A stretch of DNA of 64,000 nucleotides. Origin: Myxococcales bacterium. GTDB lineage: Bacteria > Myxococcota_A > Bradymonadia > UBA7976 > UBA1532. Below, piece after piece: positions 1 to 64,000 of this stretch. The stretch lies in assembly GCA_020633435.1 (NCBI GenBank), contig JACKDP010000001.1:517359-581358 (forward strand), given 5' to 3'. The notes under the pieces were generated by a model that saw only the letters and a program-made list of their open reading frames with translations, was not told where the DNA came from and did no database searches. Both the position numbers and the translations under genes were made by a program. The number at the start of each line of letters is the position of its first letter. The first letter of the stretch is position 1.

Positions 1-619
1 TGGGGATGCAGAAGCTGCCGCACGGCGAGCGCAGCGCGTGGCTGTACAGGCCGGTGCGCTCCCCGCGGATGTCGAAGGTGCGCACCTCGGTGAAGCCCAG
101 GACGTCCTGGTAGAAGCTCGACCACCGCGCCAGCGTGCCCTGGTAGACGTTGTTGGTCAGGTGGTCGACCGCCAGGAAGCCCGCGTCGGGCACCACCAGG
201 GGCGCCGGGTGCGCCGCCAGCTCGCCCCAGAAGCGCTCCGGCGTGACGAAGTACACGAGGCTGTCGCCCACGCCGAGGATGGCCGGCACGTCGTACGGCA
301 CCCCCGGACCCGCCCACGGCCGGGCCCCGCGCGCCACGGCCGCCTGGAAGGCCGCCTGCGGATCCTCGACCCAGAGGCCGAGCCCGCAGACCGACGCCCC
401 GTGCGCCGCGCCGAAGTCGGCGGCGAAGCCCCGCGGCTGCGCGTTCACCAGGAACCGGATGTCATGCTGCCGAAAGACCTCGACGGCGGCGCTGCGGTGC
501 TGGTGCGTGCGCGAGAAGCCGAACGCGGCGAAGAGCTCGCCCAGGCCCGCGGCGTCCAGCGCCCCGCCCGGGGCCCACTCAACGAACGCGATCCCCTTGA
601 TCCCACACGGGTTTTCCAT
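1..619 (-). CDS. hppD: 4-hydroxyphenylpyruvate dioxygenase, N-terminal part only (3' end runs off the window start)
   Basis: Minus-strand ATG at 619-617 reads MENPCGIKGIAFVEWAPGG..., matching HPPD N-termini as I recall them; the ATG overlaps the hmgA stop (TGATG). Confidence 0.7.
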   Translation of the reverse strand, partial: MENPCGIKGIAFVEWAPGGALDAAGLGELFAAFGFSRTHQHRSAAVEVFRQHDIRFLVNAQPRGFAADFGAAHGASVCGLGLWVEDPQAAFQAAVARGARPWAGPGVPYDVPAILGVGDSLVYFVTPERFWGELAAHPAPLVVPDAGFLAVDHLTNNVYQGTLARWSSFYQDVLGFTEVRTFDIRGERTGLYSHALRSPCGSFCIP

Positions 620-1731
620 CAGAGCGCCCCCTTCTCCATCCAGCTCTTCCAGTAGGTCGGATCACAGACCGCGCGGCCGGCGGTCGTCAGCTCAAGCGGC
701 TCGCGGGTGTCCACCATCACGGCCTTCTCGCTCGTCCGCTGCTTGTCGCGCGCGGCGGCGACGGCCCCGGGCTGCGGGCCGTGGTGGATGCCCTGCGGGT
801 GGAACGTCACCAGCCCCGGGCGGATGCCGGCCCGGCTGAAGAAGTCCCCGTCGTGGTAGAACAGCACCTCGTCGTAGTCGATGTTGGCGTGGAAGAACGG
901 CACCTTGAGGGCGCCCGGATCCCCCGTCTCCAGCGGCCGCGGCAGGAACGTGCAGATGACCGCGCCCGGCATCGTGAAGGTGCAGTGCGCCGTCGGCGGC
1001 AGGTGGTAGCGCTCGCTGCTCACCGGCCGGATGTCGTCGATGTTCAGCCGCCAGACCGACAGATCCCCCTTCCAGCCCACCGTCGTGATGGGGTGGTGGG
1101 GGTACTCGACGCGGGTCAGCCGGCCGCCGCGCTTGATCCAGAGGTTCCAGCGGGTGCGCCCGGGCTCCTCGGCCATGGGCCCCGGCGCGGGCACCTCGAT
1201 GACGTCGGGATCGAAGAGGGCGTGGCGGCCCAGCAGCCCACGGTCGGGCAGGCCCACCGGGCCCCGGCTCTCCACCGTGAACAGGTCGGTCACCTCCACC
1301 GGGCGCACGCGATAGACGGTGCCCCGCGGGATGACCAGGTAGTCGCCGCGGCGGTACGTGATGGGCCCGAAGTCGGTCTCCAGCGTGCCGGCGCCCTGGT
1401 GCACGAAGAGCACGTCGTCGCCATCGGCGTTGCGCACGCAGTCGGCCATCGGGGCCGCGATGCGCGCGTAGCCCAGGCTCACGCTGCTGTTCTGCAGGAA
1501 CTCCACCCGCCCGAGGGGGCCGTGCTCGGCGCGCTCCGGCAGGGTGTCCACCGCCAGGCACTCCGGCCGGCAGTCGCCCTCGATGGCCGTCCACCCCAGG
1601 GGGGATCGGCTGCGGTACAGGTGGCTCACGCGGCCGAAGAAGCCCTCCCGGCCGAACTCCTCCTCCACCGTCCCCTCGGGCAGATCCACATGGGCCTGCC
1701 GCGTCACGCGCCCGCGCTGCTGGTACATCAC
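619..1731 (-). CDS. hmgA: homogentisate 1,2-dioxygenase
   Basis: 370-aa ORF with HGD-like motifs (FHANIDYDEVLFYH, HPQGIHHGP); coupled to hppD downstream. Confidence 0.75.
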   Translation of the reverse strand: MMYQQRGRVTRQAHVDLPEGTVEEEFGREGFFGRVSHLYRSRSPLGWTAIEGDCRPECLAVDTLPERAEHGPLGRVEFLQNSSVSLGYARIAAPMADCVRNADGDDVLFVHQGAGTLETDFGPITYRRGDYLVIPRGTVYRVRPVEVTDLFTVESRGPVGLPDRGLLGRHALFDPDVIEVPAPGPMAEEPGRTRWNLWIKRGGRLTRVEYPHHPITTVGWKGDLSVWRLNIDDIRPVSSERYHLPPTAHCTFTMPGAVICTFLPRPLETGDPGALKVPFFHANIDYDEVLFYHDGDFFSRAGIRPGLVTFHPQGIHHGPQPGAVAAARDKQRTSEKAVMVDTREPLELTTAGRAVCDPTYWKSWMEKGAL

Positions 1732-1832
1732 GCCTCCTCCGGTCCACCCGCCTGGGCCCAGGTTCGCGCTGGCACACCATCGGCTGAAAGCATAAACTTC
1801 AGACGATCTTGAACAGAAAAACGGATGACTAC

Positions 1833-2726
1833 ATGGCCCTGACCCTCGACGCCCTGGAGGTCCTCGACGCCGTCGATCGAGCCGGCAGTTTCGGGAGCGC
1901 CGCCCGTGCCCTGCACCGCGCCCAGTCGGCCGTCTCCTACGCCATCCGCCAGCTCGAGGAGGCCCTGGGCGTCGCGCTCTTCGACCGCTCGGGGCACCGC
2001 GCCGTCCTCACGCCGGCGGGCCGGGCCACCCTCGACGAGGCCCGCGGCGTCCTGGCCCGCGTCCGCCGCCTGGAGCACCTGGCCCTCCGGTTTCAGGGGG
2101 GCTACGAGCCGCACCTGGCCGTGATCATCGACGGCATCCTGCCCATGGGCCCCATCATGGAGGTCCTGCGGCGGCTGGCGGACGAGCGGGTGCCGACCCG
2201 CATCCAGCTCAAGGTGGAGTTCCTCGGCGGCGTCCAGGACCGGTTCGAGGCGGACGCCGCCGACCTGATGCTCGTCAAGGACTACACCCGCGATCCCCGG
2301 CTGGTGGCGCGCCCCCTGCCCAGCGTGGCCTGCGCCCTCGTCGCCGCCGCCGACCACCCCCTCGCCGGCCGCCGCGACCTGGAGTTGCTCGACCTGCACG
2401 AGCACGTCGAGCTGACGGTGCACGACTCCAGCACCTCGCGCCGCCTCGTCGACCAGCGCCTGTTCGGCGGCCCGCGCGTCTTCTACCTGAGCGACTTCAA
2501 CACCAAGCGCGAGGCCCTGCGCCGCGGCCTCGGCTACGGCTGGATGCCCGGCTACCTCATCGACGACGATCTGGCGCGCGGCGCCCTCGTCGTCCTCGAC
2601 TACCGCCCGGGGGCGCGCTTCACGTTCACGCCGGCGCTGGTGCACCCCGTCGACCGCCCGCTCGGCCGCACGGGCCTGCGGTTCTTCGAGCTGCTCACGG
2701 CGCCAGGGCCAGCAGCCGCGCCGTGA
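1833..2726 (+). CDS. LysR-family transcriptional regulator
   Basis: N-terminal HTH (LDALEVLDAVDRAGSFGSAARALHRAQSAVSYAIRQLE) plus LysR substrate-binding-like C-terminus; divergent from hmgA. Start could be TTG 1809 or ATG 1833. Confidence 0.8.
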   Translation: MALTLDALEVLDAVDRAGSFGSAARALHRAQSAVSYAIRQLEEALGVALFDRSGHRAVLTPAGRATLDEARGVLARVRRLEHLALRFQGGYEPHLAVIIDGILPMGPIMEVLRRLADERVPTRIQLKVEFLGGVQDRFEADAADLMLVKDYTRDPRLVARPLPSVACALVAAADHPLAGRRDLELLDLHEHVELTVHDSSTSRRLVDQRLFGGPRVFYLSDFNTKREALRRGLGYGWMPGYLIDDDLARGALVVLDYRPGARFTFTPALVHPVDRPLGRTGLRFFELLTAPGPAAAP

Positions 2727-3741
2727 CGCGGTCGGCCAGGCCGGGCCGGCCGCAGCGCGCTCGCAGCGCCGCGACGTCCGCCGTCGGCGGCGCGTCGAGC
2801 AAGCCCGCCGCCGCCGCCGCCACCGCCGCGGCCGTGCAGCCCGCCTGGACGCACTCCGGGAAGGCGCCGCGCCCCAGCACCAGGTTCGGAAGGCCGACCC
2901 ACGGCACCCGCACGAGCCGCCGCGCCACCGCCGCCGAGGCCGGGTGCAGCGCCGCCAGCGTCACCGGCGGCCGGCCGGCCAGCGCGGCCTCCAGTGTCGC
3001 CGTCCCCGCCCCCGCGAGCGCGATCCGGGACGCCGCCAGCGCCGCCGGGGCCGAGGCGGCGAGGTGCACGGGCAGCCCGCTCGCCGCCACCGCCCGCTGG
3101 ATCCACCCCCGATCCACCGTCGACGCGATGGCCAGGTGGGCCTCCAGGTCGGGCCGCCCCCGACGCAGCCGCGCGAGGGCCGCCAGCATCACGGGCAGCA
3201 GGCGGCGCACCGCCGCGTCCCGGCTGCCCGGCAGCAGCGCGACGCCCGCCCCCAGGCCCGGCGCGGGGGCCTCGGCCAGCGGGTGACCCACCCACTCCGC
3301 GCTCACGCCCCTTGACCGAAACCACTCGACTTCAAAGGGAAAAAGGCAGCCCACCCAGGCCGCCCGCGCCACGTCCCGCGCCCGCCACGGGCGCCAGGCC
3401 CAGGCCTGCGGAGGGGCCAGCCAGGCCACGGGCACGGGGGCCTGGGCCAGCAGCCGGCGGTTCAGCTCCGGGAAGTCCACGAGGAGGGCGGCGTCCACGC
3501 CGGCCAGCGCGGCGCGCAGGCGACGCCAGACCCCCAGGAAGGCCGGCGCCGTGCCCACGGCCTCCACCAGCCCGTGCGCCGCGAGCTCGCGGGCGTGACC
3601 CAGCAGCCCGAGGCCCGCCGCCGCCGAGGCGTCGCCCCCGACGCCCACGACGTCGTGGCCAGCGGCGACGAGCCGGGCGACCACCGGGGCCAGCAGGGCG
3701 TCGCCGGAGGCCTCCCCCGCCACCACCAGGAAGCGGGCCAC
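2695..3741 (-). CDS. lpxB: lipid-A-disaccharide synthase
   Basis: In-frame part of ORF 2695..4122 from GTG at 3741: VARFLVVAGEASGD...LPGSRDAAV, LpxB-like. Confidence 0.7.
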   Translation of the reverse strand: MARFLVVAGEASGDALLAPVVARLVAAGHDVVGVGGDASAAAGLGLLGHARELAAHGLVEAVGTAPAFLGVWRRLRAALAGVDAALLVDFPELNRRLLAQAPVPVAWLAPPQAWAWRPWRARDVARAAWVGCLFPFEVEWFRSRGVSAEWVGHPLAEAPAPGLGAGVALLPGSRDAAVRRLLPVMLAALARLRRGRPDLEAHLAIASTVDRGWIQRAVAASGLPVHLAASAPAALAASRIALAGAGTATLEAALAGRPPVTLAALHPASAAVARRLVRVPWVGLPNLVLGRGAFPECVQAGCTAAAVAAAAAGLLDAPPTADVAALRARCGRPGLADRVTARLLALAP

Positions 3742-3742
3742 C

Positions 3743-4537
3743 TCAGGCCGCGCGCCGGCGCGCCCGGGCGGCGATGGCCTCGACGAGGGCCAGGGTCGCC
3801 ACGGCGTCGCGCCCGTCGGCCAGCGGGCCGGCGTCGTCGCCGCGGACCGCCCGGCAGAAGGCCGAGAGCTCCAGCGCCAGGGGATCCCCGCCCCCCGCGA
3901 GATCGAGGTGGCAGCCCGCCCCGCGCAGGCGGCGTCGCACCCCGGCGTGCTCCTCGGCCGCCCAGAGCCGCGCCTCGCCGCCGGGGCCGCGCAGGTGCAC
4001 GCCCACGAAGCCCGGGCCCTGGCGCGCGGCCGCCACCTCCAGCCCGGGCCCCAGGAGGTGCCGCGCCAGATCCAGATCGTGGACGAGCCAGTCCAGCGCC
4101 AGGGGGCCCGCCGCCCGCACACCGACGCGCCGGGCCACGACGACGCGGCCGCCGCGCCAGCCCGCCAGCGCCGGGTTGAAGCGCTCCAGGTAGCCGACGT
4201 GCAGGCGCAGGCCGCCGGCGTCGGCCAGGGCCACCAGGCGCGCCCCTTCCGCCGCCGAGAGCGCCAGGGGCTTCTCGGCGAGGACGTGCACCCCGCGCTG
4301 CAGCAGGCTCGCGGTCACCTCGGCGAGGGCCGGCAGCGGCACCACCACCGACGCGGCCTCCACCGCCGGCAGGCGGTCGAGGCCCGGCAGCGCGACGGCC
4401 CCCACGCCCTCGGCCACCCGCTGGGCCCGGGGCAGGTCGGGATCGACGACCGCGGCCACGCGCACGCCCGGCAGCGCCCCCAGCCGCGCCGCGTGCAGCG
4501 CCCCGAAGCGCCCCGCCCCCACCACCGCTACCTGCAT
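3743..4537 (-). CDS. Gfo/Idh/MocA-family NAD(P)-dependent oxidoreductase
   Basis: Rossmann motif MQVAVVGAGRFG; GAGGAG RBS before ATG at 4537; stop 1 nt before lpxB start. Confidence 0.65.
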   Translation of the reverse strand: MQVAVVGAGRFGALHAARLGALPGVRVAAVVDPDLPRAQRVAEGVGAVALPGLDRLPAVEAASVVVPLPALAEVTASLLQRGVHVLAEKPLALSAAEGARLVALADAGGLRLHVGYLERFNPALAGWRGGRVVVARRVGVRAAGPLALDWLVHDLDLARHLLGPGLEVAAARQGPGFVGVHLRGPGGEARLWAAEEHAGVRRRLRGAGCHLDLAGGGDPLALELSAFCRAVRGDDAGPLADGRDAVATLALVEAIAARARRRAA

Positions 4538-4744
4538 CGGGCTCCTCATGGCGGGGATGCATACGGCGCGCGGGCCGGCGGGTCAACGCCCGCTGGCACC
4601 CGAGCGACGCACCCGCGCCGCAGGTGCATAGCGGGCTTCGCACCCGCGCCGTCGCCAGACCGCATAACACCGTCATGACGCGCCGCGTCAGGGCTGGCAC
4701 ACGGCTTGCTCAATGGCGGCCCGCCGATTTCGCAGGAGGTCCCC

Positions 4745-5779
4745 ATGGCTCGCTCGCAGGCTCGCACCCAGGACGCCGATCGCTCGCCCGCCCGCGCGGC
4801 GCGTACCGCCGTCATCCTGAACAAGAACGCCAAGCGGGTCACCGAGCGCGTCCGCAAGCGCATCGTCGAGGTGGCACCCGACGCCGACGTCTTCTTCACC
4901 GAGACGCTCGAGCAGGCGAAGTTCGTGACGCGCCGCGTGGTGGACTCGGGCTACGGCACCGTCGTCACCGGCGGCGGCGACGGCACCGTCGTCAACACCA
5001 TCCAGGACGTGCTCGACCGCGTCGAGACGACCGGCCGGGAGCGGCCCCGCTTCGGCGTCCTGCGCCTCGGCACCGGCAACGCCGTCGCCGACTTCCTCGG
5101 CGCCCGCGACTACGCCGCCGACCTGCAGGACTTCGGCGCCGCCGCCACCCGCGACGTGCACCTGCTGAAGGTGGATGGCCACCAGCGCACGCCCTTCCTG
5201 GGCTTCGGCTGGGACGCCTACATCCTCAACAACTACATCCGCATGAAGGAGGCCGCCGAGCGGTTCGCCGTGACGCGCGCCCTCTTCAAGAGCGCCATGG
5301 GCTACGTCATCGCCGGCGTCGGCAAGTCGGTGCCCGAGCTGCTGGTGCGCCGCCCCCGCTGGCAGGTCCGCATCATCAACACCGGCGGCATCGGCTTCCG
5401 CCTGGACGCCGACGGCCAGGTCGTCGACCGCTTCGCGCCCGGCGCCGTGGTCTACGAGGGGGGCGCCCGCATGGTCTGCGCCGGCACGACCCCCTACTAC
5501 GGCTTCAAGTTCAAGATCATGCCCTTCGCCGATCGCACGCCGGGCATGTGCCACGTCCGCGTGGCGGATCTGCACCCCATCGCGGCCGTCAGCCGCCTGC
5601 CCTCGGCCTGGCGCGGCACCATGCGCCACCCGGGCATGCACGACTTCCAGCTCTCGTCCTTCCGCCTGGAGTTCGACGAGGAGGCCCCGTTCCAGATCGC
5701 CGGCGACGGCATGGGCACCCGCAGCGCCGTCGACGTGGCCGTCGACGCCCCCATCCGCTGCTGCCACTTCCCCGGCTGA
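4745..5779 (+). CDS. diacylglycerol-kinase catalytic-domain (YegS/LCB5-like) lipid kinase
   Basis: DAGK_cat-like motifs (VVTGGGDGTVVNTI, LRLGTGNAVADFLG); AGGAGG RBS before ATG 4745. Confidence 0.7.
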   Translation: MARSQARTQDADRSPARAARTAVILNKNAKRVTERVRKRIVEVAPDADVFFTETLEQAKFVTRRVVDSGYGTVVTGGGDGTVVNTIQDVLDRVETTGRERPRFGVLRLGTGNAVADFLGARDYAADLQDFGAAATRDVHLLKVDGHQRTPFLGFGWDAYILNNYIRMKEAAERFAVTRALFKSAMGYVIAGVGKSVPELLVRRPRWQVRIINTGGIGFRLDADGQVVDRFAPGAVVYEGGARMVCAGTTPYYGFKFKIMPFADRTPGMCHVRVADLHPIAAVSRLPSAWRGTMRHPGMHDFQLSSFRLEFDEEAPFQIAGDGMGTRSAVDVAVDAPIRCCHFPG

Positions 5780-5890
5780 GCCCCCCGGCGGCGCGCCCGC
5801 CACCCGCCTCGTGCACGTCTTCGCATCTTGCCCGTTGTTTGCAGCGGTCCGGCGGTGATAGACAGGCCCGCCACGCGTCCTGGAGGAACC

Positions 5891-6415
5891 ATGCGCCTCT
5901 ACGCCAGCCGCGTCCCGATGATCGCGCAGGAGGTGGTCCGCCACCTCGTCGACAAGCAGCTCATCGACGTGGCTCCGGAGAACATCAACGAAGTCGAGCT
6001 GGACGCCGAGTCGGTGCTCAAGGAGTACCTGCGCGCCGAGCGCCAGCTCACGGAGCAGGCCAAGGACCTGGCGCACGAGCGCGGCCTGGACTACTCGGCC
6101 CACCAGAAGATCAAGCGGCAGCTCGCCGAGCGGGCGAAGTTCGGGCTCTACGAGGACGCGGTCGGCTACATCGCCAACCAGCTCATCGAGACGTTCCTGC
6201 ACACCCGCCACGTCGACGAGATCTTCGCCGCCGACAACGAGCTGCGCAGCGCCATCGCGCCCCTCATCCGGCGCCAGATGAGCTCCGGCGACGAGCTGGA
6301 CGCCGAGGTCCGCAAGCGCATCAAGAACCTGCAGGAAGGCACCCAGGACTGGGAGATCCGCTACCAGCAGACGCTGGAGCGCCTCAAGGTCGCTCGGGGC
6401 CTCACCGACGAGTAG
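5891..6415 (+). CDS. conserved hypothetical protein (DUF507-like)
   Basis: ORF 5828..6415; GGAGGA RBS before internal ATG 5891; charged helical protein. Confidence 0.6.
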   Translation: MRLYASRVPMIAQEVVRHLVDKQLIDVAPENINEVELDAESVLKEYLRAERQLTEQAKDLAHERGLDYSAHQKIKRQLAERAKFGLYEDAVGYIANQLIETFLHTRHVDEIFAADNELRSAIAPLIRRQMSSGDELDAEVRKRIKNLQEGTQDWEIRYQQTLERLKVARGLTDE

Positions 6416-6418
6416 GCG

Positions 6419-7138
6419 CTACGCCTCCGCCGCGTCGGCGTCCTCCGCCAGCAGACGCTCCAGGGCCTGCTCGGCGGCCGCGCGCTGCGCGCGCTTCTTG
6501 GACGTCCCCGTCCCTCGGCCGTACTCGACGCCGGCCAGCGTGACCACCACGTCGAACTCCCGCGCGTGATCGGGGCCGCGCACGTCGGCCTGCGTGTAGA
6601 CCGGCGCCACGCCGCGCTGCCGCTGGGCGGCCTCCTGCAGGCGCGTCTTGTAGTCGCGGTAGCCCTCCTGGGGCGTCGTCAGCCGGATGCGCTCCCCGAA
6701 GTGCCCGACGACGAAGGCGCTCGCGGCCTCCAGCCCGCCGCTGAGGAAGAGGGCCGCCACCACGGCCTCGTAGGCGTCGGAGAGCACGGACGCCTTGTCC
6801 CGGCCCTCCGTCCGCTCCTCCCCCTTGCCCAGCCACATCAGGTCGCCCAGGCCCATGGCCCGGGCCTGATCGGCCAGGCTCGTCTCGTTGACGATGGCCG
6901 CGCGCAGGCGCGAGAGGCTGCCCTCGGACAGCCGCGGGTGCGCCCGGAAGAGCCCGTCGCCCACGATGACCCCGAGCACCGCGTCCCCCAGGAACTCCAG
7001 GCGCTCGTTGTGCCGCGTCCCCGGCCCCGCCTCGTTGGCGTAGGACGAGTGCGTCAGCGCCTCGCGCAGCAGATCCAGGTGCGCCTCCATGGCGATCTCG
7101 CGGGCGAAGCGCCGCAGGGACGCCTCGCGGCGGTTCAT
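6419..7138 (-). CDS. rnc: ribonuclease III
   Basis: RNase III signature ERLEFLGDAVLG and C-terminal dsRBD-like region; start chosen at second Met by comparison with E. coli Rnc. Confidence 0.85.
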   Translation of the reverse strand: MNRREASLRRFAREIAMEAHLDLLREALTHSSYANEAGPGTRHNERLEFLGDAVLGVIVGDGLFRAHPRLSEGSLSRLRAAIVNETSLADQARAMGLGDLMWLGKGEERTEGRDKASVLSDAYEAVVAALFLSGGLEAASAFVVGHFGERIRLTTPQEGYRDYKTRLQEAAQRQRGVAPVYTQADVRGPDHAREFDVVVTLAGVEYGRGTGTSKKRAQRAAAEQALERLLAEDADAAEA

Positions 7139-7148
7139 CAGCGCGTCG

Positions 7149-8255
7149 TCACCCAGCATGTCGGCCCTCCTCGGCGGCGAGCGCCCGGGTGATGACGCCG
7201 CCCCCCAGGACGCGCGTGCCGTCGTAGAGCACCAGCGACTGGCCCGGGGCCACCGCGCGCTCAGGCGCCGCGAACCGCACCCGCAGGGCGTCGGGCCCCA
7301 CCACCTCGACGTGGGCGTCGGCCCCGGGGTGGCGATAGCGGATGCGGGCCCGCGCGCCGAAGCGCATGGCGGGCGGCGCCCCCGCGATCCAGCGCAGCTG
7401 CGTGGCCTCCAGCCCCTCGGCCGCCAGCCGATCCGCCTGCCCCACCACGATGGTCCGCGTCGGGCCGTCCACCGACAGCACGTACAGGCGCTCCCCGGCG
7501 GCCACGCCCAGGCCCTTGCGCTGGCCCACGGTGAAGCGGTGCACCCCGCCGTGCTCCCCGAGCGTCGTGCCCGCCTCGTCCACGATGGGCCCCGGCCCCG
7601 GCAGCCGATCCGCGCCGGCGATGCGCTCCACCACCGGCACGTAGTCCCCCTCGGGCACGAAGCAGATGTCCTCGCTGTCCGCCTTGTCCCACGTCGGCAG
7701 CCCGAGCTGGCGAGCGCGCTCGCGCACCTCGGACTTGCTCAGGCCCCCGAGCGGGAACCGCGTCATGGCCAGCGCCGCGCCGGGGATGCCGAAGAGGAAG
7801 TACGACTGGTCCTTGTCGGCGTCGACGGCCTGGTGCAGCGCGTAGCCGTTTGGCCCCTCGAGCACCTGGGCGTAGTGCCCCGTCACCAGCCAGTCGGCCC
7901 CCAGGCCCCGGGCGCGCTCCAGCAGCGGCGCGAACTTCACGTGGTCGTTGCAGCGCACGCAGGGGTTGGGCGTGCGCCCCGCCAGGTAGTCCGCCGCGAA
8001 GGGCTCGATGACCTGCTGGCGGAAGACGTCGCGGTAGTCGACGACGTAGTGCGGGATGCCCAGGGTGTCGCAGACGTGGCGGGCGTCCATCAGGTCGTCC
8101 GGGGAACAGCACGAGCCCCCGCGGCGCTCCAGCTCGGCCGGCGAGGCGTCGCGCAGCTTCATCGTCAGGCCCACGACCTCGTGGCCCGCCTCCACCATCA
8201 GGGCCGCCGCGACGGAGGAGTCCACCCCGCCGCTCATGGCCACCATCACCCGCAT
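7149..8255 (-). CDS. mnmA: tRNA-specific 2-thiouridylase MnmA
   Basis: PP-loop [11 protein letters not shown], conserved Cys motifs; GGGAGG RBS upstream. Confidence 0.9.
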
Positions 8256-8268
8256 GATCGCACCTCCC

Positions 8269-9381
8269 TCAGCACGGGCCGGCCTGCCGGACGCGCGCCA
8301 CGAGCCGCGGCAGGACGGCGAGCAGCGCGTCCACCTCGGCCGCCGTGTTCTCCGGGCCCAGCGAGGCCCGCAGGCCCTGGCCCGCCGCCGCCGCGGGCAG
8401 CCCCAGCGCCGTCAGCACCGGCGAGGGCTCCACCGCCCCGGCCGCGCAGGCCGAGCCCGACGACAGGCAGAACCCCTCCAGATCCAGCGCCGCGAGGAGC
8501 ACGTCCCCGGGCACCCCATCGAACCGCCAGGCCACCGTGTTGGGCAGCCGAACCTCTTGATCTCCATGGAAGATCACCCCGGGCAGGGCCGAGAGCCCGG
8601 CCCGCAGGCGATCCCGCAGGGCCGCCACGGCGGGCATCCCTGCCAGCCGCGCCGGCACCGCCTCGGCCGCCGCGCCGAAGCCCACGAGGGCCAGCGTCGG
8701 CTCCGTCCCCCCCCGCCGCCCGCGCTCCTGGGGGCCGCCCGCGATCACCGGCCGCAGCCGGCGCCCCGGCGCGATCCACAGCGCGCCCGCGCCAGCGGGC
8801 CCGCCGATCTTGTGGGACGACACCGCCGCCACCGCCGCCCCCAGGGCGGGCAGGCGCAGCGGCACCCGCCCGAACGCCTGCACGGCGTCGCAGAGCAGGG
8901 GCGCGCCGACCCGGGCCGCGATGTCCGCCACCGGGTACACATTGCCCAGCTCGTTCTGGGCCGCCATCACCGCGACGAGGGCCGTGTCGGGCCGCACCGC
9001 CGCCGCCACCGCCGCCGGATCGAGGCGCCCCGCGGCGTCCACCGGCACCCGCGTCACCTCGGCCCCGGCCACCGCGCAGGCCCCGAAGACCGCCGGGTGC
9101 TCCACCGCCGAGGCGACGACGTGCCCGCCCGGCGGCACCAGCCCGCCGATGGCCAGGTGCAGCGCCTCCGTCGCCCCGCTCGTGAACACCAGCTCGCCGG
9201 GCGCCACCCCGAGCGCGCCCGCGACCTGACGCCGCGCCGCCTCGAGGGCCGCCCGCGCGCGGCGGCCAGCCTGGTGCACGCTCGAGGGGTTCCCCGGCGG
9301 CCCGGCCAGCCAGGCCGCGCAGGCCCGCGCGGCCGCGGGGGCCAGCGGGGCGGTGGCGTTGTGATCGAGGTAGATCGCCAT
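8269..9381 (-). CDS. cysteine desulfurase (NifS/IscS family, class V aminotransferase)
   Basis: N-terminal [12 protein letters not shown]-Lys region SSHKIGGP, active-site SSGSAC; directly upstream of mnmA. Confidence 0.85.
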
Positions 9382-9458
9382 GAAGGCGGGAAGCTACCGG
9401 ATGGCGGGGGGGAAGTCACGCCGCGACGCCCCGGGGGGCGTCGGCGAGAGCGCGCCGA

Positions 9459-10175
9459 TCAGTCGGGCTCGCAGGCGTTGAAGTCGGTGTCGCAGGAGAA
9501 GTCGGCGCCGCAGTCGGCGTCGGCGCGGCAGCCGAGCTGGCAGAAGCCGCCGGAGCAGATCTGGTGCAGCACGCCCGGGGTCTGGTCGCAGTCGCTGTCG
9601 TCGCCGCACTGGCCGTTGTTGCCGCCGCCACCCGCGCCGCCACCGCCGCCGCCGGTGATGCAGGCGCTGGCCTGGGCGCAGTCGGCGCCCGCGGTGCGGA
9701 CGCACGACGCGACGGGGCCGGTGGCCGGGTCGTTCTCGGTCTCGCAGGCGGTCTGGAGGGCGGCCTGCTGGTTGGCCGGGATCACGCCGCACTCGGCGGC
9801 CCGCTGGGCGATGAGGGCGCAGTCGCCGCCACCGCCGCCGCCGCCCGCGCCGGCGTCGGCGACGGACTGGGACTGGCAGCGGGCGCACACGCCCACGGCC
9901 TCGCCGCTGGCCTTGTCGCAGAACTCGTTGGCCGCGCAGTTCTGATCGCTGGTGCAGCCGGGCTCGCAGTTCAGATCGTCGACGCAGTACTGGCCGGCCT
10001 GGCACATGAGGAGCCCGCCGGAGCAGGGGGTGATGCCGTCGCGGCCCTGGAGGCCACAGCCGTTGCCGCCGCCGCCGCCGCCACCCGCGCCGCCGCCGTC
10101 ACCACCACCGCTGTCACAGGCGACCATGCCCACCGAGAGCAGCGCGCCCGCCGCCAGGATCTTCAACAAGTTCAT
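9459..10175 (-). CDS. Gly- and Cys-rich secreted lipoprotein
   Basis: Signal peptide MNLLKILAAGALLSVGMVAC, poly-Gly tracts and many Cys; start at internal ATG of ORF 9459..10247. Confidence 0.55.
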   Translation of the reverse strand: MNLLKILAAGALLSVGMVACDSGGGDGGGAGGGGGGGNGCGLQGRDGITPCSGGLLMCQAGQYCVDDLNCEPGCTSDQNCAANEFCDKASGEAVGVCARCQSQSVADAGAGGGGGGGDCALIAQRAAECGVIPANQQAALQTACETENDPATGPVASCVRTAGADCAQASACITGGGGGGAGGGGNNGQCGDDSDCDQTPGVLHQICSGGFCQLGCRADADCGADFSCDTDFNACEPD

Positions 10176-10334
10176 GGTTCTCTCCGACCATCGAGGCCCC
10201 GGGGGGGCGTGTGGCCGCGGAACATAGTGGAAGATGCCCGCCGTCACAAGGGAATGTCGGTCTGAGTCCTACCCCGGCCGACGGCCCGGACAGGGGCTTT
10301 ACGCCACGCGAGCGAACGCGCAGGATGCCGCCCC

Positions 10335-12959
10335 GTGAGACCCGAGCGCCCCGAAGTGCTGGCCCCGGCCGGCGACCTGACCGCCATCCGCGCCGCCCTC
10401 GCGGCGGGCGCCGACGCCGTGTACTTCGGCCTCGCCGATGGCTTCAACGCCCGCGCGCGGGCCACCGGCGTGACGCGCGCCGAGCTCCCGGCGGTCATGG
10501 CCGAGATCCACCGCGGCGGCGCCCGCGCCTACCTCACCCTCAACACGCTGCTCTTCGAGACGGAGCTGCAGCCGATGGAGGACCTGCTGCGCGACGTGGC
10601 CGCCGCCGGCGTGGACGCCCTGATCGTGCAGGATCCCGCCGTCGCCCTGCTCGCCCAGGCCATCTGCCCCGACCTGGAGCTGCACGCCAGCACCCAGATG
10701 ACCATCAGCAGCGCCGAGGGCGTCCGCTTCGCCCGCGCCCTGGGGGTGACGCGCGTCGTCCTGCCCCGCGAGCTCTCCGTCAAGGAAATCAAGCGGTTGC
10801 GCGCCGAGGCCGACGACATGGAGCTCGAGGTCTTCGTGCACGGCGCCCTCTGCGTGTCCTGGAGCGGCCAGTGCCTCACCAGCGAGGCGTGGGGCGGCCG
10901 GTCGGCCAACCGCGGCCAGTGCGCCCAGAGCTGCCGGATGCCCTACGACCTCTACGTCGACGGCGAGCACCGGCCCCTCGGCGACGTCCGCTACCTGCTC
11001 AGCCCGCGCGATCTGGCCGCCTTCCGCGCGGTGCCGGCCCTGGCCGAGCTGGGCGTGCACACCCTGAAGATCGAGGGGCGCTACAAGGGGCCCGCCTACG
11101 TCGTCGCCGCCGTGGAGGCCTACCGCCGCTGGACGGCGGCCGCCGCGCGGCCCGGTGGCCCCACCGAGGCCGACGAGGCCCGCGTCGCCGACGATCTGCG
11201 CGATCTCGGGGTCATCTACTCCCGCGGCTTCTCCGACGGCTTCCTCGGCGGGGCCGACCACCAGCACCTCGTCGAGGGCCGCTACCCCAAGCACCGCGGC
11301 GTCTGCCTCGGCGTCGTCCTGCAGGTGCTCGACGGCCGCCGGGTGCGGGTGAGCGCGGGCGCCGACCGGCCGCGCACCGGCGGCCTGGCGCTGGGCGAGG
11401 CCCGCGGCGAGGCCCCCGTCGGCAGCCGCTCGGAGCCCCTGCTGCTGCTGGGCGGCTCCCCCACCGACGGGACGGGCGCCGCCGGCACCCCCATCGAGCC
11501 CCGCCCGGGCCTGGGGGTCGTCTTCGACGCCGGCCACCCGGAGGACGCCGCCGAGCCCGGCGGCCCCATCTTCGCCGTCGACGCCGAGCCGGGGGCCTAC
11601 GTCCTCACCTTCGGCCAGCCCGGCCCCGACCTCGGCCGCGTCCGCCCCGGCGACTTCGTGTGGATCACCGGCGATCCAGCCCTGGAGCGCCGCGCCCGCA
11701 AGCTGCTGGAGGCCCCCGTGACGGGGCGGCTACCGCTGCACCTGCGCGTCTTCGGCGCCGAGGGCCAGCCCCTCGCCGTCGAGGCCCGCCTGGGCGCCCG
11801 CCGCGCGCACGCCCAGAGCGCTGGCCCCCTCACCCCCGCCCGCGATGGCGGCCTCGACGCCGCCCTGCTGGCCGACAAGCTCGGCGCCTTCGGCGGCACG
11901 GCCTACCACCTCGCCGATCTGGACGCCGCCGGCCTCGCCCCCGGGCTGCACCTGCCCGTCTCGGCGCTCAAGGCCCTGCGCCGCGCCCTCGTCGCCGCCC
12001 TCGACGCCCCGACCGCCCCCCGGATCGTCGACGCCCGCCCCGCGCGGCCCCGGCTGCCCGCCGCCGCCGCCCCGACGCGCCCCCTCTGGACGCCCGACGC
12101 CCCCCTGCTGCTCCCCGTCTGCCGCACCGACGAGCACGTCACCGCCGTCCTCGCCGCCGGCCTGCCCGTCATCGAGCTGGACTGGATGGAGCGCGCCGGC
12201 CTCGAGCGCGCCGTCGAGCGCGCCCGGGCCGCCGGCCTGCGCGTGCACATCGCCACGCCCCGCGTGCAGAAGCCGGGCGAGGAGGGCTTCGACCGCCGCA
12301 TCGCGCGCCTGGAGCCCGAGGGCGTCCTCGTCCGCCACTTCGGCGCCCTGGTCCACTTCGACGAGCACCCCGACGAGCGCCGCCCCGAGCTGCACGGCGA
12401 CTTCTCCCTGAACGTCACCAACTCGCTCACGGCCGGCCGGCTGCTGGCGCTGGGCCTCGACACCCTGACCGCCGCCCACGACCTCGACGCCGCCCAGCTC
12501 TTCGCCCTGCTGCCCGAGGTGCCCCGCGGCCGGCTGGCGGTGACGGTGCACCACCACATCCCGACGTTCCACACCGAGCACTGTGTCTACGCGCACCTGC
12601 TCAGCGACGGCCGCGACATCCGCTCGTGCGGCCAGCCCTGCCAGGACCACCTCATCGAGCTGGCCGACCACCAGGGCCTCCGCCACCCCGTCGTCGTCGA
12701 TCCGGCCTGCCGCAACACGGTCTACAACGCCCAGGCCCAGAGCGCCGCCAGCCTCGTGCCCCGGCTGCTCGACGCCGGCGTGCGGCGCTTCCGCGTGGAG
12801 TTCGTGCGCGAAGACACCGGCGAGGCGCTGCGCATCCTGGCCGGCTACCAGGCGCTCCTGCGCGGCGACCTGGCCCCCCGCGATCTGCTGGAGCGCCTGC
12901 GCGTCCAGGCGCGCTTCGGCGTCACCGCCGGCACCATGCGCACCCTGCGCCCGGCATGA
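10335..12959 (+). CDS. peptidase U32-family protein (RlhA/TrhP/UbiU-like)
   Basis: 874-aa ORF; N-terminal U32 domain with Cys cluster (HGALCVSWSGQCL...GQCAQSC). Confidence 0.8.
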   Translation: MRPERPEVLAPAGDLTAIRAALAAGADAVYFGLADGFNARARATGVTRAELPAVMAEIHRGGARAYLTLNTLLFETELQPMEDLLRDVAAAGVDALIVQDPAVALLAQAICPDLELHASTQMTISSAEGVRFARALGVTRVVLPRELSVKEIKRLRAEADDMELEVFVHGALCVSWSGQCLTSEAWGGRSANRGQCAQSCRMPYDLYVDGEHRPLGDVRYLLSPRDLAAFRAVPALAELGVHTLKIEGRYKGPAYVVAAVEAYRRWTAAAARPGGPTEADEARVADDLRDLGVIYSRGFSDGFLGGADHQHLVEGRYPKHRGVCLGVVLQVLDGRRVRVSAGADRPRTGGLALGEARGEAPVGSRSEPLLLLGGSPTDGTGAAGTPIEPRPGLGVVFDAGHPEDAAEPGGPIFAVDAEPGAYVLTFGQPGPDLGRVRPGDFVWITGDPALERRARKLLEAPVTGRLPLHLRVFGAEGQPLAVEARLGARRAHAQSAGPLTPARDGGLDAALLADKLGAFGGTAYHLADLDAAGLAPGLHLPVSALKALRRALVAALDAPTAPRIVDARPARPRLPAAAAPTRPLWTPDAPLLLPVCRTDEHVTAVLAAGLPVIELDWMERAGLERAVERARAAGLRVHIATPRVQKPGEEGFDRRIARLEPEGVLVRHFGALVHFDEHPDERRPELHGDFSLNVTNSLTAGRLLALGLDTLTAAHDLDAAQLFALLPEVPRGRLAVTVHHHIPTFHTEHCVYAHLLSDGRDIRSCGQPCQDHLIELADHQGLRHPVVVDPACRNTVYNAQAQSAASLVPRLLDAGVRRFRVEFVREDTGEALRILAGYQALLRGDLAPRDLLERLRVQARFGVTAGTMRTLRPA

Positions 12960-13213
12960 CGGATCCCGTCGCCGCCCTGCGCGCGCGCATCGACGCCGTG
13001 GATGACGCCGTGCTGGCGCTGCTCGGCGAGCGCCTGGCCATCGCCCGGGCCATCGGCCAGCACAAGCCCACCCTGGGTCGGGACGCCGAGCGCGAGGCCG
13101 CCGTCATCGCGCGCCTGCGCGCCCTGGACGCCACCCTCGCGGACGCGGTGCCGGACATCTGGGACGCGCTCTTCGCCACCAGCGACGCCTGGCAGCGCCG
13201 CGATCGGGGCTGA
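12956..13213 (+). CDS. chorismate mutase (AroQ-type, small)
   Basis: 85-aa MTDPVAALRARIDAVDDAVLALLGERLAIARAIGQHK...; ATG overlaps U32 stop (ATGA). Confidence 0.7.
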   Translation: MTDPVAALRARIDAVDDAVLALLGERLAIARAIGQHKPTLGRDAEREAAVIARLRALDATLADAVPDIWDALFATSDAWQRRDRG

Positions 13214-13227
13214 CCCCCCGGGCCGGA

Positions 13228-13392
13228 TCAGTCGCCGAGCGGCTCGAAGTCGGCCTTGGTGGCCCCGCAATCCGGGCAGGTCCACGTCTCCGGCAGCGAC
13301 TCGAACGGCGTCCCGGGCGGGATGCCCGCGTCGGGGTCGCCGATGGCGGGATCGTACACATGGCCGCAGATGACACAGATATAGGACTTCAC
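13228..13392 (-). CDS. rubredoxin
   Basis: [15 protein letters not shown]...WTCPDCG: two CxxCG knuckles; GTG start with GGAGAA RBS. Confidence 0.85.
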
Positions 13393-13652
13393 GGGGTCTT
13401 CTTCTCCGCACAGGTGTGGCGACAGTCGGCGACGATGGCCTCCCAGGCCCGCGCCTGCATCTGGGACTGCTCCAGGCAGTCTCGCACGCACGGGCTCTCC
13501 GCCGGATCCCCGGGCTGCGGCAGCGACGCGGTGACGGGCGCGGGCGGCGGCGCGGCGGGCGCCGCTTCCGTGGCGGGCGGCGCGCTCTGGCAGCCCGGCG
13601 AGGCCAGCAGGATCAGGGAAAAAGGCAGCGAAATCGGAGCGTTAGCGCGCAT
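13389..13652 (-). CDS. small Cys-containing secreted protein
   Basis: Signal-peptide-like N-terminus (LILLASPGC), four Cys; stop overlaps rubredoxin GTG (GTGA). Confidence 0.4.
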
Positions 13653-14627
13653 CGATCCGGAAGTCGGCCGGCACGTCGTCGAAGCCGGGTCGCTCCGTCC
13701 GCCGCTCCGGGACCGGCACCAGCGTGCCGGTCAGGCCGAGGGGCTCCGACAGGACCGACCGCAGCCACTCGCTCACGTCCCAGGTGACGAGCAGCTCGCG
13801 ATCGCCGGGCGTGACCTCGACGATGCCCGCGTAGAACTCGAAGGACCGCCGCGACCGCACGAAGAGGGCGTCGCCCTCCACCTCGGTCTCGCCGGGATCG
13901 AAGCCCACGGCGTCGGCCTTGCCGCGCGCGTCGTCGGGGCCGCCCTCGGAGGGGCTGGGCGCCGGCTCGGCGAAGGGCAGATCGGCCCCGCCCGCGCCGG
14001 GCAGCGGCAGGGCGGGCTCATCGGACGGGCTGGGCGCCGGCTCCGACGGGCTGGGCGCCGGCTCCGACGGGCTGGGCGCCGGCTCCGACGGGCTGGGCGC
14101 CGGCTCCGACGGGCTGGGCGCGGGCTCCGACGGGCTGGGCGCCGGCTCCAGCGGCAGATCGTCCGCCTTGCCGCGCTCGATGAGCTCGTCATCCTCGGGC
14201 GCTTGCAGCGCGCCGCCCACGGCGACGGAGACCCCGTCGGCGTCGGGCCGGATGCGCACGAGCACCTGGTAGGCCCCCGGGCCGGACAGCCGCAGCGCCC
14301 GCTCGGGCAGCTCCGTGCGATCCCCCTCCTCGTCGAAGACGTAGCGCACCGGCACGGCGTCGCCCGCCTGATCGAGGTCCTCCGGCAGCACGAAGATCTC
14401 GGCTTCGAAGGAGAGGCGCTCCACGTCGAGGGCGTCCGAGATCTCGCCGAGGCCCACGAGGCGCAGCCGGGGCCGCAGCTCCAGGGCGGTGGCGCTGCCC
14501 GCGCCGCCCGGTCCACCCACGGCGCCGACGCCCTCGCCACGCGGCGGCGCGTCGGCCTCTTCCCCGCAGGCTACGAGGGCCAGAGACGCGATCAGGATGG
14601 CCCCGAGGGCCTGCGTGAGGCTGCGCA

Positions 14628-14631
<4 letters not shown>
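13642..14631 (-). CDS. lipoprotein with PAPSPSE tandem repeats
   Basis: In-frame tail of ORF 13642..17130 from MMRSLTQALGAILIASLALVAC (lipobox); six PAPSPSE repeats; ATG overlaps stop of the sigma-54 activator. Confidence 0.6.
14020..14150. repeat. 21-bp tandem repeat (about 6 copies) encoding the PAPSPSE repeats
   Basis: cggctccgacgggctgggcgc repeated head-to-tail. Confidence 0.8.
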
Positions 14632-18482
<3,851 letters not shown>

Positions 18483-18590
18483 GGACTCGGTTCCAGGTCG
18501 GTGCTAGACCACAGATGCCGTCGGCGCGCCGGCGGCTGCGCAGGCCCGCGGGCCGGCGCCGTGGGTAACCTGGAACCGCCCGGGGGCGCA

Positions 18591-19409
18591 ATGATCTGGG
18601 TCGTCGTCGTCTGCGGCATCGCCGCGCTGGTCGTCGCGCCGGCCATCGCCGCCGTCGAGACGTGGCGCCTGCGCCGCGACCCCGATGACATCGGGTTCTG
18701 GGTCTTCGCCCGCCAGGTCGAGGGCCGCTGCCAGGTGCGCTGGGGCCGCGGCCAGTCCCCCATCGTGCGGCTGCCGCTGCCCGGCGCCGAGGGCCGCGCC
18801 CGCGTCGTCCCCCTGGGCCGCGGGCGCCAGGCCGTCGAGGTGCGCGCCTGGCTGGCGGCCTCCACCGGCTTCGCCGCGCGGGTGGCCTCGCCCCCCCAGG
18901 CGCCGAACCGCTGGCACGCCCCGGGCCTGGCCCCCGTCGAGCTGGAGGAGGCCCTGCCCCTCGACGCCTCCGTCGAGAGCACCGACCCCGATCGCATCGC
19001 CCGCGTCCTGGCCCGCCGGGCCGTGCGCGACGCCCTGGCCCACCTGGCCGACCGCGTCGCCGGCTTCGAGCTGCGCGTCAACGGCGGCCTCGTCGGCCTG
19101 CAGGTGCGGCCGGCCATCCCCTTGCGGCCCGGCGCGGCGATGGAGGCCCTGGGGGGCGTGGCGGTCGACGCCCTGCGCGTCCTCGCCGCCGAGGCCAGCG
19201 AGCTGGCGGGCTCCCTGCTCGACTCGGGCGAGGCGCCCCCCGAGAAGGCGTGCGCGGCCTGCGGCGTGCGCGCCGGGGACGACCCCTGGATCTGCCCCGC
19301 CTGCGCCGGCGCCATCCACCGCGGCTGCCGCGAGATGGTCGGCGGGTGCGCCCGCGCGGGCTGCCGGCTGACGGCCGACGCGGATCCGGGCCGCGGCGCC
19401 GAGGCCTGA
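18591..19409 (+). CDS. hypothetical membrane-anchored protein with C-terminal Cys cluster
   Basis: In-frame tail of ORF 14676..19409 from ATG 18591 (MIWVVVVCGIAALVVAPAIAAV); C-terminal CAACG...CPACAG...C. Confidence 0.5.
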   Translation: MIWVVVVCGIAALVVAPAIAAVETWRLRRDPDDIGFWVFARQVEGRCQVRWGRGQSPIVRLPLPGAEGRARVVPLGRGRQAVEVRAWLAASTGFAARVASPPQAPNRWHAPGLAPVELEEALPLDASVESTDPDRIARVLARRAVRDALAHLADRVAGFELRVNGGLVGLQVRPAIPLRPGAAMEALGGVAVDALRVLAAEASELAGSLLDSGEAPPEKACAACGVRAGDDPWICPACAGAIHRGCREMVGGCARAGCRLTADADPGRGAEA

Positions 19410-19413
19410 CCCG

Positions 19414-20178
19414 GTGGCCCTCGTCACCCTGCTCACCGACTTCGGCGACGCCGACGGCTTCGTGGGCGCGATGCGCGGGGTCCTCCTGAGCCACGCCCCG
19501 GGCGCCCGCCTCGTCGACGTCGCCCACCACGTCCCCCGCGGCGACGTGGCCAAGGCGGCCCGCGTCCTGGCCCGCGCGGCCCCCTGCTTCCCGGCCGGCA
19601 CCGTGCACCTGGTCGTCGTCGATCCGGGCGTCGGCTCCAGCCGCCGGCCCGTCGCCGTCGCCGCGGGCCACCACCTCTTCGTCGCCCCCGACAACGGCGT
19701 GCTCGGCCCCACCCTGGCTCGACTGGGGGGCCCGACGGCCGCCGTCGAGATCCGGGTCGACGCCGCAAGCGCCCGGATCAGCAGCACTTTTCACGGCCGC
19801 GACGTCTTCGCCCCCGCCGCGGCCGCCCTCGTCGCCGGGGCCTCGCTCGCGGCCCTCGGCGACGCCCTCGCCTCGCCGCTCGTGGCCCTGCCCGCCGCGC
19901 CGCCGGGCCGCGTCATCGAGGTGGACGCCTACGGCAACCTCATCACCGACGTGCCCGCGGACGGCCCCGTGGCGCTCCAGATCGCCGGCCACACGCTGCA
20001 CGGCCCCGCCACCTGCTACGCCGACGTCGCCCTCGGCGAGCTCGTCCTGGTGCGCGGCTCGGAGGGCACCCTCGAGGTCGCCGTGCGCGACGGCTCGGCC
20101 GCCGCCCGGCTCGGCGTGGGCGTCGGCGCGCCGGTGGCTTGCGTCGCCACCCCGGGCGAGCGAGGATTCGCGCCGTGA
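19414..20178 (+). CDS. SAM hydroxide adenosyltransferase (DUF62 family)
   Basis: LLTDFGDADGFVGAMRGV...VVVDPGVGS; GTG start. Confidence 0.65.
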   Translation: MALVTLLTDFGDADGFVGAMRGVLLSHAPGARLVDVAHHVPRGDVAKAARVLARAAPCFPAGTVHLVVVDPGVGSSRRPVAVAAGHHLFVAPDNGVLGPTLARLGGPTAAVEIRVDAASARISSTFHGRDVFAPAAAALVAGASLAALGDALASPLVALPAAPPGRVIEVDAYGNLITDVPADGPVALQIAGHTLHGPATCYADVALGELVLVRGSEGTLEVAVRDGSAAARLGVGVGAPVACVATPGERGFAP

Positions 20179-20759
20179 AGACGCTCACCCTGCTCGCCCT
20201 CGCCCTGGGCCTCGCCGCCTGCGCCGAAGACACGGGCGATGGCGCCGTGATCGGCAGCCTCTTCGTGCCCGCCTGCGAGGACGGCACCCCCCTCGACAAG
20301 ACGTGCCCCGAGACGACGGACCCGCGCCAGTGCGAGGCCTTCGACCTGGGGGCCGACTTCTTCGCCGTCGAGCCCTACGGCGATGGCGCCCTCCTGCGCA
20401 TCCAGCGGGGCGGCCGCATCCTGGCGCTGACCGACGCCCTGGTCCTCGAGATCAGCGACTACCGCCTGCTGCGCGGCCAGCTCGGCAACCGCCTGCCCGT
20501 CGGCTTCGACCGCAACATCCGCGGCGCCCTCGGCCTCTTCCACCTCTGCCCGGACTCGACGCAGAGCTACGACATCAGCGGGCAGGTCACCTTCTCGGCC
20601 TTCGGCGTGCACAAAGGCGACCGCGTGGCCGGCACCTTCGAGCTGGAGGTCCGCGACGGCCGCTCCGAGACGGGCGCCAGCCGCGTGCTCGGGGTGCTGC
20701 ACGGCGACTTCGACTTCATCGTGCGCAAAGGACCCCCCTATCAGCCCTTCGCCGACTAG
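20175..20759 (+). CDS. lipoprotein, function unknown
   Basis: Lipobox LLALALGLAAC; GTG overlaps previous stop (GTGA). Confidence 0.55.
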   Translation: MKTLTLLALALGLAACAEDTGDGAVIGSLFVPACEDGTPLDKTCPETTDPRQCEAFDLGADFFAVEPYGDGALLRIQRGGRILALTDALVLEISDYRLLRGQLGNRLPVGFDRNIRGALGLFHLCPDSTQSYDISGQVTFSAFGVHKGDRVAGTFELEVRDGRSETGASRVLGVLHGDFDFIVRKGPPYQPFAD

Positions 20760-20787
20760 CCCGCCCCTGGCCGCCGGCGCCCGCCTC

Positions 20788-22008
20788 GTGCTCGAGGTCG
20801 AGCGCCTGGCCGCCGACGGCGAGGCCATCGCCCGCGCCCCCGACGGCCGCGTGGTCTTCCTCTGGGGCGCCGCCCCGGGCGACCGCGTGGAGGTCCAGCT
20901 CGACCGCGTCCGCAAGCGCCACGCCCATGGCCACGTCGTCCGGCGCCTGGCCGACGGCCCCGATCGCGTGCCCGCCCCGTGCCCGCACGCCGAGGTCTGC
21001 GGCGGCTGCCCCTGGCAGGGCATCGACCGGGCCACCCAGCGCGCCGCCCTCGCCCGCCACGTCGGCCACCTGCTCCAGCGCGCCGTGGGCCACCCCGTCG
21101 AGGTGGACGTCGTGCCCACCGCCGCGGGCCTCGGCTGGCGCAGCACCGCGCGGCTGCACTGGCAGGATGGCCGCCTGGGCTACCACGGCCACCGGACGGC
21201 CACCGTGCTCGACGTCGACGCCTGCCCCGTCCTCGCGCCGCCGCTCGACACCCTGCTGGCGACCGTCCGGGCCACGCTCGGCCCCCACCTCCGGGGCACC
21301 GGCACCCTGCGCCTGTCGGCGGGCCCGGGCGCCGAGGCTGGCACCGTCCACCTGGCCGGCCCGCTGCCCCCGGCCCTGGCCGCCGCCGCCCGCACGCTGC
21401 CCGGCCTGCCCGGCTGCCAGGGCGTCGTCCTGGAGCTCTTCGGCAAGCGGCCGGAACGACTGGGGAAGACCGAGAACCTGATCGGCGGCGTCCCCCACCC
21501 CGCCGACGCCTTCCTGCAGGCCCACGGCCCCGGCGCCGCCGCCCTCGTCGCCGCCGTCCTCGACCGCCTGCCGACGCCCGGGCCCCTGCTCGAGCTCTAC
21601 GCCGGCTCCGGCGCCTTCACGGTGCCCCTCGCGCAGCGCGGCCACCGCGTCACCGCCGTCGAGTTCCAGGGCGCCGCCGCGCAGGCCCTGGCCGAGACGG
21701 CGCGGGCCACGGGGCTGCCCATCGACGCGCGCGCCGGCGACGCCGCCCAGCCGCCTCGCCAGGCCGACGGCCGCCCCTTCCCCATCGCCCTCCTCGATCC
21801 GCCACGGGCCGGCGCGGCCGACGCCGTCGCCGCCCTGCACGCCGCCGGCACCGAGCGCCTCATCTACGTCGCCTGCGACCCCGCTACCCTCGCGCGCGAC
21901 GTCGGCTGGCTCGCGGCCCGCGGCTGGCGGCTGCTGGAGGCGGAGATCCACGACCTCTTCCCGCACACCGGCCACGTCGAGACGCTGGCGGTCCTGGCGC
22001 GCGGCTGA
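20788..22008 (+). CDS. RNA (uracil-5)-methyltransferase, RlmD/RumA family
   Basis: TRAM-like N-terminus, Cys cluster (CPHAEVCGGCPWQ), SAM motif LELYAGSGAF. Confidence 0.7.
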   Translation: MLEVERLAADGEAIARAPDGRVVFLWGAAPGDRVEVQLDRVRKRHAHGHVVRRLADGPDRVPAPCPHAEVCGGCPWQGIDRATQRAALARHVGHLLQRAVGHPVEVDVVPTAAGLGWRSTARLHWQDGRLGYHGHRTATVLDVDACPVLAPPLDTLLATVRATLGPHLRGTGTLRLSAGPGAEAGTVHLAGPLPPALAAAARTLPGLPGCQGVVLELFGKRPERLGKTENLIGGVPHPADAFLQAHGPGAAALVAAVLDRLPTPGPLLELYAGSGAFTVPLAQRGHRVTAVEFQGAAAQALAETARATGLPIDARAGDAAQPPRQADGRPFPIALLDPPRAGAADAVAALHAAGTERLIYVACDPATLARDVGWLAARGWRLLEAEIHDLFPHTGHVETLAVLARG

Positions 22009-22088
22009 GGCGTCCCGCCCTGGTGGCCGCGTCGCCGCTGGGCTATGCTGCCGCCGGTACCCCGGCCCCGCCCGGGGGAGGAGGCAGC

Positions 22089-22619
22089 ATGGCGGAGCGC
22101 CGGTTCATCCCCGTCGTCGTGCGCGGCCTGGCCCTCGATCCCGAGAGCAACCAGCCGGTGTTGCTCCTCCAGGACGCCACCGCCCGCCTGTTGCTGCCCA
22201 TCTGGATCGGCGCCGCCGAGGCCGCCGGCATCGCCGCCCGCCTCTCCAACGAGCGCCCCGCCCGCCCACTGACGGCCGACCTCGTGCACAGCGTCCTCGG
22301 GCGCCTCGGGGCCCGCGTCGAGCGGCTGGACGTCCGCGCGGTGGAAGATGGCGTCTTCCTTGGGGATTTGCTGGTCCGTGACGCCAGCGGCCGCGTCCAC
22401 CGCATCGACTGCCGCCCCTCCGATGGCGTCGCCCTCGTCCTGCGCGACGCCGGCGTCATCCGCGTCGAGCGCGCCGTGATGGAGGAGGCCCGCCCCATGG
22501 ACCTGGCCGAGCTCGACCCCCCGCGCCACGCGATCAGCGCCGATGACGAGGCCGGCCGCGCCCGGCTGCTGGCCACGCTGGGCGACCTGGATCCGGCGGA
22601 GCTGGGCCTGGAGATGTAG
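22089..22619 (+). CDS. bifunctional-nuclease (DUF151-like) domain protein
   Basis: In-frame tail of ORF 20979..22619 from ATG 22089 with GGAGG RBS. Confidence 0.55.
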   Translation: MAERRFIPVVVRGLALDPESNQPVLLLQDATARLLLPIWIGAAEAAGIAARLSNERPARPLTADLVHSVLGRLGARVERLDVRAVEDGVFLGDLLVRDASGRVHRIDCRPSDGVALVLRDAGVIRVERAVMEEARPMDLAELDPPRHAISADDEAGRARLLATLGDLDPAELGLEM

Positions 22620-22721
22620 GCACCCCGACCCCCGATACGTAGATCTGCCCTGGCCTGCCCGTTGCGGACCGCGGCGGACCCCCCCTATCATTCGGCGGTT
22701 TTTCCTGGAGGCTCGCCAGGC

Positions 22722-23465
22722 ATGCTGCGCTGGGCATTTCGAGAGGCGCGCTGGCGCCTGGCTGCGGGGGGCGCCATCGCCCTGAGCGGCCCCCTCTGGC
22801 TGCCCGCCGAGCCCACCACTCGCATCTGGTCTCTGGCGTTCCTCGCCGTCCTGGCCCCCTGGCTCGTCCTGGGGCGCGACGCCCTCCGCGTCGAGCGCGA
22901 CATGCGCGGCCCCCTCGCCTCGGCCCGGGGCCTGGGCCGCTGGGTGGCGGCCGAGCTCGCGCCGGCCCTGGCCGTCGTCGCGCTGGGCGCCGCCGTCGGC
23001 GCCGGCTTCGAGCCCCTGGCCGCCCTGCCCCTCTTCGCGTGGGGCGCGTTCCTGGTCTGCCTGGCCGACGCCCTCGACCGCCGCAGCGCCCGCGCCGGCG
23101 CCGCCTGGGTCGGCGTCATCCTGGTGGCCGTCGTCGTCCTCACGGCCCCGCTCTGGGTGGCCGGCTGGCTCGGCGGCGCCTCGCACTGGCCGGGCACCCT
23201 GGCCGTGGGCCTGCACCCCGCCGCCGCCGCCCTCGCGGGCGGGGGCCACGCGACGCTGCAGGACCCGGTGCTCTATCGTTGGAGCCTGAGCGGCGTGGTG
23301 GAGGTCCGCCCGCTGCCCTGGTGGCCCGCCACCCTCACCTTCCTCGGCCTGGCCATGGTGATGGCGCGGGCCGCACTTCACAGCGCCCGGCGGCCGGTCG
23401 CCGCCTGGGCCGGGGGCGCCCGCGCCCGCTCGCGTGCACGCATGACCCTGGAGGCAGAGAGATGA
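22722..23465 (+). CDS. hypothetical integral membrane protein
   Basis: Several hydrophobic segments; stop overlaps next start (ATGA). Confidence 0.45.
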   Translation: MLRWAFREARWRLAAGGAIALSGPLWLPAEPTTRIWSLAFLAVLAPWLVLGRDALRVERDMRGPLASARGLGRWVAAELAPALAVVALGAAVGAGFEPLAALPLFAWGAFLVCLADALDRRSARAGAAWVGVILVAVVVLTAPLWVAGWLGGASHWPGTLAVGLHPAAAALAGGGHATLQDPVLYRWSLSGVVEVRPLPWWPATLTFLGLAMVMARAALHSARRPVAAWAGGARARSRARMTLEAER

Positions 23466-24550
23466 AGCGATTCCCCCGCCTGCTGGCCGCCCTGGTGACG
23501 CTCTGCGTCGCCAGCCCGGCCGCCTTCGCCGGCGAGCCCCTGGACGCCGCCCTCGTCGACACCGCCAAGAAGGCTGTCGACAACGGCATCCACTTCCTGC
23601 GCTACAAGCAGGAGGAGAACGGCTCCTACGGCAACCACCCCGGCCTCACCGCCATGGTCCTGCTCGCCTTCGCCGAGAGCCACCGCGCCTACCGCGCCGA
23701 CGAGGGCCCCTTCGTCAGCAAGGCGGCCGAGTGGCTGGCGGCCCAGGCCCGCGCCGACGGCGCCATCACCGGCGACGCCACCCCCACCTACAACACGGCC
23801 CTCGCCATCATGGCGCTGCACGTCATCGATCCGGTGAAGTACAAGAAGCAGGTCGAGGCGGGTCAGGCGTTTCTGGTGAAGTTCCAGAGCGATGAGGACC
23901 AGAAGTACGAGAAGACCGACAAGTTCTACGGCGGCATCGGCTACGGCGGCGACGAGCGCCCCGACCTGTCGAACCTGCAGTACGCCCTCGAGGCGCTGAA
24001 GAAGACGGACTACGACCCCCAGAGCGATGTGTGGGCGAAGGCCGAGATCTTCCTGAACCGCTGCCAGAACCGCAGCGAGTCCAATGACCAGGCGTGGGCC
24101 GGCAACGACGGCGGCTTCGTCTACGCCCCGGGCCAGAGCTCGGCCGGCGGCACCACCAGCTACGGCGCCATGAGCTTCGCGGGCCTCAAGAGCCTGATGT
24201 TCGCCAAGGCCGGCAAGGACGACCCCCGCGTGAAGGCGGCGTTCGACTGGATCCGGAAGAACTACGACTTCAACACCCACCCCGGCATGGGCACCACCAG
24301 CTACTACTACTACCTGCAGACCGCCGCCGGCGCCCTGGAGGCCTTCGGCGAGGACTTCGTGCCCGACGAGAAGGGCCGCAAGCGCCGCTGGGCCGCGGAT
24401 CTCATCACCAAGATCCTCAGCATGCAGCAGAAGGACGGCTCGTGGGTCAACGCCAACCCCAAGTACTGGGAGGGCAACCCCCTGCTCGTGACCGCCCGCT
24501 CCATCATCTCGGTCAACGACGCGCTGCGCTCCGCCGGCGCCAACAAGTAG
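23462..24550 (+). CDS. secreted prenyltransferase/squalene-oxidase-repeat (terpenoid-cyclase-fold) protein
   Basis: Signal peptide MKRFPRLLAALVTLCVASPAAFA; Trp/Gly/Tyr-rich repeat-like blocks. Confidence 0.55.
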   Translation: MKRFPRLLAALVTLCVASPAAFAGEPLDAALVDTAKKAVDNGIHFLRYKQEENGSYGNHPGLTAMVLLAFAESHRAYRADEGPFVSKAAEWLAAQARADGAITGDATPTYNTALAIMALHVIDPVKYKKQVEAGQAFLVKFQSDEDQKYEKTDKFYGGIGYGGDERPDLSNLQYALEALKKTDYDPQSDVWAKAEIFLNRCQNRSESNDQAWAGNDGGFVYAPGQSSAGGTTSYGAMSFAGLKSLMFAKAGKDDPRVKAAFDWIRKNYDFNTHPGMGTTSYYYYLQTAAGALEAFGEDFVPDEKGRKRRWAADLITKILSMQQKDGSWVNANPKYWEGNPLLVTARSIISVNDALRSAGANK

Positions 24551-24605
24551 CGCCCCCGCTGCCATGGGGATCGACACGCACCGTCGATCCCGGCATCTTG
24601 CCCCC

Positions 24606-26090
24606 ATGCTCGCTCGCCCCCTCCTCCCCCTCCTGACGCTGCTGCTGGGCGCAGGCGCCGCGCTCGCCGGCCCCGACATCACCCCGGTGGGGGACGGCGG
24701 CAGCTACGCCCTCACCTTCGAGAGCCGCAGCGTGCACCCGCAGAGCGCGCGGGTGGTGGCGGGCACGGCCGGCCTGGACGCCCCCGTCGAGCCCTTCCAG
24801 CGGCTCGTGGCCGTGGCCCAGTGCATCGGCACGCCGCCCCCGCTGCACGGCGGCCTGGGCGACGCCGACGATCCCCTCCCCGTCCCGGCGCTGGACTTCC
24901 CCGACGGCCCCCCGGCCCTGTGGATCCACCGCGAGCGCGCGGGGCGGGCGGCCCTGGAGAAGCGCATCCAGGAGGTGCGGGCCGGGCTGGCCCTGCGCCA
25001 CCTCACGCCGGCCGAGGTGCCCGTGCACTTCGCCGCCCTGCGCTTCGCGCCCCTGATCCTCATCGAGATCAACGACTGGGCCGAGCTGGCCGCCGGCCAG
25101 CGGGCCGCCCTGCGGGGCGCCGTGGCGGCCGGCAGCGTGCTCGTCGTCGGCGGGGGCGAGGGGCCCGTGGCGGCCGACGCCCTCGCCGCCGTGCTCCCCG
25201 TCCAGGCGGGCACCGCCGAGCGGGCCGGGCCCGCCCTGACGGCCGCCCTGCAGCACGCCTCCGGCCACCGCGTGCTCACCCCCGGCCCGGGCGCCCAGGC
25301 GCGCATCCTGGCCGACGGCGCCCCGGTCCTCGTGGACGGCCCCCACGGCCTCGGCCAGGTCCGCGTCGCCGCCGTCCGCCTCACCGAGCTGGACGCGGGC
25401 GCCGTGGCCCAGGCCCTCTTCGCCGAGGCCCCCGACGCCCTGGGCACCGTGCTGGCCTGGCTGCAGGCCGCGCCGCCCCTCGCCGAGGCCCGCTCGGCGC
25501 CGCTCGCGGCCTACGCCTGGTACCTGCTGGCGGGCCTGGCCTTCCTGGGCCTCCTCGCCCGCTTCGCGCCCCGGGTCGCCGTGGTGCTCGTCGTGCCCCT
25601 GGGCGTGACGGCCGCCGTCCTGCCGCCCACCAGCGCCGACTGGACGCCCCGCGCCGGCCGCGTGCTCTACATCCGCGCTGGCGCCGAGGCCCTGGCCATC
25701 GGCACCGTCGACGTCACCCTCCAGCGCGGCGGGGCCCACGCCCTGCCCGCCGGTGGCGCCGAGATCAGCCTGGAGGACGCCCGCCCGGGCGGCGCCTGCG
25801 CCCTGCTCGCCCCCGGTCAGGCCTTCTGGGCCGTCGCCGGCGAGCCCGGCGCCCGCCGCCGCCTGACGTTCTTCGCGCTGCAGGCCGCCCCGCAGGCCGG
25901 CCCCCCCGGCGCCGAGACGCTGCCGGCCTGGCCGGCCGGTCCCCTCGCGGCCGCCCCGCTGCAGCCCGTCGAGGGGGCCAGCGTCCCGCTCGCCGGCGGC
26001 CCCGTGCAGGTGGCCGGCTGGCTCACGGACGCCACGCCCCCGGCCGCGAAGCCCCCCGCCGTCCTCGCCGCGCCGCCCGAGCCCGAGTAG
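24606..26090 (+). CDS. hypothetical exported protein
   Basis: Signal peptide MLARPLLPLLTLLLGAGAALAG plus an internal hydrophobic segment. Confidence 0.45.
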   Translation: MLARPLLPLLTLLLGAGAALAGPDITPVGDGGSYALTFESRSVHPQSARVVAGTAGLDAPVEPFQRLVAVAQCIGTPPPLHGGLGDADDPLPVPALDFPDGPPALWIHRERAGRAALEKRIQEVRAGLALRHLTPAEVPVHFAALRFAPLILIEINDWAELAAGQRAALRGAVAAGSVLVVGGGEGPVAADALAAVLPVQAGTAERAGPALTAALQHASGHRVLTPGPGAQARILADGAPVLVDGPHGLGQVRVAAVRLTELDAGAVAQALFAEAPDALGTVLAWLQAAPPLAEARSAPLAAYAWYLLAGLAFLGLLARFAPRVAVVLVVPLGVTAAVLPPTSADWTPRAGRVLYIRAGAEALAIGTVDVTLQRGGAHALPAGGAEISLEDARPGGACALLAPGQAFWAVAGEPGARRRLTFFALQAAPQAGPPGAETLPAWPAGPLAAAPLQPVEGASVPLAGGPVQVAGWLTDATPPAAKPPAVLAAPPEPE

Positions 26091-26118
26091 GCCCCCCACC
26101 GAAATCAGGAACACGATC

Positions 26119-27507
26119 ATGGCCTTGCGTCCCCTCCACACCGAGACGGCCGCCTCGCTGGCCGACCTGACCCGCCGCGGCGACGTGACCTGCGTCGAGG
26201 TCATCGAGGCCCACCTGGCCCGCATCGAGGCCGTGAACCCGGCCGTGAACGCGGCCACCGTCGTCCTGGCCGAGCCCGCCCTCGCCGCGGCCCGGGCGGC
26301 CGACGCCCTGCCCGCCGACCGGCGCGGCCCCCTGCACGGCGTGCCCTTCACGGTGAAGGAGAACATCGACTGCCTGGGCTCGCCGACGACGCACGGCCTG
26401 CCCGCCCTGCGCGGCGCCCTGCCCTACGCCGACGCCCCGACGGTGGCCCGCCTGCGCGCCGCGGGCGCCATCCCCATTGCCCGCAGCAACCTGTCCGAGC
26501 TGGCCATGCGCCTCTGCACCGACAACCCGCTGCGCGGCGCCACCCGCAACCCCTGGGACGCGCGCCTCACGGCCGGCGGCTCCAGCGGCGGCGACGCCGT
26601 CGCCGTCGCGACGGGCATGGCGCCCCTGGGCCTGGGCAATGACATGGGGGGCTCCCTGCGCATCCCGGCCCACTGCGCCGGCGTGGCGAGCCTCAAGCCC
26701 ACGACCGGCCGCGTGCCCCACGCCGCCTCCCTGCCCCCGCAGGACTACGGCCTGGCCAGCCAGCTCATGCTCGCCCACGGCCCGATGGCCCGCAGCGTCG
26801 CCGATCTGCGCCTGGCCCTCGGCGTCCTCGCCGGCCGCGACGCCCGCGACCCGCGCTCCGTCGACGCCCCGCTGCGGGGGCCCGCCGCCCGCACCGCCGG
26901 CCTCGTCCGCCACCTGCCCGGCACGCCCCCCGCGACCGCCGCCGCCATCGCCCGCGCGGGCGACGCGCTGCGCGCCGCCGGCTGGGACGTCGAGGAGGTC
27001 GATCCCCCCGAGCTCGACCTGCTGGAGGCCGTCTGGATCGCCCTGGTAGCGGCCGACGTCGCCGCCGTCCTGCCGGCCATGCGGCCCTTCCTCTCGGCCC
27101 CGCTCATCGGCCACCTCGAGCGCCTCATGCGCCTCGATCCGGGCCTGCCCCCGCACCGCGTCCACGTCGAGCGCTCGCGCCTGGCCCGCCGCTGGTCGGG
27201 CCTGTTCGCCGACCACGCCGTCCTCGTCGGCCCCACCTGGACGCAGCCCGTCTGGCCCGTGGACGCCGACCTCGACCCCGCCACCGGCGTCGACCTGCTG
27301 CGCGCCACCACCCGCTTCATCTTCCCGGGCAGCGCCCTCGGCCTGCCCGTCGTCACCCTGCCCCTGGGCGTCGACGACGGCCTGCCCACCACCGTCCAGA
27401 TCTACGCCGACCTCTGGCGCGAGGACGCGGCCCTGGACGCCGCCGCCGCCCTCGAGGCCGCCCCCACCCTGCCCCTCGATCCGCGCGGCCTGCGCCGGTC
27501 CGGTTGA
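26119..27507 (+). CDS. amidase (amidase-signature family)
   Basis: GGSSGG motif and Ser-cisSer-Lys context. Confidence 0.85.
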   Translation: MALRPLHTETAASLADLTRRGDVTCVEVIEAHLARIEAVNPAVNAATVVLAEPALAAARAADALPADRRGPLHGVPFTVKENIDCLGSPTTHGLPALRGALPYADAPTVARLRAAGAIPIARSNLSELAMRLCTDNPLRGATRNPWDARLTAGGSSGGDAVAVATGMAPLGLGNDMGGSLRIPAHCAGVASLKPTTGRVPHAASLPPQDYGLASQLMLAHGPMARSVADLRLALGVLAGRDARDPRSVDAPLRGPAARTAGLVRHLPGTPPATAAAIARAGDALRAAGWDVEEVDPPELDLLEAVWIALVAADVAAVLPAMRPFLSAPLIGHLERLMRLDPGLPPHRVHVERSRLARRWSGLFADHAVLVGPTWTQPVWPVDADLDPATGVDLLRATTRFIFPGSALGLPVVTLPLGVDDGLPTTVQIYADLWREDAALDAAAALEAAPTLPLDPRGLRRSG

Positions 27508-27540
27508 AGTCCACGGCCGGGGCCGCTAGCCTCCCGCGCC

Positions 27541-28185
27541 GTGCGCCTCAAGATCACCGAGACCTTCTTCAGCATCCAGGGCGAGAGCACCTTCGCCGGC
27601 CGCCCGTCCGCCTTCGTGCGGCTGACCGGCTGCGACCTGCGCTGCACCTGGTGCGACTCCACCTACACCTTCACCGGCGGCGGCTGGCGGACGATCGACG
27701 AGATCATGAGCGAGATCGAGGCCTTCGGGGCCGATCTCGTCTGCGTGACTGGCGGCGAGCCCCTGCTGCAGAAGGCCGTGCACCCGCTGATGGAGCGCCT
27801 GCTCGACGCGGGCCTGACCGTCACGCTGGAGACGGGCGGCCACCGCGACGTGAGCGGCGTCGACCCCCGCGTGCACCGCATCGTGGACCTGAAGGCCCCG
27901 GCGTCGGGCGAGGTGGAGAAGAACCACTGGCCCAACCTGGCGGTCCTCGGCCGCCGCGACGAGGTCAAGTGCGTCCTGGCCGACCGCGCCGACTACGAGT
28001 GGGCCCGCGCCATCGTGCGCGAGCACGCCCTGGCCACCCGGGTGGCGGCCATCCTCTTCAGCCCCGTGCACGGACGGCTCGCGGGCGATACCCTGGCCGC
28101 CTGGGTGCTGGAGGATCGCCTGCCGGTCCGCCTCCAGCTCCAGCTGCACAAGTACCTGTGGGGAGCCGATGCGCGAGGGGTCTGA
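27541..28185 (+). CDS. queE: 7-carboxy-7-deazaguanine synthase (radical SAM)
   Basis: [15 protein letters not shown]...[11 protein letters not shown], QueE-like. Confidence 0.9.
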
Positions 28186-28873
28186 GAAGCGGGCGGTGGT
28201 GCTGCTGAGCGGCGGCCTGGACTCGGCCACCGTGCTGGCCGAGGCCGTGGCCACGGGCCGGCAGGTCACCGCCTTGTCATTCCGCTACGGGCAGCGCCAC
28301 GAGCACGAGCTGCAGGCGGCCGCCCGCGTCGCCGCGGCCTTCGGCGTCACCGACCATGTCATCGCCACCATCGACCTGGGCATCTTCGGGGGCTCAGCGC
28401 TGACGGACGCCGGCCTGGCCGTGCCCCACGGCCGCTCCGAGGCCGACATGGGCGAGGGCATCCCCATCACCTATGTGCCCGCCCGCAATACGATCTTCCT
28501 CTCGTTCGCCCTGGCCCTGGCCGAGGTGCGCGGCGCCGAGGAGATCCACCTGGGCATCAACGCGGTGGACTACTCGGGCTACCCCGACTGCCGCCCCGAG
28601 TACCTGGCCGCCTTCCAGGCCATGGCCGCCCTGGCCACGCGCCAGGGCGTCGAGGGCGCGCCCGTCCGCCTCGTGGCCCCGCTGGTGCTGCTGTCCAAGG
28701 CCGACATCGTCCGCCGCGGGGTGAGCCTGGGCGTCGACTACGCCCTCACCCACTCCTGCTACGACCCCGCCCCCGACGGCGGCGCCTGCGGCGACTGCGA
28801 CGCCTGCGTCCTGCGGCGCCGGGGCTTCGCGGAGGCGGGCGTCGACGATCCGACCCGCTACGCCGCCCGGTGA
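28169..28873 (+). CDS. queC: 7-cyano-7-deazaguanine synthase
   Basis: PP-loop [12 protein letters not shown]; C-terminal Zn Cys motif; overlaps queE. Confidence 0.9.
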
Positions 28874-29472
28874 GGCGCGCGGCGACCCTGGCGGTGGCGC
28901 TGCTGGCCGGCGCCTGCACCAACACCTCCCGCAAGACCGGGGACGCCCCGCCCGAGGGGCTGCCCTGGCTCGCCACCACCTACGCCGTCGAGCTCACCCT
29001 GGTGGGCAGCGACTGCCACCCCGGCGGCCAGGATCCCGAGGTCCGCCCGGCGACGGCCGAGATCTACCAGGACGGCGACTACGTGGAGTGGCGGCAGCTG
29101 AGCACCGCCGTCGACGGCGACTTCTGGTACCTGACGGGGGCCCTCTGCCCCCGCGATGGCGGCAGCGTCCTGCGCCTCGCCGGCGGCCGGCGCGACACCG
29201 TCAACGGCTGCCAGGCCCGCACCACCATCCCCGCGGTGGGCGAGCCGAACCTGGACGACCCCTGCGCGGGCGACGGCCGCCTGGAGCTGGTGCCCGATGA
29301 GGACGGCTGCGGCGGGCTGCACCTGGCCGAGGCCTCGGCCCAGGCGCGCATCAGCTTCCACCGCGACTGCTCCTGGAAGAGCGCCTGCACCCTCGAGCTG
29401 ACCCTGAAGGCCACGCCGCTGACGCGGGATCCCCGCGCGCCGGCGCCGCCGGAGGGCTGCGCCACGCCCTGA
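28870..29472 (+). CDS. lipoprotein, function unknown
   Basis: Lipobox LLAGAC; GTG overlaps queC stop. Confidence 0.5.
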
Positions 29473-29636
29473 CGGGCCGCTGGCTCGCCCCGGGGCATCC
29501 GCTTCGTCGAGTGGGTGCAAGCGCAGCGAGCGCGGCGCGCTCTGCGCGGCGACCAGGCGCGGGCGCGCCGGTCACCGGGCCGCGGCGGCCACCCCACCGG
29601 GGCGCCGCGCGGACAGACCTCCGCGACCTCCGGACG

Positions 29637-29843
29637 TCAGGCGCGCCGGTAGAAGATCACGATGGTCAGGCAGTGGAACTGACGGTCGCTGGACTGGCGC
29701 ACCACGGTGTCGACCACCTGGATGTCGCCCTGCTGCTCGAGCCAGGTGGTGATCACCTCGCCGAGGTCCGCGCGCTCCATGGCCTTGGTGGCCGTGAAGA
29801 CCTTGACCGCCGTATAGCCCGCCGAGGGCGGGCCGTCCGTCAA
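29637..29843 (-). CDS. small hypothetical protein downstream of rpsU
   Basis: 68-aa ORF overlapping the rpsU stop by 4 nt; no recognisable motif. Confidence 0.35.
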   Translation of the reverse strand: MTDGPPSAGYTAVKVFTATKAMERADLGEVITTWLEQQGDIQVVDTVVRQSSDRQFHCLTIVIFYRRA

Positions 29844-30079
29844 GTACGGACCCGCTGCGCCCGACGCCGCTCCTTGCGGCGGCGACGCTCGGCCTCGCGC
29901 TGCTTGCGCTTCCGCTTGACCGAGGGCTTCTCGTAGAAGCGGCGGCGCTTCAGCTCCTTGTAGATGCCCTCATGGGCCACCTTGCGCTTGAGGGCCTTGA
30001 TGGCGCGCTCGACATTGTCACCTTCGACGGCGACCTCGAGGGGCCGAAGCACGAGCTCGTTCTGGCTCAAGGACATCAC
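29840..30079 (-). CDS. rpsU: 30S ribosomal protein S21
   Basis: KRRRFYEKPSVKRKRKQRE, basic C-terminus; GGAAGG RBS; start GTG 30079 or ATG 30076. Confidence 0.8.
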   Translation of the reverse strand: MMSLSQNELVLRPLEVAVEGDNVERAIKALKRKVAHEGIYKELKRRRFYEKPSVKRKRKQREAERRRRKERRRAQRVRT

Positions 30080-30140
30080 CTTCCTTCAGAAACGGACACC
30101 AGCCGGGGCCCCACGGGCCACCGGGCGACGAAGCCGCGGC

Positions 30141-30170
30141 AGGATAGAGAGCCGGCCCTGAGGTGTCAAG
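30141..30170 (-). promoter_or_regulatory. sigma-70-like promoter for rpsU
   Basis: Minus strand reads CTTGACA-N17-TATCCT about 60 nt upstream of the rpsU start. Confidence 0.5.
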
Positions 30171-30264
30171 CCGGTTTGCGTCTCTGGGCTGCGAGAATAT
30201 CGCGCCCGCCACCGGCACGATAACCAGAGCCACACACCCATGAAATCATTGAGGAAAGCCCAGG

Positions 30265-31194
30265 CTAGCGGCAGGCGGCGTTGTCGGGGGTGCTGCGGTT
30301 GACGGCGCCCATCTCTTCGATCACCGCCAGGCTGCTGCGCAGCTCGTCGCACTCGACCTGCCCATCGCCGTCCAGATCGAGGTTCAGCGGGGCCCCGCCC
30401 CGGCCGTCGACGCGCAGCATCACGAAGTGCCCCGGCGTCGGGCTGGGCACGATGTCGGCCCCCGCGCGGCACAGCGGGCTGGTGGCGTCGAGCACGCTCT
30501 GGTCGACGCGCACCGCGGCCACCCCGGCGAAGCGCCCCGGCGCCTCGCGCACGCCCTCCACCCGCACCCGCGTCCGCTGGGCCACCCGCACCTCGCAGAC
30601 GGGCTCGCCCAGGCCGTTCGTGGTCACGAACGTCACCCCCGGCTCCCCGTCGCCGTCGGCGTCCGTCACCCGCGGATCGTCCACCGCCGTCGGCGGCACC
30701 GCGTCGGCCCCGATGGCCGCCATGCCCCAGTAGTCGACGAACTCGCTGCCCAGGTAGGGGGCGCCCACGTCGTCGCCCAGCACATAGGCCGAGGTGTCGC
30801 GGGGCTCCAGGGCGTCCGCCACGGTGTCGGGCACCGTCGAGCGCAGCCCCCCCACCAGCGGGCTCAGCTCCCCGCGGCAGATCTTGAGCCGCTCCCGCAG
30901 CGCGCGCGCCCCGTCGCCGGCGTCCCCCTCCTCCAGCACGTCCAGCAGGTAGAAGTTCCAGACCAGGTTCTCCACCTGCGTGCCGATGGCCGACATGCAC
31001 TGCGGCCCCTCGACGAAGAGCACCCAGCGGCCCACCAGCGACGTCGCGCCGGCGTCCGCCTCCCCCGCCCCCGCCTCCCGGCGGCCCCCGTCCGCCACGC
31101 CCCCGTCGATCTGATCGGGGAAGTGGGACGTGCCCGCCGTCAGCTCCTCGCAGCCCAGCAGCGCCAGGGCCAGGCCGATCGCGCGCGCGCTCAT
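30265..31194 (-). CDS. lipoprotein, function unknown
   Basis: In-frame tail of ORF 30265..31599 from ATG 31194 (lipobox ALALLGC); ATG overlaps the upstream OMP stop. Confidence 0.55.
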   Translation of the reverse strand: MSARAIGLALALLGCEELTAGTSHFPDQIDGGVADGGRREAGAGEADAGATSLVGRWVLFVEGPQCMSAIGTQVENLVWNFYLLDVLEEGDAGDGARALRERLKICRGELSPLVGGLRSTVPDTVADALEPRDTSAYVLGDDVGAPYLGSEFVDYWGMAAIGADAVPPTAVDDPRVTDADGDGEPGVTFVTTNGLGEPVCEVRVAQRTRVRVEGVREAPGRFAGVAAVRVDQSVLDATSPLCRAGADIVPSPTPGHFVMLRVDGRGGAPLNLDLDGDGQVECDELRSSLAVIEEMGAVNRSTPDNAACR

Positions 31195-32579
31195 CAGAAC
31201 CTCCACCGCAGATCCACGGACGCCGCCACCAGGTAGCCGCCGTGGGTGTAGCCCGGGAAGCCCGGGGAGCCCGTCTGCAGACCCCGCGTCTCGGCCGCCG
31301 AGAGCAGCGGCGTGTCCTCCGCCAGGTCCGGCGACTCGTCGCAGAGCGCCCGCACCCCGGGCGCGCAGTCGGGGTAGGCCCCGCGCGCCTTGCGCGTCTC
31401 CTCGGTGAGGAGCGCCTGCACCTGGAAGGCGATGTCGAGCGTCAGGTCCTGGCCGAACACCTGCAGATCCCGCCCGGCCCCGAAGCCGAAGCCCACGCGG
31501 TCGTTGTCCACGTAGCTCGTCCGCCCCGTCTGGGTGGGCACCGGGCTGGGCGTGAACGAGACCCCCGCGCGGGCGAACGTGCGCTCCCCCACCGGCCACT
31601 CCAGCGCCGCCTTGGCGTCCACCGTGTCGTCGAAGCCCCCGGATTCATTGTGGTTGTCGGTGTAGCGGCTCCACGCGCGGTAGGTGCCCTCCAGGCTCGC
31701 CGTGAAGCCCCCCTCGGCCACCCAGGCCACGCCGAGCGTCGCCCGCAGGGGCGAGAAGGCCGTCACCAGGTCCAGCTCCTGGAAGACGACGCCCTGCTCC
31801 TCGTCGCCGCGCACCTGCACCTCGCTGCGCCCGTGGATGCGGGTGCGCACCTCGTCCTGGAACGCCACCCCCACCCGCAGCTGCTCGAAGGGCTGCACCT
31901 GCAGGCCCGCCGTCAGCGCGCGGCTGAACTCCGTCCCCACGCGCGCGTTGATGTCCACCTGCGTCAGGTCGGTGGCCGAGCGCGCGTAGACGGGCGCCGT
32001 CACCTTGGCCCCCGGCAGGATCATCAGCCCCAGCCCCATGGACAGCCAGCTCCGCAGCCGCCACGCCAGCGCGAAGGTGATGACCTCGCTCTCCAGGCGC
32101 TCCCCCAGCAGCTCGTAGTGCAGCCGGTTGGAGAAGGCCTGCTCGCGCTCGTCGGCGAAGTGGGTGTTCAGCGAGGCGAAGCCCTCGAACGGCACGAAGG
32201 CCGCCACGCCGACGGCCAGATCCTCGGAGAACGGGTGGGCGCTCAGGCCCAGCAGCGCCCCCGCCGTGCCCGGCGGCTCCACCGTGTCGGCGCGCGCCGA
32301 GGGGTTCGCCCCGTAGCCCTTGGGATCGTAGCCCAGGGGCCGCGGCGTCAGCAGGATGGACGTGCGGTTGAACAGGCCGGTGACGCCCACGATGAACGCG
32401 GACGGCGACTCCGTGAGGCCCGCGGGGTTGTGGAACGCCGCCATGGCGTCCCCCGCGAGGGCCGCCACGGCGCCGGCCATGGCCTGGCTGCGCGCGCCGG
32501 CCCCGAAGACGTCGAAGAGGTTGGCGTGGGCCGGCCCGGCGAGGGCGGTGGCGGCCAGGGTGAGCGCGAGGCGACGCAT
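31194..32579 (-). CDS. outer-membrane beta-barrel protein, FadL/TodX-like
   Basis: Signal peptide MRRLALTLAATALAGPAHA; ends with aromatic terminus ...DLRWRF. Confidence 0.65.
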   Translation of the reverse strand: MRRLALTLAATALAGPAHANLFDVFGAGARSQAMAGAVAALAGDAMAAFHNPAGLTESPSAFIVGVTGLFNRTSILLTPRPLGYDPKGYGANPSARADTVEPPGTAGALLGLSAHPFSEDLAVGVAAFVPFEGFASLNTHFADEREQAFSNRLHYELLGERLESEVITFALAWRLRSWLSMGLGLMILPGAKVTAPVYARSATDLTQVDINARVGTEFSRALTAGLQVQPFEQLRVGVAFQDEVRTRIHGRSEVQVRGDEEQGVVFQELDLVTAFSPLRATLGVAWVAEGGFTASLEGTYRAWSRYTDNHNESGGFDDTVDAKAALEWPVGERTFARAGVSFTPSPVPTQTGRTSYVDNDRVGFGFGAGRDLQVFGQDLTLDIAFQVQALLTEETRKARGAYPDCAPGVRALCDESPDLAEDTPLLSAAETRGLQTGSPGFPGYTHGGYLVAASVDLRWRF

Positions 32580-32646
32580 GGGCCCTCCAGGCGACAAGGG
32601 GCCGCGAGGTAGCACAGGCGCGGCCGGGCCGGGAAGCCCCGCCGCC

Positions 32647-34812
32647 TCACTGGATGATGATGCACCGCCCGTTGAGGCACTCCCGCGAGATGGGACACCG
32701 CGGCCCGCCGCCGCAGAGGCACTGCCCCGCCACGCAGGTGTCCGACCGGAGGTCGCACCCCAGCTCGAAGCCGTCGCCCTCGTCGACCGTGCCGTCGCAG
32801 TCGTCATCGGCGTTGTTGCAGTCCTCGCCCGAGGGCCCCCGCCCGGAGCACGCGCCGTAGACGCCATCCCGGCACACCTGCTCGCCTACCGTGCACACGC
32901 CGACGTCCGTCCCGCAGGGCCGCACCAGCGCCTCGTCGGTGCTGCCGTCGCAGTCGTCGTCCACGCCGTTGCAGGTCTCGGCGGGTACCGCGCCGCACTG
33001 CCCGCAGGCGTTCAGCGTGCCCTCGTCGGTCTGCCCGTCGCAGTCGTCATCGGCCCCGTTGCAGATCTCGTCTGGCACCCGGCCACAGGCGCCGCAGGCG
33101 TTCTGCACGCCCTCGTCCGTGCGCCCGTCGCAGTCGTCGTCGTCTCCGTTGCAGGTCTCCTCCGGCACCGCCCCGCAGTCGCCGCAGGCGTTCTGGACGC
33201 CCTCGTCCGTGCGCCCGTCGCAGTCGTCATCGACGCCGTTGCACGCCTCCGCGACGGGCCCCGTCTCGCCCTGGCACGCCCCCCAGCCGCCGCCATCGCA
33301 GGCCTCCTGGCCCTGCCGGCACCGCCCGACGCTGCTCCCGCACGCCCGCACGAGCCCCTCGTCCGTCCGCCCGTCGCAGTCGTCATCAACCCCGTTGCAG
33401 GCCTCCTGCCGCCCCGTCACCTCGCCCTCGCAGGCGCCGTAGCCCCCGCCGACGCAGCGCTGCACGCCCTGCCGGCACCGGCCCACGTCGCTGCCGCACG
33501 CGCGGTCCAGCCCCTCGTCCACGGCGCCGTCGCAGTCCTGGTCGCGCGCGTCGCAGGTCTCGGGCATCGGCCCCACCTGCCGCGCGCAGGCCCCGAACTG
33601 GTGATCCTGGCCGCAAGTCCGCGTTCCGGCTCGACAAATCCCCACGTCGGGCGCCCCCGGCCCCTCGTAGCAGGCCACCGTGTCGCCCGGGGTGCACCGG
33701 CACTGGCCGCCCTCGTCCACCGCGCCGTCGCAGTCGTCATCCTCGCCGTTGCACGCCTCCGGCCCCGGCACCACCGCGCCCTCGCAGCCGGCGCCGCACA
33801 CGGCCAGGCCGGGCCGGCACGCCCCCACCCCCGACGTCCCGTCGGGCCCCGGGTAGCACGGCACCGGCTCATCCACGACGCCGTCGCAGTCGTCGTCCTC
33901 GCCGTTGCACACCTCCACGGCCGCCTCCCCAGCCGCCGCCGTGCAGGCCACCTCGCCCTCCACGCACGCCGTCTCGCCCGCCACCGCGCAGGCCCCGACG
34001 CCGACCTCGCAGGGCTGCCCCACGCCGAAGTCCTCGTCCACCCGGCCATCGCAGTCGTCGTCCAGCCCGTTGCACGCCTCGTCCGTCGGCGCCCCCGGCT
34101 CGCCGTCGCACACGAGCCCGTCCGGCGTGCACCGCGGCCGCCCCTCCCGAGCGCAGGCCCCCACCCCCACCGGGCAGAGCGCCTCCGGATCCAGCACCGC
34201 CTCGTCCGTCCGCCCGTCGCAGTCGTCATCGGCGCCGTTGCAGCGCTCGTCCGCCGGCGGCACCTCCCCCTCGCAGGCCCCGAAGCGCATGGACGGCCCG
34301 CACCGCTGCTCGCCGGCCTGGCAGACGCCCACGCCGGCCTCCCCCGGCGCCCCCGAGAAGCAGGCCTGCCGGGTGCCGGGCTCGCAGGGCGCGCAGTCCA
34401 CCTCGTCCACCCGCCCGTCGCAGTCGTTGTCCACCTCGTCGCAGATCTCGGTGAGCGGCCGCTGGGCCCCCGCGCAGTCCCCCAGCCGGGCGTCCACGCA
34501 GGCGCGGATCCCCGCCCGGCAGATGCCGGTGCCCGCCTCGCTCGGCCCGCACCGCTGGTCGGCGTCCTCGTCCACCTCGCCGTCGCAGTCGTCGTCGAGC
34601 CCGTTGCAGGCCTCGGGCGGGCAGGCCGCCGCGTCGGGCCCCTGGTCCACCGGCGCCGCGTCGGCCACCGCGCCCTGGTCGGCCGGCGCCGGATCGCGCA
34701 CATGCCCCCCGAGCCCGCTGCGGAGCGCGTCGCCATCCGCCGTGCAGCCCGCGACCCAGACCGCCAGCAGGCAAAGCGCCCACCCCCTCCCGCCCCTGCG
34801 CACATCCGTCAC
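32647..34812 (-). CDS. MopE-like Cys-rich repeat lipoprotein
   Basis: Lipobox LLAVWVAGC; at least 14 repeats of CNGxDDDCDGxxDE. GTG start chosen at 34812 (GGGAG 7 nt upstream); 34803 is also possible. Confidence 0.7.
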   Translation of the reverse strand: MTDVRRGGRGWALCLLAVWVAGCTADGDALRSGLGGHVRDPAPADQGAVADAAPVDQGPDAAACPPEACNGLDDDCDGEVDEDADQRCGPSEAGTGICRAGIRACVDARLGDCAGAQRPLTEICDEVDNDCDGRVDEVDCAPCEPGTRQACFSGAPGEAGVGVCQAGEQRCGPSMRFGACEGEVPPADERCNGADDDCDGRTDEAVLDPEALCPVGVGACAREGRPRCTPDGLVCDGEPGAPTDEACNGLDDDCDGRVDEDFGVGQPCEVGVGACAVAGETACVEGEVACTAAAGEAAVEVCNGEDDDCDGVVDEPVPCYPGPDGTSGVGACRPGLAVCGAGCEGAVVPGPEACNGEDDDCDGAVDEGGQCRCTPGDTVACYEGPGAPDVGICRAGTRTCGQDHQFGACARQVGPMPETCDARDQDCDGAVDEGLDRACGSDVGRCRQGVQRCVGGGYGACEGEVTGRQEACNGVDDDCDGRTDEGLVRACGSSVGRCRQGQEACDGGGWGACQGETGPVAEACNGVDDDCDGRTDEGVQNACGDCGAVPEETCNGDDDDCDGRTDEGVQNACGACGRVPDEICNGADDDCDGQTDEGTLNACGQCGAVPAETCNGVDDDCDGSTDEALVRPCGTDVGVCTVGEQVCRDGVYGACSGRGPSGEDCNNADDDCDGTVDEGDGFELGCDLRSDTCVAGQCLCGGGPRCPISRECLNGRCIIIQ

Positions 34813-34924
34813 GACAGCACTCCCAAGCCTCCGCGCCCCATGGTATCGCTCGCCCGACTCTTTGCCACGGGTCGCGGGTCCGGTACCTTGGGCCCCCACC
34901 CCCAGGCCCCATGGAGGCGAGCAC

Positions 34925-36016
34925 GTGCAGCTCGGGGACGTCTTCGAGCAGGCCGAGGCGGCCGCCGCCCCCGCGGCCCCCCGCCGCCCCCGGCGCTGGC
35001 GCCGCTGGCTGGCCGCCGCCGCCGCGCTCGCCCTGGGCGGCGCCCTCTGGCGCCACGGCCCCGGCGTCGCCCTCGCCGAGCCCGGCGACCTGCTCGTGCT
35101 GACGAACGACACCGGCCTCGACCTCTTCGGCCCGCCCGTCGAGGTGGTCGTGGGCGGCGACACCCCGGTCTTCTACGTGCCCGTGGCCCGCCACGCCTAC
35201 GTGCTCAGCCCGCGCCCCCGCGTGCCCGACCCCGTCCGCCTCACCGCCCTCTCGGCGGAGGGCGTGCCCGTCACGCTGGTGGACACCGCCGTCACGTACC
35301 GCGTCGACCGCGAGGACGCCGGCCTCGTCTTCACCACCCTCGGCGTCGACGCCGCCACCTGGGACGCCCACGCCCGGGCCGCCCTCGCCGCCTGCTGGAG
35401 CGAGGCCATCGCCGCCCGCGGCGCCGGCTGGCTGGCCCGCGAGACGCCCGTGAGCCTGCTGCCCAGCGTGCAGGAGGCCCTGCGCACCCGGCTCAAGCCG
35501 TTGACTTTGCAGGAGATTCGCCCGCCCACCTGGTCCATCGCCCCCGAGCTGCGCGCCGCCCTCGAGGCCGAGGCCGAGGCCGACGCCGCCGAGGCCGCCG
35601 ACGAGAAGGCCCGCACCGAGGCCGAGGCCCAGCGCGCCCTGCGCCGCCAGGCCACCGAGCAGCAGGCCGGCCGGCCTCGGCGCCGCCGGGCCGACGGCCG
35701 CGCCGCCATCGAGGCCGCCCGCACCCGGGCCGCCGAGCGCCTCGCCTGGCCCGCCAGACCATCGCCGACGCCGCCGCCGTGGCCGAAGTCGAGCGCGAGG
35801 GCCTGCTGCGCCGCGCCGAGGCCATCCAGGCCCGCGCCCCCCTCGAGGCCGAGGCCATGAAGGCCCGCGTCGACGCCCTGCGCCAGGACGGCCCGGCCTT
35901 GCTGGACCACCTCATCGCCACCCGCATCCTGCCCCAGCTCGCCCGCGTGCGGGCCGGCCGCCCGGCGCCGCCCGCCGCCCCGCGTCCGCCCCGTCCGCCG
36001 CCCCGGAGAGCGCGCC
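34925..36016 (+). pseudogene. HflK-like SPFH/band-7 gene with apparent frameshift(s)
   Basis: GTG 34925 with GGAGG RBS; SPFH-like sequence in one frame, then the sensible reading continues in another frame from about 35750; 3' end uncertain. Confidence 0.4.
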
Positions 36017-36923
36017 ATGAGGATCCTCGGCCCCCTCCTGGGCGTCACCGTCCTCGGCGGCAGCCTCTTCGCCCTGGCCCTGGCCCCCGTCCCCCCGGGC
36101 CACACCGGCACCCGGGACGCCGAGCGCCTGGCGCCGGGCCTGCACCTGCACGCCCCGCAGCTCTTTGAGGTCGTGGCCACCCCCGAGGGCGCCCCCACCC
36201 TGCTCGGCCGCCCCGGCACCGAGCCCCCGGTGCGCGTCGAGACGGCCAGCGGCGCCGTCTTCCTGGACGTCGCCGCCCGCGGCCCGTGGACGCCGACGCC
36301 CTGCGCGCCGCACTGGCGAAGGGCCTCGCCGACGCCGACGCCGCCACCCTGCGCGACCCCCGGGCCCTGCGCGCCCGCGTCCGCAAGGCCGCCGCCCCCG
36401 TCGCCGCCGACCTGCTGGGCGTCTCGCGCCCCCCGGCCCTCGCCGCCCGCGACCTCGACGGCCACCTGCAGCACCTCATCGCCGACGCCGCCGAGCGCCA
36501 GACGCGCCTGGGCGCCCGCGCCGAGGCCCGCCGCCAGGCCGCCGAAGCCGAGGAGGCCGACCTGGCCGCCCGCGCCGCCACCGAAGAGCGCACCCGCGCC
36601 GCCCTCCGCGCCGAAGCCGAGGCCGAGGCCGCCCGCCCGTCGCCGAGGCTGACGCCGAGGCCGCCCGCCTGCTCGCCCAGGCCGAGGCCGACCGCGCCCG
36701 CGCCGCCGCCGACGCCGAGCTCGCCCTCGCCCGCGCCGAAGCCGACCGCGACGCCCGCCTGGCCGCCGCCCTCAGCGGCGAAGGCGCCCGCTACCACGCC
36801 GCCATCGAAGCCGCCCGCCGCTTCGAGCTCGGCGACACCCAGCTCGAGACCCAGGATCCAGAATTCTTGAGGAAGTTCGGCAGCATGGAAGCCTGGCGCC
36901 GCTTCTTCCTCGGCGACCGCTGA
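36017..36923 (+). pseudogene. HflC-like gene with two apparent frameshifts
   Basis: N-terminus MRILGPLLGVTVLGG in one frame, middle and HflC-like C-terminus (QDPEFLRKFGSMEAWRRFFLGDR) in two other frames; switches near 36290 and 36640. Confidence 0.4.
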
Positions 36924-36933
36924 CGGAGCACCC

Positions 36934-37512
36934 ATGGCCCGCACCCCCTCGACCATGATCGCCCTGGGCACCCCCTGCCCCGACTTCGCCCTCCCCGACA
37001 CCGACGGCCGCACCGTCCGCCGCGACGACTTCGCCGACGCCCCGGCCCTGCTCGTCATGGTCCTCTGCAACCACTGCCCCTTCGTCGTGCACCTGCGCAG
37101 CGCCCTCGCCGCCTTCGGCCGCGAGTACCAGGCCCGCGGCCTCGCCATCGTGGCCCTCAACGCCAACGACGCCGACGCCTACCCCGCCGACGCCCCCGCC
37201 CAGATGCCCGCCGAGAAGGCCAGCGCCGGCTACACCTTCCCCTACCTGCACGACGCCACCCAGACCACCGCCCGCGCCCTCGGCGCCGCCTGCACCCCTG
37301 ACTTCTTCCTCTACGGCCCTGACCGCACGCTCATCTACCGCGGCCAGTTCGACGCCAGCCGCCCCGGCAACAGCGAGCCCATCACCGGCCAGGACCTGCG
37401 CGCCGCCTGCGACGCGGCGCTGGCGGGGGTGGAAGTGAGCGCCGAGCAGTGGCCGAGCCTGGGCTGCAACATCAAGTGGAAGCCGGGGAACGAGCCCTCA
37501 TATTTCGGGTAG
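36934..37512 (+). CDS. thioredoxin-fold (redoxin-family) protein; 3' end is the element insertion site
   Basis: CxxC motif LCNHCPF; last codons ...NIKWKPGNEPSYFG overlap the left att repeat. Confidence 0.7.
   Translation: MARTPSTMIALGTPCPDFALPDTDGRTVRRDDFADAPALLVMVLCNHCPFVVHLRSALAAFGREYQARGLAIVALNANDADAYPADAPAQMPAEKASAGYTFPYLHDATQTTARALGAACTPDFFLYGPDRTLIYRGQFDASRPGNSEPITGQDLRAACDAALAGVEVSAEQWPSLGCNIKWKPGNEPSYFG
37467..37496. repeat. attL: 30-bp direct repeat, left copy
   Basis: caacatcaagtggaagccggggaacgagcc, 29/30 identical to 53289-53318. Confidence 0.8.
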
Positions 37513-37643
37513 TTACGGGCCCATGGCAGGCGTCTGTACAGCCAAATCGGGCCATTTCCAGCCCGAAACCTGTACAACCTGTACAGCGAGATCGTGGTCG
37601 CTCCTCAACTCGTGCCAGGGCGGGATCACCTTCCTTGGGCTCC

Positions 37644-38348
37644 TCACGCCAGCTTCCCGGCCAGGGCGACCAACCAGTCCAGATAGAGGTCGAGGCGGGA
37701 TGTGCCGTTGACCTTGGTTCGCAGGAACTTCCCGAGGCTGTTCACCCCGCGCTCGCTCCGGCCCATGTCCCTGATCGTTGCGTCTCCTCCGACGGCGATG
37801 AGCCCGTCGTTCATCGTCGCCTTCGAGGCAGGACTGCGATGAGCCATGAAGTTCCGCATGGCCTTCACCGCATCAAAGGCGAGTCCGTCCGATGCTGTCA
37901 GCGCCGCGATCTTCGCCCGGTACGTCGGCGCCAGGCGTTGATCCGCTCGCTGCTTGAACGTCTCGAAGTCCTTGAACGAGAGGTTCCACCCATCGGGGTC
38001 GAGGATGCTCCTGAGATCGGTGAGCTTGACGTGCTTGCCGGGCTCGAACTCCACGGCGCCCGCGTGCCAGGCACCGAACTTGTCTGTGATCGAGGTGCGG
38101 ATGCGGTTCTTCTCGTGGGCGATGAAGCCGCTTGCATCCTTGTTGATGGCGGCGAGAACCCAGTCAGACAGGAACGTCTCCAACCCTACCGCTGCTGCCA
38201 GCAACGTGTTCTCGGCCAACGTCGCGATGTCCGTCTTCTCGTGGGCCGTGCCGCTCAAGGACGTGCTGACGCGGTTGTAGTACACCTTCAAGTCCCCGAG
38301 ATCCGCGGCGTAGCCCTGAGCCACCTCCGTCGGGTTCGCCTTGTTCAT
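37644..38348 (-). CDS. HEPN-like (Abi2-type) protein, candidate abortive-infection RNase
   Basis: 234 aa from internal ATG with GGAGGG RBS; RNxxxH motif (MRNFMAHR). Confidence 0.5.
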   Translation of the reverse strand: MNKANPTEVAQGYAADLGDLKVYYNRVSTSLSGTAHEKTDIATLAENTLLAAAVGLETFLSDWVLAAINKDASGFIAHEKNRIRTSITDKFGAWHAGAVEFEPGKHVKLTDLRSILDPDGWNLSFKDFETFKQRADQRLAPTYRAKIAALTASDGLAFDAVKAMRNFMAHRSPASKATMNDGLIAVGGDATIRDMGRSERGVNSLGKFLRTKVNGTSRLDLYLDWLVALAGKLA

Positions 38349-38423
38349 CAGCCCTCCATCCGTCCCCGTCCGCGCACATGCTGCCGTTGGCGAGCCTATA
38401 GCAGTCGGTCTGTGGAGGTCCAA

Positions 38424-38762
38424 GTGCCCACAGCTTCTCAAGTCGAACTCGATGAGCCCGACCGCCGGATCGACGCGCTGATCGACTACTTCGCCGACGA
38501 CGGCGACGACGCCCTCCGGGCATGGGCCGTAGAGGCCCTCGCTGGCGGCCTGGGCGTAGATGCAGTTGTCGTCGAGGGGGAGAGTGCGGCCCGGCGCCTT
38601 CGGGCGCTAGGGGACGCCCTGGGGGGCCGCCTGGCGCTCGCCATCTACCAGACGCCCGAGCAAGGCCCGAGGCTGGTCGAGGCCGTGCTGGAAGGGCTGC
38701 TGGTGGGCCTGCGGGACGGCCCGCCCGAGCCGGTCAGTGAGGTCGTGCGGCGCGGCCTGTGA
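38424..38762 (+). CDS. small hypothetical protein
   Basis: GTG with GGAGG RBS 5 nt upstream; 3' end overlaps the convergent gene by about 28 nt. Confidence 0.3.
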   Translation: MPTASQVELDEPDRRIDALIDYFADDGDDALRAWAVEALAGGLGVDAVVVEGESAARRLRALGDALGGRLALAIYQTPEQGPRLVEAVLEGLLVGLRDGPPEPVSEVVRRGL

Positions 38763-39357
38763 TGGCGTCGAACGCGGCGCCCTGCAAGTAGACGCCGCTG
38801 ATCCAGAAGTCGGCCAGCTTGTCGCCGTCCCAGTCGGACTCCACGAGCCGCGCCTTGACCAGGGTGCCGTCCTCCGCGAGCCGGTCGCGCAGCGCAACGC
38901 GACCCGCGAGGTCGAGTTCCGAGAACGTCGCCGACATCTCGGGGCTGACCGACATCAGACCGAACGAGAACTGCCCGATCTCGCCCATGACCGTGTAGAG
39001 ATCGAGGCCCATCGCGGGGACGGCGGCCAGCACCAGCAGGTCGGCTTCGACGGGATCGAGGCCATGCTCCTCACGCAGGTTGACCAGCGGCAGCGCAACC
39101 CCCGCCGCGGCGCTCGCCGCGATCCGGCGGTCGATCATGGTGCGCAGGTTGCCCTCCGCGGTGGCGAGGCGGGCGACCTTCTGCTTCGTCCGGCAGCACA
39201 CGCCGTCGGACTCCGCCGCGGCGTCGATCAGCCCCACGGCCTCGTCGGCTTCCTTGTCCGCCTCGATGCGGGCGCCAAGGTGGCGGCACCTGGCCTTCAC
39301 CCACCGGATCTCGTCCGCGAGGTGGTCGAGGGGGGTCGAGTACGCGAGGGTGTGCAT
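38734..39357 (-). CDS. hypothetical protein
   Basis: 207 aa from ATG 39357 with AAGGAG RBS; no recognisable motif. Confidence 0.45.
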   Translation of the reverse strand: MHTLAYSTPLDHLADEIRWVKARCRHLGARIEADKEADEAVGLIDAAAESDGVCCRTKQKVARLATAEGNLRTMIDRRIAASAAAGVALPLVNLREEHGLDPVEADLLVLAAVPAMGLDLYTVMGEIGQFSFGLMSVSPEMSATFSELDLAGRVALRDRLAEDGTLVKARLVESDWDGDKLADFWISGVYLQGAAFDAITGRAARPH

Positions 39358-39545
39358 GGCGGTGCTCCTTGCTCTCTGGGCCATGCCATCTACTACGCCT
39401 TCGGCCCCAGTCCTGAGCCCCTCCCCCGGCCCCCGGCGGCACCATCACGTCCCGATTTTTCGGGCTTTGACCCCGTTGCGGCGCGTGTCACCGCGCAGTA
39501 CAACCGCTGTGGCAACTTGCGGCAAACAACGGCGAGGACTGCACG

Positions 39546-39749
39546 GTGCCCGAGTACCTGACCATCGACGAGGTTTGCGAGCTTCTCCAGTTGGGCAAGC
39601 GCACCGTGTACGAGCTTGCCCGGACGGGCCGCTTGCCGGGCGCCGCGAAGATCGGCGGCCAGTGGAGGGTCAACCGGGCCAAGCTCGCCGCCTGGCTGGA
39701 GGCCGGGGGCGAGTTCGCCGCGGTCGAGGGGGGCGAGCGCGACGAATGA
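39546..39749 (+). CDS. excisionase/AlpA-family HTH DNA-binding protein
   Basis: LTIDEVCELLQLGKRTVYELARTGRLPGAAKIGGQWRV; stop overlaps the SNF2 start (ATGA). Confidence 0.65.
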   Translation: MPEYLTIDEVCELLQLGKRTVYELARTGRLPGAAKIGGQWRVNRAKLAAWLEAGGEFAAVEGGERDE

Positions 39750-42595
39750 CGACCCCCTACCATGCGCAGTTCTGGGCCTACACGTTGACCGTACAGGGGT
39801 CGCCGGACTCGGTGGACGGCCTGTCGCGGGCCATCTCGAACGCCCGCGTAGACCTGAACCCGCACCAGGTAGACGCAGCCCTGTTCGCCCTCAAGTCGCC
39901 GCTGTCGAAGGGCGTCATCCTCGCCGACGAGGTGGGCCTCGGGAAGACCATCGAGGCCGCCCTGGTGATCTCGCAGCGATGGGCGGAGCGCCGCAGGCAC
40001 ATCCTCGTCGTGGTGCCCGCCTCGCTGCGGAAGCAGTGGCAGCAGGAGTTGTGGGAGAAGTTCTTCATCCCCTCGGTGGTGCTGGAGCGCAAGTCGTGGA
40101 CGCGGCTCCAGGCCGAGGGCAAGCCCAACCCCTTCGACCTCGGCGATCAGGTCGTCATCTGCTCCTACTACTTCGCCGCCAAGCACCGGGAGGCCGTGGC
40201 CCACGTCCCGTGGGATCTGGCCGTCATCGACGAGGCCCACCGGCTGCGAAACGTCTACAAGAAGGGCAACAAGACGGCGAAGGCCCTGTCCGCGGGCCTG
40301 GCCCACGCCACGAAGCTCCTGCTGACCGCGACGCCGCTCCAGAACTCGCTGATGGAGTTGTACGGCCTCGCCAGCGTCATCGACCCGCACCTGTTCGGTG
40401 ACCCCATCTCCTTCCGCGAGCAGTTCGTCCGCGAGGCGGACGAGGGCGTGCGGAACCGGCTGTTGAAGCAGCGCATCGCCGAGGTCTGCCAGCGCACCCT
40501 GCGGCAGCAGGTGCTGGAGTACGTCCGGTTCACGGAGCGCATCCCGGTGACGCAGGAGTTCTTCGCCAGCGACGCCGAGCAGCGGCTCTACGACGAGGTG
40601 TCCGAGTACCTCCGCCGCGACACCCTGTACGGCCTCCCGTCGGCCCAGCGGACGCTGATGACGATGGTGCTGCGGAAGCTGCTGGCCTCGTCGTCCTTCG
40701 CCATCGGCGGCACCCTCGACGGCCTGTTGTACCGCCTCCGGCAAGTGCAAGAGGACGTGCGCAAGGGCACCGCGGTCGCCCTGCACGATGCCGTGGAGGA
40801 CGACTTCGAGACGGTGGACGAGATCGAGGACGACTGGGAGGAGGACGAGGCCACCGACGCCAACGGCGACGACATCGACCCCGCCCTGCTGGCCGACGAG
40901 ATCGCCATCATCGAGGCGTGCTCCAAGCTCGCCGCGGGCATCCATTCCAACGCCAAGGGCGACGCCCTCCTGCGGGCACTCGCGCAGGCGTTCGAGCAGG
41001 CCGAGGCCGTGGGCGCCGCGAAGAAGGCGGTGGTGTTCACGGAGTCCCGGCGCACGCAGGACTACCTGTACCGGCTGCTGACCGCGAACGGCTACGAGGG
41101 CCGCGTCGTGATGATCAACGGCAGCAACAACGACGAGGCCGCCAAGGCCGTCTACGCGGAGTGGATGACCCGGCACGCGGACGACGGGGTGCCCACCGGC
41201 GCCCGCGCCGTCGATGTCCGGGCCGCCATCACCGAAGCGTTCAAGACCGACGCCACCATCCTGCTGGCGACCGAGGCCGCCGCGGAAGGCGTCAACCTCC
41301 AGTTCTGCTCCCTGGTCTTCAACTACGACTTGCCCTGGAACCCCCAGCGGGTCGAGCAGCGGATCGGGCGCTGCCACCGCTACGGCCAGACCCATGACGT
41401 GGTGGTCGTCAACTTCGTCAACGAGCGCAACGCCGCCGACCGCCGCGTCCTCGACCTGCTGTCCGAGAAGTTCAGGCTGTTCGAGGGGGTCTTCGGCGCC
41501 TCCGACGAGGTGCTCGGCGCCATCGAGTCCGGCGTGGACATCGAGCGGCGCATCGCGGCCATCTACCAGGGCTGCCGCACCGCCGAGGACATCGCCGCCG
41601 CCTTCGACGACCTGCGGGCCGACCTCGACGAGCAGATCACCGCGCAGATGAGCGAGACGCGGCAGCGCCTGCTCGACCACTTCGACGAGGACGTGCAGGC
41701 CCGCCTCCGCGTCCACCGCGACCTGGCCCAGGCGTCGCTCGACGAGAGGGGCCGGATGCTGTTGAACCTCACCCGGCACGAGCTTGGGGACGACGCCTCC
41801 TTCGCACCTGACCGGCCCCGGTTCGAGTACCACGGCACCGCGGCTCGTCGCGGGTGGTACAGCCTCGACTGGAAGGCGGCGGACGCCGAGGGCCTGGTCT
41901 TCTACCGCATCGACCACCCCCTCGCGCAGGGCATCGTCGAGCAGGCCCGCCAGCGACAGCTTCCCGTGCAGCACCTGGCCTTCGACTACGGCGCCTACGG
42001 CACGTCGGTCGCGGTGCTGGAGCCGTACATCGGTCGCCGGGGCTGGCTGGCGTGCAGCCTGCTGACGGTGAACTCGGTGGCCGACGAGCAGTTCGTCGTC
42101 CTGGCCGCGGTGACCGACGACGGCGAGGTGCTCGACGCCGAGTGGTGCCGACGCCTCATGCGCATCGGAGCCGCCGCCGAGGGAACGCCCGAGGCGCCCG
42201 CGGATCTGGAGCCCGCGGTCACCGGCCAGGTCGAAGGCCACCTGCGCGACGTGGAGGCCCGCAACGGGCGCTACTTCGACGCCGAGGTGTCGAAACTCGA
42301 CCGCTGGTCAGACGACCTCAAGCTCGGCCTGGAGCGGGAGTTGAAGGACTTGGACGCCGAGATCCGGGCGAAGCGCAAGGAGTCCGCGGTCGCCATCTCA
42401 CTGGCGGACAAGCTCACGGCGCAGCGGGACATCAAGGCGCTGGAGCAGCGCCGGAACCGCAAGCGGCGGGATCTGTACGAGGAACAGGACAAGATCGACG
42501 AGCAACGGGCAGCACTCATCGACGGGATCGAGCGGCAGCTTCGCACCACACATGCGGTGCAGCGCCTGTTCACCGTCCGGTGGAGCATCCGATAG
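39746..42595 (+). CDS. SNF2-family helicase
   Basis: 949 aa: LADEVGLGKTIEA (motif I), VIDEAHRLRN (DEAH), LLLTATPLQNSL, C-terminal helicase motifs and coiled-coil tail. Confidence 0.85.
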   Translation: MTTPYHAQFWAYTLTVQGSPDSVDGLSRAISNARVDLNPHQVDAALFALKSPLSKGVILADEVGLGKTIEAALVISQRWAERRRHILVVVPASLRKQWQQELWEKFFIPSVVLERKSWTRLQAEGKPNPFDLGDQVVICSYYFAAKHREAVAHVPWDLAVIDEAHRLRNVYKKGNKTAKALSAGLAHATKLLLTATPLQNSLMELYGLASVIDPHLFGDPISFREQFVREADEGVRNRLLKQRIAEVCQRTLRQQVLEYVRFTERIPVTQEFFASDAEQRLYDEVSEYLRRDTLYGLPSAQRTLMTMVLRKLLASSSFAIGGTLDGLLYRLRQVQEDVRKGTAVALHDAVEDDFETVDEIEDDWEEDEATDANGDDIDPALLADEIAIIEACSKLAAGIHSNAKGDALLRALAQAFEQAEAVGAAKKAVVFTESRRTQDYLYRLLTANGYEGRVVMINGSNNDEAAKAVYAEWMTRHADDGVPTGARAVDVRAAITEAFKTDATILLATEAAAEGVNLQFCSLVFNYDLPWNPQRVEQRIGRCHRYGQTHDVVVVNFVNERNAADRRVLDLLSEKFRLFEGVFGASDEVLGAIESGVDIERRIAAIYQGCRTAEDIAAAFDDLRADLDEQITAQMSETRQRLLDHFDEDVQARLRVHRDLAQASLDERGRMLLNLTRHELGDDASFAPDRPRFEYHGTAARRGWYSLDWKAADAEGLVFYRIDHPLAQGIVEQARQRQLPVQHLAFDYGAYGTSVAVLEPYIGRRGWLACSLLTVNSVADEQFVVLAAVTDDGEVLDAEWCRRLMRIGAAAEGTPEAPADLEPAVTGQVEGHLRDVEARNGRYFDAEVSKLDRWSDDLKLGLERELKDLDAEIRAKRKESAVAISLADKLTAQRDIKALEQRRNRKRRDLYEEQDKIDEQRAALIDGIERQLRTTHAVQRLFTVRWSIR

Positions 42596-42603
42596 GAGCG
42601 GGG

Positions 42604-44427
42604 ATGTCGAAGAAGACGAAGCTGGAACTGACCTGGATCGGCAAGGACAAGCGGCCCCGCCTGGAGCCGCGCATCCTGCTCGAAGATCCCGAACTGAGCT
42701 ACGCCGCCGACCATCGGGTTCGGCAGGGCGACATCTTCGACAACATGCTGATCCACGGAGACAACCTGCTGGCTTTGAAGGCGCTGGAGCAGGACTTCAC
42801 CGGCGCCTTCAAGTGCGTCTACATCGACCCTCCGTTCAACACCCAGCAGGCGTTTGAGCACTACGACGATGGCGTGGAGCACTCGGTCTGGCTGTCACTC
42901 ATGCGCGAGCGCCTCTCCATCGTCCACCGGCTCATGCACCCCGAGGGGACGCTGTTCGTCCACATCGACGACAACGAGCTTGGCTACCTGATCGTCCTCC
43001 TCGACGAGGTGTTCGGGCGCACCAACCGCGTGTCCATCGTCACATTCAAGCAGGGCTCGGCGACCGGCCACAAGGCCATCAACCCCGGCTGCGTGACGAC
43101 CACGAACTTCGTGCTGATGTACGCCAAGGACAAGGCAGCCTGGAAGCCGCGGAGGGTCTTCACGGCTAGGGAGCGAGACAATCGCTACAACCAGTTCATT
43201 CCGAACATCGGCGACCACCACTCCAAGTGGCGAATCGTGACGCTGATGACCGCCTTCGCCGCCAGCCAGGGGGTCACGGAGACACAGGCCAGGGGTCTGG
43301 CTCGCAAGCAGCCCGACCAACTGGACGAGTTCGTGAAGGACAACGGGCCGAGCGTGGTGCGTCTCGCAAGGCCGTCCTACGACGCCGTCAGCAAGGCTGC
43401 CCAGGCGCTCATCGACGAGTCGAACGCGAACCCCGAAGTGGTGTTCCACCTCCCGCGGGAGGGGCACAAGGACTTCTACTTCATCCGGGGCGAACGAATC
43501 CTGTTCTACAAGGACAAGCTCAGGGAGATCGACGGGCAGTACGTTGCGGGTGAGCCGCTCACGACGCTCTGGGACGACCTCCTCTCCAACAACTTGCACA
43601 ACGAAGGTGGGGTCAGCTTCCCCAAGGGGAAGAAGCCCGAAGCCCTGATCAAGAGGGTCATCGACCTGTCCACCGAGCCCGGTGACTGGGTGCTCGACTC
43701 GTTCGCAGGCTCGGGCACGACGGGGGCGGTGGCCCACAAGGCCGGTCGAAGGTGGGTGATGGTCGAACTCGGTGACCACTGCCATACCCATGTCCTTCCC
43801 CGGCTCCGAGCGGTTATTGACGGGGCCGATTCCAGCGGGAGCACGCAGGCAACCCGATGGAAAGGCGGCGGCGGCTTCCGCTTCTGCCGCCTCGCGCCCT
43901 CCCTACTGGAGGAGGACAAGTGGGGCAACTGGGTCATCAACCGGGCCTACAACAAGGAGATGCTGGCGGAGGCCATGTGCAAGATCGAGGGCTTCCGCTA
44001 CGAGCCGAGCCCGACCATCTTCTGGATGCACGGCCAGTCCACCGAGACGGACTACCTCTACGTCACCACGCAGACCCTGACCCACGAGCAGTTGCAGGTC
44101 ATCAGCGCGGAGGTCGGTGACGAGCGCACGTTGCTCATCTGCTGCTCGGCCTTCCGAGCGCGGCTCGACCAGTTCCCGAACCTCACGGTGAAGAAGATCC
44201 CCGCAGCGGTGCTCGAACGCTGCGAGTGGGGCAAGGACGACTACTCGCTGAACGTCCAGACGGTCATGGGAGAGGAGCCCGAGGCGCCCGAGCCTGAACC
44301 CGACCAGTCCGCGGGCGCCACCGTGCCGCCGCCATCGTCGAAGAAGCGCAAGGGCCGCAAGCCGAAGATGCAGGAGTTGCCGCTGTTCGCCGCGGCCCAC
44401 CATGGCAAGTCGGGAGGTGACCAGTGA
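42604..44427 (+). CDS. Type III R-M Mod-like N6-adenine DNA methyltransferase
   Basis: DPPF motif (CVYIDPPFNT) precedes the SAM motif (VLDSFAGSGTTG). Confidence 0.85.
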   Translation: MSKKTKLELTWIGKDKRPRLEPRILLEDPELSYAADHRVRQGDIFDNMLIHGDNLLALKALEQDFTGAFKCVYIDPPFNTQQAFEHYDDGVEHSVWLSLMRERLSIVHRLMHPEGTLFVHIDDNELGYLIVLLDEVFGRTNRVSIVTFKQGSATGHKAINPGCVTTTNFVLMYAKDKAAWKPRRVFTARERDNRYNQFIPNIGDHHSKWRIVTLMTAFAASQGVTETQARGLARKQPDQLDEFVKDNGPSVVRLARPSYDAVSKAAQALIDESNANPEVVFHLPREGHKDFYFIRGERILFYKDKLREIDGQYVAGEPLTTLWDDLLSNNLHNEGGVSFPKGKKPEALIKRVIDLSTEPGDWVLDSFAGSGTTGAVAHKAGRRWVMVELGDHCHTHVLPRLRAVIDGADSSGSTQATRWKGGGGFRFCRLAPSLLEEDKWGNWVINRAYNKEMLAEAMCKIEGFRYEPSPTIFWMHGQSTETDYLYVTTQTLTHEQLQVISAEVGDERTLLICCSAFRARLDQFPNLTVKKIPAAVLERCEWGKDDYSLNVQTVMGEEPEAPEPEPDQSAGATVPPPSSKKRKGRKPKMQELPLFAAAHHGKSGGDQ

Positions 44428-47400
44428 ACCGCCTCGTCAACACCATCTCGGGTCGTCTGAGCCTCCGGCCCCCGCAGCGCCAGTCGCTGGAGATCCTCGA
44501 CCGCATCTGCGAGATCGCTGACCCGACCAAGGCGACCGATCTCGCAACCGCGCTCGGGATCATCAAGTCCGAGTACCCGTCGGTCACCGACTTCGAGCGG
44601 GACTTCCCCTCGCTGTGCTTCGCCCTCGCCACCGGCGTCGGCAAGACCCGGCTCATGGGCGCCTTCATCAGCTACCTCTACCTGACCAAGCGAAGCCGCC
44701 ACTTCTTCGTGCTGGCGCCCAACCTGACCATCTACAACAAGCTGATCGCCGACTTCACCCCCGGCACGCCCAAGTACGTCTTCCAGGGGATCTCGGAGTT
44801 CGTGACCGCCCCGCCGGTCATCATCACCGGCGACAACTACGAGAGCGGCGTCGGCGTCCGAGAGGAGGCCCGGCGCCAGATGGGCCTGTTCCGGCCCGGC
44901 GGCGAGGATGCCGTCCACATCAACGTCTTCAACATCAGCAAGTTCAACAAGGACACGGGGGGCAGGAAGGGCTCGCCCAGGATGCGGCGCCTGTCGGAGT
45001 ACATCGGTGAGAGCTACTTCGACTACCTGGCCGGGCTCGACGACCTGGTGGTGCTCATGGACGAGGCCCACCGCTACCGCGCCGACGCGGGTATGAAGGC
45101 CATCAACGAGTTGAAGCCCATCTTGGGCCTGGAGTTGACGGCGACCCCCTTCACCGAGTCGGCGAAGGGGCCGGTGGCCTTCGGCAACGCCATCTACGCC
45201 TACTCGCTGGCCGAGGCCATCGTGGACGGGTTCGTGAAGGAGCCCGCGGTCGCCACCCGCAAGGACTTCGACGCCAGCCAACTCGACGACGCGAAGTTGG
45301 AACGCATCAAGCTGGAGGACGGCGTGCGCTTGCACGAGCAGGTCAAGGCCGACCTCCAAGCCTACGCCGCCAACACCGGGCGCCCCTACGTCAAGCCGTT
45401 CATGCTGGTCATCGCCCGCGACACGACGCACGCCTCGGCCCTGATCGACCTGTTCAAGTCCGAGACGTTCTTCGAGGGGCGCTACGCCGACCGCGTGATC
45501 GAGGTTCACTCGGCCCTCAAGGGCGAGGAGAAGGAGGAGACGGTTGAGCGGCTGCTGGCCGTGGAAGACCCCGCCGAGCAGACGGAGATCGTCATCCACG
45601 TCAACATGCTCAAGGAGGGGTGGGACGTAACGAACCTCTACACCATCGTCCCGCTGCGGGCCGCCAACGCCCGCACCCTCATCGAGCAGTCCATCGGTCG
45701 CGGCCTGCGGCTGCCCTACGGCAAGCGTGTCCGCAAGTACGGCCTGCCCCCCACCCACCCTGCCGACCGGCTCACCATCGTCGCCCACGACAAGTTCCAA
45801 GAGATCGTGGACGAGGCCAACCGCGGTGACTCCATCATCCGCCGCATCGACACCATCTACATCGACCCGGAGGAGGCCGCCGACGCTCCGAAGCCGGTCG
45901 AGGTGCCCCCGCTGGTCGAGCAGATTCTTGGCGGAGCCGACCGGCCTACGGTGCCGGGCCTCGGCCCCGCCCCCGCGGGTGACCCGGCCCAGGGCACCGC
46001 CCCCACCCTGCCGACCAAGAAGACGCCGACGTTCCTGACGCCCACGGCGAAGGCGGTGGCGAAGGCGACGCTGACGGCGATCACCAAGAAGACCACGTTG
46101 CCGTCGGCGAAGACGCTTCTGCAACCGGAGCAGCAGAAGAAGCTGGTCGAGGAGGTGAAGGCGCAACTTCCCGACCAGCAGGAGCTACCGGGCATCGAGT
46201 CGGAGATCGAGGAGGTCGTCAAGCAGGCCACCGAAGCCTACGTTGACCTCTCCATCGACATCCCCGAGGTGACCGTCGTGCCCACCGGCGAGGTCACCAT
46301 CGTCTACGCCGACTTCGACCTCGACACGTCCAAGCTGCCTGCGCTCCAGCCCGTCGAGCGGGACATCTACATCCAACACCTGGCGAGCCACGAGCAGCAG
46401 CAGTTGTCTTCCGGCGGTGGTGGTGTCGGCTACGAGCGGCGCCTGGAAGATCACGTTGTCCGGGCGCTCATCGACTTCGACGACGTGGACTACGACGGCA
46501 ACGCCGACCTGCTCTACAAGCTCGCGGGCCAGATGGTCGCCCACCTCCAGGGCTACCTGCCCGACGAGGAGGCCGTGAAGAACGTGCTGGTCTACTACCA
46601 GTCGCGGATCGGCAACCTCGTCCACGGCCAGATGCTGGCCCACCGGCACGAGTTGACGACCGGCTACGAGGTGAAGGTGCTGTCCGGGCACCGTCCGCTC
46701 CAGCCCTCGGTGATCAAGCTCAAGCCGAGCGAGTCCCCCCGGAACTTCCGGGCGCCGGTGGACGACAAGCGCCGCATCCCGCAGATGGTGTTCGGCGGCT
46801 TCTCGAAGTGCTTGTACCCGCTCCAGAAGTTCCACTCGGACTCGGAGCGCCGGTTCGCGGTGCTGCTGGAGATGGACAAGGCCGTGCAGAAGTGGGTGAA
46901 GCCTGCGCGGGCGAACTTCCAGATCGTCCTCAAGGGCGGCTCGCTCTACGAGCCGGACTTCGTGGTCGAGGCCGACGACGCCTTCTACATCGCCGAGGTC
47001 AAGGCCGAGGGCATGGTGCAGGAGGCCGACGTGCTGGCGAAGGCCGAGGCCGCCGCGGTGTGGTGCAGGTCGGCGACGCAGGAGGGGGCGGGCGCCAAGC
47101 CCTGGCACTACCTGCTCATCCCCGCGGACAAGATCGCCGAGAACGCCTCGTTGGCGTGGCTGGCGAAGCAGTACGAGCACAAGGCCAGCGCCCCCGCCGA
47201 GGTCGTGTCCGAGGACGCGGGCGCCAAGGTGCTGCCGTTCAAGAAGCTGGAGGGCACGGAGATCAGGCCCTTCGAGAACTGCGTGCCGCTCTACGCCGAC
47301 CTCAGGATCGCCGCGGGCCGCTTCGGCGAGGAGCTGGCCGTGGACGCGGTGCCCCAGCAGGGCGAGGTGGAGAACCCCGAGGACTACGAGTGGGTCGCCT

Positions 47401-47744
47401 ACCGGGGGAGTTCCCGGCCCCGTCGCGGCCTGTTCGTAGCCCAGGTGGTCGGCGAGTCCATGAACAAGCGCATCCCCAACGGCGCCTGGTGCGTGTTCAA
47501 CCTCGAACACGGGGCCGATGGCGAAGGTGAGATCGTCCTCGCCCGGCACGACGAGATCCACGACGGCGACCTCGGCCAGTTCACCGTGAAGTTCTACCAG
47601 CGCGAGGTGCTCGACGACGACGGCGTGCGGATCACGCTGCGGCCCTCGTCCAGCGACCCGCAGTTCAAGAAGCCCATCGTGCTGGAGAACCTGGCCGAGG
47701 GCGACCTGCGGATCGTGGCCGAGTTCGTCGAGGTGCTGCGGTAG
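44424..47744 (+). CDS. Type III Res-like helicase-endonuclease fused to a LexA/UmuD-like S24 domain
   Basis: 1106 aa: Walker A (ATGVGKTRL), DEAH (VLMDEAHRY), PD-(D/E)xK-like nuclease motif (EPDFVVEADDAFYIAEVKAEG), then about 150 aa resembling an S24 peptidase (GESM, TVKF); GTG overlaps Mod stop. Confidence 0.8.
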   Translation: MNRLVNTISGRLSLRPPQRQSLEILDRICEIADPTKATDLATALGIIKSEYPSVTDFERDFPSLCFALATGVGKTRLMGAFISYLYLTKRSRHFFVLAPNLTIYNKLIADFTPGTPKYVFQGISEFVTAPPVIITGDNYESGVGVREEARRQMGLFRPGGEDAVHINVFNISKFNKDTGGRKGSPRMRRLSEYIGESYFDYLAGLDDLVVLMDEAHRYRADAGMKAINELKPILGLELTATPFTESAKGPVAFGNAIYAYSLAEAIVDGFVKEPAVATRKDFDASQLDDAKLERIKLEDGVRLHEQVKADLQAYAANTGRPYVKPFMLVIARDTTHASALIDLFKSETFFEGRYADRVIEVHSALKGEEKEETVERLLAVEDPAEQTEIVIHVNMLKEGWDVTNLYTIVPLRAANARTLIEQSIGRGLRLPYGKRVRKYGLPPTHPADRLTIVAHDKFQEIVDEANRGDSIIRRIDTIYIDPEEAADAPKPVEVPPLVEQILGGADRPTVPGLGPAPAGDPAQGTAPTLPTKKTPTFLTPTAKAVAKATLTAITKKTTLPSAKTLLQPEQQKKLVEEVKAQLPDQQELPGIESEIEEVVKQATEAYVDLSIDIPEVTVVPTGEVTIVYADFDLDTSKLPALQPVERDIYIQHLASHEQQQLSSGGGGVGYERRLEDHVVRALIDFDDVDYDGNADLLYKLAGQMVAHLQGYLPDEEAVKNVLVYYQSRIGNLVHGQMLAHRHELTTGYEVKVLSGHRPLQPSVIKLKPSESPRNFRAPVDDKRRIPQMVFGGFSKCLYPLQKFHSDSERRFAVLLEMDKAVQKWVKPARANFQIVLKGGSLYEPDFVVEADDAFYIAEVKAEGMVQEADVLAKAEAAAVWCRSATQEGAGAKPWHYLLIPADKIAENASLAWLAKQYEHKASAPAEVVSEDAGAKVLPFKKLEGTEIRPFENCVPLYADLRIAAGRFGEELAVDAVPQQGEVENPEDYEWVAYRGSSRPRRGLFVAQVVGESMNKRIPNGAWCVFNLEHGADGEGEIVLARHDEIHDGDLGQFTVKFYQREVLDDDGVRITLRPSSSDPQFKKPIVLENLAEGDLRIVAEFVEVLR

Positions 47745-47766
47745 ACCGGCATGTAGGAGAAAGGAC

Positions 47767-48168
47767 GTGAAGCAAGAGAACCTTGACGACCTCGTCGCCG
47801 CGGTGCTGGCCGTCAACAGCTACTCCATCGAGAAGGCGTGGGCGCTTCTCCCAAAGCTGCGTGAGGCAGGGCTGACGACGCCTGTGACCTTCCCTACGGA
47901 TCTCGGACCGGCGACCGTCAAGCTCGCGTCGGCGGGGTACGACCGCGGGTTGCTCACGGAGATGTTCGCCAAGCGCCTGCTCGGCCTCATGCAGGAGGCC
48001 GGGTCCGGGGCGCTGGACGAACTGGACGCCTTCGTCGAGGCCGACCGCAAGGACGACGCGGTGGCTCTGCTGGTGACCGTGCCGGGGATCGGCCCGAAGG
48101 TGGCCCGGACCGCCTGGGAGTTGCTCCGTTCGGGACGGGGCGCAGCGGGCGCAGCGAGCAAATCCTGA
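47767..48168 (+). CDS. small hypothetical protein with helix-hairpin-helix-like motif
   Basis: GTG with AGGAGA RBS; VTVPGIGPKVA resembles an HhH. Confidence 0.45.
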   Translation: MKQENLDDLVAAVLAVNSYSIEKAWALLPKLREAGLTTPVTFPTDLGPATVKLASAGYDRGLLTEMFAKRLLGLMQEAGSGALDELDAFVEADRKDDAVALLVTVPGIGPKVARTAWELLRSGRGAAGAASKS

Positions 48169-48245
48169 TCCCTTAGTTTCGAGCATTACTTGGGGTGAGG
48201 GATTTGCTCGCTTGCCTGGGTAGCGTGCCTCGCAGGAGGTGCAAC

Positions 48246-49553
48246 ATGCCCAACTTCCCGAGCCGCATCGACATCGCCAACTCGCCCGAGTATTTCCCGA
48301 TCACGGCGCTCATCGCCGCGGGCCTGTGGCCCGACCTGACTCCGCCCGCCAAGGCCCTGCTGCCCGTCCTGTGGGACTTCCACCGGGAGTACCCCGACGC
48401 CTGCCACCCGAACCGGAAGACCCTCGCCCGGCTGTCGGGCATCAGCCCGCCCTCCGTGTCGAACGCCCTGACGGTGCTGGAGGACATCGGCATCGTGCAG
48501 ACGATCCAGACGCCGGGGCCGAGGCCGAACACCTACAAGCTCAAGTGGACGAATCTCCGGGCGCCGAAGAAGGCTGCCGCCGACACCGGATCGCCCTACC
48601 GGCGTCCGAGTGCGGACTGGGAACTGCACATGGGGACTGACGCCGAGGGCCATGCGGTCGCCAAGTACGAGCGCAAGGGGGGTGGGCTCCACCGCATGTC
48701 CGACGGCTGCTTCATCCGGGGCCAGGTCGAGATGGTGATCCACGACCTGCTCGTGGCCTGGGGCGTTCCCCACTGGTCGGAGGTCGGGTACTGCGACCTC
48801 GGCATCAAGCTCCGGCACGCGAAGTCCGGCGACCTCAACCGGCAGGCCACCGTGGACTTCGTGGTGGCGCCGGGCTTGCTCGTCGAGCGCCTCGGCCTGC
48901 CAGCGACCCAGGGGTCGGCGAAGAAGTACCGGGCCAAGTCCGCCGCGAAGATGAAGGCCGCCCGGAAGGCCGGGTGGACGGTGCTGACCATCGAGCCTGA
49001 CCAGCGGCCCGGCGACTGGCTGCTGGAGCCCATCAGGAAGGCGTGGGCCGACGCGACCATCGACGAGGCGACCCGCCTCCGGCGGCTCCTCCAAGGCGCT
49101 GGGAAGCACGAGGAGTCGCACGGTCCGAGCCGGAAGCTCGACGCCCACATCGAAGATGCGAAGGCCCGGCTGGCGGGCAAGAAGGAGCCCCGCAAGAGCC
49201 GCGGCCTGACCATGCAGAAGCGCGGCGAACATGGGTTCCCCGTGACGTACCGCTGCGACCCCATCATCGTGCTGATGGAGCAGGCCCGCCCCGCACCCGA
49301 GCCCGAGGATGACCTCGACGACTGGTTCGACGAGGTGCCGAGCGCCTACGAGCCGCAGCGCCCGCCCGACCTGCCCGCTCCCGACGAGAGGATGCTCGGG
49401 CGGCTCCGCGACCTGGACGACGAGATCGCCGACCTCGACGACCAGATGGCGGCCCTCGACGATGACAGCGACGACTACCAGGCCCTGCTGACGCAGAAGT
49501 GGGAACTCGAAGGGAAGAAGGGCGACCTGGAGGCCCAGTGCTACATGCGGTGA
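48246..49553 (+). CDS. hypothetical protein with N-terminal winged-helix-like region (possible replication/maintenance function)
   Basis: AGGAGG RBS before ATG 48246; HTH-like NRKTLARLSGISPPSVSNALTVLEDIGIV; acidic C-terminal tail. Confidence 0.45.
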   Translation: MPNFPSRIDIANSPEYFPITALIAAGLWPDLTPPAKALLPVLWDFHREYPDACHPNRKTLARLSGISPPSVSNALTVLEDIGIVQTIQTPGPRPNTYKLKWTNLRAPKKAAADTGSPYRRPSADWELHMGTDAEGHAVAKYERKGGGLHRMSDGCFIRGQVEMVIHDLLVAWGVPHWSEVGYCDLGIKLRHAKSGDLNRQATVDFVVAPGLLVERLGLPATQGSAKKYRAKSAAKMKAARKAGWTVLTIEPDQRPGDWLLEPIRKAWADATIDEATRLRRLLQGAGKHEESHGPSRKLDAHIEDAKARLAGKKEPRKSRGLTMQKRGEHGFPVTYRCDPIIVLMEQARPAPEPEDDLDDWFDEVPSAYEPQRPPDLPAPDERMLGRLRDLDDEIADLDDQMAALDDDSDDYQALLTQKWELEGKKGDLEAQCYMR

Positions 49554-49744
49554 GGGTGCCTCGACGCGGTGCCCGCTTCGGCCTCCCGCTCGCGCACGAC
49601 CGCTTCGAGGTCGTACCGGACGGCGCCGCGGAGCCTCACCACGGGGATCTGCCCGTCCCGAGTCATGCGGCGGACCGTCGAGAGGCTCACGCCGAGGGCG
49701 TCTGCAAGCTCCGTGGCGGTGAGCAGGCGGTGCATGTTGCTCAT
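49541..49744 (-). CDS. excisionase-family HTH protein
   Basis: 67 aa from ATG with GGGGAGG RBS; LLTATELADALGVSLSTVRRMTRDGQIPVVRLRGAVRY. Confidence 0.6.
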   Translation of the reverse strand: MSNMHRLLTATELADALGVSLSTVRRMTRDGQIPVVRLRGAVRYDLEAVVREREAEAGTASRHPHRM

Positions 49745-49990
49745 GTTGGCCTCCCCGGAAGTCGAGTCCATGCACAGATCGCGGCCCATAGGACGACCAA
49801 CCGGGTCGAAACGGTCAGCGACGGTCACACAGTCGCCGCCGCGGCCTCGGGGCGTCCAGAACCGTCGCTGCGGATGGTTCTCGCCGGGCCAACCGTGGGG
49901 GTTGGGACGCCGAACGGTGGGGGTTGGCCGAAGGTAGGTGGATTCGGCCCGGTGCGGCCCGCGGGGTTGTGGCCCGCGGACATGCGCGGT

Positions 49991-50629
49991 TCAGCGGGCT
50001 TCGGCGACGGCGACTTCTGGCCCACCCACCGGACGGGCCTCGGCGAGCCTGCGTCGCAGGGTCGTCCGCGGGAGGCCGAGCATGTCGGCGACCTCGCGGA
50101 CGCTGTGCCCTTGGGCGATGAGGGCCTGGGCTGCACGAAGGTCGAGGCCACGCCGCGGGCGCCCGAACTTCACGCCACGCTCGCGGGCGCGAGCGACGCC
50201 TGCCTGGACGCGCTCTTGGATCAGGGCGTGCTCAAGTTCGGCGACCACCGCGGCGAGCGTGAACAGCGCCTTCCCGAGGGCGGTGGTCGTCTCGATGTTC
50301 TCCCTGACGGACACGAACTCGACCCTGCAACGGCGGAACTCGTCGAGGGCCTCCAGCAGGTGCTGGGTCGAGCGGGCGAACCTGTCGAACCGCCACACCA
50401 TCACCACGTCCACCTCGGCGCCGCGGACGGCGGCCATGAGGCCGTCCAGGCCGGGCCGGGCCTCGGTGGTGCCGGACACGCCGTCGTCGATGAACTCGTG
50501 AACGACCTGCCAGCCGCGCTGCGCGGCCACTCGGCGAAGGTCATCAAGCTGGAGCCCCACGTCCTGCCCGTGCCCGGCGGTGCTCACCCTGGCGTACAAC
50601 GCCGCCCGCGTCTTCCGGCTCGTCGCCAT
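49991..50629 (-). CDS. serine recombinase (resolvase/invertase family)
   Basis: AALYARVSTAGHGQD (catalytic Ser region), C-terminal HTH. Confidence 0.85.
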   Translation of the reverse strand: MATSRKTRAALYARVSTAGHGQDVGLQLDDLRRVAAQRGWQVVHEFIDDGVSGTTEARPGLDGLMAAVRGAEVDVVMVWRFDRFARSTQHLLEALDEFRRCRVEFVSVRENIETTTALGKALFTLAAVVAELEHALIQERVQAGVARARERGVKFGRPRRGLDLRAAQALIAQGHSVREVADMLGLPRTTLRRRLAEARPVGGPEVAVAEAR

Positions 50630-50690
50630 CCCGTCCTCCGCGTCGTCTCCCCCAACTACGGAGTGGGCCGGAAGTCTGAGCCCCGCGGGC

Positions 50691-50785
50691 TTCTGGCCCG
50701 GAGATTCTCGGGGGCGGGCGAGATTCTCCCTGATCGGGTTCTCGGCGTCTTGGCAGGCACCTTCCGCCGCGGGAAACGTCGCCAG
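50691..50785. repeat. three direct copies of GAGATTCTC, followed at about 50848-50882 by a palindrome CCGATC-N8-GATCGG
   Basis: Copies near 50691, 50710 and 50776, upstream of the serine recombinase gene. Confidence 0.5.
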
Positions 50786-51016
50786 CGAGATTCTCGACCG
50801 TCAGGATCGGTTCTTCGGCGAGAAGTTCCCTCTCCGGCGTGTCAGAACCGATTGAAAACCGATCTGGGTTCGGATCGGGGGGCGCGATCCGGGGACTCCG
50901 GGTCACGGACATTTTGCGACCGAGCGGGCCAACGGTCTGCGGCAGGGGGTTGACTCGGGCACACCCTCGGGCCAAGATGTATCCATTGGATACAGGGCGC
51001 CTGATGGCGCAGGGAG

Positions 51017-51298
51017 ATGGTGGTGAGAGAGTACACGGAGCCGGAAGGGGATGCGGCCCAGAACCTCGGCCAGTGGAGACGTGAGTGGGAAGAAATCCCC
51101 CCCTTCCCGTTCAGCGAGTATGACGCATCGGATCGAGCCGTTGACCGCCTCGTGGTGAACTTGCACCTGGCCCTCGACGAGGAGGACGAGATTCGAGAGG
51201 TGCTGGAGCACCTGCGATGCCTCGCTACCGACTACCACAAGTGGTCGGTTCGGGCGGGCAAGCTGCTGGAACACGTCGAAGCTCAGGCCCAACGGTAG
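51017..51298 (+). CDS. small hypothetical protein
   Basis: 93-aa acidic ORF, RBS-like GGGAG at the start. Confidence 0.35.
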   Translation: MVVREYTEPEGDAAQNLGQWRREWEEIPPFPFSEYDASDRAVDRLVVNLHLALDEEDEIREVLEHLRCLATDYHKWSVRAGKLLEHVEAQAQR

Positions 51299-51302
51299 AC
51301 TC

Positions 51303-51587
51303 GTGGCTACGTCCTCTCGGTCCAAGGAACTGCCGACCGGCGCCGAGCAAGTTCGCCTGATCTTGGCGGAACTCGGCTGGACGCATGAGGTGGCGGCGGA
51401 GCACCTCGGCGTGGGCCGCGTGACCGTCAGCCGGTGGGCGAGCGGCGCCCGCGACCCCGGCGAGCAGGTACTCCGGCACCTGCGGATGATCCATCACCTC
51501 CGGGGCCTGCTCGGCGACGACCTCTGGCAGCAGGCGATGGCCGACCTGGCGAGCAGTCAGGGCTCGGAGCGGGGAGCCGCCAAATGA
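51303..51587 (+). CDS. HTH DNA-binding protein
   Basis: AEQVRLILAELGWTHEVAAEHLGVGRVTVSRWASG, HTH-like. Confidence 0.5.
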   Translation: MATSSRSKELPTGAEQVRLILAELGWTHEVAAEHLGVGRVTVSRWASGARDPGEQVLRHLRMIHHLRGLLGDDLWQQAMADLASSQGSERGAAK

Positions 51588-52072
51588 CCGAACATGCGCA
51601 GCTCGACATCCCCGCCTTGGTGGAGGAGATCAACGCCGCCGAGGACGACCCGATGTGGAAGGCGTGGACGAAGGATCGCCTGCGGCTCCAAGACCAACTT
51701 CACGAGCTTCGCGCCGTCCGAGATGCTCTCGCCCGCAAGCTCCGGGCATTGGCGCCCACGACGCCGGGCGGGGACAAGAGGCCCATGACCCGGCGGGAGC
51801 AGCGGATGGCGATGGGCGGCGGCGGCCTGTGGCCGCTGGCCCAGGCTGCGGAGATGCTGCCCATGAAGGACAACGAGGCGAGGGGCTGGCTGCGCAACGA
51901 AGGGCTCGTCGGCGACCTGGCCGGGCGTGAGGTCGTGCATTGGGGCCGCGTGCTCGACGCGCCCTACGCCACGAAGGATGAGGCGCCGTCGGTGCCTGCG
52001 AAGCAGGAGACACGGCGCCGGAAGCCGCTCCCGCGGGTGCGCCTCGGTGGCTCGTCGGGGGCGTCACGATGA
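51584..52072 (+). CDS. hypothetical protein
   Basis: ATG overlaps the previous stop; stop overlaps the integrase start. Confidence 0.4.
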   Translation: MTEHAQLDIPALVEEINAAEDDPMWKAWTKDRLRLQDQLHELRAVRDALARKLRALAPTTPGGDKRPMTRREQRMAMGGGGLWPLAQAAEMLPMKDNEARGWLRNEGLVGDLAGREVVHWGRVLDAPYATKDEAPSVPAKQETRRRKPLPRVRLGGSSGASR

Positions 52073-53202
52073 GCCCTCCAAGGAGTGCGCGACCCAAGCC
52101 CTTCTCGCTCGACATGATCAAGTGCCGGATCGTCCGCGGGCCGCACCCGGACGACCCGAACCGTTGGTACTGGCAGGCGGTCACCTACGGAGACGGTGAG
52201 CAGCGCACCATCTGGACGGGTTGGGGGTCGGTCGAGGAGGTGAAGGCCGCGCTGGCGCCGTTGCTGATGGGGATGCAGGCGGCCCCGTCGCGCCGTGAAG
52301 ACCGGGTGTCCACTGTGCAGGATCTCCTTGAGGTCTGGTTGGCGTGGCAACTCGGCCAACCGAACCTGAGCGAAGGGCGCAAGCTCAACTCGAAGAAGGA
52401 GGCAGAGCACGTCGCCGCCGTGATCGGTGATGTGCTCATCCTGCGGCTCGACACGACGACCCTGACGGAGTACCAGCGCGTGCGGCTGCGCGAGGGGGCC
52501 TCGACCGGCGTGATCCGCAACGAGATCAGCACCGTGATCCAGGCGTGGAACTGGGGCGGGGAGCGTGGGCTCGCACCGGAGCGGCGGCTGCGACGCCCCC
52601 GTTTGCAGCACAAGTCTGTGCGGAACGACTACGTTCCCGACCTGGTGGAGTTCTGGAAGGCCGTGGACGCGCTGCCCGACTCCAGACCCTGGGCTCGCAC
52701 CATGCTCCTCCTGCTGGGTGCGACGGGGGCGAGGCCAAGCGAGATCGCCGCCCTGACCTGGGAGGACATCCACTGGCGACGCCGTACCGTCCGTCTGGAC
52801 GGCAAGACCGGGAAGCGCCTGGCAGTCGTGAGCCAAGAGGTCTTGGACGAGTTGGCGCCGCACCGCCCCGACCCCGCGACTGGCCGCGTCCTCTCCGTGA
52901 GCTTGACCACGGCACGGGTGGACATCCGCAAGATCCTGCGGGACGCCTGCGTTGCGGCCAACGTGACGCCGTTCCTCCCGATGTCCATCCGCAAGATGGT
53001 CGAGAACGCGATGTTCGACGCTGGGGCCGACCCCGGCGTCGTCTCCCGGCAGCTTGGGCACACGCCGGAGGTGTCCTTGAGGCACTACCGCAGGGCGAAG
53101 TCGGCTCGCGTGGACGAGGTTCTCGCTCGTGCGGGCATCGGCACCAGGCCGGACGGCAACGTCGTGTCGCTGGCCGAGCACCGCAAGGCCAAGGACTCGT
53201 GA
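52069..53202 (+). CDS. tyrosine-type site-specific integrase
   Basis: Catalytic-domain motifs (LLGATGARPSEIAALTWEDI; LGHT...SLRHY) with the Tyr near the C-terminus. Confidence 0.85.
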   Translation: MSPPRSARPKPFSLDMIKCRIVRGPHPDDPNRWYWQAVTYGDGEQRTIWTGWGSVEEVKAALAPLLMGMQAAPSRREDRVSTVQDLLEVWLAWQLGQPNLSEGRKLNSKKEAEHVAAVIGDVLILRLDTTTLTEYQRVRLREGASTGVIRNEISTVIQAWNWGGERGLAPERRLRRPRLQHKSVRNDYVPDLVEFWKAVDALPDSRPWARTMLLLLGATGARPSEIAALTWEDIHWRRRTVRLDGKTGKRLAVVSQEVLDELAPHRPDPATGRVLSVSLTTARVDIRKILRDACVAANVTPFLPMSIRKMVENAMFDAGADPGVVSRQLGHTPEVSLRHYRRAKSARVDEVLARAGIGTRPDGNVVSLAEHRKAKDS

Positions 53203-53288
53203 CCTGTACAGCCCGACCTGTACAGCCGCAGGAGCGGCTGTCGTAACATGCTGAAACCATGCGACAAGCTGGCACAGGTGGCGGCGTT

Positions 53289-53318
53289 CAACATCAAGTG
53301 GAAGCCGGGCAACGAGCC
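53289..53318. repeat. attR: 30-bp direct repeat, right copy
   Basis: caacatcaagtggaagccgggcaacgagcc, followed in frame by the likely original gene tail (...NEPTTNLYA, stop). Confidence 0.8.
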
Positions 53319-53406
53319 GACGACGAACCTGTACGCGTGAGCGGTTCGGCAAGGGTTTGATTTGATTGCAAATCTCGCCCGCAGCGTGCTGGCGGGGGCC
53401 GGCCGC

Positions 53407-55497
53407 TCAGGACGTGAGGCGGTCGAAAGCCTGCTGGCGGGCCAGGAGCGTAGGCGACGGGGGCTCGCCCGCGAGGCGGTCGAAGCGGTCAGTGAGCAAC
53501 TTCTGCATCAGCTCGGTATGCGCCGCCGGCAGGCGCTCGAAGTGGGGCCAGAGGAGGTCCAGCGCCTCGTCCGCGGCGGCGCGGGCCTCGGCGGCCCGGC
53601 CGAGGGCAGCGAGGACGTCGCCGCTGCTGTCCATCGCGTTTGCAAGGTCAGGCTCGAACGCGTCCGGACGCGACGACGCAAGACGGCGATAGATACCCAC
53701 CGCCTCCGCCGTCGCTGACAACGCCTCCTCAAGACGACCCAACGATGAGATGTCACCGCCCAGGTTGTTGAGGCTCATGGCAAGGTCAGGCTCGAACGCG
53801 TCCGGACGCGACGACGCAAGACGTCGATACACGTCCACCGCCTCCGCCGTCGCTGACAACGCCTCCTCAAGACGACCCAACGATGAGAGCCGATTGCCCA
53901 GGTTGACCAGGCTCATGGCAAGGTCAGGCTCGAACGCGTCCGGTCGCGACGACGCAAGATGCCGATACACGTCCACCGCCTCCGCCGTCGCTGACAACGC
54001 CTCCTCAAGACGACCCAACGATGAGAGCCGATTGCCCAGGTTGACCAGGCTCATGGCAAGGTCAGGCTCGAACGCGTCCGGACGCGACGACGCAAGATAC
54101 CGATACACCTCCACCGCCTCCGCCGTCGCTGACAACGCCTCCTCTCGACGACCCAACGACGAGAGGTCAACGCCCAGGTTGTTCAGGCCACCCGCAAGGT
54201 TCGGCTCGAACGCTTCAAGACGCGACGACGCAAGACGGCGATAGATACCCACCGCCTCCATCGTCGCTGACAATGCCTCCTCAAGACGACCCAACGATGA
54301 GAGTCGATTGCCCAGGTTGTTCAGGCTCATGGCAAGGTCTGGCTCGAACGCGTCCGGACGCGACGACGCAAGACGGCGATCGAGACCCACCGCCTCCGTC
54401 GTCGCTGACAACGCCTCCTCAAGACGACCCAAAGATGAGAGCCGATTGCCCAGGTTGTTCAGGCTCGTGGCGAGGTCAGGCTCAAACGCGTCTGGACGCG
54501 ACAGTGCAAGACGGCGATAGATACCCACCGCCTCTGTCGTCGCTGACAACGCCTCCTCTCGACGACCCAACGAGGAGAGCCCAATGCCCAGGTCGGTCAG
54601 GCTCATGGCAAGATCGGGTTCGAACGCGTCCGGACGCGACGACGCAAGACGGCGATAGATACCCACCGCCTCCGCCGTCGCTGACAACGCCTCCTCTCGA
54701 CGACCCAACGACGCAAGGTCACGGCCCAGGCTGGTCAGCGCCCTCGCAACGTCTGCGTCCGGGCGTGCCGACGCGAGGCCTCTGTAGGACCCCACGGCTT
54801 CCGTTGACGCCGATAACGCTTCTGCGACCTCGTTCGCCAGGCCCATGTGCCCACTCCGCACCAAGGCCGCCAGCGCGCCAACCATCGCGTCGAAGCGCGC
54901 CGGATCCTCGGGAGCAAGCGCGAGCGCCGCTCGCGCCCGTCGCTCGGCGAGCTCCACCTCGGCAGGCGAGGCCCCATCTGACCGTTGCACGGGCGAAGTA
55001 ACATCGGGCTGCGAGACAGGAACCGGCGCGACCATCGGCTCAACAAGCAGGGTGTTGATAGACCAGAGATCGGGCGCAGCCAGCCGCACTACCGGCCGGG
55101 CCCACGCGGGCATGGCCACGACCAGGGCGTGCAGCCCGGATCGGCGCAGCGGCTCTCGGTGCTCGTTCCAGCGTTGTGCCGCGTTGAACCATGCGGTTCG
55201 CCAATCCTGCTCCGGACCAAAGGCCTCGCACCAGACCACGCCCCCTCTGGGCGCCGCCAGGATGCGACCGAGTGCGTCGCTCAGGTCCCCCGGATGCTCG
55301 CAGAGAACGGTCTCGATCGGCCAGCCACGGGCACCCGCCAGCGCCATCGTTCGGGCCCGAAGAATTCGAGCTGGAAAGCGGTCTGCCGCGACCACCGTCG
55401 CGATGACGAACCGATCTGCGAAATCCAGGAGATCACTGAGCAATTCCCAGGGCCGCTCCTCCAGGAGCGGCTGCGCTGCGAGGTGGTCTTCGGCCAC
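53407..55497 (-). CDS. TPR-like repeat protein (about nine 46-aa repeats), partner of the upstream NTPase
   Basis: Repeat unit RPDAFEPDLAMSLNNLGNRLSSLGRLEEALSATAEAV.VYRRLASS; GTG start 4 nt after the NTPase stop (ORF extends to 55554). Confidence 0.65.
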   Translation of the reverse strand: MAEDHLAAQPLLEERPWELLSDLLDFADRFVIATVVAADRFPARILRARTMALAGARGWPIETVLCEHPGDLSDALGRILAAPRGGVVWCEAFGPEQDWRTAWFNAAQRWNEHREPLRRSGLHALVVAMPAWARPVVRLAAPDLWSINTLLVEPMVAPVPVSQPDVTSPVQRSDGASPAEVELAERRARAALALAPEDPARFDAMVGALAALVRSGHMGLANEVAEALSASTEAVGSYRGLASARPDADVARALTSLGRDLASLGRREEALSATAEAVGIYRRLASSRPDAFEPDLAMSLTDLGIGLSSLGRREEALSATTEAVGIYRRLALSRPDAFEPDLATSLNNLGNRLSSLGRLEEALSATTEAVGLDRRLASSRPDAFEPDLAMSLNNLGNRLSSLGRLEEALSATMEAVGIYRRLASSRLEAFEPNLAGGLNNLGVDLSSLGRREEALSATAEAVEVYRYLASSRPDAFEPDLAMSLVNLGNRLSSLGRLEEALSATAEAVDVYRHLASSRPDAFEPDLAMSLVNLGNRLSSLGRLEEALSATAEAVDVYRRLASSRPDAFEPDLAMSLNNLGGDISSLGRLEEALSATAEAVGIYRRLASSRPDAFEPDLANAMDSSGDVLAALGRAAEARAAADEALDLLWPHFERLPAAHTELMQKLLTDRFDRLAGEPPSPTLLARQQAFDRLTS
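53510..54890. repeat. 138-bp tandem repeats (about 9 copies), coding
   Basis: The motif gtcaggctcgaacgcg recurs at 138-bp spacing; central copies nearly identical. Confidence 0.8.
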
Positions 55498-55501
55498 CGG
55501 G

Positions 55502-56800
55502 CTAGCTCGCGGCCTGTGATTCCAGACGGTCTGCGAGATCGAGAACGACGTCACGAACGATGGGGTGGACGTCGTACCACTCCGACCCGTTCTGGTAGCA
55601 GAGCACCAGGTGGCTGTCGAAGTACCGCGCCAGGCTGCCCAGGCCCTCCAGGTCCCTCAACTCGGCCTCGTGGGAGCGAGCGATCCGAGCCAGCCACCGA
55701 ACGTCCTCATGAGGAATCGGGGTGAACTGGGCCCGCAAGCGCTCCAGGGCAGCCCGGCGCGCGTCGGCCGATGCCGGCAGCGTGCGAGCCTCCAGGGCGA
55801 CGGTCTGCAGGACGCGGACGAGGTCGCGCAGGTGCCCGCCCGTCGCCAGAATCAGCTCCTCGAGAGCGTCGCGATCGCCCAGAACCACCGACCAGTCCGT
55901 GCGCTTGCCGACGAGCTGGACGAGACGCTCGATCCCAGGCGCGTAGGGCTGGCCGTCGCCATCGTCGACATAGGCCCGGACCTTCTGAGCGGGCAACGTC
56001 AGCAGGCCCGCTCCCGAATACGGGCTGCCGATGTTCGGCCGGCGGATGCGGAGCCAGGGCGGGACCGTATAGATGACATGGGTGGATGGCAGCTTGAGCT
56101 TGTCATCGTGGTCGGCGAACAAGCGTTCGAGTGACTCATGCACCCGCGCCTCGGTCTCATTGGTCCCACGGGCATGCTCGACCGAGTCGACGAGGACGAC
56201 GAGTGCCGTGCCCGGTCGGGCTGCCTCCAGCGCGAGTACACACTCCGCGACAAACCCACGCACCTCCCTGGCGAACGCGCCCAGGCTGGTCCCGAGCGCC
56301 TTCTGCACTTCCTGGCGAAAGAGCGGGTTGCTCTTGAGCTCTACCTTCATCCCCGCGAGGCTCACGTCCTTCAACGTGACGATGGTCCCGGTGACGAAGC
56401 CCCAGAGGCGCTGGCCGAGCGCGGCTCGCGCCGGGCTCTCCGGCAGGAGCGCTTCGTCGGTGAGCTTCTCGGCCAGGGCACCACAGAGGGCCAGCAGGAA
56501 GTCGGTGATGTCGATGGGGGTGTGGAGATCCAGGTAGTCCTCCACGTCGATGAGAACGACCGTGTAGTCCTCAGCGCCCAACTCACTGCGCAGACGCCTC
56601 AGCTCGGTGCTCTTGCCTGCGCCGCGGTAGCCGGACAGCAGCTGAGCACTCTCGCCCTCGGAGAACAGGATGGTCTCTTTGAGGCGAAGCACGACGTCGG
56701 ACTGGTCCTCGTACAGCGGGTAGTAGCGGGGGTCCTCCGGGTTCAACGGCACGTCAGCCATCTCTCGGAAGAAGCGCTGCCGCCGGTCGCGATCGGTCAT
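55502..56800 (-). CDS. P-loop NTPase (AAA/STAND-like)
   Basis: Walker A LLSGYRGAGKSTEL; Walker-B-like ALVVLVDSVEH; helical C-terminus. Confidence 0.65.
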   Translation of the reverse strand: MTDRDRRQRFFREMADVPLNPEDPRYYPLYEDQSDVVLRLKETILFSEGESAQLLSGYRGAGKSTELRRLRSELGAEDYTVVLIDVEDYLDLHTPIDITDFLLALCGALAEKLTDEALLPESPARAALGQRLWGFVTGTIVTLKDVSLAGMKVELKSNPLFRQEVQKALGTSLGAFAREVRGFVAECVLALEAARPGTALVVLVDSVEHARGTNETEARVHESLERLFADHDDKLKLPSTHVIYTVPPWLRIRRPNIGSPYSGAGLLTLPAQKVRAYVDDGDGQPYAPGIERLVQLVGKRTDWSVVLGDRDALEELILATGGHLRDLVRVLQTVALEARTLPASADARRAALERLRAQFTPIPHEDVRWLARIARSHEAELRDLEGLGSLARYFDSHLVLCYQNGSEWYDVHPIVRDVVLDLADRLESQAAS

Positions 56801-57447
56801 CGGGCCTCCGTCGTCCTCAGGTGCCGCGCAGTATAGGAGCCACGGTCGTCGGACACCACGGCATCGCGCACAGCCGTCATCGACCCTGGAACGCCGCCCA
56901 CGGGCTCATCGGGGCCCCCGAGGGCTCGTGGTACTGACGCGAACCCACCAGGGGGCAACTCCGGGACTCCCCTGAGGGCGTGGCCATCGAAGTGGCGGCC
57001 CGCAGGAACTGGCCACTCGATGGGCGGACCCGGGGGAAGGGGTACGCCGCCACCGGATCGGTGACGGCCGCTCGACAGCCTCCCCAGGCCCACTGCGAAA
57101 GGCAACGGCCTTCCTTTTTGTTTCGTCGACCGCTAGGAAAGGTTCCTCCGCAGCAGTAGGCAGCATGGACCTGGGCAGGACTTCTTCCGAGTGGCTCACC
57201 ACGAGCACGACAGCCGAGTAGGTCCAGGCGTTTCTGCCCGACCCCCCTGGAGCCGGCCCTCAGCCTGACGGCCGAGGACTCGCGGAGCGCGCCAACCGGG
57301 CACTCGGTGCCATCCTGTTTGGCGACTGCACCTGCCGCCTCACGCCTCCGCCTTCCGGCCAGCAGGGCCCAGGTGATAGCGTCGTCCCGCAGACCCCCGC
57401 CAGCAGGCGCGAGGTGTGCCCCCCTTGCCTGGTCCCAAGGAGGCGCC

Positions 57448-58032
57448 ATGAGCACGGTCCTCGTCCTGGCCAACGCCGTGGTCGACCAGCTTCCAGAGAC
57501 CCACAGCCCGGTTCCCTTCGTCGAAGCCTGGGCCGCGGTGGCGAAGGTCGAGGTCGTGCGCCAGGTCTTCGACGATCAGAACGATCTCAGCCAGCTGTTG
57601 AGGCGGTTCGCCACCGGGGGTCCCGCCCGGGTGGTCTGTCTCGCCGGCCATGGCGAGGGTGGCCACCCCGGCAGCCTCGGCCCGGGCATCGACCTGCCAG
57701 CCGCCCTGACAAGCGCCTTCCCGCGCGGAGCGCACCGGCCGCGCCGCCGAGGCCTGCTGACCGTGGGCTGCGAAGTCGACGCGGCGGCGGTCCTGGCCGG
57801 CACGGGCAGTGGCCTGGACTGGATCGCCGGCTGCCGCCGGCGGGTACCGTGGCTCGTCGCGGTCCACCAGGGCCTGCTGTTCCTTCACTCCCTCCTCGTG
57901 GGGCGCCCGACCGGAGACCCCGACCAGGTCCTGTCCACCATCTCCGCCGAGACGGCCGCCAGCTGGGTCTCCGCGGACCACCGGTCGCTGGTGGAGTTCG
58001 GCGTGACCGCGCGCCCGGTCGTCGAGCCGTGA
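57448..58032 (+). CDS. hypothetical protein with possible caspase-like His/Cys dyad
   Basis: GGAGG RBS before ATG; VVCLAGHGEGG and LLTVGCEVDA are spaced like a protease dyad (speculative). Confidence 0.4.
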   Translation: MSTVLVLANAVVDQLPETHSPVPFVEAWAAVAKVEVVRQVFDDQNDLSQLLRRFATGGPARVVCLAGHGEGGHPGSLGPGIDLPAALTSAFPRGAHRPRRRGLLTVGCEVDAAAVLAGTGSGLDWIAGCRRRVPWLVAVHQGLLFLHSLLVGRPTGDPDQVLSTISAETAASWVSADHRSLVEFGVTARPVVEP

Positions 58033-58081
58033 CCGCACTGGTCGCCCTCTCGGAGCCCGTTGATGTTTGCCTCCGGGCTCC

Positions 58082-58095
58082 CTACAGTTCTGTAG
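58082..58095. promoter_or_regulatory. perfect palindrome CTACAGttCTGTAG overlapping the antitoxin RBS (candidate operator)
   Basis: 6-bp arms with 2-bp spacer, about 15 nt upstream of the antitoxin ATG. Confidence 0.45.
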
Positions 58096-58109
58096 AAGGA
58101 GGTGCCCCC

Positions 58110-58400
58110 ATGTCCCGCAGCCAGATCTCCGCTTTCGTCTCCGACGAGACGCGCGCTCGCCTGGAGCGCTACGTCGCCGCGCACGGGATGAAGAAGGCCG
58201 CGGTCGTCGAGCGGGCGCTGCTGCACCACCTCCAGGCGCTCGAGGAGCTTCCCGCTGACATCGTGCTCCCGCCTCGCTTGCTCCTGGAACCCGATGGCTT
58301 CCGTCGCCTGGTCGAACGCGTGGAGGAGGCCGGTGAGCCGACCGCGGCGATGAAGGTGCTCTTCGGTGAGGTGGTTGACCCCGCGAACGATCCGACGTGA
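58110..58400 (+). CDS. ribbon-helix-helix antitoxin (DUF1778/TacA-like)
   Basis: MSRSQISAFVSDETRARLERYVAAHGMKKAAVVERALLHHL, RHH-like; stop overlaps toxin start. Confidence 0.65.
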   Translation: MSRSQISAFVSDETRARLERYVAAHGMKKAAVVERALLHHLQALEELPADIVLPPRLLLEPDGFRRLVERVEEAGEPTAAMKVLFGEVVDPANDPT

Positions 58401-58930
58401 TCGAGGTCCGTCAGCTCCGGGCTGCCGACGACCGGGCGGTGTTCTCGTGCGGCCAGCCCGACCTGGACCGCTTCTTTCTACGCTACGCCGGGCAGAACCA
58501 GTTCAAGCACCACCTCGGCGTCACCTGGGTCGCCGTCGACGGTGACCAGGGGGATCGCATCCTCGGCTTCGCGACAGTGAGCGCGTCGCAGATCGAAGCC
58601 ACCGGGCTGCCACCCGAGCTGCGCCGGCGCCTGCCCCGCTATCCCCTGCCCGTCCTCCGGCTCGCCCGCCTGGGCGTCGACCAGTCGGCGCAGGGGCGTG
58701 GCGTGGGACTGCTGCTCCTGAAGTCCGTGTTCGTCCTGGCTCGGCAGATGGCCCGGGACGTCGGGTGCGTTGGTGTCGTCGTGGACGCGAAGGCGGAGGC
58801 CATGGCCTTCTACGGGCGGTTCGGGTTCGAGGTCATCGACGGGCTGGTTGAAGGCGAGCTGGGCGACCGGCCGGTGGCGACCCCGATGTTTCTGCCGCTC
58901 GGCCTGATTCCAGCCATCGAGCCCGACTGA
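58397..58930 (+). CDS. GNAT-family acetyltransferase toxin (TacT/KacT-like)
   Basis: GNAT core LARLGVDQSAQGRGVGLLLL...AFYGRFGF; GTG overlaps antitoxin stop (GTGA). Confidence 0.7.
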   Translation: MIEVRQLRAADDRAVFSCGQPDLDRFFLRYAGQNQFKHHLGVTWVAVDGDQGDRILGFATVSASQIEATGLPPELRRRLPRYPLPVLRLARLGVDQSAQGRGVGLLLLKSVFVLARQMARDVGCVGVVVDAKAEAMAFYGRFGFEVIDGLVEGELGDRPVATPMFLPLGLIPAIEPD

Positions 58931-58972
58931 GACCAACGCGGGCGCCCCGCAAACCAGCCTACGAGGGTCCCC

Positions 58973-59659
58973 ATGGCCTTTGATCTGCGCCTGTCCGTTG
59001 ACCTCGCCGCTTGCCGCTCGGCCCTGGAGGCCCTTGCGGCATCGACCGGCTGCACCGTGGTGGTCTCTCCCGCCGGTGCCAGCTTCGGCCTGCCCCACGA
59101 CAATGATGCCGCGCGCGTGGCCTTCGCCGGCCTCGTCGCCCTCGTTCGGGCCCATGGCGGGCAGCTCCATGACCCCCAGGCAGGCGCCACCATCGACCTC
59201 GCCAACCCCGGGAGCTGGCCCCCGGCCTGGGTGGACCCCGCCGACGGCCTGCCGCCCCCACCCCGGGTGGTGGCGCAGGTGCAGGTCCGGCTGCGCACCG
59301 ACAACCTCGCGTATGCAAAGCACTTCTGGTGCGAGCGGCTGGGCGGGCGGGTGCTCTTCGCGGGTGACGCGCGGCTGGAGGTGGACCTGTACGGGGTGCG
59401 CGTGGTGCTGCACCTGGGCCCAAAGGCGCGGCCGAAGCCTGCCCTGGTGGGGCCCGGGGGGCAGGATCAGCTGCCCGCCACCTGCCTGACGCTCACGCTG
59501 CCCGCGGGGGACTACGACGCGCTGCTGCGGCGGCTGCGGGCGATGGCGCAGTACTTCTCGTTTCAGCCGCGGCCACGGCAGATCGACGGGGGCGCGCAGG
59601 CCGAGTCGTTCGTGGTGGCCGACTCCAACGTGAACTTCGTCGAGGTGCGGCGCGGCTAG
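58973..59659 (+). CDS. hypothetical protein, possibly VOC/glyoxalase-fold
   Basis: Weak resemblance only. Confidence 0.4.
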   Translation: MAFDLRLSVDLAACRSALEALAASTGCTVVVSPAGASFGLPHDNDAARVAFAGLVALVRAHGGQLHDPQAGATIDLANPGSWPPAWVDPADGLPPPPRVVAQVQVRLRTDNLAYAKHFWCERLGGRVLFAGDARLEVDLYGVRVVLHLGPKARPKPALVGPGGQDQLPATCLTLTLPAGDYDALLRRLRAMAQYFSFQPRPRQIDGGAQAESFVVADSNVNFVEVRRG

Positions 59660-59734
59660 CCGGCGCCCCGCGGCTTGCACCGACCCCCCTCCCCGGTCCA
59701 CCCTCCGGCCGATTTTCGACCGAGAGGAGTCCCC

Positions 59735-60286
59735 ATGGCCCACCCCTGGCACGACCTGCCCAACAACCCCGACACCTGCCACGAGTCGTTCAACGTCGTC
59801 ATCGAGATCCCGCGCGGGTCGAAGGTGAAGTATGAGATCGACAAGCCCACCGGCCTGCTGCGGGTGGATCGCATCTTGTACTCTTCGGTGATGTATCCGG
59901 CCAACTATGGCTTCATCCCCCGCTCGTACTGCGAGGATGGCGATCCGCTGGACGTGCTGGTGCTGGGATCGGAGGCCGTGCACCCGCTGTCCATCATGGA
60001 GGCGCGGGCCATCGGGGTGATGCACATGGAGGATCGCGGCGAGGCGGATGACAAGATCATCGCCGTGCATGTGCATGATCCGGCCTTCGCCGACTACACG
60101 GATGTGTCTCAGATCCCGAGTCATATCGGGCGCGAGATCAAGCGGTTCTTCCTCGACTACACCATCCTGGAGGGCAAGGTGGTGCAGGTGGATGACATTC
60201 AGGGGCGCGACGCCGCCATCGAGGTCATCCGGGAGGCGTTCGCCTTCTACCGCGCCGAGGAGACGAAGCTGCGCGGCTGGCGGTAG
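59735..60286 (+). CDS. ppa: inorganic pyrophosphatase
   Basis: FNVVIEIPRGSKVKYEIDK...DGDPLDVLVL, family I PPase; start at internal ATG with GAGGAG RBS. Confidence 0.9.
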   Translation: MAHPWHDLPNNPDTCHESFNVVIEIPRGSKVKYEIDKPTGLLRVDRILYSSVMYPANYGFIPRSYCEDGDPLDVLVLGSEAVHPLSIMEARAIGVMHMEDRGEADDKIIAVHVHDPAFADYTDVSQIPSHIGREIKRFFLDYTILEGKVVQVDDIQGRDAAIEVIREAFAFYRAEETKLRGWR

Positions 60287-60345
60287 CAGCGTTGATCCCC
60301 GGCGCATCTCGGTAGAGAGTGCCGCCAGGACGCGGAGGTGGTGCG

Positions 60346-62304
60346 ATGCGCGGCGGACTGCTGGGGCTGGCCCTCATGGTGGGCTGTGGGGGCGCGGGGA
60401 CGCGCGGCGGGGCGGCCGAGGACGCCGAGCAGGCGGCCTTCCTGGGGGCCGACGCCCAGGGCGGGCTGGACGCCGCCGGGGCCTGCGCGGTGCGCAAGCA
60501 GGCGCGCGAGGCGACGCCGGCGGCCCTCGCGGCGGCGGGCGTGGGGCCGAAGGCGGTGGCCGCGCTGCTGGCCCACCGCGCCGGGCCCGATGGCCAGCCG
60601 GGCACGCCCGACGACGGCGGCTTCGACACCCTGGCCGAGCTGGACGCGGTGCCGTTCGTGGGCCCCGAGGCCTTCAAGTGGCTGCAGGCCAGCGCCCCGC
60701 CCTGCGGCGACATCGCCGTGCAAGTGCTCGGGATCAATGACTTTCATGGCAACCTGCTGCCACCGTCCGGGTCGGGCGGGCGCATCCAGACGGGGCCGGA
60801 TCGCGAGAAGGACGCCGTCGAGGCCGGCGGCGTCGAGTACCTGGCGACGCACCTGGCGCGCCTGGCGGCGACGTCCCCCAACACCGTCATCGTGGCGGCC
60901 GGCGACCTGGTGGGGGCGAGCCCGCTCATCTCGGCGCTCTTCCACGACGAGCCCGCCATCGAGGCGCTGAGCCTGGCCGGGCTCGACGCCGCCGCCGTGG
61001 GCAACCACGAGTTCGACGAGGGCTGGGCCGAGCTGCTGCGGCTGCAGCGCGGGGGCTGCCACCCCAAGGATGGCTGCCGCACGGCGGTCCCGTTCGCGGG
61101 CGCCGACTTCCAGTACCTGGGAGCCAACGTCATCGTCGAGGCGACGGGCGAGACGCTCTTCCCGCCCACCCTGGTGCGGCGCTTCGGCGGCGTGCGCGTG
61201 GGCTTCATCGGGTTGACGCTGGAGGGCACCCCGTCGGTGACGGTGGCGTCGGGCGTCAAGGGCCTGCGCTTCGGCGACGAGATCGCCACCATCAACGCCC
61301 AGGCCGCGGCGCTCAAGGCGCAGGGCATCGAGACCATCGTCGTGCTCATCCACGAGGGCGGCAAGACGACGGGGCTCTACAACGGCTGCGAGGGGCTCAG
61401 CGGGCCCATCATCGACATCGTGGCCGGCCTCGACGCCGCCGTGGACGTGGTGCTCACCGGCCACAGCCACCAGGCGTACCTGTGCCGCCTCGGGGGCCGC
61501 ATCGTGGCCTCGGGGGCCCACGCCGGGCGGCTGGTGACGGACGTCGACCTGACCATCTCCGAGGTCACCGGCGACGTGGTGTCCATGCAGGCCGAGAACG
61601 TCATCGTCACGCGGGACGTGCCGAAGGCGCCGGCCCTGACGGCCCTCATCGAGCGCTACCAGGCGGTGGCCGCCCCCCTGGCCAACCGCGTCGTCGGCGT
61701 CGTCGAGGGGGATCTGACGCGGGCCTTGTCGCCGGCGGGCGAGAGCAGCCTGGGCAACGTCATCGCCGACGCGCAGCTCGCCGCCACCCGCGCCGAGGGG
61801 GCGGTCATCGCCTTCATGAACCCCGGCGGCCTGCGGGCCGACATCGGCGCGGCGCAGGTCGCGGGCGGCGAGGCGCCGGGCCAGGTGACGTACGGCGAGG
61901 CCTTCACGGCCCAGCCCTTCAACAACCTGCTCGTGAGCATGGACCTCACGGGGGCCCAGCTCGACACCCTGCTGGAGCAGCAGTGGAAGGGCGACCGCGC
62001 CCGCATCCTCTCGGTTTCACAGGGGTTTCGGTATCGCTACGACGCCCGCAAGCCCCTCGGCGATCGCGTCGACGCCCTGACGCTGGACGGCAAGCCCATC
62101 GATCCGGCCGCCACCTACCGCATCACCGTGAACAGCTTCCTGGCCGACGGGGGCGACACCTTCGCCATCCTGGGCGAGGGCCAGCGGCGGGTGACGGGCG
62201 CGGTGGACGTGGACGCGCTGGCCGACTGGCTGGCGGCCCACCAGCCCCTGCCCGTGCCGACCCTCGACCGCATCACCCGCGTGGACGCGCCGAAGCAGCC
62301 CTGA
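60346..62304 (+). CDS. bifunctional metallophosphatase/5'-nucleotidase lipoprotein with N-terminal HhH-like segment
   Basis: Lipobox LALMVGC; NDFHG, GNHEFD, GHSH motifs; N-terminal AAGVGPKAVAALLAHR resembles a ComEA-type HhH. Confidence 0.8.
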   Translation: MRGGLLGLALMVGCGGAGTRGGAAEDAEQAAFLGADAQGGLDAAGACAVRKQAREATPAALAAAGVGPKAVAALLAHRAGPDGQPGTPDDGGFDTLAELDAVPFVGPEAFKWLQASAPPCGDIAVQVLGINDFHGNLLPPSGSGGRIQTGPDREKDAVEAGGVEYLATHLARLAATSPNTVIVAAGDLVGASPLISALFHDEPAIEALSLAGLDAAAVGNHEFDEGWAELLRLQRGGCHPKDGCRTAVPFAGADFQYLGANVIVEATGETLFPPTLVRRFGGVRVGFIGLTLEGTPSVTVASGVKGLRFGDEIATINAQAAALKAQGIETIVVLIHEGGKTTGLYNGCEGLSGPIIDIVAGLDAAVDVVLTGHSHQAYLCRLGGRIVASGAHAGRLVTDVDLTISEVTGDVVSMQAENVIVTRDVPKAPALTALIERYQAVAAPLANRVVGVVEGDLTRALSPAGESSLGNVIADAQLAATRAEGAVIAFMNPGGLRADIGAAQVAGGEAPGQVTYGEAFTAQPFNNLLVSMDLTGAQLDTLLEQQWKGDRARILSVSQGFRYRYDARKPLGDRVDALTLDGKPIDPAATYRITVNSFLADGGDTFAILGEGQRRVTGAVDVDALADWLAAHQPLPVPTLDRITRVDAPKQP

Positions 62305-62316
62305 CGGGCCGGCGGG

Positions 62317-62646
62317 TCAGAGGACCAGCCAGGGGTCGTCGGCGTGCAGGAAGTCGAACCGGCCGTCCGCCGGCGCGGCGGCGACCAGGCGGTCGTGCTC
62401 CACGAAGACGTAGAAGGGCCAGTCCGGCGGATCGGCGCCGCAGGCCGGGCACGTCTCGCCCTCCCCGTCGACGACGACGCGGGCCAGGCCCGGTCGGCCC
62501 TGGTCGTTGCCCCCCCAGGCCAGCGTGTCGCCCAGGCGGTAGTCGAACTGCCAGCAGTCACCGAACTTGAACTGGACGTAGACCTGGACCTGCGCGCTGC
62601 ACCACGGGCAGCACAGGTCGACCGCGACCCGGTTGAACGCCCCCAT
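62317..62646 (-). CDS. small zinc-ribbon-like protein
   Basis: 109 aa from ATG with AGGAGG RBS; CPWC...CPAC. Confidence 0.5.
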   Translation of the reverse strand: MGAFNRVAVDLCCPWCSAQVQVYVQFKFGDCWQFDYRLGDTLAWGGNDQGRPGLARVVVDGEGETCPACGADPPDWPFYVFVEHDRLVAAAPADGRFDFLHADDPWLVL

Positions 62647-62669
62647 CGACCCCTCCTGACGCCTTGCCC

Positions 62670-63002
62670 TCAGTCGAACAGGAACTCCACCGCCATCCCG
62701 TCGGGATCCCGGGTGTAGAGGCGGCCGCGGACGTCCTCCCACGGGGCGCCGAGGGCCGCGAGCCGGGCCTCCAGCGCGGGCCGCTCGCTGGCGGGCAGCG
62801 CGAGGGCGAGGTGGTGGCCGTGGGCCACGCCCACCGGATCGGCCGGCCCCCGCGGCACGATGGCCAGGTGCACGCCGCCCGCGCTCACGAGGGTGTGGCC
62901 GGCCCGCGTGGTGGCCTCCCCGGCCAGCAGCGCGGTGTAGAAGGCGCGGCTGGCGGCCACGTCCGCCGCCGCCACGCCCACATGGTCGACCCGCAGGCTC
63001 AC
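62670..63002 (-). CDS. VOC/glyoxalase-family protein
   Basis: VSLRVDHVGVAAADVAASRAFYTALLAG...MAVEFLFD; GTG overlaps upstream stop (GTGA). Confidence 0.55.
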   Translation of the reverse strand: MSLRVDHVGVAAADVAASRAFYTALLAGEATTRAGHTLVSAGGVHLAIVPRGPADPVGVAHGHHLALALPASERPALEARLAALGAPWEDVRGRLYTRDPDGMAVEFLFD

Positions 63003-64000
63003 CGGTCCAGCCCCAGGGCGATCTCGAGGTTCTCGATCTGGCTCTTCAGGCGCTGCACGTCGTACTCCCGCGTCCACACCTCTTGCTGGGCCAGGTCGCG
63101 CCCGGCCTCGGCCTCGCGCAGGGCGGCCAGGGTGGCGTCCCGGGCCTCCTCGGCGTCGCGCCGGCGCGTCCGCGCCGCGGCCACCAGCACCTCCAGCTCG
63201 CGCAGGCGGCGATCGCCCCCGCTGACCTCGCCGTCGCGCTCCGCCTGCTCGGCCAGGACGCTGGCCAGCTCGCGCTCGGCGGCCAGGGCGCGGCGGCGGG
63301 CCTCGGCCACCTCCAGGCGGACGGCCTCGCGCTGCTCCTCCCGGCGGCGGCGCTCGGCCTCGGCCCCTCCACCCTCCGCCACCCGGGCGGCCAGGCCGGC
63401 GACCTCGGCCTCCAGGGCGGCCCGGCGCACGGCCTCAGGGGTGGCCTCCTCGGCGGCGGCCCGCGCGGCGGCGGCCTGCAGGGCGGCCCGCGAGAACTCG
63501 CCCGTCGGCAGATCATCAAGGGGATCAAGCGCTTGCGGGCGCGCGGCCGGGGCGATAGGGCCCGTGGGGCGGCGTGGCAGCGGGCGCACGACCACCGGCA
63601 CCAGCTCGGCCGGCGGGCGCGACATGACGGTGGGCGGGGGCGGCGGGGCGGCCGGCCGGGACGGCGGCGGCACCGAGACCCGCGGGATGAGGATGGGCCC
63701 GGGCGGGTCGCTCGGCGGCGGCACCGGGATGGCCGCCGGGGCGGGCGCTTCTCGCGGCCGGCGGGCGCAGCAGGCGCGGATCGGCCAGGCAGGTGGCGCC
63801 GGCCGGGCGACCGGTGACGGGGCGCTCGACCACGGGGGGCCTCGTCGGCCTCGCCCAGCAGGCGGGGGTCGATGACGCGGGTCGCGCCCCGGCGGCCCGC
63901 GGGCTCCGGCCGCGGGGCGGCGGCGCGCGGCGCCCGGCCGGGCATGACCCGCACGCGCTGGTCGCCGATCTGGATGACGTCCCCCGCCATCAGCGGGAAC
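62999..64000 (-). CDS. FHA-domain / Pro-rich / coiled-coil protein, 5' end beyond the window, possibly frameshifted
   Basis: FHA-like C-terminal strand GDVIQIGDQRVRV at the window edge in one frame; Pro-rich linker and coiled-coil C-terminus in another. Confidence 0.35.
   Translation of the reverse strand, partial: VPADGGGRHPDRRPARAGHARPGAARRRPAAGARGPPGRDPRHRPPPAGRGRRGPPWSSAPSPVARPAPPAWPIRACCARRPREAPAPAAIPVPPPSDPPGPILIPRVSVPPPSRPAAPPPPPTVMSRPPAELVPVVVRPLPRRPTGPIAPAARPQALDPLDDLPTGEFSRAALQAAAARAAAEEATPEAVRRAALEAEVAGLAARVAEGGGAEAERRRREEQREAVRLEVAEARRRALAAERELASVLAEQAERDGEVSGGDRRLRELEVLVAAARTRRRDAEEARDATLAALREAEAGRDLAQQEVWTREYDVQRLKSQIENLEIALGLDR

What the first reader, a model, noticed from the sequence alone, without database searches (positions are those of the whole stretch)
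10335..13213. U32-family protein translationally coupled to chorismate mutase
A small AroQ-type chorismate mutase starts at the stop of an 874-aa U32-family gene. From memory, U32 enzymes (RlhA, TrhP, UbiU/UbiV) carry out oxygen-independent hydroxylations that depend on prephenate, the product of chorismate mutase. A dedicated mutase coupled to a U32 gene would fit local prephenate supply for RNA or quinone hydroxylation.
Basis: partly seen in the sequence, partly recalled or inferred. Interest (0 to 1): 0.6.

Follow-up and report, generated by a model that had tools for sequence, protein, structure and literature searches.

The report
RlhA-type hydroxylase with coupled chorismate mutase
A myxobacterial gene for an iron-sulfur RNA hydroxylase of the RlhA type overlaps a tiny chorismate mutase gene, and the pairing recurs in two bacterial phyla, which suggests the mutase makes the prephenate that this enzyme class is reported to need.

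Summary
An 874-aa U32 gene (10335-12959, +) ends in a TGA that overlaps the ATG of an 85-aa AroQ chorismate mutase (12956-13213, +).

- **The U32 protein:** it is a long-form RlhA-type protein with the order U32, DUF3656, second U32-like domain. It has the CX6CX15CX3C iron-sulfur motif. Its best E. coli paralogue is RlhA, the factor required for 23S rRNA ho5C2501. It does not fit the collagenase-type subfamilies.
- **The mutase:** it keeps the residues equivalent to the E. coli chorismate mutase active site.
- **Conservation:** a chorismate mutase domain lies within 2.6 kb of the U32 gene in 48 of 80 related species genomes (Myxococcota and Planctomycetota), and within 200 nt in 38. No other neighbour of the window's U32 gene is conserved.
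- **Arrangements:** there are four: overlapping downstream, divergent upstream, and fused to prephenate dehydrogenase either downstream or convergent.

Three things remain untested: enzyme activity, the RNA target, and whether this mutase is an extra copy. No paper in the searched library reports the linkage. I rate it a new variant of a known kind, of moderate interest.

The parts
10335..12959 (+). Long-form RlhA-type U32 gene (874 aa): U32, then DUF3656, then a second U32-like domain
   Evidence: Pfam matches. Best E. coli paralogue is RlhA. 100% identical to a public Myxococcales MAG protein, and 55-87% identical orthologues occur across Myxococcota and Planctomycetota. GC3 is 0.98.
10572..11258 (+). 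N-terminal Peptidase_U32 domain (residues 80-308), part of a (beta/alpha) barrel spanning about residues 7-270
   Evidence: Pfam E 2e-83. 44% identity to E. coli RlhA residues 7-260. The AlphaFold2 model shows alternating strands and helices, and Foldseek returns TIM-barrel proteins.
10827..10934 (+). Predicted [4Fe-4S] motif E165...C173-X6-C180-X15-C196-X3-C200
   Evidence: The residues are invariant in 20 homologues. They align with RlhA E161/C169/C176/C192/C196. E161, C169 and C176 are required for ho5C2501 formation (PMC6599085, citing PMC5727448). The CX6CX15CX3C motif is described for U32 oxidases in PMC11574389.
11658..12005 (+). DUF3656 domain (residues 442-557), mostly beta strands
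   Evidence: Pfam PF12392, E 1e-14. It follows the U32 domain in the same order as in E. coli RlhA, where it covers residues 391-505.
12303..12875 (+). Second, divergent U32-like domain (residues about 657-847) with a UbiV-like cysteine pattern: C750-X14-C765-X3-C769, plus invariant C596 and C792
   Evidence: Second Pfam Peptidase_U32 match, 27.6 bits against a cut-off of 22.4. Aligns with the RlhA U32 domain at E 4e-6. Like UbiV, it lacks the first cysteine of the motif. The cysteines are invariant. The model shows a second barrel at residues 591-842.
12956..12959 (+). ATGA overlap: the mutase start codon shares 4 nt with the U32 stop codon, consistent with translational coupling
   Evidence: Read directly from the sequence. 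The same ATGA/GTGA or ATGATGA junction appears in about 20 related loci.
12956..13213 (+). AroQ-type (CM_2) chorismate mutase gene, 85 aa
   Evidence: Pfam CM_2, 50.1 bits against a cut-off of 27. The alignment to E. coli chorismate mutase (PDB 1ECM) places R9, R26, K37, D43, R46 and E47 on R11, R28, K39, D48, R51 and E52. These six residues are at least 90% conserved in 32 U32-linked mutases. S76 and Q80 correspond to S84 and Q88 by inspection only. GC3 is 0.94.

Best explanation
The two genes are probably expressed as one unit. The 874-aa protein is a long-form member of the RlhA subfamily of U32 iron-sulfur proteins. It has an N-terminal barrel with a CX6CX15CX3C cluster site, a DUF3656 middle domain, and a second UbiV-like barrel that probably binds a second cluster.

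By homology with E. coli RlhA, it most likely carries out oxygen-independent, prephenate-dependent C5-hydroxylation of a pyrimidine in RNA. The best candidate target is C2501 of 23S rRNA.

The overlapping 85-aa AroQ chorismate mutase would convert chorismate to prephenate. It would be made alongside the hydroxylase, so the oxygen-donor co-substrate is produced where and when the hydroxylase is made, and possibly within a complex.

Shown here: gene structure, domain content, conserved motif residues, and conserved linkage. Inferred: mutase activity, prephenate use, the RNA target, and any physical interaction.
For: (1) Domain order U32 + DUF3656 matches E. coli RlhA, whereas TrhP has U32 + U32_C. 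[quoted passage not shown]

(2) The best E. coli paralogue is RlhA: 201 bits and 44% identity, against TrhP 159, UbiU 124 and UbiV 30 bits.

(3) The equivalents of RlhA E161, C169 and C176 are E165, C173 and C180. These and the whole cysteine motif are invariant in 20 homologues.

(4) ho5C2501, ho5U34 and anaerobic ubiquinone synthesis all require prephenate, and expression of the PheA mutase domain alone restores ubiquinone synthesis (PMC5727448, PMC6599085, PMC10990095).

(5) The mutase passes the Pfam cut-off and keeps the residues equivalent to the E. coli active site.

(6) A mutase domain lies next to the U32 orthologue in 48 of 80 species genomes. There are 23 standalone genes downstream on the same strand, mostly with ATGA/GTGA overlap. 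There are 15 divergent upstream genes in Planctomycetota, and 10 prephenate dehydrogenase-mutase fusions, of which 6 are downstream and 4 convergent. All 32 sequences tested match Pfam CM_2.

(7) The association is specific. None of the rnc, mnmA, cysteine desulfurase, rubredoxin, hypothetical 262-aa, DAGK or DUF507 neighbours is found in any of the 80 loci. The sigma-54 activator matches 10 loci, at varying positions.

(8) The three nearest mutase homologues found independently (50-53% identity) each sit directly after a U32 orthologue.
Against: No activity has been measured, and direct catalysis by any U32 protein was still undemonstrated in the literature read here (PMC10990095, PMC11574389).

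The linkage is absent in 32 of 80 loci, including all Corallococcus loci, although 9 of the 32 have short flanks. It is therefore not obligatory.

In Myxococcus and Archangium the linked mutase is fused to prephenate dehydrogenase, which could be ordinary tyrosine biosynthesis and would consume prephenate.

I could not check whether the genome has other mutases, so 'dedicated' is unproven.

The long form with a second U32 domain has not been characterised experimentally. E. coli rlhA has no mutase neighbour.

Many linked mutases lack an equivalent of E. coli Gln88.
Confidence: 0.65

Rival explanations
1. The enzyme class and the prephenate logic are right, but the substrate differs. The long-form U32-DUF3656-U32 protein hydroxylates something other than 23S rRNA C2501, such as tRNA U34, another rRNA base, or a small aromatic molecule.
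For: Outside the N-terminal barrel, similarity to E. coli RlhA is weak: the pairwise DUF3656 alignment has E 1.7. The second U32 domain is absent from E. coli RlhA. NCBIfam has no RlhA-specific model, and TrhP is the top (sub-threshold) hit both for this protein and for E. coli RlhA. tRNA-modification genes lie nearby in the window.
Against: DUF3656 is reported as specific to the RlhA subfamily (PMC5727448). RlhA is the best E. coli match. The protein has no Peptidase_U32_C domain, which TrhP has. The UbiU and UbiV equivalog cut-offs are missed by a wide margin: 169 against 440 bits and 54 against 275 bits. The nearby tRNA genes are not conserved neighbours.
Confidence: 0.2
2. There is no functional coupling. 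The mutase is the ordinary aromatic amino-acid enzyme and its position next to the U32 gene is inherited synteny.
For: In Myxococcus and Archangium the neighbour is a prephenate dehydrogenase-mutase fusion typical of tyrosine biosynthesis. Forty per cent of loci lack the pair. Whether other mutases exist in the genome was not tested.
Against: Adjacency survives four different arrangements and is found in two phyla, while no other window neighbour is conserved, even in the closest relative at 71% identity. Start/stop overlap recurs in about 20 loci. Mutase density in the flanks is 48 per 0.83 Mb, concentrated within 200 nt of the U32 gene. There is an independent biochemical reason for the link (PMC10990095).
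Confidence: 0.1
3. The small AroQ protein is not a mutase in this setting. It could be a non-catalytic chorismate- or prephenate-binding subunit, or an AroQ-fold enzyme with another pericyclic activity such as isochorismate-pyruvate lyase.
For: All NCBIfam mutase equivalog scores are below cut-off, the best being 38 bits against 69.6, and there is a weak isochorismate lyase hit. Many linked homologues lack the Gln88 equivalent or end just after the Ser84 equivalent.
Against: The window protein keeps every E. coli active-site equivalent, including S76 and Q80 (and the sequence itself). Pfam CM_2 is above its cut-off in all 32 sequences tested. The linked prephenate dehydrogenase-mutase fusions imply real prephenate production.
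Confidence: 0.04
4. The U32 protein is a true secreted or cytoplasmic collagenase-type peptidase.
For: The family name, source annotations such as 'putative protease', and the Pfam description of DUF3656 as 'Collagenase'.
Against: The iron-sulfur cysteine motif is invariant. The known collagenolytic U32 proteins fall in other subfamilies without DUF3656 (PMC5727448). Linkage to a cytoplasmic mutase has no rationale for a peptidase. No direct comparison with PrtC or HP0169 was run here.
Confidence: 0.01

Closest known systems
E. coli RlhA (YdcP), required for 23S rRNA 5-hydroxycytidine C2501 (PMC5727448)
   Same: Pfam order U32 then DUF3656. 44% identity over the N-terminal barrel. The CX6CX15CX3C motif and the glutamate equivalent to E161 are conserved. 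RlhA has a documented genetic requirement for prephenate.
   Different: The window protein is 874 aa against 653 aa and has a second, UbiV-like U32 domain at its C-terminus. E. coli rlhA has no adjacent mutase and draws prephenate from PheA/TyrA. The target of the long form is untested.
UbiU-UbiV heterodimer of anaerobic ubiquinone biosynthesis, and the B. subtilis TrhP1/TrhP2 pair
   Same: These systems use two U32 modules together. The window C-terminal domain lacks the first motif cysteine, as UbiV does. They depend on prephenate (PMC10990095, PMC6599085).
   Different: Here the two modules sit in one polypeptide, separated by DUF3656. The NCBIfam UbiU, UbiV and TrhP cut-offs are not met. 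No UbiT-like partner was seen.
Chorismate mutase domains of E. coli PheA and TyrA (AroQ class)
   Same: Same fold family (CM_2) and active-site residues. The PheA mutase domain alone restores prephenate-dependent U32 function in E. coli (PMC10990095).
   Different: The window mutase is a free-standing 85-aa protein whose gene overlaps the U32 gene, rather than a domain of an amino-acid biosynthesis enzyme. In Myxococcus the linked copy is fused C-terminally to prephenate dehydrogenase, the reverse of the TyrA domain order.
Small AroQ mutases that act in a complex or serve one pathway, for example M. tuberculosis Rv0948c activated by DAHP synthase (from my own knowledge, not checked here)
   Same: A minimal AroQ protein of 80-105 aa whose function is tied to a partner enzyme.
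   Different: The partner here would be an iron-sulfur hydroxylase that consumes the mutase product. No interaction has been shown.

Membership tests
RlhA subfamily of U32 proteins | Peptidase_U32 domain followed by DUF3656 in the same protein (reported as unique to RlhA, PMC5727448) | tested here: met
   Pfam PF01136 at residues 80-308 and PF12392 at residues 442-557. E. coli RlhA has the same order at 79-305 and 391-505.
RlhA subfamily of U32 proteins | Closer to RlhA than to the other characterised paralogues | tested here: met
   BLASTP scores are RlhA 201 bits (44% identity), TrhP 159, UbiU 124 and UbiV 30. This covers only the four E. coli paralogues; no full family tree was built.
RlhA subfamily of U32 proteins | Functionally required residues E161, C169, C176 and the four-cysteine motif | tested here: met
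   E165, C173, C180, C196 and C200 are invariant in 20 homologues and align with the RlhA residues.
RlhA subfamily of U32 proteins | Forms ho5C at 23S rRNA position 2501, binds 50S precursors, and requires prephenate | not testable with these tools
   This needs RNA mass spectrometry of a mutant or heterologous complementation.
TrhP (tRNA U34 hydroxylation) | NCBIfam equivalog NF011996 cut-off, and a Peptidase_U32_C domain | tested here: not met
   211 bits against a cut-off of 534. The window protein has no U32_C domain, whereas E. coli TrhP does.
UbiU / UbiV (anaerobic ubiquinone) | NCBIfam equivalog cut-offs NF047963 and NF047965 | tested here: not met
   169 against 440 bits and 54 against 275 bits. 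The C-terminal domain only resembles UbiV in its cysteine pattern.
Collagenase-type U32 peptidases (PrtC, HP0169) | Membership of subfamilies PepU32#4 or PepU32#2, without DUF3656 | tested here: not met
   DUF3656 is present and the subfamily assignment comes from PMC5727448. No direct sequence comparison with PrtC or HP0169 was possible.
AroQ (type II) chorismate mutase | CM_2 domain above the Pfam gathering score | tested here: met
   50.1 bits against 27. All 32 linked homologues tested also match.
AroQ (type II) chorismate mutase | Active-site residues of E. coli chorismate mutase: R11, R28, K39, D48, R51, E52, S84, Q88 | tested here: met
   R9, R26, K37, D43, R46 and E47 are aligned to 1ECM and at least 90% conserved in the family. 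S76 and Q80 are assigned by inspection, outside the HMMER alignment.
AroQ (type II) chorismate mutase | An NCBIfam equivalog cut-off for any named mutase subfamily | tested here: not met
   The best score is 38.4 bits against 69.55 for TIGR01807. The protein is a divergent small AroQ that fits no curated subfamily.
AroQ (type II) chorismate mutase | Catalyses chorismate to prephenate | not testable with these tools
   This needs an enzyme assay.

The most novel reading that the evidence does not exclude
The small mutase is a stoichiometric subunit of the hydroxylase. It docks on the two-barrel U32 protein and hands freshly made prephenate straight to the iron-sulfur active site. Chorismate would then be the real feedstock, and RNA hydroxylation would be insulated from the Phe/Tyr pathway and its feedback control. 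If so, this natural pair would be the minimal self-sufficient system for reconstituting prephenate-dependent hydroxylation in vitro, which had not been achieved in the literature read here.
Probability: 0.25. Interest if true: 0.7.

Novelty: new variant of a known kind. Interest (0 to 1): 0.5.

Why it matters
Prephenate as an organic oxygen donor for U32 iron-sulfur enzymes rests on E. coli genetics and isotope labelling. In the papers read here, direct catalysis by a U32 protein had not been shown (PMC10990095, PMC11574389).

A chorismate mutase that stays next to an RlhA-type gene across two phyla and four gene arrangements is independent evolutionary support for that chemistry. It extends the evidence beyond Proteobacteria and Firmicutes.

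It also points to a compact two-protein system for in vitro reconstitution, fed with chorismate, and for structural work; the sequence searches and the one fold search I ran found no solved structure of a close relative. It also gives a simple rule for predicting which uncharacterised U32 'peptidases' are hydroxylases.

Tried and rejected
- **Mutase homologue search:** the word-indexed search with the 85-aa mutase found only the protein itself. The exhaustive HMMER search was needed.
- **Fusion search:** I queried with the U32 C-terminus joined to the mutase. The one apparent in-frame fusion (P0235) sits on a contig where the U32 gene is broken into fragments, so it is probably sequencing error and was not counted. 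No long fusion appeared among the 103 mutase hits.
- **Other partners:** rnc, mnmA, cysteine desulfurase, the 262-aa hypothetical, rubredoxin, DAGK and DUF507 are absent from all 80 loci. The sigma-54 activator hits are scattered paralogues.
- **NCBIfam:** it cannot separate RlhA from TrhP or UbiU, because E. coli RlhA gives the same sub-threshold hit profile.
- **Solved structures:** sequence searches found none. Foldseek of the AlphaFold2 model (pLDDT 75.5) returned only generic TIM barrels.
- **Regulatory signals:** the promoter and terminator scan and Rfam found nothing.
- **Kimura 2017 subfamily table:** it is not held as text, so the RlhA2a/RlhA2b assignment of the second domain could not be checked.
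- **Frame error:** one Pfam query (window:12200-12959) was out of frame and gave nothing. It was repeated in frame.
- **Tree:** a neighbour-joining tree timed out and was replaced by average-linkage clustering.
Full report
**Observation**

The window is about 75% GC, so long spurious ORFs are common. The 874-codon ORF at 10335-12959 (+) has the coding signature expected for such a genome, with GC at codon positions 1/2/3 of 0.81/0.52/0.98. It matches Pfam Peptidase_U32 (E 2e-83, two stretches) and DUF3656 (E 1e-14).

Its final bases read GGC ATG A. The TGA stop therefore shares 4 nt with an ATG at 12956, which opens an 85-codon ORF ending at 13213. That ORF has the same codon-position GC pattern (0.81/0.53/0.94) and matches Pfam CM_2 at 50.1 bits against a cut-off of 27. 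The 1000-codon ORF 10211-13213 is an artefact apart from these last 85 codons.

Both proteins are present with identical sequence in public data from a Myxococcales MAG, where they are named only 'U32 family peptidase' and 'chorismate mutase'.

**The U32 protein**

Pfam places a U32 domain at residues 80-308, DUF3656 at 442-557, and a second, weaker U32 match at about 657-847 (27.6 bits against a cut-off of 22.4). The precomputed annotation of the M. xanthus orthologue gives the same U32-DUF3656-U32 order.

E. coli RlhA has U32 then DUF3656 in the same order, while TrhP has U32 then U32_C. Kimura et al. 2017 (PMC5727448) state three things:
- About half of its members carry a second U32 motif.
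- The collagenolytic proteins PrtC and HP0169 belong to other subfamilies.

Against the four E. coli paralogues, the N-terminal domain scores as follows:

| E. coli paralogue | BLASTP bits | Identity |
|---|---|---|
| RlhA | 201 | 44% |
| TrhP | 159 | 31% |
| UbiU | 124 | 32% |
| UbiV | 30 | 24% |

The motif C173-X6-C180-X15-C196-X3-C200 and E165 are invariant in 20 homologues. They align with RlhA C169, C176, C192, C196 and E161. E161, C169 and C176 are required for ho5C2501 (PMC6599085).

The C-terminal domain lacks the first motif cysteine, as UbiV does, but keeps invariant C750, C765 and C769 together with C596 and C792. The protein therefore resembles a UbiU-like and a UbiV-like module joined in one chain. 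A second iron-sulfur cluster there is an inference.

An AlphaFold2 model (mean pLDDT 75.5, pTM 0.77) shows two beta/alpha barrels flanking a beta-rich middle domain. Confidence is low in the cysteine loops.

No solved structure is related by sequence, and Foldseek returns only generic TIM barrels. NCBIfam has no RlhA model: E. coli RlhA gives the same sub-threshold TrhP and UbiU hits as the window protein.

**The mutase**

HMMER alignment to E. coli chorismate mutase (PDB 1ECM) places R9, R26, K37, D43, R46 and E47 on R11, R28, K39, D48, R51 and E52. These six positions are at least 90% conserved among 32 U32-linked mutases. S76 and Q80 fit S84 and Q88 by inspection.

The protein is below every NCBIfam mutase equivalog cut-off. 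It is a divergent, minimal AroQ.

**Is the pair conserved?**

A scan of one genome per species returned 80 loci with orthologues of 55-71% identity, from Myxococcota, Bradymonadia, Planctomycetota and a few other labels. An HMM iterated from the window mutase found a mutase domain within 2.6 kb of the U32 gene in 48 of the 80 loci. All 32 sequences submitted to Pfam matched CM_2.

The arrangements are:

| Arrangement | Loci | Notes |
|---|---|---|
| Standalone mutase, downstream, same strand | 23 | About 20 have an ATGA/GTGA or ATGATGA start/stop junction like the window |
| Standalone mutase, upstream, divergent | 15 | All in Planctomycetota; 13 within 400 nt (11 within 140 nt) |
| Prephenate dehydrogenase-mutase fusion, downstream, same strand | 6 | One has an ATGA overlap |
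| Prephenate dehydrogenase-mutase fusion, convergent | 4 | Myxococcus; confirmed in two M. xanthus assemblies with an 18-nt gap |
| No mutase found | 32 | Includes all Corallococcus; 9 have short flanks |

Thirty-eight of the 48 mutase domains lie within 200 nt of the U32 gene, although only 9% of the 0.83 Mb of flank DNA is that close. By tblastn, seven of the window's eight other tested neighbours (rnc, mnmA, cysteine desulfurase, the 262-aa hypothetical, rubredoxin, DAGK, DUF507) are absent from every locus. The eighth, the sigma-54 activator, matches 10 loci at varying positions.

I also ran the search in the other direction. An exhaustive HMMER search with the mutase found 103 relatives, almost all 80-120 aa. 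The three nearest that I looked up (50-53% identity) each sit directly after a U32-DUF3656-U32 orthologue. One at 44% identity sits in an unrelated polA/fpg context, and two others were on contigs too short to tell.

**Mechanism**

ho5C2501 (RlhA), ho5U34 (TrhP) and anaerobic ubiquinone synthesis (UbiU/V) all require prephenate. The PheA mutase domain alone restores ubiquinone synthesis, and 18O labelling shows that prephenate donates the oxygen (PMC5727448, PMC6599085, PMC10990095).

The best reading is that the window pair encodes an RlhA-type hydroxylase together with the enzyme that makes its oxygen-donor co-substrate from chorismate. The start/stop overlap would couple their synthesis. 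The RNA target (most likely 23S C2501), mutase activity and any physical complex are inferences.

**Caveats**
- 40% of relatives lack the linkage.
- The Myxococcus and Archangium partner is a prephenate dehydrogenase-mutase fusion, which could be ordinary tyrosine biosynthesis.
- I could not search the rest of the genome for other mutases, so 'dedicated' is not shown.
- Many linked mutases lack a Gln88 equivalent.

**Comparison with what is known, and novelty**

Each component belongs to a known family, and the prephenate dependence of U32 enzymes is published. In the searchable library, the only papers containing both U32 or RlhA and chorismate mutase discuss the PheA mutase domain in E. coli genetics. 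None reports a genomic linkage. Subscription-only literature was not searched.

I therefore classify this as a new variant of a known kind: an RlhA-type hydroxylase with a co-encoded, often overlapping, prephenate-generating enzyme. It is not very surprising to a specialist. It is still useful as independent evidence for the chemistry and as a candidate minimal system for in vitro reconstitution. Interest: 0.5.

Noticed in passing
window 13228-13392 (-): A 54-aa rubredoxin gene (Pfam E 4e-22) converges on the mutase gene, and their stop codons are only 14 nt apart. It would be a plausible electron carrier for an iron-sulfur oxidase, but it is absent from all 80 related loci.
   Followed up: yes
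window about 38000-57000: GC drops from 0.74-0.79 to 0.65-0.70. The region encodes an SNF2 helicase (38999-42595), a ResIII/SWI2_SNF2 protein with a C-terminal Peptidase_S24 domain (44421-47744), an HTH_36 protein, a resolvase (49991-50800, -) and a phage-type integrase (51982-53202). It is probably an integrated mobile or defence island. No tRNA gene was found in the window.
   Followed up: partly
window 6419-9381 (-), 19372-22008 (+), 27508-28873 (+): Several RNA-processing and RNA-modification genes lie around the pair: RNase III, MnmA, a class-V aminotransferase (cysteine desulfurase type), a SAM hydroxide adenosyltransferase, a TRAM plus U5-methyltransferase protein, a QueE-like radical SAM protein and QueC. 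The three tested by tblastn (rnc, mnmA, cysteine desulfurase) are absent from the 80 relatives; the others were not checked.
   Followed up: partly
L084/L085 10656-11693 (-); L004, L009, L011, L013, L015, L020 downstream of U32: In Myxococcus and some Archangium and Myxococcaceae genomes, the U32-adjacent mutase is the C-terminal domain of a protein of about 345 aa with an N-terminal prephenate dehydrogenase domain (PDH_N). This is the reverse of the domain order in E. coli TyrA.
   Followed up: partly
L038 4643-5620 (-); L074 8640-8924 (+): A Planctomycetota locus has one full and two partial tandem mutase copies upstream of the U32 gene. A Myxococcaceae locus has tandem duplications of the 5' end of the mutase gene between the U32 stop codon and the mutase.
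   Followed up: no
window 12120-12122, 12582-12584, 12627-12629, 12639-12641 and 12708-12710 (codons for U32 residues C596, C750, C765, C769, C792): The second U32-like domain has five invariant cysteines in a UbiV-like pattern that lacks the first motif cysteine. This suggests a second iron-sulfur cluster and an intramolecular equivalent of the UbiU-UbiV pair.
   Followed up: partly
alignment A1 (linked mutases from L036, L042, L043, L053, L058, L063, L079 and the Planctomycetota loci): Many U32-linked mutases of 82-84 aa end two residues after the Ser84 equivalent, or have Val at the Gln88 position. The window mutase keeps both residues. These shorter forms may need a partner for full activity.
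   Followed up: no
L093 2872-5813 (+): One metagenome contig encodes the U32 C-terminus and the mutase as a single 270-aa ORF (P0235). The U32 gene is fragmented on that contig, so this is probably a sequencing frameshift and not a natural fusion.
   Followed up: yes
window 9459-10247 (-): The divergent upstream gene encodes a 262-aa protein with only a weak cysteine-rich (Dickkopf_N-like) match. It is not conserved next to the U32 gene in relatives.
   Followed up: partly

Follow-up and report, generated by a model that had tools for sequence, protein, structure and literature searches.

The 64,000-nucleotide stretch of Myxococcales bacterium DNA analysed here (the window) contains three co-directional genes, A, B, and C, encoding a cysteine-rich lipoprotein, an outer membrane barrel, and a second lipoprotein, and this arrangement raises the question of which of these genes belong together and what they do. 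The original prediction had read the three as one cell surface module for uptake or metal binding. All three open reading frames were present on the minus strand across the predicted span, and all coordinates below refer to that strand. Gene A (32647..34812; ORF, translation, and Pfam) encodes a 721-aa acidic, cysteine-rich repeat lipoprotein with PF11617 modules. Gene B (31194..32579; Pfam Toluene_X and a family profile searched against the PDB) encodes a 461-aa outer membrane barrel of the FadL/TodX family, and gene C (30265..31194; translation, family searches, and an AlphaFold model) encodes a 309-aa lipoprotein of an undescribed family. The cluster is flanked by a divergently oriented Band_7 gene upstream of A and by rpsU.

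The spacer between A and B measures 67 nt (32580..32646), carries GGAGGG ahead of the B ATG, and is kept in the closest relative of the locus (L007); a pattern scan detected neither a terminator-like hairpin nor a sigma-70-like site in it. A may be cotranscribed with B and C. The B stop and the C start have a single base in common (TTC TGA / ATG, i.e., TGATG), in place of the 4-nt ATGA overlap that had been proposed together with a C start one codon too far upstream. A sigma-70-like promoter (30141..30169; TTGACA-17-TATCCT, 10/12 matches) of the next unit was found by a pattern scan in which 0.1 such sites were expected by chance, and the rpsU ORF, separately promoted, follows it on the same strand. 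Therefore, the 3′ limit of the cluster was set at 30265. No hits were obtained when the window was scanned for Rfam families and tRNAs, which argues against the involvement of an RNA element. Alignment of the regions upstream of B for a shared promoter yielded only a short TGCTA-containing stretch in common, which was unconvincing.

Comparison with other loci separated the three genes. A B-type gene was located directly upstream of C in all 19 metagenome loci that had a close full-length C and readable upstream DNA. The pair was overlapping or closely spaced in L001, L003, L005, L007, L008, L014, and L015, and in all seven the downstream gene was confirmed as a C-family member by hmmsearch, with the identity of B falling from 65% to 30% and the flanking genes otherwise unrelated. 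An eighth such locus (L012) was found outside the metagenome scan. On these comparisons, the conserved unit at the locus is B plus C, a predicted two-gene outer membrane module. The third gene did not follow this pattern: A was present only in the window and in L007, where the two genes are likewise co-directional and A precedes B by 67 nt, while L001 displays the same Band_7 / B / C synteny with just 150 nt in place of A. Other genes with the MopE-type motif near a B-C pair were confined to L025 and L034, on the opposite strand. We therefore rejected A as a regular third member, since it is absent from nearly all B-C loci, and with it the view of the three genes as a single conserved module; A is a lineage-specific addition ahead of the pair and dispensable for the module. 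One fairly close C member (L020) had FabF, not FadL, upstream. The invariant partnership of C with B had been missed in the original prediction.

The family searches assigned B to FadL and A to PF11617, as had been anticipated. B matched Pfam Toluene_X (FadL/TodX/OMPP1, PF03349) with 57.2 bits against a cutoff of 29.7, over profile positions 5 to 383 of 421. A profile built from 43 B homologues retrieved, among the PDB matches listed down to 1e-9, the Pseudomonas aeruginosa FadL homologue 3DWO (9.8e-16), Escherichia coli FadL (1T16; 1.7e-13), CymD (1e-11), and TodX and TbuX (approximately 5e-10), all of which belong to the same Pfam family; with the single B sequence, phmmer reached only an E value of about 0.1 at low identity to solved FadL-type proteins. 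The alignment of the profile with these proteins spans about 350 residues and takes in the NPA hatch motif, and the N termini were of comparable length. A signal peptide with signal peptidase I cleavage at AHA/NLFD was read from the sequence (32523..32579; A19 is nearly invariant in the alignment), and the protein ends in RWRF, i.e., with an aromatic residue. N51-P52-A53 (32421..32429) corresponds to the NPA motif found in the N-terminal hatch of FadL; N51 and A53 are kept in at least 90% of the 43 homologues, and the motif aligns with NNPAAM of 3DWO. As judged from these profile matches, B is a member of the FadL family. The NCBIfam equivalog for AupA alkane uptake scored below its cutoff (17.9 versus 840 bits).

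B differs from the solved FadL-type proteins by a conserved insertion of about 55 residues that contains a disulfide and precedes the last strand (31239..31409, between the last two strands; C405...C413 and GLQTGxPGFPG). Nearly all homologues retain the insertion, even at 34% identity, and it falls outside the region that can be aligned to solved FadL structures; by analogy with the FadL topology, it would form extracellular loop L7. The GLQ(T/S)xNPG motif is still kept in P0075, a B relative whose locus (L016) has no C gene. The loop need not, therefore, be a docking site, and we rejected it as a strict marker of partnership with C.

C carries a signal peptide and a lipobox, LALLG-C15 (31150..31194), in which C15 is kept in at least 90% of 123 family members; a lipobox was present in most of the members listed. 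The family has no Pfam or NCBIfam model, and C gave no Pfam match, including to DUF1329. A full HMMER scan returned 825 clusters at an E value of ≤1e-3. Word-index searches had recovered only 7 and 9 proteins, badly understating the family, and a genome scan with alignment A2 had recovered only 4 loci. A cluster look-up of ten representatives showed that every named member was a "hypothetical protein" from a metagenome, with no cultured organism among them. An AlphaFold model computed from a 6-sequence alignment (pLDDT of 37) was discarded, and the 123-sequence alignment was needed to obtain a confident one (pLDDT of 91.4, pTM of 0.82). In this model, C is predicted to be a long-stranded up-and-down β-barrel, and comparison of the model with solved structures produced no significant whole-protein match. 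Thus, a family of more than 800 sequence clusters that lacks a Pfam or NCBIfam model and a solved homologue now has a confident model and a functional hypothesis.

Conservation pointed to three sites in C. G55-R-W57 (31024..31032) opens the first long strand of the model and R261 is located on the last, and G55, W57, and R261 are kept in at least 90% of the 123 sequences; by sequence and strand position, this arrangement resembles the calycin signature, in which a G-x-W of the first strand packs against a basic residue of the last. The nearest comparisons we can name for C are calycin-type barrels (lipocalin/Blc, avidin, and metalloprotease inhibitors) and YceI. Sequence similarity to lipocalins was not found, as Pfam lipocalin models matched 0 of the 123 members and hhalign of the family against the Blc lipocalin returned a probability of 0.3%, i.e., no relationship. 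A putative calcium-binding loop of the DxDxDG type, D178-A-D180-G-D182-G183 (30646..30663), contains an invariant D178, and D180, D182, G183, P185, and G186 are kept in at least 90% of the 123 sequences. The third site is an EF-hand-like loop, DLDGDGQVECDEL (30331..30381), followed by a helix (residues 282 to 287 in the model); Pfam EF-hand matches occurred in 52/123 members, all below threshold (14.8 versus 25.4 bits for EF-hand_1). Lysine at position +2, an inner membrane retention signal in Myxococcus xanthus (PMC3222651), is absent from both C and A; if that rule applies to the host organism, neither lipoprotein would be retained at the inner membrane.

Taken together, we consider the chances about even that the pair consists of a FadL channel and a partner lipoprotein that binds hydrophobic ligands. 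B would act as a transport-type FadL channel that passes hydrophobic molecules across the outer membrane and would be built as a barrel of 14 strands with a hatch at the N terminus. C, translated from a start codon that overlaps the B stop codon, would be a lipid-anchored protein with three likely disulfides and two loops of a calcium-binding type that presumably bind calcium. Barrels of this general type serve soluble proteins as containers for hydrophobic ligands, and the cargo might be fatty acids or similar lipids. C could hand this cargo to the channel or receive it from the channel, possibly while docked on B at its last extracellular loop, which is conserved and stapled by a disulfide. 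To our knowledge, FadL channels have so far been studied as stand-alone proteins, and we know of no dedicated lipoprotein partner gene for fadL, todX, or tbuX, whereas the B gene is coupled to one. The near-constant pairing of a FadL subfamily with one particular lipoprotein gene would suggest that hydrophobic molecules cross the outer membrane by a two-component route. The bacteria concerned include predatory, lipid-scavenging lineages. Of the earlier reading as an uptake or metal-binding module, cell envelope transport stays plausible, with B and C tightly coupled, while MopE-type metal binding by A, which lacks the copper site, is not supported.

Two described systems are close to this arrangement. 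In M. xanthus, which belongs to the same broad phylum as the host organism, a mutant in the fadL gene MXAN_7040 does not take up a palmitate analogue, and this gene appears to share a transcript with the adjacent lipoprotein gene MXAN_7039 (PMC4048283; bioRxiv 10.64898/2026.08.28.747804). The outer membrane contains large amounts of both proteins (PMC3222651, PMC4048283, bioRxiv 10.64898/2026.08.28.747804); however, the reported order is lipoprotein and then fadL, whereas B precedes C here. In the second system, a DUF1302 barrel gene is followed by a DUF1329 lipoprotein gene, as in B-C. DUF1302/DUF1329 genes show fitness phenotypes on fatty esters, and the Pseudomonas pair PP_0765/PP_0766 has been linked to growth on these compounds (bioRxiv 10.1101/2020.07.04.188060). 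B, however, is of the FadL family and not a DUF1302 protein, and C has no detectable DUF1329 match.

More distant members of the C family occurred next to other proteins. One adjoins a Blc lipocalin (Lipocalin_2, 4e-46), one (L017) follows a DUF1302-like barrel at the place where the DUF1329 lipoprotein normally sits, one follows an SRPBCC-like protein (a match below the Pfam cutoff), one follows FabF (the L020 member named above), and one is fused to a PHB-depolymerase-type esterase. We count these contexts in favor of a ligand-binding partner lipoprotein. A broader proposal, which we put forward only tentatively and hold to be doubtful, is that the C family comprises unrecognized calcium-dependent surface receptors for hydrophobic ligands, which would serve FadL channels as caps or feeders, in much the way that SusD serves SusC. 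Such receptors would occur widely among uncultured bacteria of the Myxococcota and Bradymonadia type, and paralogous subfamilies would have been taken up by other lipid-handling systems (DUF1302 barrels and lipocalin clusters).

An alternative would be a structural complex like BamG-BamH of Bacteroidota, in which B is a FadL-derived scaffold that holds C, and perhaps A, at the surface or aids outer membrane biogenesis, without transporting small molecules. BamG, a FadL homologue, grips the surface lipoprotein BamH via extracellular loops, and the genes of the paralogous pair Bt1785/Bt1786 are adjacent, as are B and C (PMC12578637). BamH is the only documented partner lipoprotein of a FadL homologue that we found, and it belongs to an unrelated system, the BAM complex of Bacteroidota; its binding to BamG is also a precedent for a contact such as the one suggested between C and B. 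The highly conserved extracellular loop insertion in B would be in keeping with such a scaffold, as would the genes for secreted or lipid-anchored repeat proteins that adjoin the pair in several lineages (A in the window, a collagen-like gene in L003, and a Cys/Gly-rich lipoprotein gene in L001 and L021). B also matched the NCBIfam BamG model (E value of 0.0023) and, through its profile, chain F of PDB entry 9HIV, deposited simply as "Outer membrane protein" (E value of 0.006), but both matches were weak, and the BamG score of 17.1 bits lies far from the cutoff of 250. What distinguishes BamG from FadL proteins of the transport type is a conserved N-terminal extension, about 10 to 12 residues long, which plugs the lateral opening (PMC12578637). 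No such extension is present in B: profile position 36 aligns with residue 15 of 3DWO, and the mature N terminus matches that of P. aeruginosa FadL position by position in the alignment. C, in turn, was unrelated to BamH in every comparison run and showed no similarity to any known BAM lipoprotein, and the phylum also differs. We therefore regard a purely structural role as unlikely.

A second alternative reverses the direction of transport, with B as a PorV-like or outward lipid channel fed by an inner membrane ABC exporter and C as the carrier of exported hydrophobic material or as a tether for secreted proteins. In one clade (L005, L024, L026, and L027), genes for an ABC ATPase, an ABC-2 permease, and a protein of about 213 to 224 aa precede B and C, and a membrane protein gene follows, which matched Pfam Rhomboid in L005, the one locus of the clade that was scanned. 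With an ABC-2 exporter on one side of the pair and a rhomboid gene on the other, export fits as well as import. A distant C member flanked by a DUF1302 barrel and a polytopic membrane protein of 829 aa could be read the same way; however, the window and most other loci have no ABC and rhomboid neighbors. Two NCBIfam PorV models matched B weakly (E value of 2e-6), but these matches cover only about 45 N-terminal residues within the shared hatch and score far under their cutoffs (26.9 versus 325 and 23.6 versus 90 bits). Moreover, the FadL-family transport described in the cited literature (E. coli FadL and M. xanthus MXAN_7040) is uptake, and we assign export a low probability compared with a channel and its ligand-binding partner.

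The remaining gene, A, had prompted the metal-binding interpretation. It begins with GTG, 8 nt downstream of a GGGAG ribosome-binding site, and its sequence reads as a signal peptide and lipobox, MTDVRRGGRGWALCLLAVWVAG-C23 (LAVWVAG-C23; 34744..34812), with Thr at +2 and Ala at +7. Pfam PF11617 (Cu-binding_MopE) matched in 11 stretches with 158.6 bits against a cutoff of 27 (E value of 3.8e-47). A regular-expression search counted 13 exact copies of C-x5-CDGxxDE, fewer than the 14 or more previously proposed, and a module table and alignment defined 13 modules (32650..34608), in each of which the motif is followed by 2 to 6 more cysteines. Internal modules always contain an even number of cysteines (4, 6, or 8). 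The protein has 82 Cys, 100 Asp, and no Lys, and about 150 acidic residues.

The link to MopE/CorA of methanotrophs was limited to the short acidic cysteine motif on which PF11617 was built, a model that accounts for only a minor part of the MopE/CorA sequence (PMC6189053). In those proteins, copper is bound by two His and a kynurenine from an oxidized Trp (PMC3423442, PMC3912023), and crystal structures of MopE* and CorA have been described (PMC3912023). We looked for this site in A, and its residues were missing: the whole protein contains 2 His and 3 Trp, two of the Trp lie in the signal peptide, and the 2 His and 1 Trp of the mature protein (about 700 residues) are all outside the repeat modules. 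PDB searches returned no chain for full-length A at an E value of ≤1 and none for a 142-aa segment or the module profile at an E value of ≤10, although HMMER composition filters may hide weak matches in both cases, and homology to the MopE*/CorA β-sandwich domain beyond the motif was not found in them. A is thus most likely not a MopE-like copper protein. It is very improbable that the three genes form a module for metal acquisition, with surface capture of copper or another metal by A and import through B and C: the strong PF11617 match, the cation-binding capacity expected of so many acidic residues, and the placement of A ahead of B in two loci stand against the lack of the copper site and of A itself elsewhere, and FadL channels pass hydrophobic molecules, not ions.

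The 13 tandem disulfide-rich modules and the lipid anchor are features of A that MopE/CorA do not share, and the acidic, all-oxygen motif presumably suits calcium better than copper. A is most likely an extended protein of the surface or matrix, stabilized by calcium and composed of 13 acidic modules knotted by disulfides. Teneurins have a similar motif in their Cys-rich region (PMC3278476). For annotation, "Cu-binding_MopE" matches in myxobacterial repeat proteins need not mean copper binding. Tandem Repeats Finder also detected repeats at the DNA level inside A (32931..33595), a 90-bp unit in 3.5 copies and a 156-bp unit in 2.5 copies with 76 to 80% matches, which indicates recent duplication of modules.

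Genes A (721-aa Cys-rich acidic repeat lipoprotein; 32647..34812), B (461-aa outer-membrane barrel of the FadL/TodX family; 31194..32579) and C (309-aa lipoprotein; 30265..31194) all lie on the minus strand and together span 30265..34812. A Band_7/SPFH gene on the plus strand is divergent from the cluster on the high-coordinate side of gene A. At the other end, rpsU (29840..30076, minus strand) follows a strong sigma-70-like promoter of its own (TTGACA-17-TATCCT; 30169..30141, minus strand; 0.1 expected by chance), located 96 nt past the C stop codon. Therefore, the cluster comprises at most three genes. The 67-nt gap between A and B displayed neither a terminator-like hairpin nor a sigma-70-like site in a pattern scan. 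The B stop and C start codons have one base in common (TGATG); thus, the two genes overlap as predicted, but by this single base and not by ATGA. Directly after rpsU comes a conserved 68-aa ORF (29637..29843, minus strand) whose start overlaps the rpsU stop codon, and this pair, with a 78-aa rpsU product, was also found in L007, the nearest relative of the window. A 200-aa lipoprotein with eight Cys (28870-29472, plus strand), encoded after queC and queE and convergent with the rpsU unit, keeps the same position in L007.

The closest relatives of the window were metagenome-assembled genomes labelled 'Myxococcales bacterium', 'Bradymonadia bacterium' and 'bacterium ABC2.71'. Genomic context was taken for B homologues of 65%, 47%, 45%, 39% and 30% identity and for C homologues of 78% and 49% identity. 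In every fetched locus, B was followed, with an overlap or within 20 nt, by a gene of about 280 to 325 aa, which hmmsearch with a C-family profile identified as a C homologue (E values of 1e-31 to 1e-126); the flanks of the pair were otherwise unrelated (EF-G, ribosomal proteins, glycosyltransferases and others). The same pair occurred in a locus from a genome-collection scan (L012). A metagenome scan yielded 40 further loci, and a B-type FadL gene was located directly upstream in 19/19 of those with a close, full-length C and readable upstream DNA; some of these contigs are close kin of one another. Gene A was present in the window and L007. Another relative, L001, keeps the AhpC - x - Band_7 | B | C synteny and has only 150 nt at the A position, and the only two cases of MopE-motif genes near the pair outside the window and L007 were both on the opposite strand. 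Accordingly, B and C together make up the conserved functional unit, with gene A as a lineage-specific addition. The original prediction of a three-gene uptake or metal-binding module is confirmed in its observations, with minor corrections, and half right in its interpretation: the B-C pair holds, while A is not part of the conserved unit.

Gene C is a lipoprotein as predicted (lipobox LLG-C15), and no Pfam or NCBIfam family matched it. A word-indexed search returned seven relatives; with a six-sequence profile, a full HMMER scan collected 825 clusters at E≤1e-3, of which 174 reached E≤1e-10. Most of the members listed are 270 to 330 aa long with a recognisable lipobox, and all named ones are 'hypothetical protein' entries from metagenomes. 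Among 123 members, C106, D178 and C282 are invariant, and C15, G55, W57, G157, P168, D180, D182, G183, P185, G186, R207, G214, G224 and R261 are at least 90% conserved; close relatives have six Cys in common, not counting the lipid-anchor Cys. Two loops are of the calcium-binding type, namely DxDxDG (178-183) and the EF-hand-like DLDGDGxVxCxE (272-288); the latter gives sub-threshold EF-hand matches in 52 of the 123 members. An AlphaFold model built from the 123-sequence alignment (pLDDT 91.4, pTM 0.82) displayed a barrel whose strands are very long (55-69, 72-93, 96-110, 186-192, 198-218, 221-237 and 255-261), as well as a loop insertion and a short helical tail. By sequence and strand position, G-x-W in the first strand and an Arg in the last are reminiscent of the calycin signature. 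Foldseek with the model returned no significant match, and hhalign found no sequence relationship between the C family and a lipocalin. Therefore, on the basis of the model, C is best regarded as an undescribed family whose barrel is predicted to be calycin-like, rather than as a lipocalin. A conserved, unannotated partner family for a known channel family is the new element here, of moderate novelty.

More distant C members have three Cys, lack the N-terminal tether region and are not beside a B-type FadL. In L045 (4970-7912), as well as in L042, L046 and L047, three tandem 3-Cys paralogues immediately follow a Blc lipocalin gene (Lipocalin_2, 4e-46). Single members follow an SRPBCC/polyketide-cyclase-type protein (weak, below cut-off) or a FabF-type ketoacyl synthase, and one is located between a DUF1302 outer-membrane barrel (30.7 bits versus 23.2) and an 829-aa polytopic membrane protein. 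DUF1302 usually pairs with a DUF1329 lipoprotein, and in Pseudomonas this pair shows fitness defects when fatty esters are the substrate (bioRxiv 10.1101/2020.07.04.188060). Fusions also occur, of one C member to a PHB-depolymerase-type esterase and of others to Ig-like Big_1 domains. The associations of distant members, in single or few cases each, all involve the handling of lipids or hydrophobic compounds.

The product of gene B has a signal peptide with its cleavage site following AHA and a C-terminal RWRF, and it clears the Pfam Toluene_X threshold, in agreement with the predicted FadL assignment. A profile of 43 homologues matched the Pseudomonas aeruginosa FadL homologue 3DWO (1e-15), E. 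coli FadL (1.7e-13), CymD, TodX and TbuX. The alignment with 3DWO begins at the N-terminal hatch, placing N51-P52-A53 opposite NNPAAM. A family-specific insertion (about 55 residues) separates the last two strands of B and contains a conserved pair of Cys and the near-invariant GLQTGNPGFPG; by standard FadL topology, we infer this insertion to be the last extracellular loop. More distant relatives keep this motif without the Cys pair; one of them (P0075) belongs to a locus without a C partner (L016).

With moderate confidence, we propose that B would work as a FadL-type channel and that C, its dedicated partner, would bind hydrophobic ligands, with translational coupling setting a fixed B:C ratio and A serving as an optional surface protein. 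This model fits, by analogy, the situation in Myxococcus xanthus, where the fadL gene MXAN_7040 is required to take up a palmitate analogue and appears to be cotranscribed with the abundant outer-membrane lipoprotein MXAN_7039 (PMC3222651, PMC4048283, bioRxiv 10.64898/2026.08.28.747804). The likeness is one of gene pairing rather than of shown homology, and the reported order of lipoprotein and fadL genes is reversed relative to B-C. One clade of the pair (L005, 5603-11633; L024, L026 and L027) displayed the order ABC ATPase, ABC-2 permease, a protein of about 213 to 224 aa, B, C and a 414- to 429-aa membrane protein (Pfam Rhomboid match in L005, the one scanned), which may represent a larger envelope system around B-C. 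With this arrangement, an export or secretion device remains an alternative, though an unlikely one, as the NCBIfam PorV model stayed far under its cut-off for gene B; the same was true of the BamG, AupA and FilD models. A structural complex like BamG/BamH appears similarly improbable: in BamG, a FadL homologue and BAM subunit of Bacteroidota, an N-terminal extension of about 10 to 12 residues plugs the lateral opening, unlike in transport-type FadL (PMC12578637), and no such extension was found in the alignment of gene B to solved FadL. Because it lacks this extension, gene B looks like a transport-type member.

The channel-partner model leaves gene A as an optional component. Its predicted 721-aa product was borne out (GTG start with an upstream GGGAG ribosome-binding site, basic N terminus, lipobox VAG-C23), and it contains 82 Cys, 100 Asp, 54 Glu and no Lys. 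The motif C-x5-CDGxxDE occurs 13 times, short of the 'at least 14' repeats first counted, and each copy marks the start of a module, which is 30, about 52 or about 66 residues long. Cys counts of 4, 6 or 8 in the twelve internal modules point to internal disulfides; the C-terminal module has 9 Cys. Tandem repeats of 90 bp and 156 bp were detected at the DNA level with 76 to 80% identity; therefore, some modules were duplicated recently. The repeat class is common in the phylum, and gene A alone is an ordinary member. The L007 orthologue (GCA_041389985.1, 6454-8541) was called as two fragments of 134 and 422 aa, and its sequence runs on through all three frames by several frameshifts, reflecting either gene decay or misassembly of repeats with very high G+C content.

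The expected MopE-type repeat was recovered in gene A by Pfam PF11617 (158.6 bits). As a lead, we presume that its motif is similar to the calcium cage in LDL-receptor class A repeats. In MopE and CorA, copper is bound by two His together with a Trp-derived kynurenine, whereas calcium is bound at a separate site through monodentate acidic side chains (PMC3423442, PMC3912023). MopE-like metal acquisition by the cluster is highly improbable, as the modules contain no copper-site residues, the two His and one Trp of mature A all lying outside them, and no PDB chain matched; the MopE-type metal-binding reading of A is not supported. Teneurins carry a comparable acidic Cys motif in their Cys-rich region (PMC3278476). 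The most economical reading of the sequence is that A would be a calcium-stabilised, disulfide-knotted, extended lipoprotein of the surface or matrix. At position +7 it has Ala, which has been reported as the signal that sorts M. xanthus FibA to the matrix (PMC3222651); applying this rule to the present organism is speculative.

Secreted or lipid-anchored repeat proteins adjoining B-C differ between lineages. L003 (5789-7904) encodes a 551-aa collagen-triple-helix protein and a 150-aa lipoprotein upstream of the pair, whereas downstream of the pair, L001 (6359-7126) and L021 (3218-4003) encode a 23-Cys lipoprotein of about 255 aa that includes a Gly-rich region.

The G+C content is about 75% in the window up to about 38 kb, and between 38000 and 54000 it drops from about 0.75-0.79 to 0.65-0.70. 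This region looks like an integrated defence island: it encodes a DrmD-like SNF2 helicase (38999..42595; PADLOC DrmD, 7e-203), an 857-aa ORF (41854..44427), a type III restriction enzyme that ends in an S24 peptidase domain (44421..47744; REase_III, 7e-221), an HTH protein (48177..49553) and a tyrosine integrase (51982..53202). The whole 64-kb window contains no tRNA gene. A 1291-aa regulator (14628-18503, minus strand) combines AAA_16, TPR/MalT-like, sigma-54 activator and HTH_8 domains, and a separate gene near it encodes an 897-aa U32 collagenase-type peptidase (10266-12959, plus strand).

Follow-up and report, generated by a model that had tools for sequence, protein, structure and literature searches.

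Frame disruptions in an SPFH-type gene pair of a Myxococcales genome are very probably consensus errors of a hybrid assembly

Two adjacent genes of a Myxococcales bacterium (GCA_020633435.1) encode sensible protein sequence that repeatedly changes reading frame. Is this gene pair decaying, or is its sequence wrong? The original prediction, made from the sequence alone, had seen three apparent single-base frameshifts at short G/C homopolymers in an HflK/HflC-like pair next to an insertion site and had named both readings, a decaying pseudogene or homopolymer sequencing errors. We analysed the pair in the context of a 64-kb window, that is the whole stretch of 64,000 nucleotides JACKDP010000001.1:517359-581358, and all coordinates below are counted from its first letter.

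At 73% GC, all six frames of the window contain long open stretches, so that lists of ORFs are by themselves uninformative. We followed the reading frame by the GC content of the third codon position (GC3) and by a seven-state frame tracker, for which the long ORFs of the window itself were the training set and which searched for stops within a margin of ±75 nt. Between 34925 and 36923, the frame in which GC3 reaches 0.95-1.00 shifts on the plus strand without encountering a stop codon. Expressed as (codon start-1)%3, the first gene (gene A) is read in frame 1 from 34925 and in frame 0 from ~35744, followed by a stop in frame 2 at 36018-36020. The second gene (gene B) starts in frame 1 with the ATG at 36017, continues in frame 0 from ~36281-36286 and in frame 2 from ~36631-36639, and reaches its stop at 36921-36923. 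The tracker itself switches at 35744, 35982, 36281 and 36631, and at none of these positions is there a stop of the upstream frame within 75 nt. Combining GC3, the tracker and the alignments described below places four uncompensated switches at ~35744, 35977, 36284 and 36637, with one base missing per site. They all go in the same direction, equivalent to the loss of one base, and the flanking translations join into sensible protein. Both GC3 and the tracker show that the three switches predicted near 35750, 36290 and 36640 were correct to within a few bases. The list was incomplete, since it lacked the uncompensated switch at 35977 and a trio of deletions at 35672, 35674 and 35685. The features of the locus are compiled in Table 1.

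Table 1. Features of the SPFH-type gene pair and its surroundings, in window coordinates.
Feature	Position	Strand	Evidence and remarks
Gene A, SPFH/Band-7 membrane protein	34925..36020	+	Pfam Band_7; GTG start 34925
Trio of 1-base deletions: T after 35672, C after 35674, C after 35685	35672..35685	+	Alignments with L001 and L011
First uncompensated switch: C lost from CCC, G read as T 3 bp away	35744..35747	+	L001/L011 alignments, tracker
Second uncompensated deletion: CCCCC read as CCCC	35977	+	L001/L011 alignments
Gene B, membrane-anchored coiled-coil partner, SPFH-derived family	36017..36923	+	Split over three frames; 302 aa repaired
Third switch: one base missing, GGCCC(C)GTGG	36283..36287	+	GC3 profile, tracker; putative exact base
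Fourth switch: one base missing, CGCCC(C)GTCG	36636..36639	+	GC3 profile, tracker; putative exact base
Thioredoxin-family (AhpC/TSA) gene, intact, MCB9544683.1	36934..37512	+	Pfam AhpC-TSA 1.6e-16

Applied to all 64 kb, the tracker reports about seven same-strand switches that have no stop close by; four of them lie within the gene pair. The switches flagged at 22084 and 32571 are ordinary gene ends, with stops at ~22006 and ~32647 that fall just beyond the ±75-nt margin. Two more flags, at 63751 and 63834, bound a short segment (63752-63834) that encodes a Pro/Ala/Arg-rich linker at a GC content of 0.86 and is ambiguous; a Pfam search of the minus-strand ORFs of 63.0-64.0 kb gave no match. 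The original statement that such switches occur in none of the other long genes thus essentially holds in the whole-window tracker, the segment 63752-63834 being the only ambiguous case.

When repaired gene A was used as a query, it recovered a protein of 366 aa with 97% identity (P0001), encoded on the Logan contig L001 (SRR15882951), as well as a 312-aa protein from an NCBI MAG. The cluster of P0001 includes P0006, which is also 366 aa long and is encoded on contig L011 (SRR12358675), and P0005 (MCB9544681.1). The latter is the sole form in which GenBank has gene A, a truncated 311-aa 'hypothetical protein' (MCB9544681.1 / H6706_02155) that corresponds exactly to window positions 34925-35860. 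The Logan contig L011 covers window positions 34587-36244 (1,658 bp) and is identical to them but for six positions. Five of these are one-base gaps, all of them on the side of the window (35672, 35674, 35685, 35744 and 35977), without a single insertion; the sixth, 35747, is a mismatch that lies 3 bp away from a gap. The stretches 34587-35671 and 35978-36244 of the window are identical to L011. Four of the five deletions shorten a run of 3-5 C by one C. At all six positions L001 has the same bases as L011, and its only other difference from the window is a substitution at 35066. The true size of gene A is 366 aa (1,101 nt), and with 1,096 nt the window is five bases short. If L011 is swapped in for window positions 34587-36244, the translation is exactly P0006, including its end ...SAPSAAPESAP and the ATGA overlap, in which the true stop TGA of gene A (36018-36020) overlaps the ATG of gene B. 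An independent sequence thus restores a single ORF for gene A. The suspicion of homopolymer sequencing errors is borne out here, as these Illumina-only contigs hold the missing bases of gene A and otherwise match base for base. The comparison comes close to an inspection of read pile-ups.

The five deletions differ in their effect on the protein. The trio at 35672-35685 sums to one codon and restores the frame by itself, so that the window reads QQAG-RPRRR-RADG in place of the true QQAG-LALGAA-RADG. Because of this self-restoration, the change from LALGAA to RPRRR is undetectable by any frame analysis. At 35744-35747 the true sequence is CGCCCGGGCCC and the window has CGCCTGGCCC; the sequence originally expected at this site was slightly off, as a C is lost and a G is replaced by a T. 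The intact protein reads AAERLARARQTIADAAAV over the site. The deletion at 35977, finally, hides the true C-terminus of gene A (...PAPPAAPASAPSAAPESAP) plus its stop codon, and the frame-2 reading ...SAPSAAPESAP, which ends with the stop at 36018-36020, agrees with the C-terminus of P0001 and P0006. The Pfam family Band_7 (PF01145) is matched by the gene A fragment of the window with E=4e-7 and 30.6 bits (cut-off 23.6) and by intact P0006 with 29.2 bits against the same cut-off, profile positions 13-176 of 176 being matched; the next fragment of gene A has a faint match to the flotillin tail of Pfam.

Gene B can be made whole by two bases. One extra C in the CCC run at 36283-36285 and another in the run at 36636-36638 yield a single ORF of 909 nt (302 aa) with a natural stop, both sites being repaired by inference from orthologues at 60-70% identity. 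The repaired reading at 36283-36287 is ...FLDVAARGPVDADALRAAL..., and the protein of a sister species (P0003) reads FLDVAATGPVDAEALRATL, running through the 36284 junction in one frame. At 36636-36639 the repaired reading is ...AEAEAARPVAEADAEAARLLAQ..., and an intact homologue (P0004) has the equivalent coiled-coil (...AEADTEAARLLAEAEAEA...) in one frame. Moreover, a single ORF, 227-228 aa long, encodes gene B in short-read contigs of relatives, namely L004 (Logan), L009 and L010 (JGI), and in all three this ORF unites the N-terminal module with the conserved C-terminal module. In these relatives gene B also has the ATGA overlap with the end of gene A and is followed by an AhpC/TSA gene (L004 and L010). 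A scan of species-representative genome contigs with repaired gene B gave 600 pattern stretches, none of which was confirmed, so that these representatives include neither the source genome nor its relatives. Over 36245-36759 there is no near-identical short-read contig, as L001 and L011 end at 36244 and the ENA contigs L005-L008 start at 36760 or beyond. Downstream of this interval, window positions 36760-37921 are 100% identical to the ENA short-read contigs L005-L007, without any indel. They include the thioredoxin-family gene, a conserved neighbour of the pair by which the local accuracy can be judged.

Two loci of sister MAGs, L002 (GCA_041390005.1) and L003 (GCA_041389985.1), illustrate how this lineage fares with long reads. 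Gene A is intact at 367 aa in L003, so that the comparison with orthologues yields intact versions of both genes, gene A in L003 and gene B in L004, L009 and L010. Aligned with each other over 18.8 kb, however, L002 and L003 show 337 gap positions vs 348 mismatches, and they carry frameshifts of their own elsewhere in the pair and in the thioredoxin gene, at sites that are not conserved. With indels as numerous as substitutions and a frameshifted thioredoxin gene, both were excluded as references for an intact gene structure. This load of indels and scattered frameshifts shows that long reads generally call the GC-rich DNA of this lineage badly.

The window can be traced to a putative source MAG, HK-STAS-MYXO-10, with which the 1,738,311-bp contig, the taxonomy, the GC content and the sample agree. 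This MAG consists of 16 contigs with 7.98 Mb, a GC content of 0.738 and a largest contig of 1,738,311 bp (Liu et al. 2021, Microbiome 9:205, PMC8518188), and is classified as Myxococcota; Bradimonadia; UBA7976; UBA1532 (PMC8518188). It stems from activated sludge of Shatin (Hong Kong) that was read by PromethION, at a mean accuracy of 86.7%, and by HiSeq; long reads were assembled with Flye-meta and binned, and each bin was subjected to a hybrid assembly with Unicycler v0.4.8, run twice (PMC8518188). SRR12358675, the run behind L011, is an Illumina run of the Liu et al. 2021 study according to the supplementary data of BASALT (PMC10928208). It therefore belongs to the study of the MAG, and L011 is an Illumina-only assembly of the MAG's own sample set. 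The sample names of the ENA contigs (WANG18-1_SAMN0838...) appear to fit PRJNA432264, a time series from Shatin by the same group that PMC8518188 mentions. The sample is a community, and the Illumina contig could stem from another of its strains, one whose allele is intact. Such an origin is unlikely for L011 because of its 100% identity to the window outside the indels.

We consider it highly probable that the frame disruptions are consensus errors of a Nanopore-based hybrid assembly and that both SPFH-type genes are intact in the organism. Across the pair at least seven single bases are missing, and in six of the seven cases a run of 3-5 C has lost one C, if the two bases restored in gene B by comparison with orthologues are counted. 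The error sites lie at the 93rd-99th percentile of the window's 200-bp GC values, in a stretch of ~1 kb (35.6-36.7 kb) with 80-86% GC. A few other 200-bp windows reach a GC content of at least 0.85, yet errors concentrate here. The pattern resembles the indel errors of R9-era Nanopore and hybrid assemblies in the ~87% accuracy of the reads, the deletion-only differences, the runs of C, the extreme GC content and the ORFs that are restored by repair, and the sister long-read MAGs are damaged in the same way. It differs in that it is confined to ~1 kb with base-perfect flanks. This confinement suggests that short-read correction failed locally, for instance at a bridge or where coverage was missing, rather than that the assembly is unpolished in general. 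Unicycler starts from the short-read graph, whose gaps it closes with consensus sequence from long reads. If the Illumina coverage or the short-read graph failed here, an unpolished Nanopore patch would have remained, and the stretch of 80-86% GC, which encodes Ala/Glu/Arg-rich coiled coils, would have kept Nanopore-type under-calls in the final consensus. Illumina-only contigs from two runs both break at 36244, and this break, together with the lack of near-identical cover over 36245-36759, would fit such a mechanism. Within the window, there are no repeated 21-, 25- or 31-mers of the region 34585-37000, so that a local repeat does not explain the break. The organism itself would then have two intact genes of 366 aa and 302 aa, translationally coupled via the ATGA overlap and followed by the thioredoxin-family gene.

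The disruptions might instead be real. A 15.8-kb segment with an integrase and a resolvase (37497-53288) adjoins the pair and is absent from the loci of the sister species, and if the strain carried multiple 1-bp deletions, the SPFH pair could be decaying, perhaps after the arrival of this island. That the disruptions cluster in a single pair next to the island speaks for such genuine pseudogenes, as does the fact that the two gene B sites are without a near-identical short-read comparison. Neutral pseudogene decay in bacteria, though, produces far more substitutions than indels, and the comparison with the Illumina contigs over 1,658 bp reveals deletions only, with not one independent substitution and none outside the error clusters. 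All changes go in one direction and sit in short runs of C. After three deletions within 14 bp the frame is back in register, and yet frameshifts resume downstream, a succession that has no selective logic and looks like poor local consensus. Each fragment still has a GC3 of 0.95-1.00, and codon bias has thus not been lost. Furthermore, assembly of an Illumina run from this study yields the intact allele, whereas the truncated allele of gene A is on record from the MAG only and in no short-read assembly on record. The idea of a decaying pseudogene beside the island is therefore not supported, and we would assign it a small probability. In a more specific version, seven real 1-base deletions beside a newly arrived 15.8-kb defence/mobile island would reflect a recent, indel-driven inactivation tied to its arrival, with a strain carrying the intact allele co-resident in the sample; this we regard as very improbable.

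Two further readings would leave the DNA sequence as it is. The shifts share one direction and sit at runs of C, as might be expected from programmed recoding or phase variation, be it by -1 ribosomal frameshifting, transcriptional slippage or slipped-strand switching at homopolymers. None of the sites, however, has a slippery heptamer of the type X_XXY_YYZ, the runs comprise just 2-5 bases compared with the at least 7 that are typical of phase-variable tracts, and the shift sites are missing from L011, L001 and L003 for gene A and from L004, L009 and L010 for gene B. Four to seven such events in two genes would also be unprecedented, which makes recoding exceedingly unlikely. Just as little probability remains for the notion that there are no genes at all and that the sensible protein arises by chance from the long open frames of DNA with 80% GC. 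It is true that open stretches of hundreds of codons occur here in all six frames, but codon-position periodicity is strong, Band_7 is matched above the Pfam threshold, homologues exist at 97% and 78% identity as well as in ~40 cluster representatives of gene B, and the gene order A-B-thioredoxin is conserved.

Understood as consensus errors of the assembly, the frame disruptions have low biological weight and are useful as a matter of quality control. In the GenBank record of the MAG, the conserved SPFH pair is lost and the truncated MCB9544681.1 stands in its place. Counts of pseudogenes, pangenomes and analyses of gene loss that include this MAG would read such patches as decay, and the same misreading threatens GCA_041390005.1 and GCA_041389985.1, which are more error-rich still. 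Hybrid assemblies can thus be base-perfect for tens of kilobases and nevertheless contain short uncorrected Nanopore patches in coiled-coil genes of extreme GC content.

A by-product of the analysis is an uncharacterised family of SPFH partner proteins with ~40 cluster representatives. Scanning 1.84 billion representatives by HMMER with P0004 identified 40 relatives of gene B. Common to them are a membrane helix at the N-terminus, a V-P-x-G-H start, a long helix rich in Ala and Glu, and a strongly conserved C-terminus with the motif GGRxxxAIEAARxFxLGxxxLxxxxPxFLxxFGSxxAWRxFFLG (in short ...AIEAARxFxLG...FGSxxAWRxFFLG). The gene order A-B-thioredoxin recurs. Eight of the 28 relatives that were scanned match Pfam Band_7 (best 1.8e-17), and repaired gene B, P0004 and the homologue from L009 had no Pfam match. 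The AlphaFold model of P0004 (pLDDT 89.5) predicts a transmembrane helix, five short strands, a helix of 110 residues and a small helical end. Foldseek searches of the PDB with the model of the gene B family returned nothing at E<1, the top-ranking structures being prohibitin, stomatin and HflK/C cages, and searches of PDB sequences with genes A and B gave just coiled-coil noise and a faint match to prohibitin-2.

How does the pair relate to known SPFH systems? Judged from their sequences, gene A belongs to the SPFH family and gene B probably to a family derived from it, but the pair is not HflK/HflC. The original comparison with HflK/HflC is a fair analogy, given the Band_7/SPFH domain of gene A; as an assignment it goes too far, since neither protein reaches the cut-off of the NCBIfam models for HflK/HflC (TIGR01933, TIGR01932 and NF008259). 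Gene A does not match them, and the C-terminal fragment of gene B scores 13.9 bits vs 427 (NF008259) and 9.8 bits vs 134.4 (TIGR01932). With HflK/HflC of E. coli, which cages FtsH, the pair shares adjacent co-directional genes whose products are N-terminally anchored and have long coiled coils. Gene A has the SPFH domain, the C-terminus of gene B has the faint match to HflC, and the family of gene B includes Band_7-positive members. In contrast to HflK/HflC, gene B of this lineage is without most of the SPFH domain, according to the AlphaFold model of P0004, and the conserved neighbour is a thioredoxin-family gene; neither ftsH nor hflX was seen beside the pair (for ftsH, in the window and in L003).

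Like flotillins (FloT/FloA, YqiK), gene A has both an SPFH domain and a region of Ala/Glu-rich repeats. The matches are weak, with E=0.0014 and 19 bits vs a cut-off of 27 for the Flot tail of Pfam and E=0.024 and 13.7 bits vs a cut-off of 700 for FloT of NCBIfam, and gene A differs from FloT in being shorter and in having a dedicated partner gene. The family of gene B, in turn, has its top-ranked matches by Foldseek and by sequence among the SPFH cages of the prohibitin/stomatin/erlin type (8rrh_B prohibitin-2, stomatin and 7vhq HflK/C), which are non-significant (E>0.3 by sequence, E>1 by fold) and offer a lead only. By analogy with other SPFH pairs, the products of genes A and B probably co-assemble and form a membrane scaffold.

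The two Illumina-only contigs that are near-identical to the window, which derive from two separate runs (SRR15882951 and SRR12358675), both break off exactly at base 36244 of the window. For 36245-36759, the searched collections yielded no near-identical short-read contig, nor did we find a repeated 21-31-mer in the window that accounts for the contig break at 36244.

The long-read loci of the sister species, L002 (GCA_041390005.1) and L003 (GCA_041389985.1), differ from each other over 18.8 kb by 337 gap positions versus 348 mismatches. Frameshifts in L002 and L003 affect the SPFH pair, that is the SPFH/Band-7 membrane protein (gene A) and its coiled-coil partner (gene B), as well as the thioredoxin gene. 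In both loci gene B ends out of frame in an identical way, with the sequence ...QAAEAEASPSPPAPPTPTAPAPPCAPKPG. Neither locus can serve as a reliable reference for whether genes are intact. Within the window itself, the frame tracker detected two more stop-less frame switches on the minus strand (63752-63834), where the GC content of a 200-bp interval is 0.86. They fall in a Pro/Ala/Arg-rich linker, downstream of the short motif GDVIQIGDQRVRV, which looked FHA-like by eye; a Pfam search with the minus-strand ORFs of 63.0-64.0 kb gave no match. The switches could mark a further patch that escaped correction, or else stem from noise of the tracker in sequence of low complexity.

The sister-species loci also lack a segment of ~15.8 kb (37497-53288), their synteny picking up at 53289. 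This segment has a lower GC content (0.64-0.70) and resembles a mobile island devoted to defence or restriction. Its left junction is backed by three short-read contigs with 100% identity up to 37921. A tRNA gene was not found within the 64-kb window. Close to the right end of the island, in a stretch without coding periodicity, is a tandem array (53642-54711) which is built from a 138-bp unit (7.8 copies, 89% matches), and which is also contained in L002 and L003. The counterparts of the upstream divergent gene in these two loci show weak or faint matches to the Pfam family Cu-binding_MopE.

Features of the upstream divergent gene and of the putative island segment (window positions)
Feature	Position	Strand	Remarks
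Upstream divergent gene	32647-35163	minus	~838 aa, many Cys-rich CNGxDDDCDGxxDE repeats
Winged-helix protein			inside island segment
SNF2-family helicase	39746-42595		inside island segment
N6/N4 DNA methylase	42598-44427		inside island segment
ResIII helicase-S24 peptidase fusion	44424-47744		inside island segment
Resolvase	49991-50629	minus	inside island segment
Tyrosine integrase	52069-53202		inside island segment

The family of gene B (36017-36923) has no name; it counts ~40 representatives at the level of 50% identity, among them the intact homologue P0004 and the further members P0010-P0048. The family architecture comprises a membrane helix, an SPFH domain that is reduced to varying degree and a long helix, and its C-terminal motif, AIEAARxFxLG...FGSxxAWRxFFLG, is highly conserved. 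In the lineage of the window, ~57 aa are inserted relative to the 227-aa forms.

Follow-up and report, generated by a model that had tools for sequence, protein, structure and literature searches.

What is the DNA that interrupts the 3' end of a thioredoxin-family gene in this Myxococcales genome, and how did it come to lie there? Here, we analysed a window of 64,000 nucleotides around this locus, in which all positions are counted from the first nucleotide. We conclude with high confidence that the intervening 15.8 kb constitute a site-specific integrative genomic island, which carries an anti-phage defence module. The island is a clear instance of a well-known kind of element. In the literature, no earlier report of integration into a thioredoxin-family gene as the target was found.

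The island is bounded by a 30-bp direct repeat, as an earlier note on this DNA had claimed. The two copies, which correspond to the cores of attL [37467-37496, + strand] and attR [53289-53318, + strand], are identical at 29 of 30 positions and have the sequence CAACATCAAGTGGAAGCCGGG[G/C]AACGAGCC. With up to 3 mismatches allowed, just these two copies are found in the window, and 0 of 100 shuffles gave a match. No third copy was found in the window with up to 9 mismatches or by a peptide-level search. With two copies only in the window, the notion that the repeat is a common chromosomal motif is contradicted. The repeat-bounded DNA comprises 15,792 bp. A difference in base composition between the inside and the outside held on one side only: the G+C content is 67.7% (0.677) between the repeats and 76.1% (0.761) in the left flank, but the 3.7 kb that follow attR on the right also have low G+C (0.669), and this DNA lies outside the insertion. 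Composition alone therefore fails to delimit the element. The whole window has no tRNA genes.

The target gene [36934-37512, + strand] encodes a 192-aa protein of the AhpC/TSA-Redoxin type (Pfam AhpC-TSA, 1.6e-16; Redoxin, 2.6e-14), which has a CNHC motif. Its exact sequence is that of MCB9544683.1, 'thioredoxin family protein [Myxococcales bacterium]'. Both repeat copies encode the peptide NIKWKPGNEP in frame, a reading that translation bore out. At attL, the peptide is followed by SYFG and a stop codon [37497-37512, + strand]; these final 4 codons and the stop of the host gene are derived from the element. At attR, it is followed by TTNLYA and a stop codon [53319-53340, + strand]. The same SYFG tail, with the same sequence downstream of it, is found at attL of two other loci, L020 and L005. 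L005 is a second element, complete and about 9 kb long, which occupies a Redoxin gene (192 aa) in a different organism. SYFG is also the usual ending among more distant members of the protein family. The three closest homologues of the host protein end in TTNLYA, LTNLFA and LTHLYA, which resemble the attR fragment. These tails show that SYFG at attL is the ending that arrived with the element and that the native TTNLYA is stranded at attR. Because SYFG and its stop codon are supplied by the element, the host protein stays complete. The attL core falls in a highly conserved block of the protein, GCNIKWKPGN, which ranks third in conservation among the 10-aa windows of the best 120 homologues.

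The uninterrupted form of the gene is found in two metagenome contigs, L001 and L002, which belong to a closely related strain and were assembled independently from different samples. Their match to the window covers [36741-37496] with 99.3-99.5% identity and then continues directly over [53289-53456] with 94-95% identity. The left and right matches overlap by exactly the 30-bp repeat, and position 37496 is joined to 53289 through a single copy. Both contigs encode one intact 194-aa gene whose tail, TTNLYA, is identical to the fragment displaced to attR. The claims that the element brought a replacement 3' end and displaced the original one are thus supported at both junctions, and the search for an empty site in related genomes yielded one, with its junction exactly at the repeat. 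It is unlikely that L001 and L002 are assembly chimeras, because the repeat has only 30 bp while the name of L002, k141_497083, which we take to be in the name format of a 141-mer assembly, suggests that 141-mers were used. The occupied attL junction is present in four further metagenome contigs, and the occupied attR junction was found in L011. In this contig, an IS interrupts the 3' end of int in the same element, which means that a damaged copy exists in one population or more.

The tyrosine integrase, of 377 aa [52069-53202, + strand], was identified by its matches to Pfam Phage_integrase PF00589 (3.5e-14) and PHROG 1 integrase (4.9e-35). The gene ends with its stop codon at 53202, which leaves 86 bp to the attR repeat, in agreement with the earlier description. 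Residues R222, K246, R308, H331 and Y340 align with R148, K172, R247, H270 and Y279 of XerD, respectively. Across the integrase family, the HxxR motif lacks a conserved first His. Directly upstream of int is an ORF for a 162-aa protein [51584-52072, + strand], whose stop codon overlaps the integrase start (ATGA). This protein is conserved in all family members examined, with 14 invariant columns in the alignment, and a homologous ORF is present in L005. It has no match in Pfam and no similarity to HTH_17. A single-sequence model of low confidence (pLDDT 62-75) has a strand-helix-helix-hairpin core, and a fold search with this model returned nothing significant. Position and conservation make it a putative recombination directionality factor or integrase co-factor.

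Six other contexts were examined, and in five of them an integrase 46-78% identical to that of the window adjoins the same NIKWKPG-coding block. The block lies beside int or at attL in L005/L006/L007/L012, L020, L008-L010, L019 and L017/L018; in L021, which has another family member, it was not found near int. The integrase of L005 is 78% identical to that of the window, and the attR of this second element ends in DWFLNR. A stop codon has arisen in the displaced tail of both L006 and L012. L017/L018 is a phage-like contig, in which the integrase is 46% identical and is accompanied by a GH25 endolysin, a ParB-like protein and a weak tail-fibre match. Its NIKWKPG-coding block is located 53 bp after int and is read as a probable attP, because phage-like genes flank it on both sides. 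The integrase family comprises 16 proteins at E ≤ 1e-10 in the databases searched, and a scan of 185,579 species-representative genomes gave one close relative.

Short repeats are found just inside both ends of the element. The sequence CTGTACAG occurs 5 times in the window, where 0.11 occurrences are expected, and 4 of these are at 37534, 37579, 53204 and 53218. A longer form, ACCTGTACARC, has exact matches in the window only at 37568, 37577, 53202 and 53216, all on the + strand, and exact matches to the motif ACCTGTACA(R)C are confined to the two arms. The P' arm [37513-37590, + strand] has three repeats, GTCTGTACAGC at 37532, ACCTGTACAAC at 37568 and ACCTGTACAGC at 37577. The P arm [53202-53288, + strand] has two, ACCTGTACAGC at both 53202 and 53216. 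In L005, the arm motifs have the same offsets from the core as in the window element, with a motif pair about 70-85 bp before the attR core, while the intervening DNA has diverged. L020 holds ACCCGCACA at positions equivalent to the P' arm repeats, and L008, L019 and L021 likewise have different motifs at equivalent positions. The offsets kept in L005 and the motif exchanged in the other four loci support the earlier prediction that these repeats may be arm-type integrase sites.

Based on this layout, a circular form with an attP of about 210 bp would have recombined with attB. In this attP, the core would be flanked by the P arm [53202-53288] and the P' arm [37497-37590]. The N-terminal domain of the integrase would bind the ACCTGTACA(R)C arm sites, and strand exchange by its catalytic domain would take place in the first 21 bp of the core. 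Exchange in this segment would fit the single G/C difference between the repeat copies, because attL and attR of L005 differ there in the same way. Excision would require a directionality factor besides the integrase; the candidates are the int-coupled 162-aa protein and the HTH_17 protein described below. Since the core coincides with a very conserved block of the target protein, one site could be used in different hosts, as tRNA genes are for other elements.

The cargo starts with a DrmD-like helicase of the SNF2 family [39746-42595, + strand], which has 949 aa (Pfam SNF2-rel_dom, 1.4e-33; PADLOC DrmD, 674 bits). It is 87% identical to a homologue from Lujinxingia vulgaris across all 949 aa, which fixes its start codon. 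It is followed by a type III Mod DNA methyltransferase of 607 aa [42604-44427, + strand] (Pfam N6_N4_Mtase, 2.5e-38; PADLOC MTase_III, 617 bits) and by a type III Res helicase-nuclease of 1106 aa [44424-47744, + strand] (PADLOC REase_III, 734 bits; Pfam ResIII, 6.8e-20). The Mod and Res genes are adjacent, with a 4-bp overlap, and match type III profiles strongly; they constitute a type III restriction-modification pair. However, Res has an extra C-terminal domain, a LexA-like S24 peptidase, which matches Pfam Peptidase_S24 with 28.8-32.3 bits, over the cut-off of 23.3, and in which GESM and TVKF motifs are visible. This domain is absent from most Res homologues among the best 120. In L. vulgaris, the SNF2/Mod/Res triad is found with 83-87% aa identity in a different neighbourhood, and the three genes are a separately mobile cassette. 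An assignment of the cargo to DISARM class 1 was rejected. The helicase is most similar to DrmD, but it is the only DISARM-like component and its 674 bits against NCBIfam DISARM_DrmD_b are under the cut-off of 950. No DrmB or DrmC matches were found in the element ORFs with PADLOC/NCBIfam, and the sole DrmA match, of 119 bits, is on the same helicase, far below its DrmD score, so that DrmA, DrmB and DrmC assignments are all absent here.

Two further genes lie between attL and the cargo, both on the - strand. The first encodes a 265-aa protein [37644-38441], in the lowest-G+C part of the element (GC3 0.83), which has no match in Pfam, PADLOC, PHROGs, NCBIfam or PDB. The second encodes a 216-aa winged-helix protein (PF22977) [38734-39384] (Pfam WHD, 6.2e-20). 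L005 has a 227-aa PF22977 gene at the equivalent position beside attL, on the same strand. Downstream of Res, a 133-aa protein [47767-48168, + strand], also called as a gene in L022, has a weak helix-hairpin-helix match (Pfam HHH, 0.0019) that is below the cut-off. Next to it is a 452-aa HTH_36 protein [48195-49553, + strand] (Pfam HTH_36, 3.5e-6), whose gene is called in L022 as well and whose true start may be at 48246. It has weak similarity to phage O-like initiators (PHROG 270 'replication initiation protein', 2.4e-8). A 95-aa DNA-binding protein of the HTH_17 (excisionase/AlpA) type [49541-49828, - strand] (Pfam HTH_17, 5.9e-10) has 51-57% aa identity to the HTH_17 region of L005 by tblastx. 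The remaining genes encode a serine resolvase/invertase of 212 aa [49991-50629, - strand] (Pfam Resolvase, 2.6e-44; PHROG 125 'DNA invertase', 8e-50) and an XRE/Cro-type HTH regulator of 94 aa [51303-51587, + strand], which matches Pfam HTH_31 and HTH_3 and PHROG transcriptional regulator/repressor families.

The repeated gene fragment could in principle have arisen by a local partial duplication of the gene 3' end, without site-specific integration, but the presence of this fragment in two copies is the sole point in favour. The precise empty site in a related strain contradicts it, an integrase adjoins the repeat, where base composition also changes, the two tails are unlike and come from different lineages of the protein family, and the same architecture is found in unrelated hosts; we give this explanation next to no credence. 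Given that integration took place, the element could be an immobilised relic, which integrated once, lost excision and is now inherited only vertically. A metagenome scan of a limited collection with the core-plus-P' junction found no attP junction or excised circle of the window element and returned the L005 contig only. The IS in int of L011, the stop codons gained in the displaced tails of L006 and L012, and the separate haplotypes of the empty and occupied alleles, which are not recent excision products, point the same way. However, the integrase ORF in the window is full-length and keeps its catalytic R-K-R-H-Y residues, the att cores agree at 29 of 30 positions, none of the five arm repeats is damaged and no stop codon interrupts the coupled upstream ORF; we regard a relic as rather unlikely.

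A mobile island could also owe its transfer to a partner. A prophage proper was rejected, since no capsid, terminase, portal, tail or lysis genes were found in the element ORFs with Pfam and PHROGs. An unlikely reading is that of a defective prophage or phage satellite, descended from or mobilised by temperate phages with the same integrase family and attB, of which only int, the Cro/XRE regulator, the O-like initiator and the defence cargo would be retained. The 46% identical integrase and the probable attP on L017/L018 speak for it, as do the XRE regulator, the HTH_17 protein and the weak initiator similarity. Of the parts looked for in a PICI-like satellite, int, an XRE regulator and a weak initiator match are present. 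A size of 15.8 kb falls in the range of phage satellites. Against this reading, the structural and lysis genes are absent from L005 and from the seen part of L020 as well, and genes for packaging redirection or capsid remodelling were not recognised in the element. Moreover, IMG/VR viral contigs have no relatives by pattern or protein, and the deposited phage collection has no close integrase, the best being 34% identical over 33% of the length. An integrative and conjugative element, or a mobilisable element with its own relaxase, was rejected, because no relaxase, coupling protein or type IV secretion domain was found in any element ORF with Pfam, NCBIfam and PHROGs. An integrative mobilisable element, excised by its own integrase and hitch-hiking on a conjugative element through an unrecognised oriT, is decidedly improbable. 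Several element genes have no assigned function, and small integrase-bounded islands without transfer genes move via conjugative plasmids (PMC8409611; bioRxiv 10.64898/2026.01.13.699239). However, transfer domains are lacking as stated, and a search of the plasmid collection with the integrase gave no match. The site-specific integrative island with defence cargo is the reading that we prefer.

This island can be compared with known systems. In E. coli, prophage e14 and phage 21 insert by a tyrosine integrase in the 3' end of icd. They carry a substitute icd 3' end, by which the gene stays functional, and the native fragment is displaced to the far junction. The window element is alike in its insertion into the 3' end of a coding gene, its substitute end and its displaced fragment. 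However, target gene, host phylum and integrase family differ, the substitute segment here spans only about 45 bp (15 codons, with the core counted), and phage structural genes are absent.

The predicted attP resembles the lambda type in its direct arm repeats, which flank the core at distances of 36-87 bp, and in the location of int beside the P arm. A small upstream gene coupled to int is present here as well, and arm-site binding is predicted. Unlike in lambda-type systems, no similarity could be detected between the candidate directionality factor and known Xis/HTH_17 families.

The integrases of dusA elements and of SGI1-type islands at trmE and dusA are dedicated families that use one conserved housekeeping-type gene in many hosts, and they occur with prophages and with small islands of variable cargo that have no transfer genes (PMC4482086; PMC8409611). 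SGI1-type islands at trmE and dusA are described as mobilised by conjugative plasmids (PMC8409611; bioRxiv 10.64898/2026.01.13.699239). The likeness is that an integrase family is tied to one gene and is found in both prophage-like and small-island contexts. However, dusA elements insert at the 5' end of their target and the window element at the 3' end, and the databases searched contain few members of the present integrase family.

Islands at tRNA and tmRNA genes split their target and regenerate it with island sequence, and the regenerated target and the displaced fragment mark the ends (PMC4383910). The window element shares with them, as in the Islander principle, a split and regenerated target and a core in a highly conserved stretch. 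However, its target is a protein-coding gene, and conservation is used at the level of peptide and codon (NIKWKPGNEP).

The island is bounded by a 30-bp direct repeat, CAACATCAAGTGGAAGCCGGG[G/C]AACGAGCC, which lies at 37467-37496 (attL) and 53289-53318 (attR), the ends assigned to it in an earlier note made from the sequence. These are the sole two matches in the 64-kb window with up to 3 mismatches, and none of 100 dinucleotide-preserving shuffles contained a match, so the repeat does not behave as a common chromosomal motif. Both copies encode NIKWKPGNEP in frame, which the ORF reading bears out. The ORF 36934-37512 closes with the left core, followed by SYFG and a stop codon. The right core leads into TTNLYA and a stop, ending at 53340, without a gene body upstream. 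The inserted segment comprises 15,792 bp, or 15,822 bp when one core copy is counted. Its G+C content, which the earlier note had proposed to compare with that of its surroundings, is 0.677, versus 0.761 in the 37 kb left of the element.

The host gene product is an AhpC/TSA-Redoxin (thioredoxin-family) protein, and its exact sequence is that of MCB9544683.1, which stems from a Myxococcales MAG. P0001, the best homologue in the database, shares 99% identity with it, has 194 amino acids and ends in TTNLYA. The next closest homologues, which are 81% and 75% identical, end in LTNLFA and LTHLYA, respectively, while distant homologues mostly have SYFG, AYFG or similar ends. When 10-residue blocks are ranked by conservation among the 120 best homologues of the protein family, the one holding the core comes third; the core is located directly 5' of the variable tail. 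Elements that use tRNA genes follow this logic too. A tRNA or other RNA target was itself rejected, as the window has no tRNA and no Rfam family was found in 36000-57500.

The gene of P0001 is found on two short contigs, L001 and L002, from different samples and different assemblies. These contigs match the window from 36741 and 36749, respectively, to 37496 with 99.3-99.5% identity, and continue directly with 53289-53456 and 53289-53441 at 94-95% identity. The overlap of the left and right matches is exactly the 30-bp repeat. The island is thus a precise insertion, and its empty site exists in L001 and L002. As the earlier note had anticipated for relatives lacking the insertion, each holds one intact 194-aa gene with the junction running through a single repeat copy. 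We take the name of L002, k141_497083, to have the format of a 141-mer assembly; the 30-bp repeat should therefore not have produced a false join in this contig. The occupied attL junction was found in four more metagenome contigs (L024-L027, 99.3-100% identity) and the occupied attR junction in L011; these five contigs belong to the ENA assemblies ERZ27309112, ERZ28655072, ERZ28655133, ERZ28655193 and ERZ28655503. Both alleles therefore exist in public data. The empty and occupied alleles are distinct haplotypes and not recent excision products of one strain. In the left flank, L001 and L002 have four or five differences from the window (36767, 37419-37434), three of which are 33-48 bp before the core. 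In the right flank, where identity is only 94-95%, the differences fall in 53357-53452. The two sides of the integration site hence differ in divergence.

The ORF 52069-53202 encodes a tyrosine integrase (Pfam PF00589, PHROG 1), and the gene ends 86 bp short of the attR repeat, as had been described. Residues R222, K246, R308, H331 and Y340 are conserved in the integrase family and align with the catalytic residues of XerD, while the first His of the HxxR motif is not conserved. Only 16 proteins in the protein database matched at E≤1e-10. Six other contexts of the integrase were examined. The closest (L005, L006, L007, L012 and L016; integrase 78% identical) forms a complete element, about 9 kb long, that is inserted in another organism's 192-aa Redoxin gene. 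Its order, which is that of the window, is attL, P' arm and a PF22977 winged-helix gene, then further on HTH_17, a Cro-like gene, a conserved small ORF, int, P arm and attR. In this element type, int and the P arm are separated by a DUF1016/YhcG gene pair. In L020 (70% identical), attL is located within a Redoxin gene. A stranded NIKWK... tail is found 117 bp after int in L008-L010 (52%) and 96 bp after int in L019 (53%). L017 and L018 (46%) represent a phage-like groundwater contig with a GH25 endolysin, a ParB-like protein and a weak tail-fibre match. Here, a block coding for NIKWKPGMGPNDCG-stop is located 53 bp after int (L017 6228-6270; L018 7372). As phage-like genes lie on both sides of it, this block is probably an attP in which the 3' end of the same host gene is mimicked. 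In L021 (53%), no NIKWK-type block was seen, and two direct repeats, ACCGTTACAAC, directly follow int. The integrase family has a family-wide preference for the site in the thioredoxin-family gene.

No close relative of the integrase was found among deposited phages or plasmids; the best phage match covered a third of the protein with 34% identity. IMG/VR viral contigs gave no match to the core pattern or the integrase profile. A scan of the species representatives of a genome collection with this profile gave one close relative, L012, with the element type of L005 and L006; the integrases at the other three loci were merely 23-32% identical. Two side observations concern individual copies. 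In L006 (12350-12380) and L012 (5338), a TGG-to-TAG change within the core interrupts the displaced tail at attR (NIK*K), which would be consistent with decay of the stranded fragment. In L011, which carries the same element as the window in another sample, an IS3-like insertion (1586-2958, equivalent to window ~53160; rve transposase and HTH_Tnp_1) lies in the last codons of int. It shortens Int to 371 aa, and the duplicated target looks like CAAC.

The SYFG tail of the occupied gene came with the element. SYFG and its stop, followed by GTAGTT(A/G)CG... and the arm repeats, are also found at attL of L005 and L020, which are related elements in other hosts. The displaced tails at the far ends are host-specific, with DWFLNR in L005, PPYYG in L008 and AYFG in L019. 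It follows that some 45 bp of attP imitate the gene's 3' end (NIKWKPGNEPSYFG-stop). This agrees with the earlier proposal that the element brought a replacement 3' end and displaced the original TTNLYA tail, with which P0001 still ends. The G/C difference in the core is arranged alike in the window and L005, with G at attL and C at attR. This arrangement fits strand exchange left of the G/C position, within CAACATCAAGTGGAAGCCGGG; we can only infer this placement, because the attB alleles are themselves polymorphic at the position (C in L001, G in L002).

The earlier note had also seen a motif recurring just inside both ends and suggested arm-type integrase sites. The motif CTGTACAG has 5 copies in the window versus 0.11 expected, and 4 of the 5 are within about 90 bp of the repeats. 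Exact matches to ACCTGTACARC occur only at 37568, 37577, 53202 and 53216, all on the plus strand, and a fifth copy with 2 mismatches is at 37532. In the P' arm (37513-37590), the repeats start 36, 72 and 81 bp after the core, and in the P arm (53202-53288), 87 and 73 bp before it. L005 has the motifs and offsets of the window, though the intervening DNA has diverged. At the equivalent arm positions, other motifs are found, namely ACCCGCACA in three copies in L020, CCCGCACAA in L008 and L019, and ACCGTTACA in L021. The repeats are what would be expected of binding sites for the N-terminal domain of the integrase, since their positions are conserved, the motif varies by element, and the same motif is present in both arms where both are visible (the window and L005). 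The repeat, reading frames, integrase and motif all lie where the earlier note had put them, and every item of its description is thus correct.

Starting from attL, the element encodes a 265-aa protein without assigned function (37644-38441, minus strand), a PF22977 winged-helix protein (38734-39384, minus), an SNF2 helicase (39746-42595, plus), a type III Mod (42604-44427, plus) and a type III Res (44424-47744, plus). These are followed by genes for a 133-aa protein, a 452-aa HTH_36 protein weakly similar to phage replication initiators, an HTH_17 protein and a serine resolvase (both minus), an XRE regulator, and a conserved 162-aa protein directly upstream of int, the last gene before attR. 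The stop codon of the 162-aa ORF overlaps the start of int. This protein is kept in all examined members of the integrase family and has no family assignment. A single-sequence model of it is winged-helix-like with low confidence (mean pLDDT 64.9), and no Foldseek match in the PDB had an E value below 0.3. Homology to the HTH_17 protein was rejected (hhalign probability 0.3). PDB sequence searches with the winged-helix, 265-aa and 452-aa proteins gave nothing useful, and the 265-aa ORF is not homologous to a Lujinxingia gene of equal length. An HTH_17 gene and a second recombinase occupy the same relative position in the window (49541-50629, minus) and in L005 (7540-8917, minus). The recombinase type differs, being a serine resolvase/invertase in the window versus a second tyrosine recombinase in L005. 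No convincing inverted repeats marking an invertible segment were found around the serine resolvase in the window, and promoter and terminator scans did not rise above shuffled expectation.

The DrmD-like SNF2 helicase and type III Mod (39746-44427) form a conserved triad with Res. Res has a C-terminal LexA/UmuD-like S24 peptidase domain (GESM...TVKF), and its homologues fall into a short class of ~890-920 aa without S24 and a long class of ~1070-1110 aa with it. At the protein level, the cassette shares 83-87% identity with a triad of Lujinxingia vulgaris (L023), which belongs to another defence island, with GmrSD, Mrr and PIN genes around it, and not to this island backbone. The cassette therefore moves independently of the backbone. 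The cassette is not a DISARM system, as it lacks DrmA, DrmB and DrmC; the helicase scored 674 bits against DrmD_b, below the curated cut-off of 950. The triad may represent a type III/DISARM-like variant under the control of self-cleavage. No description of an S24-bearing Res triad was found in the papers searched.

Right of attR, 3.7 kb with STAND NTPase and TPR genes also have a low G+C content, 0.669. An older tandem island, ended by a degenerate third att right of attR, was considered for the low G+C of 53.3-57 kb and rejected, as no third core copy was found with up to 9 mismatches or at the peptide level. The empty-site contigs carry the DNA right of attR uninterrupted for at least ~125-140 bp past the core. 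Given this contiguity and the lack of a further att copy, the 3.7 kb lie outside this insertion. The STAND-type NTPase and TPR ORFs (53407-56800, minus) overlap by 53 nt in different frames, and may thus be one frameshifted gene. The TPR part has 8 tandem 138-nt units with 62-80% identity to the reference copy. About 966 nt (7 units) of it are missing from L011, through either a real polymorphism or an assembly collapse. PADLOC gave only a weak generic TPR match for these genes. In the other flank, a large ORF (32647-35163, minus) has at least 12 degenerate cysteine-rich units (15 in the largest repeat family), with DNA repeat families D2-D6 at a spacing of 90-201 nt and G+C up to ~0.79; we take it to resemble myxobacterial cysteine-rich repeat proteins.

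The target gene is regenerated, the integrase is intact and the arm repeats are conserved. In the mechanism that we propose, the element would pass through a circle whose attP spans about 210 bp. The N-terminal domain of Int would recognise the predicted arm motif ACCTGTACA(R)C, and Int would mediate exchange inside the first 21 bp of the core. Excision could be helped by the int-coupled 162-aa protein or the HTH_17 protein, both candidates. No attP junction of this element was found, and a scan of JGI metagenomes for attP or further attL junctions gave the L005 contig only.

As to its way of life, the island may be a phage satellite, a conjugative hitcher or a relic. No capsid, terminase, tail or lysis genes were detected in it, nor relaxase or type IV secretion genes, and a member of its integrase family sits among phage-like genes. 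A wider proposal, which we hold to be quite improbable, is that an undescribed integrase family is common to temperate phages and small islands without structural genes, uses the NIKWKPGNEP block of a widespread thioredoxin-family gene as attB across hosts, and changes its arm motifs by element. In its boldest form, the island would be a satellite or 'hitcher' of phages of the same family. It would then hold the attachment site of those phages and bear a restriction system, and would thereby profit from them and keep them out at once.

Apart from that proposal, the island is an exactly delimited mobile element, with attL, attR, attB and arm sites. It comes from an uncultured and very G+C-rich lineage of myxobacteria that has been little studied, and it carries a type III R-M/SNF2 defence cassette. 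Its integration target is protein-coding; no description of this target, and no paper tying an integrase to it, was found in the literature searched, which was not exhaustive. The integrase family is small, its 21-30 bp target does not vary among the different host contigs examined, and its arm sites are readable from sequence, which could make it a tool for inserting DNA site-specifically into high-G+C bacteria. Nothing here alters the accepted view of how elements of this kind work, and the island, though well documented, would not surprise a specialist. It works like e14 and phage 21 at icd. It also works like islands in tRNA genes (PMC4383910) and in dusA and trmE (PMC4482086, PMC8409611).
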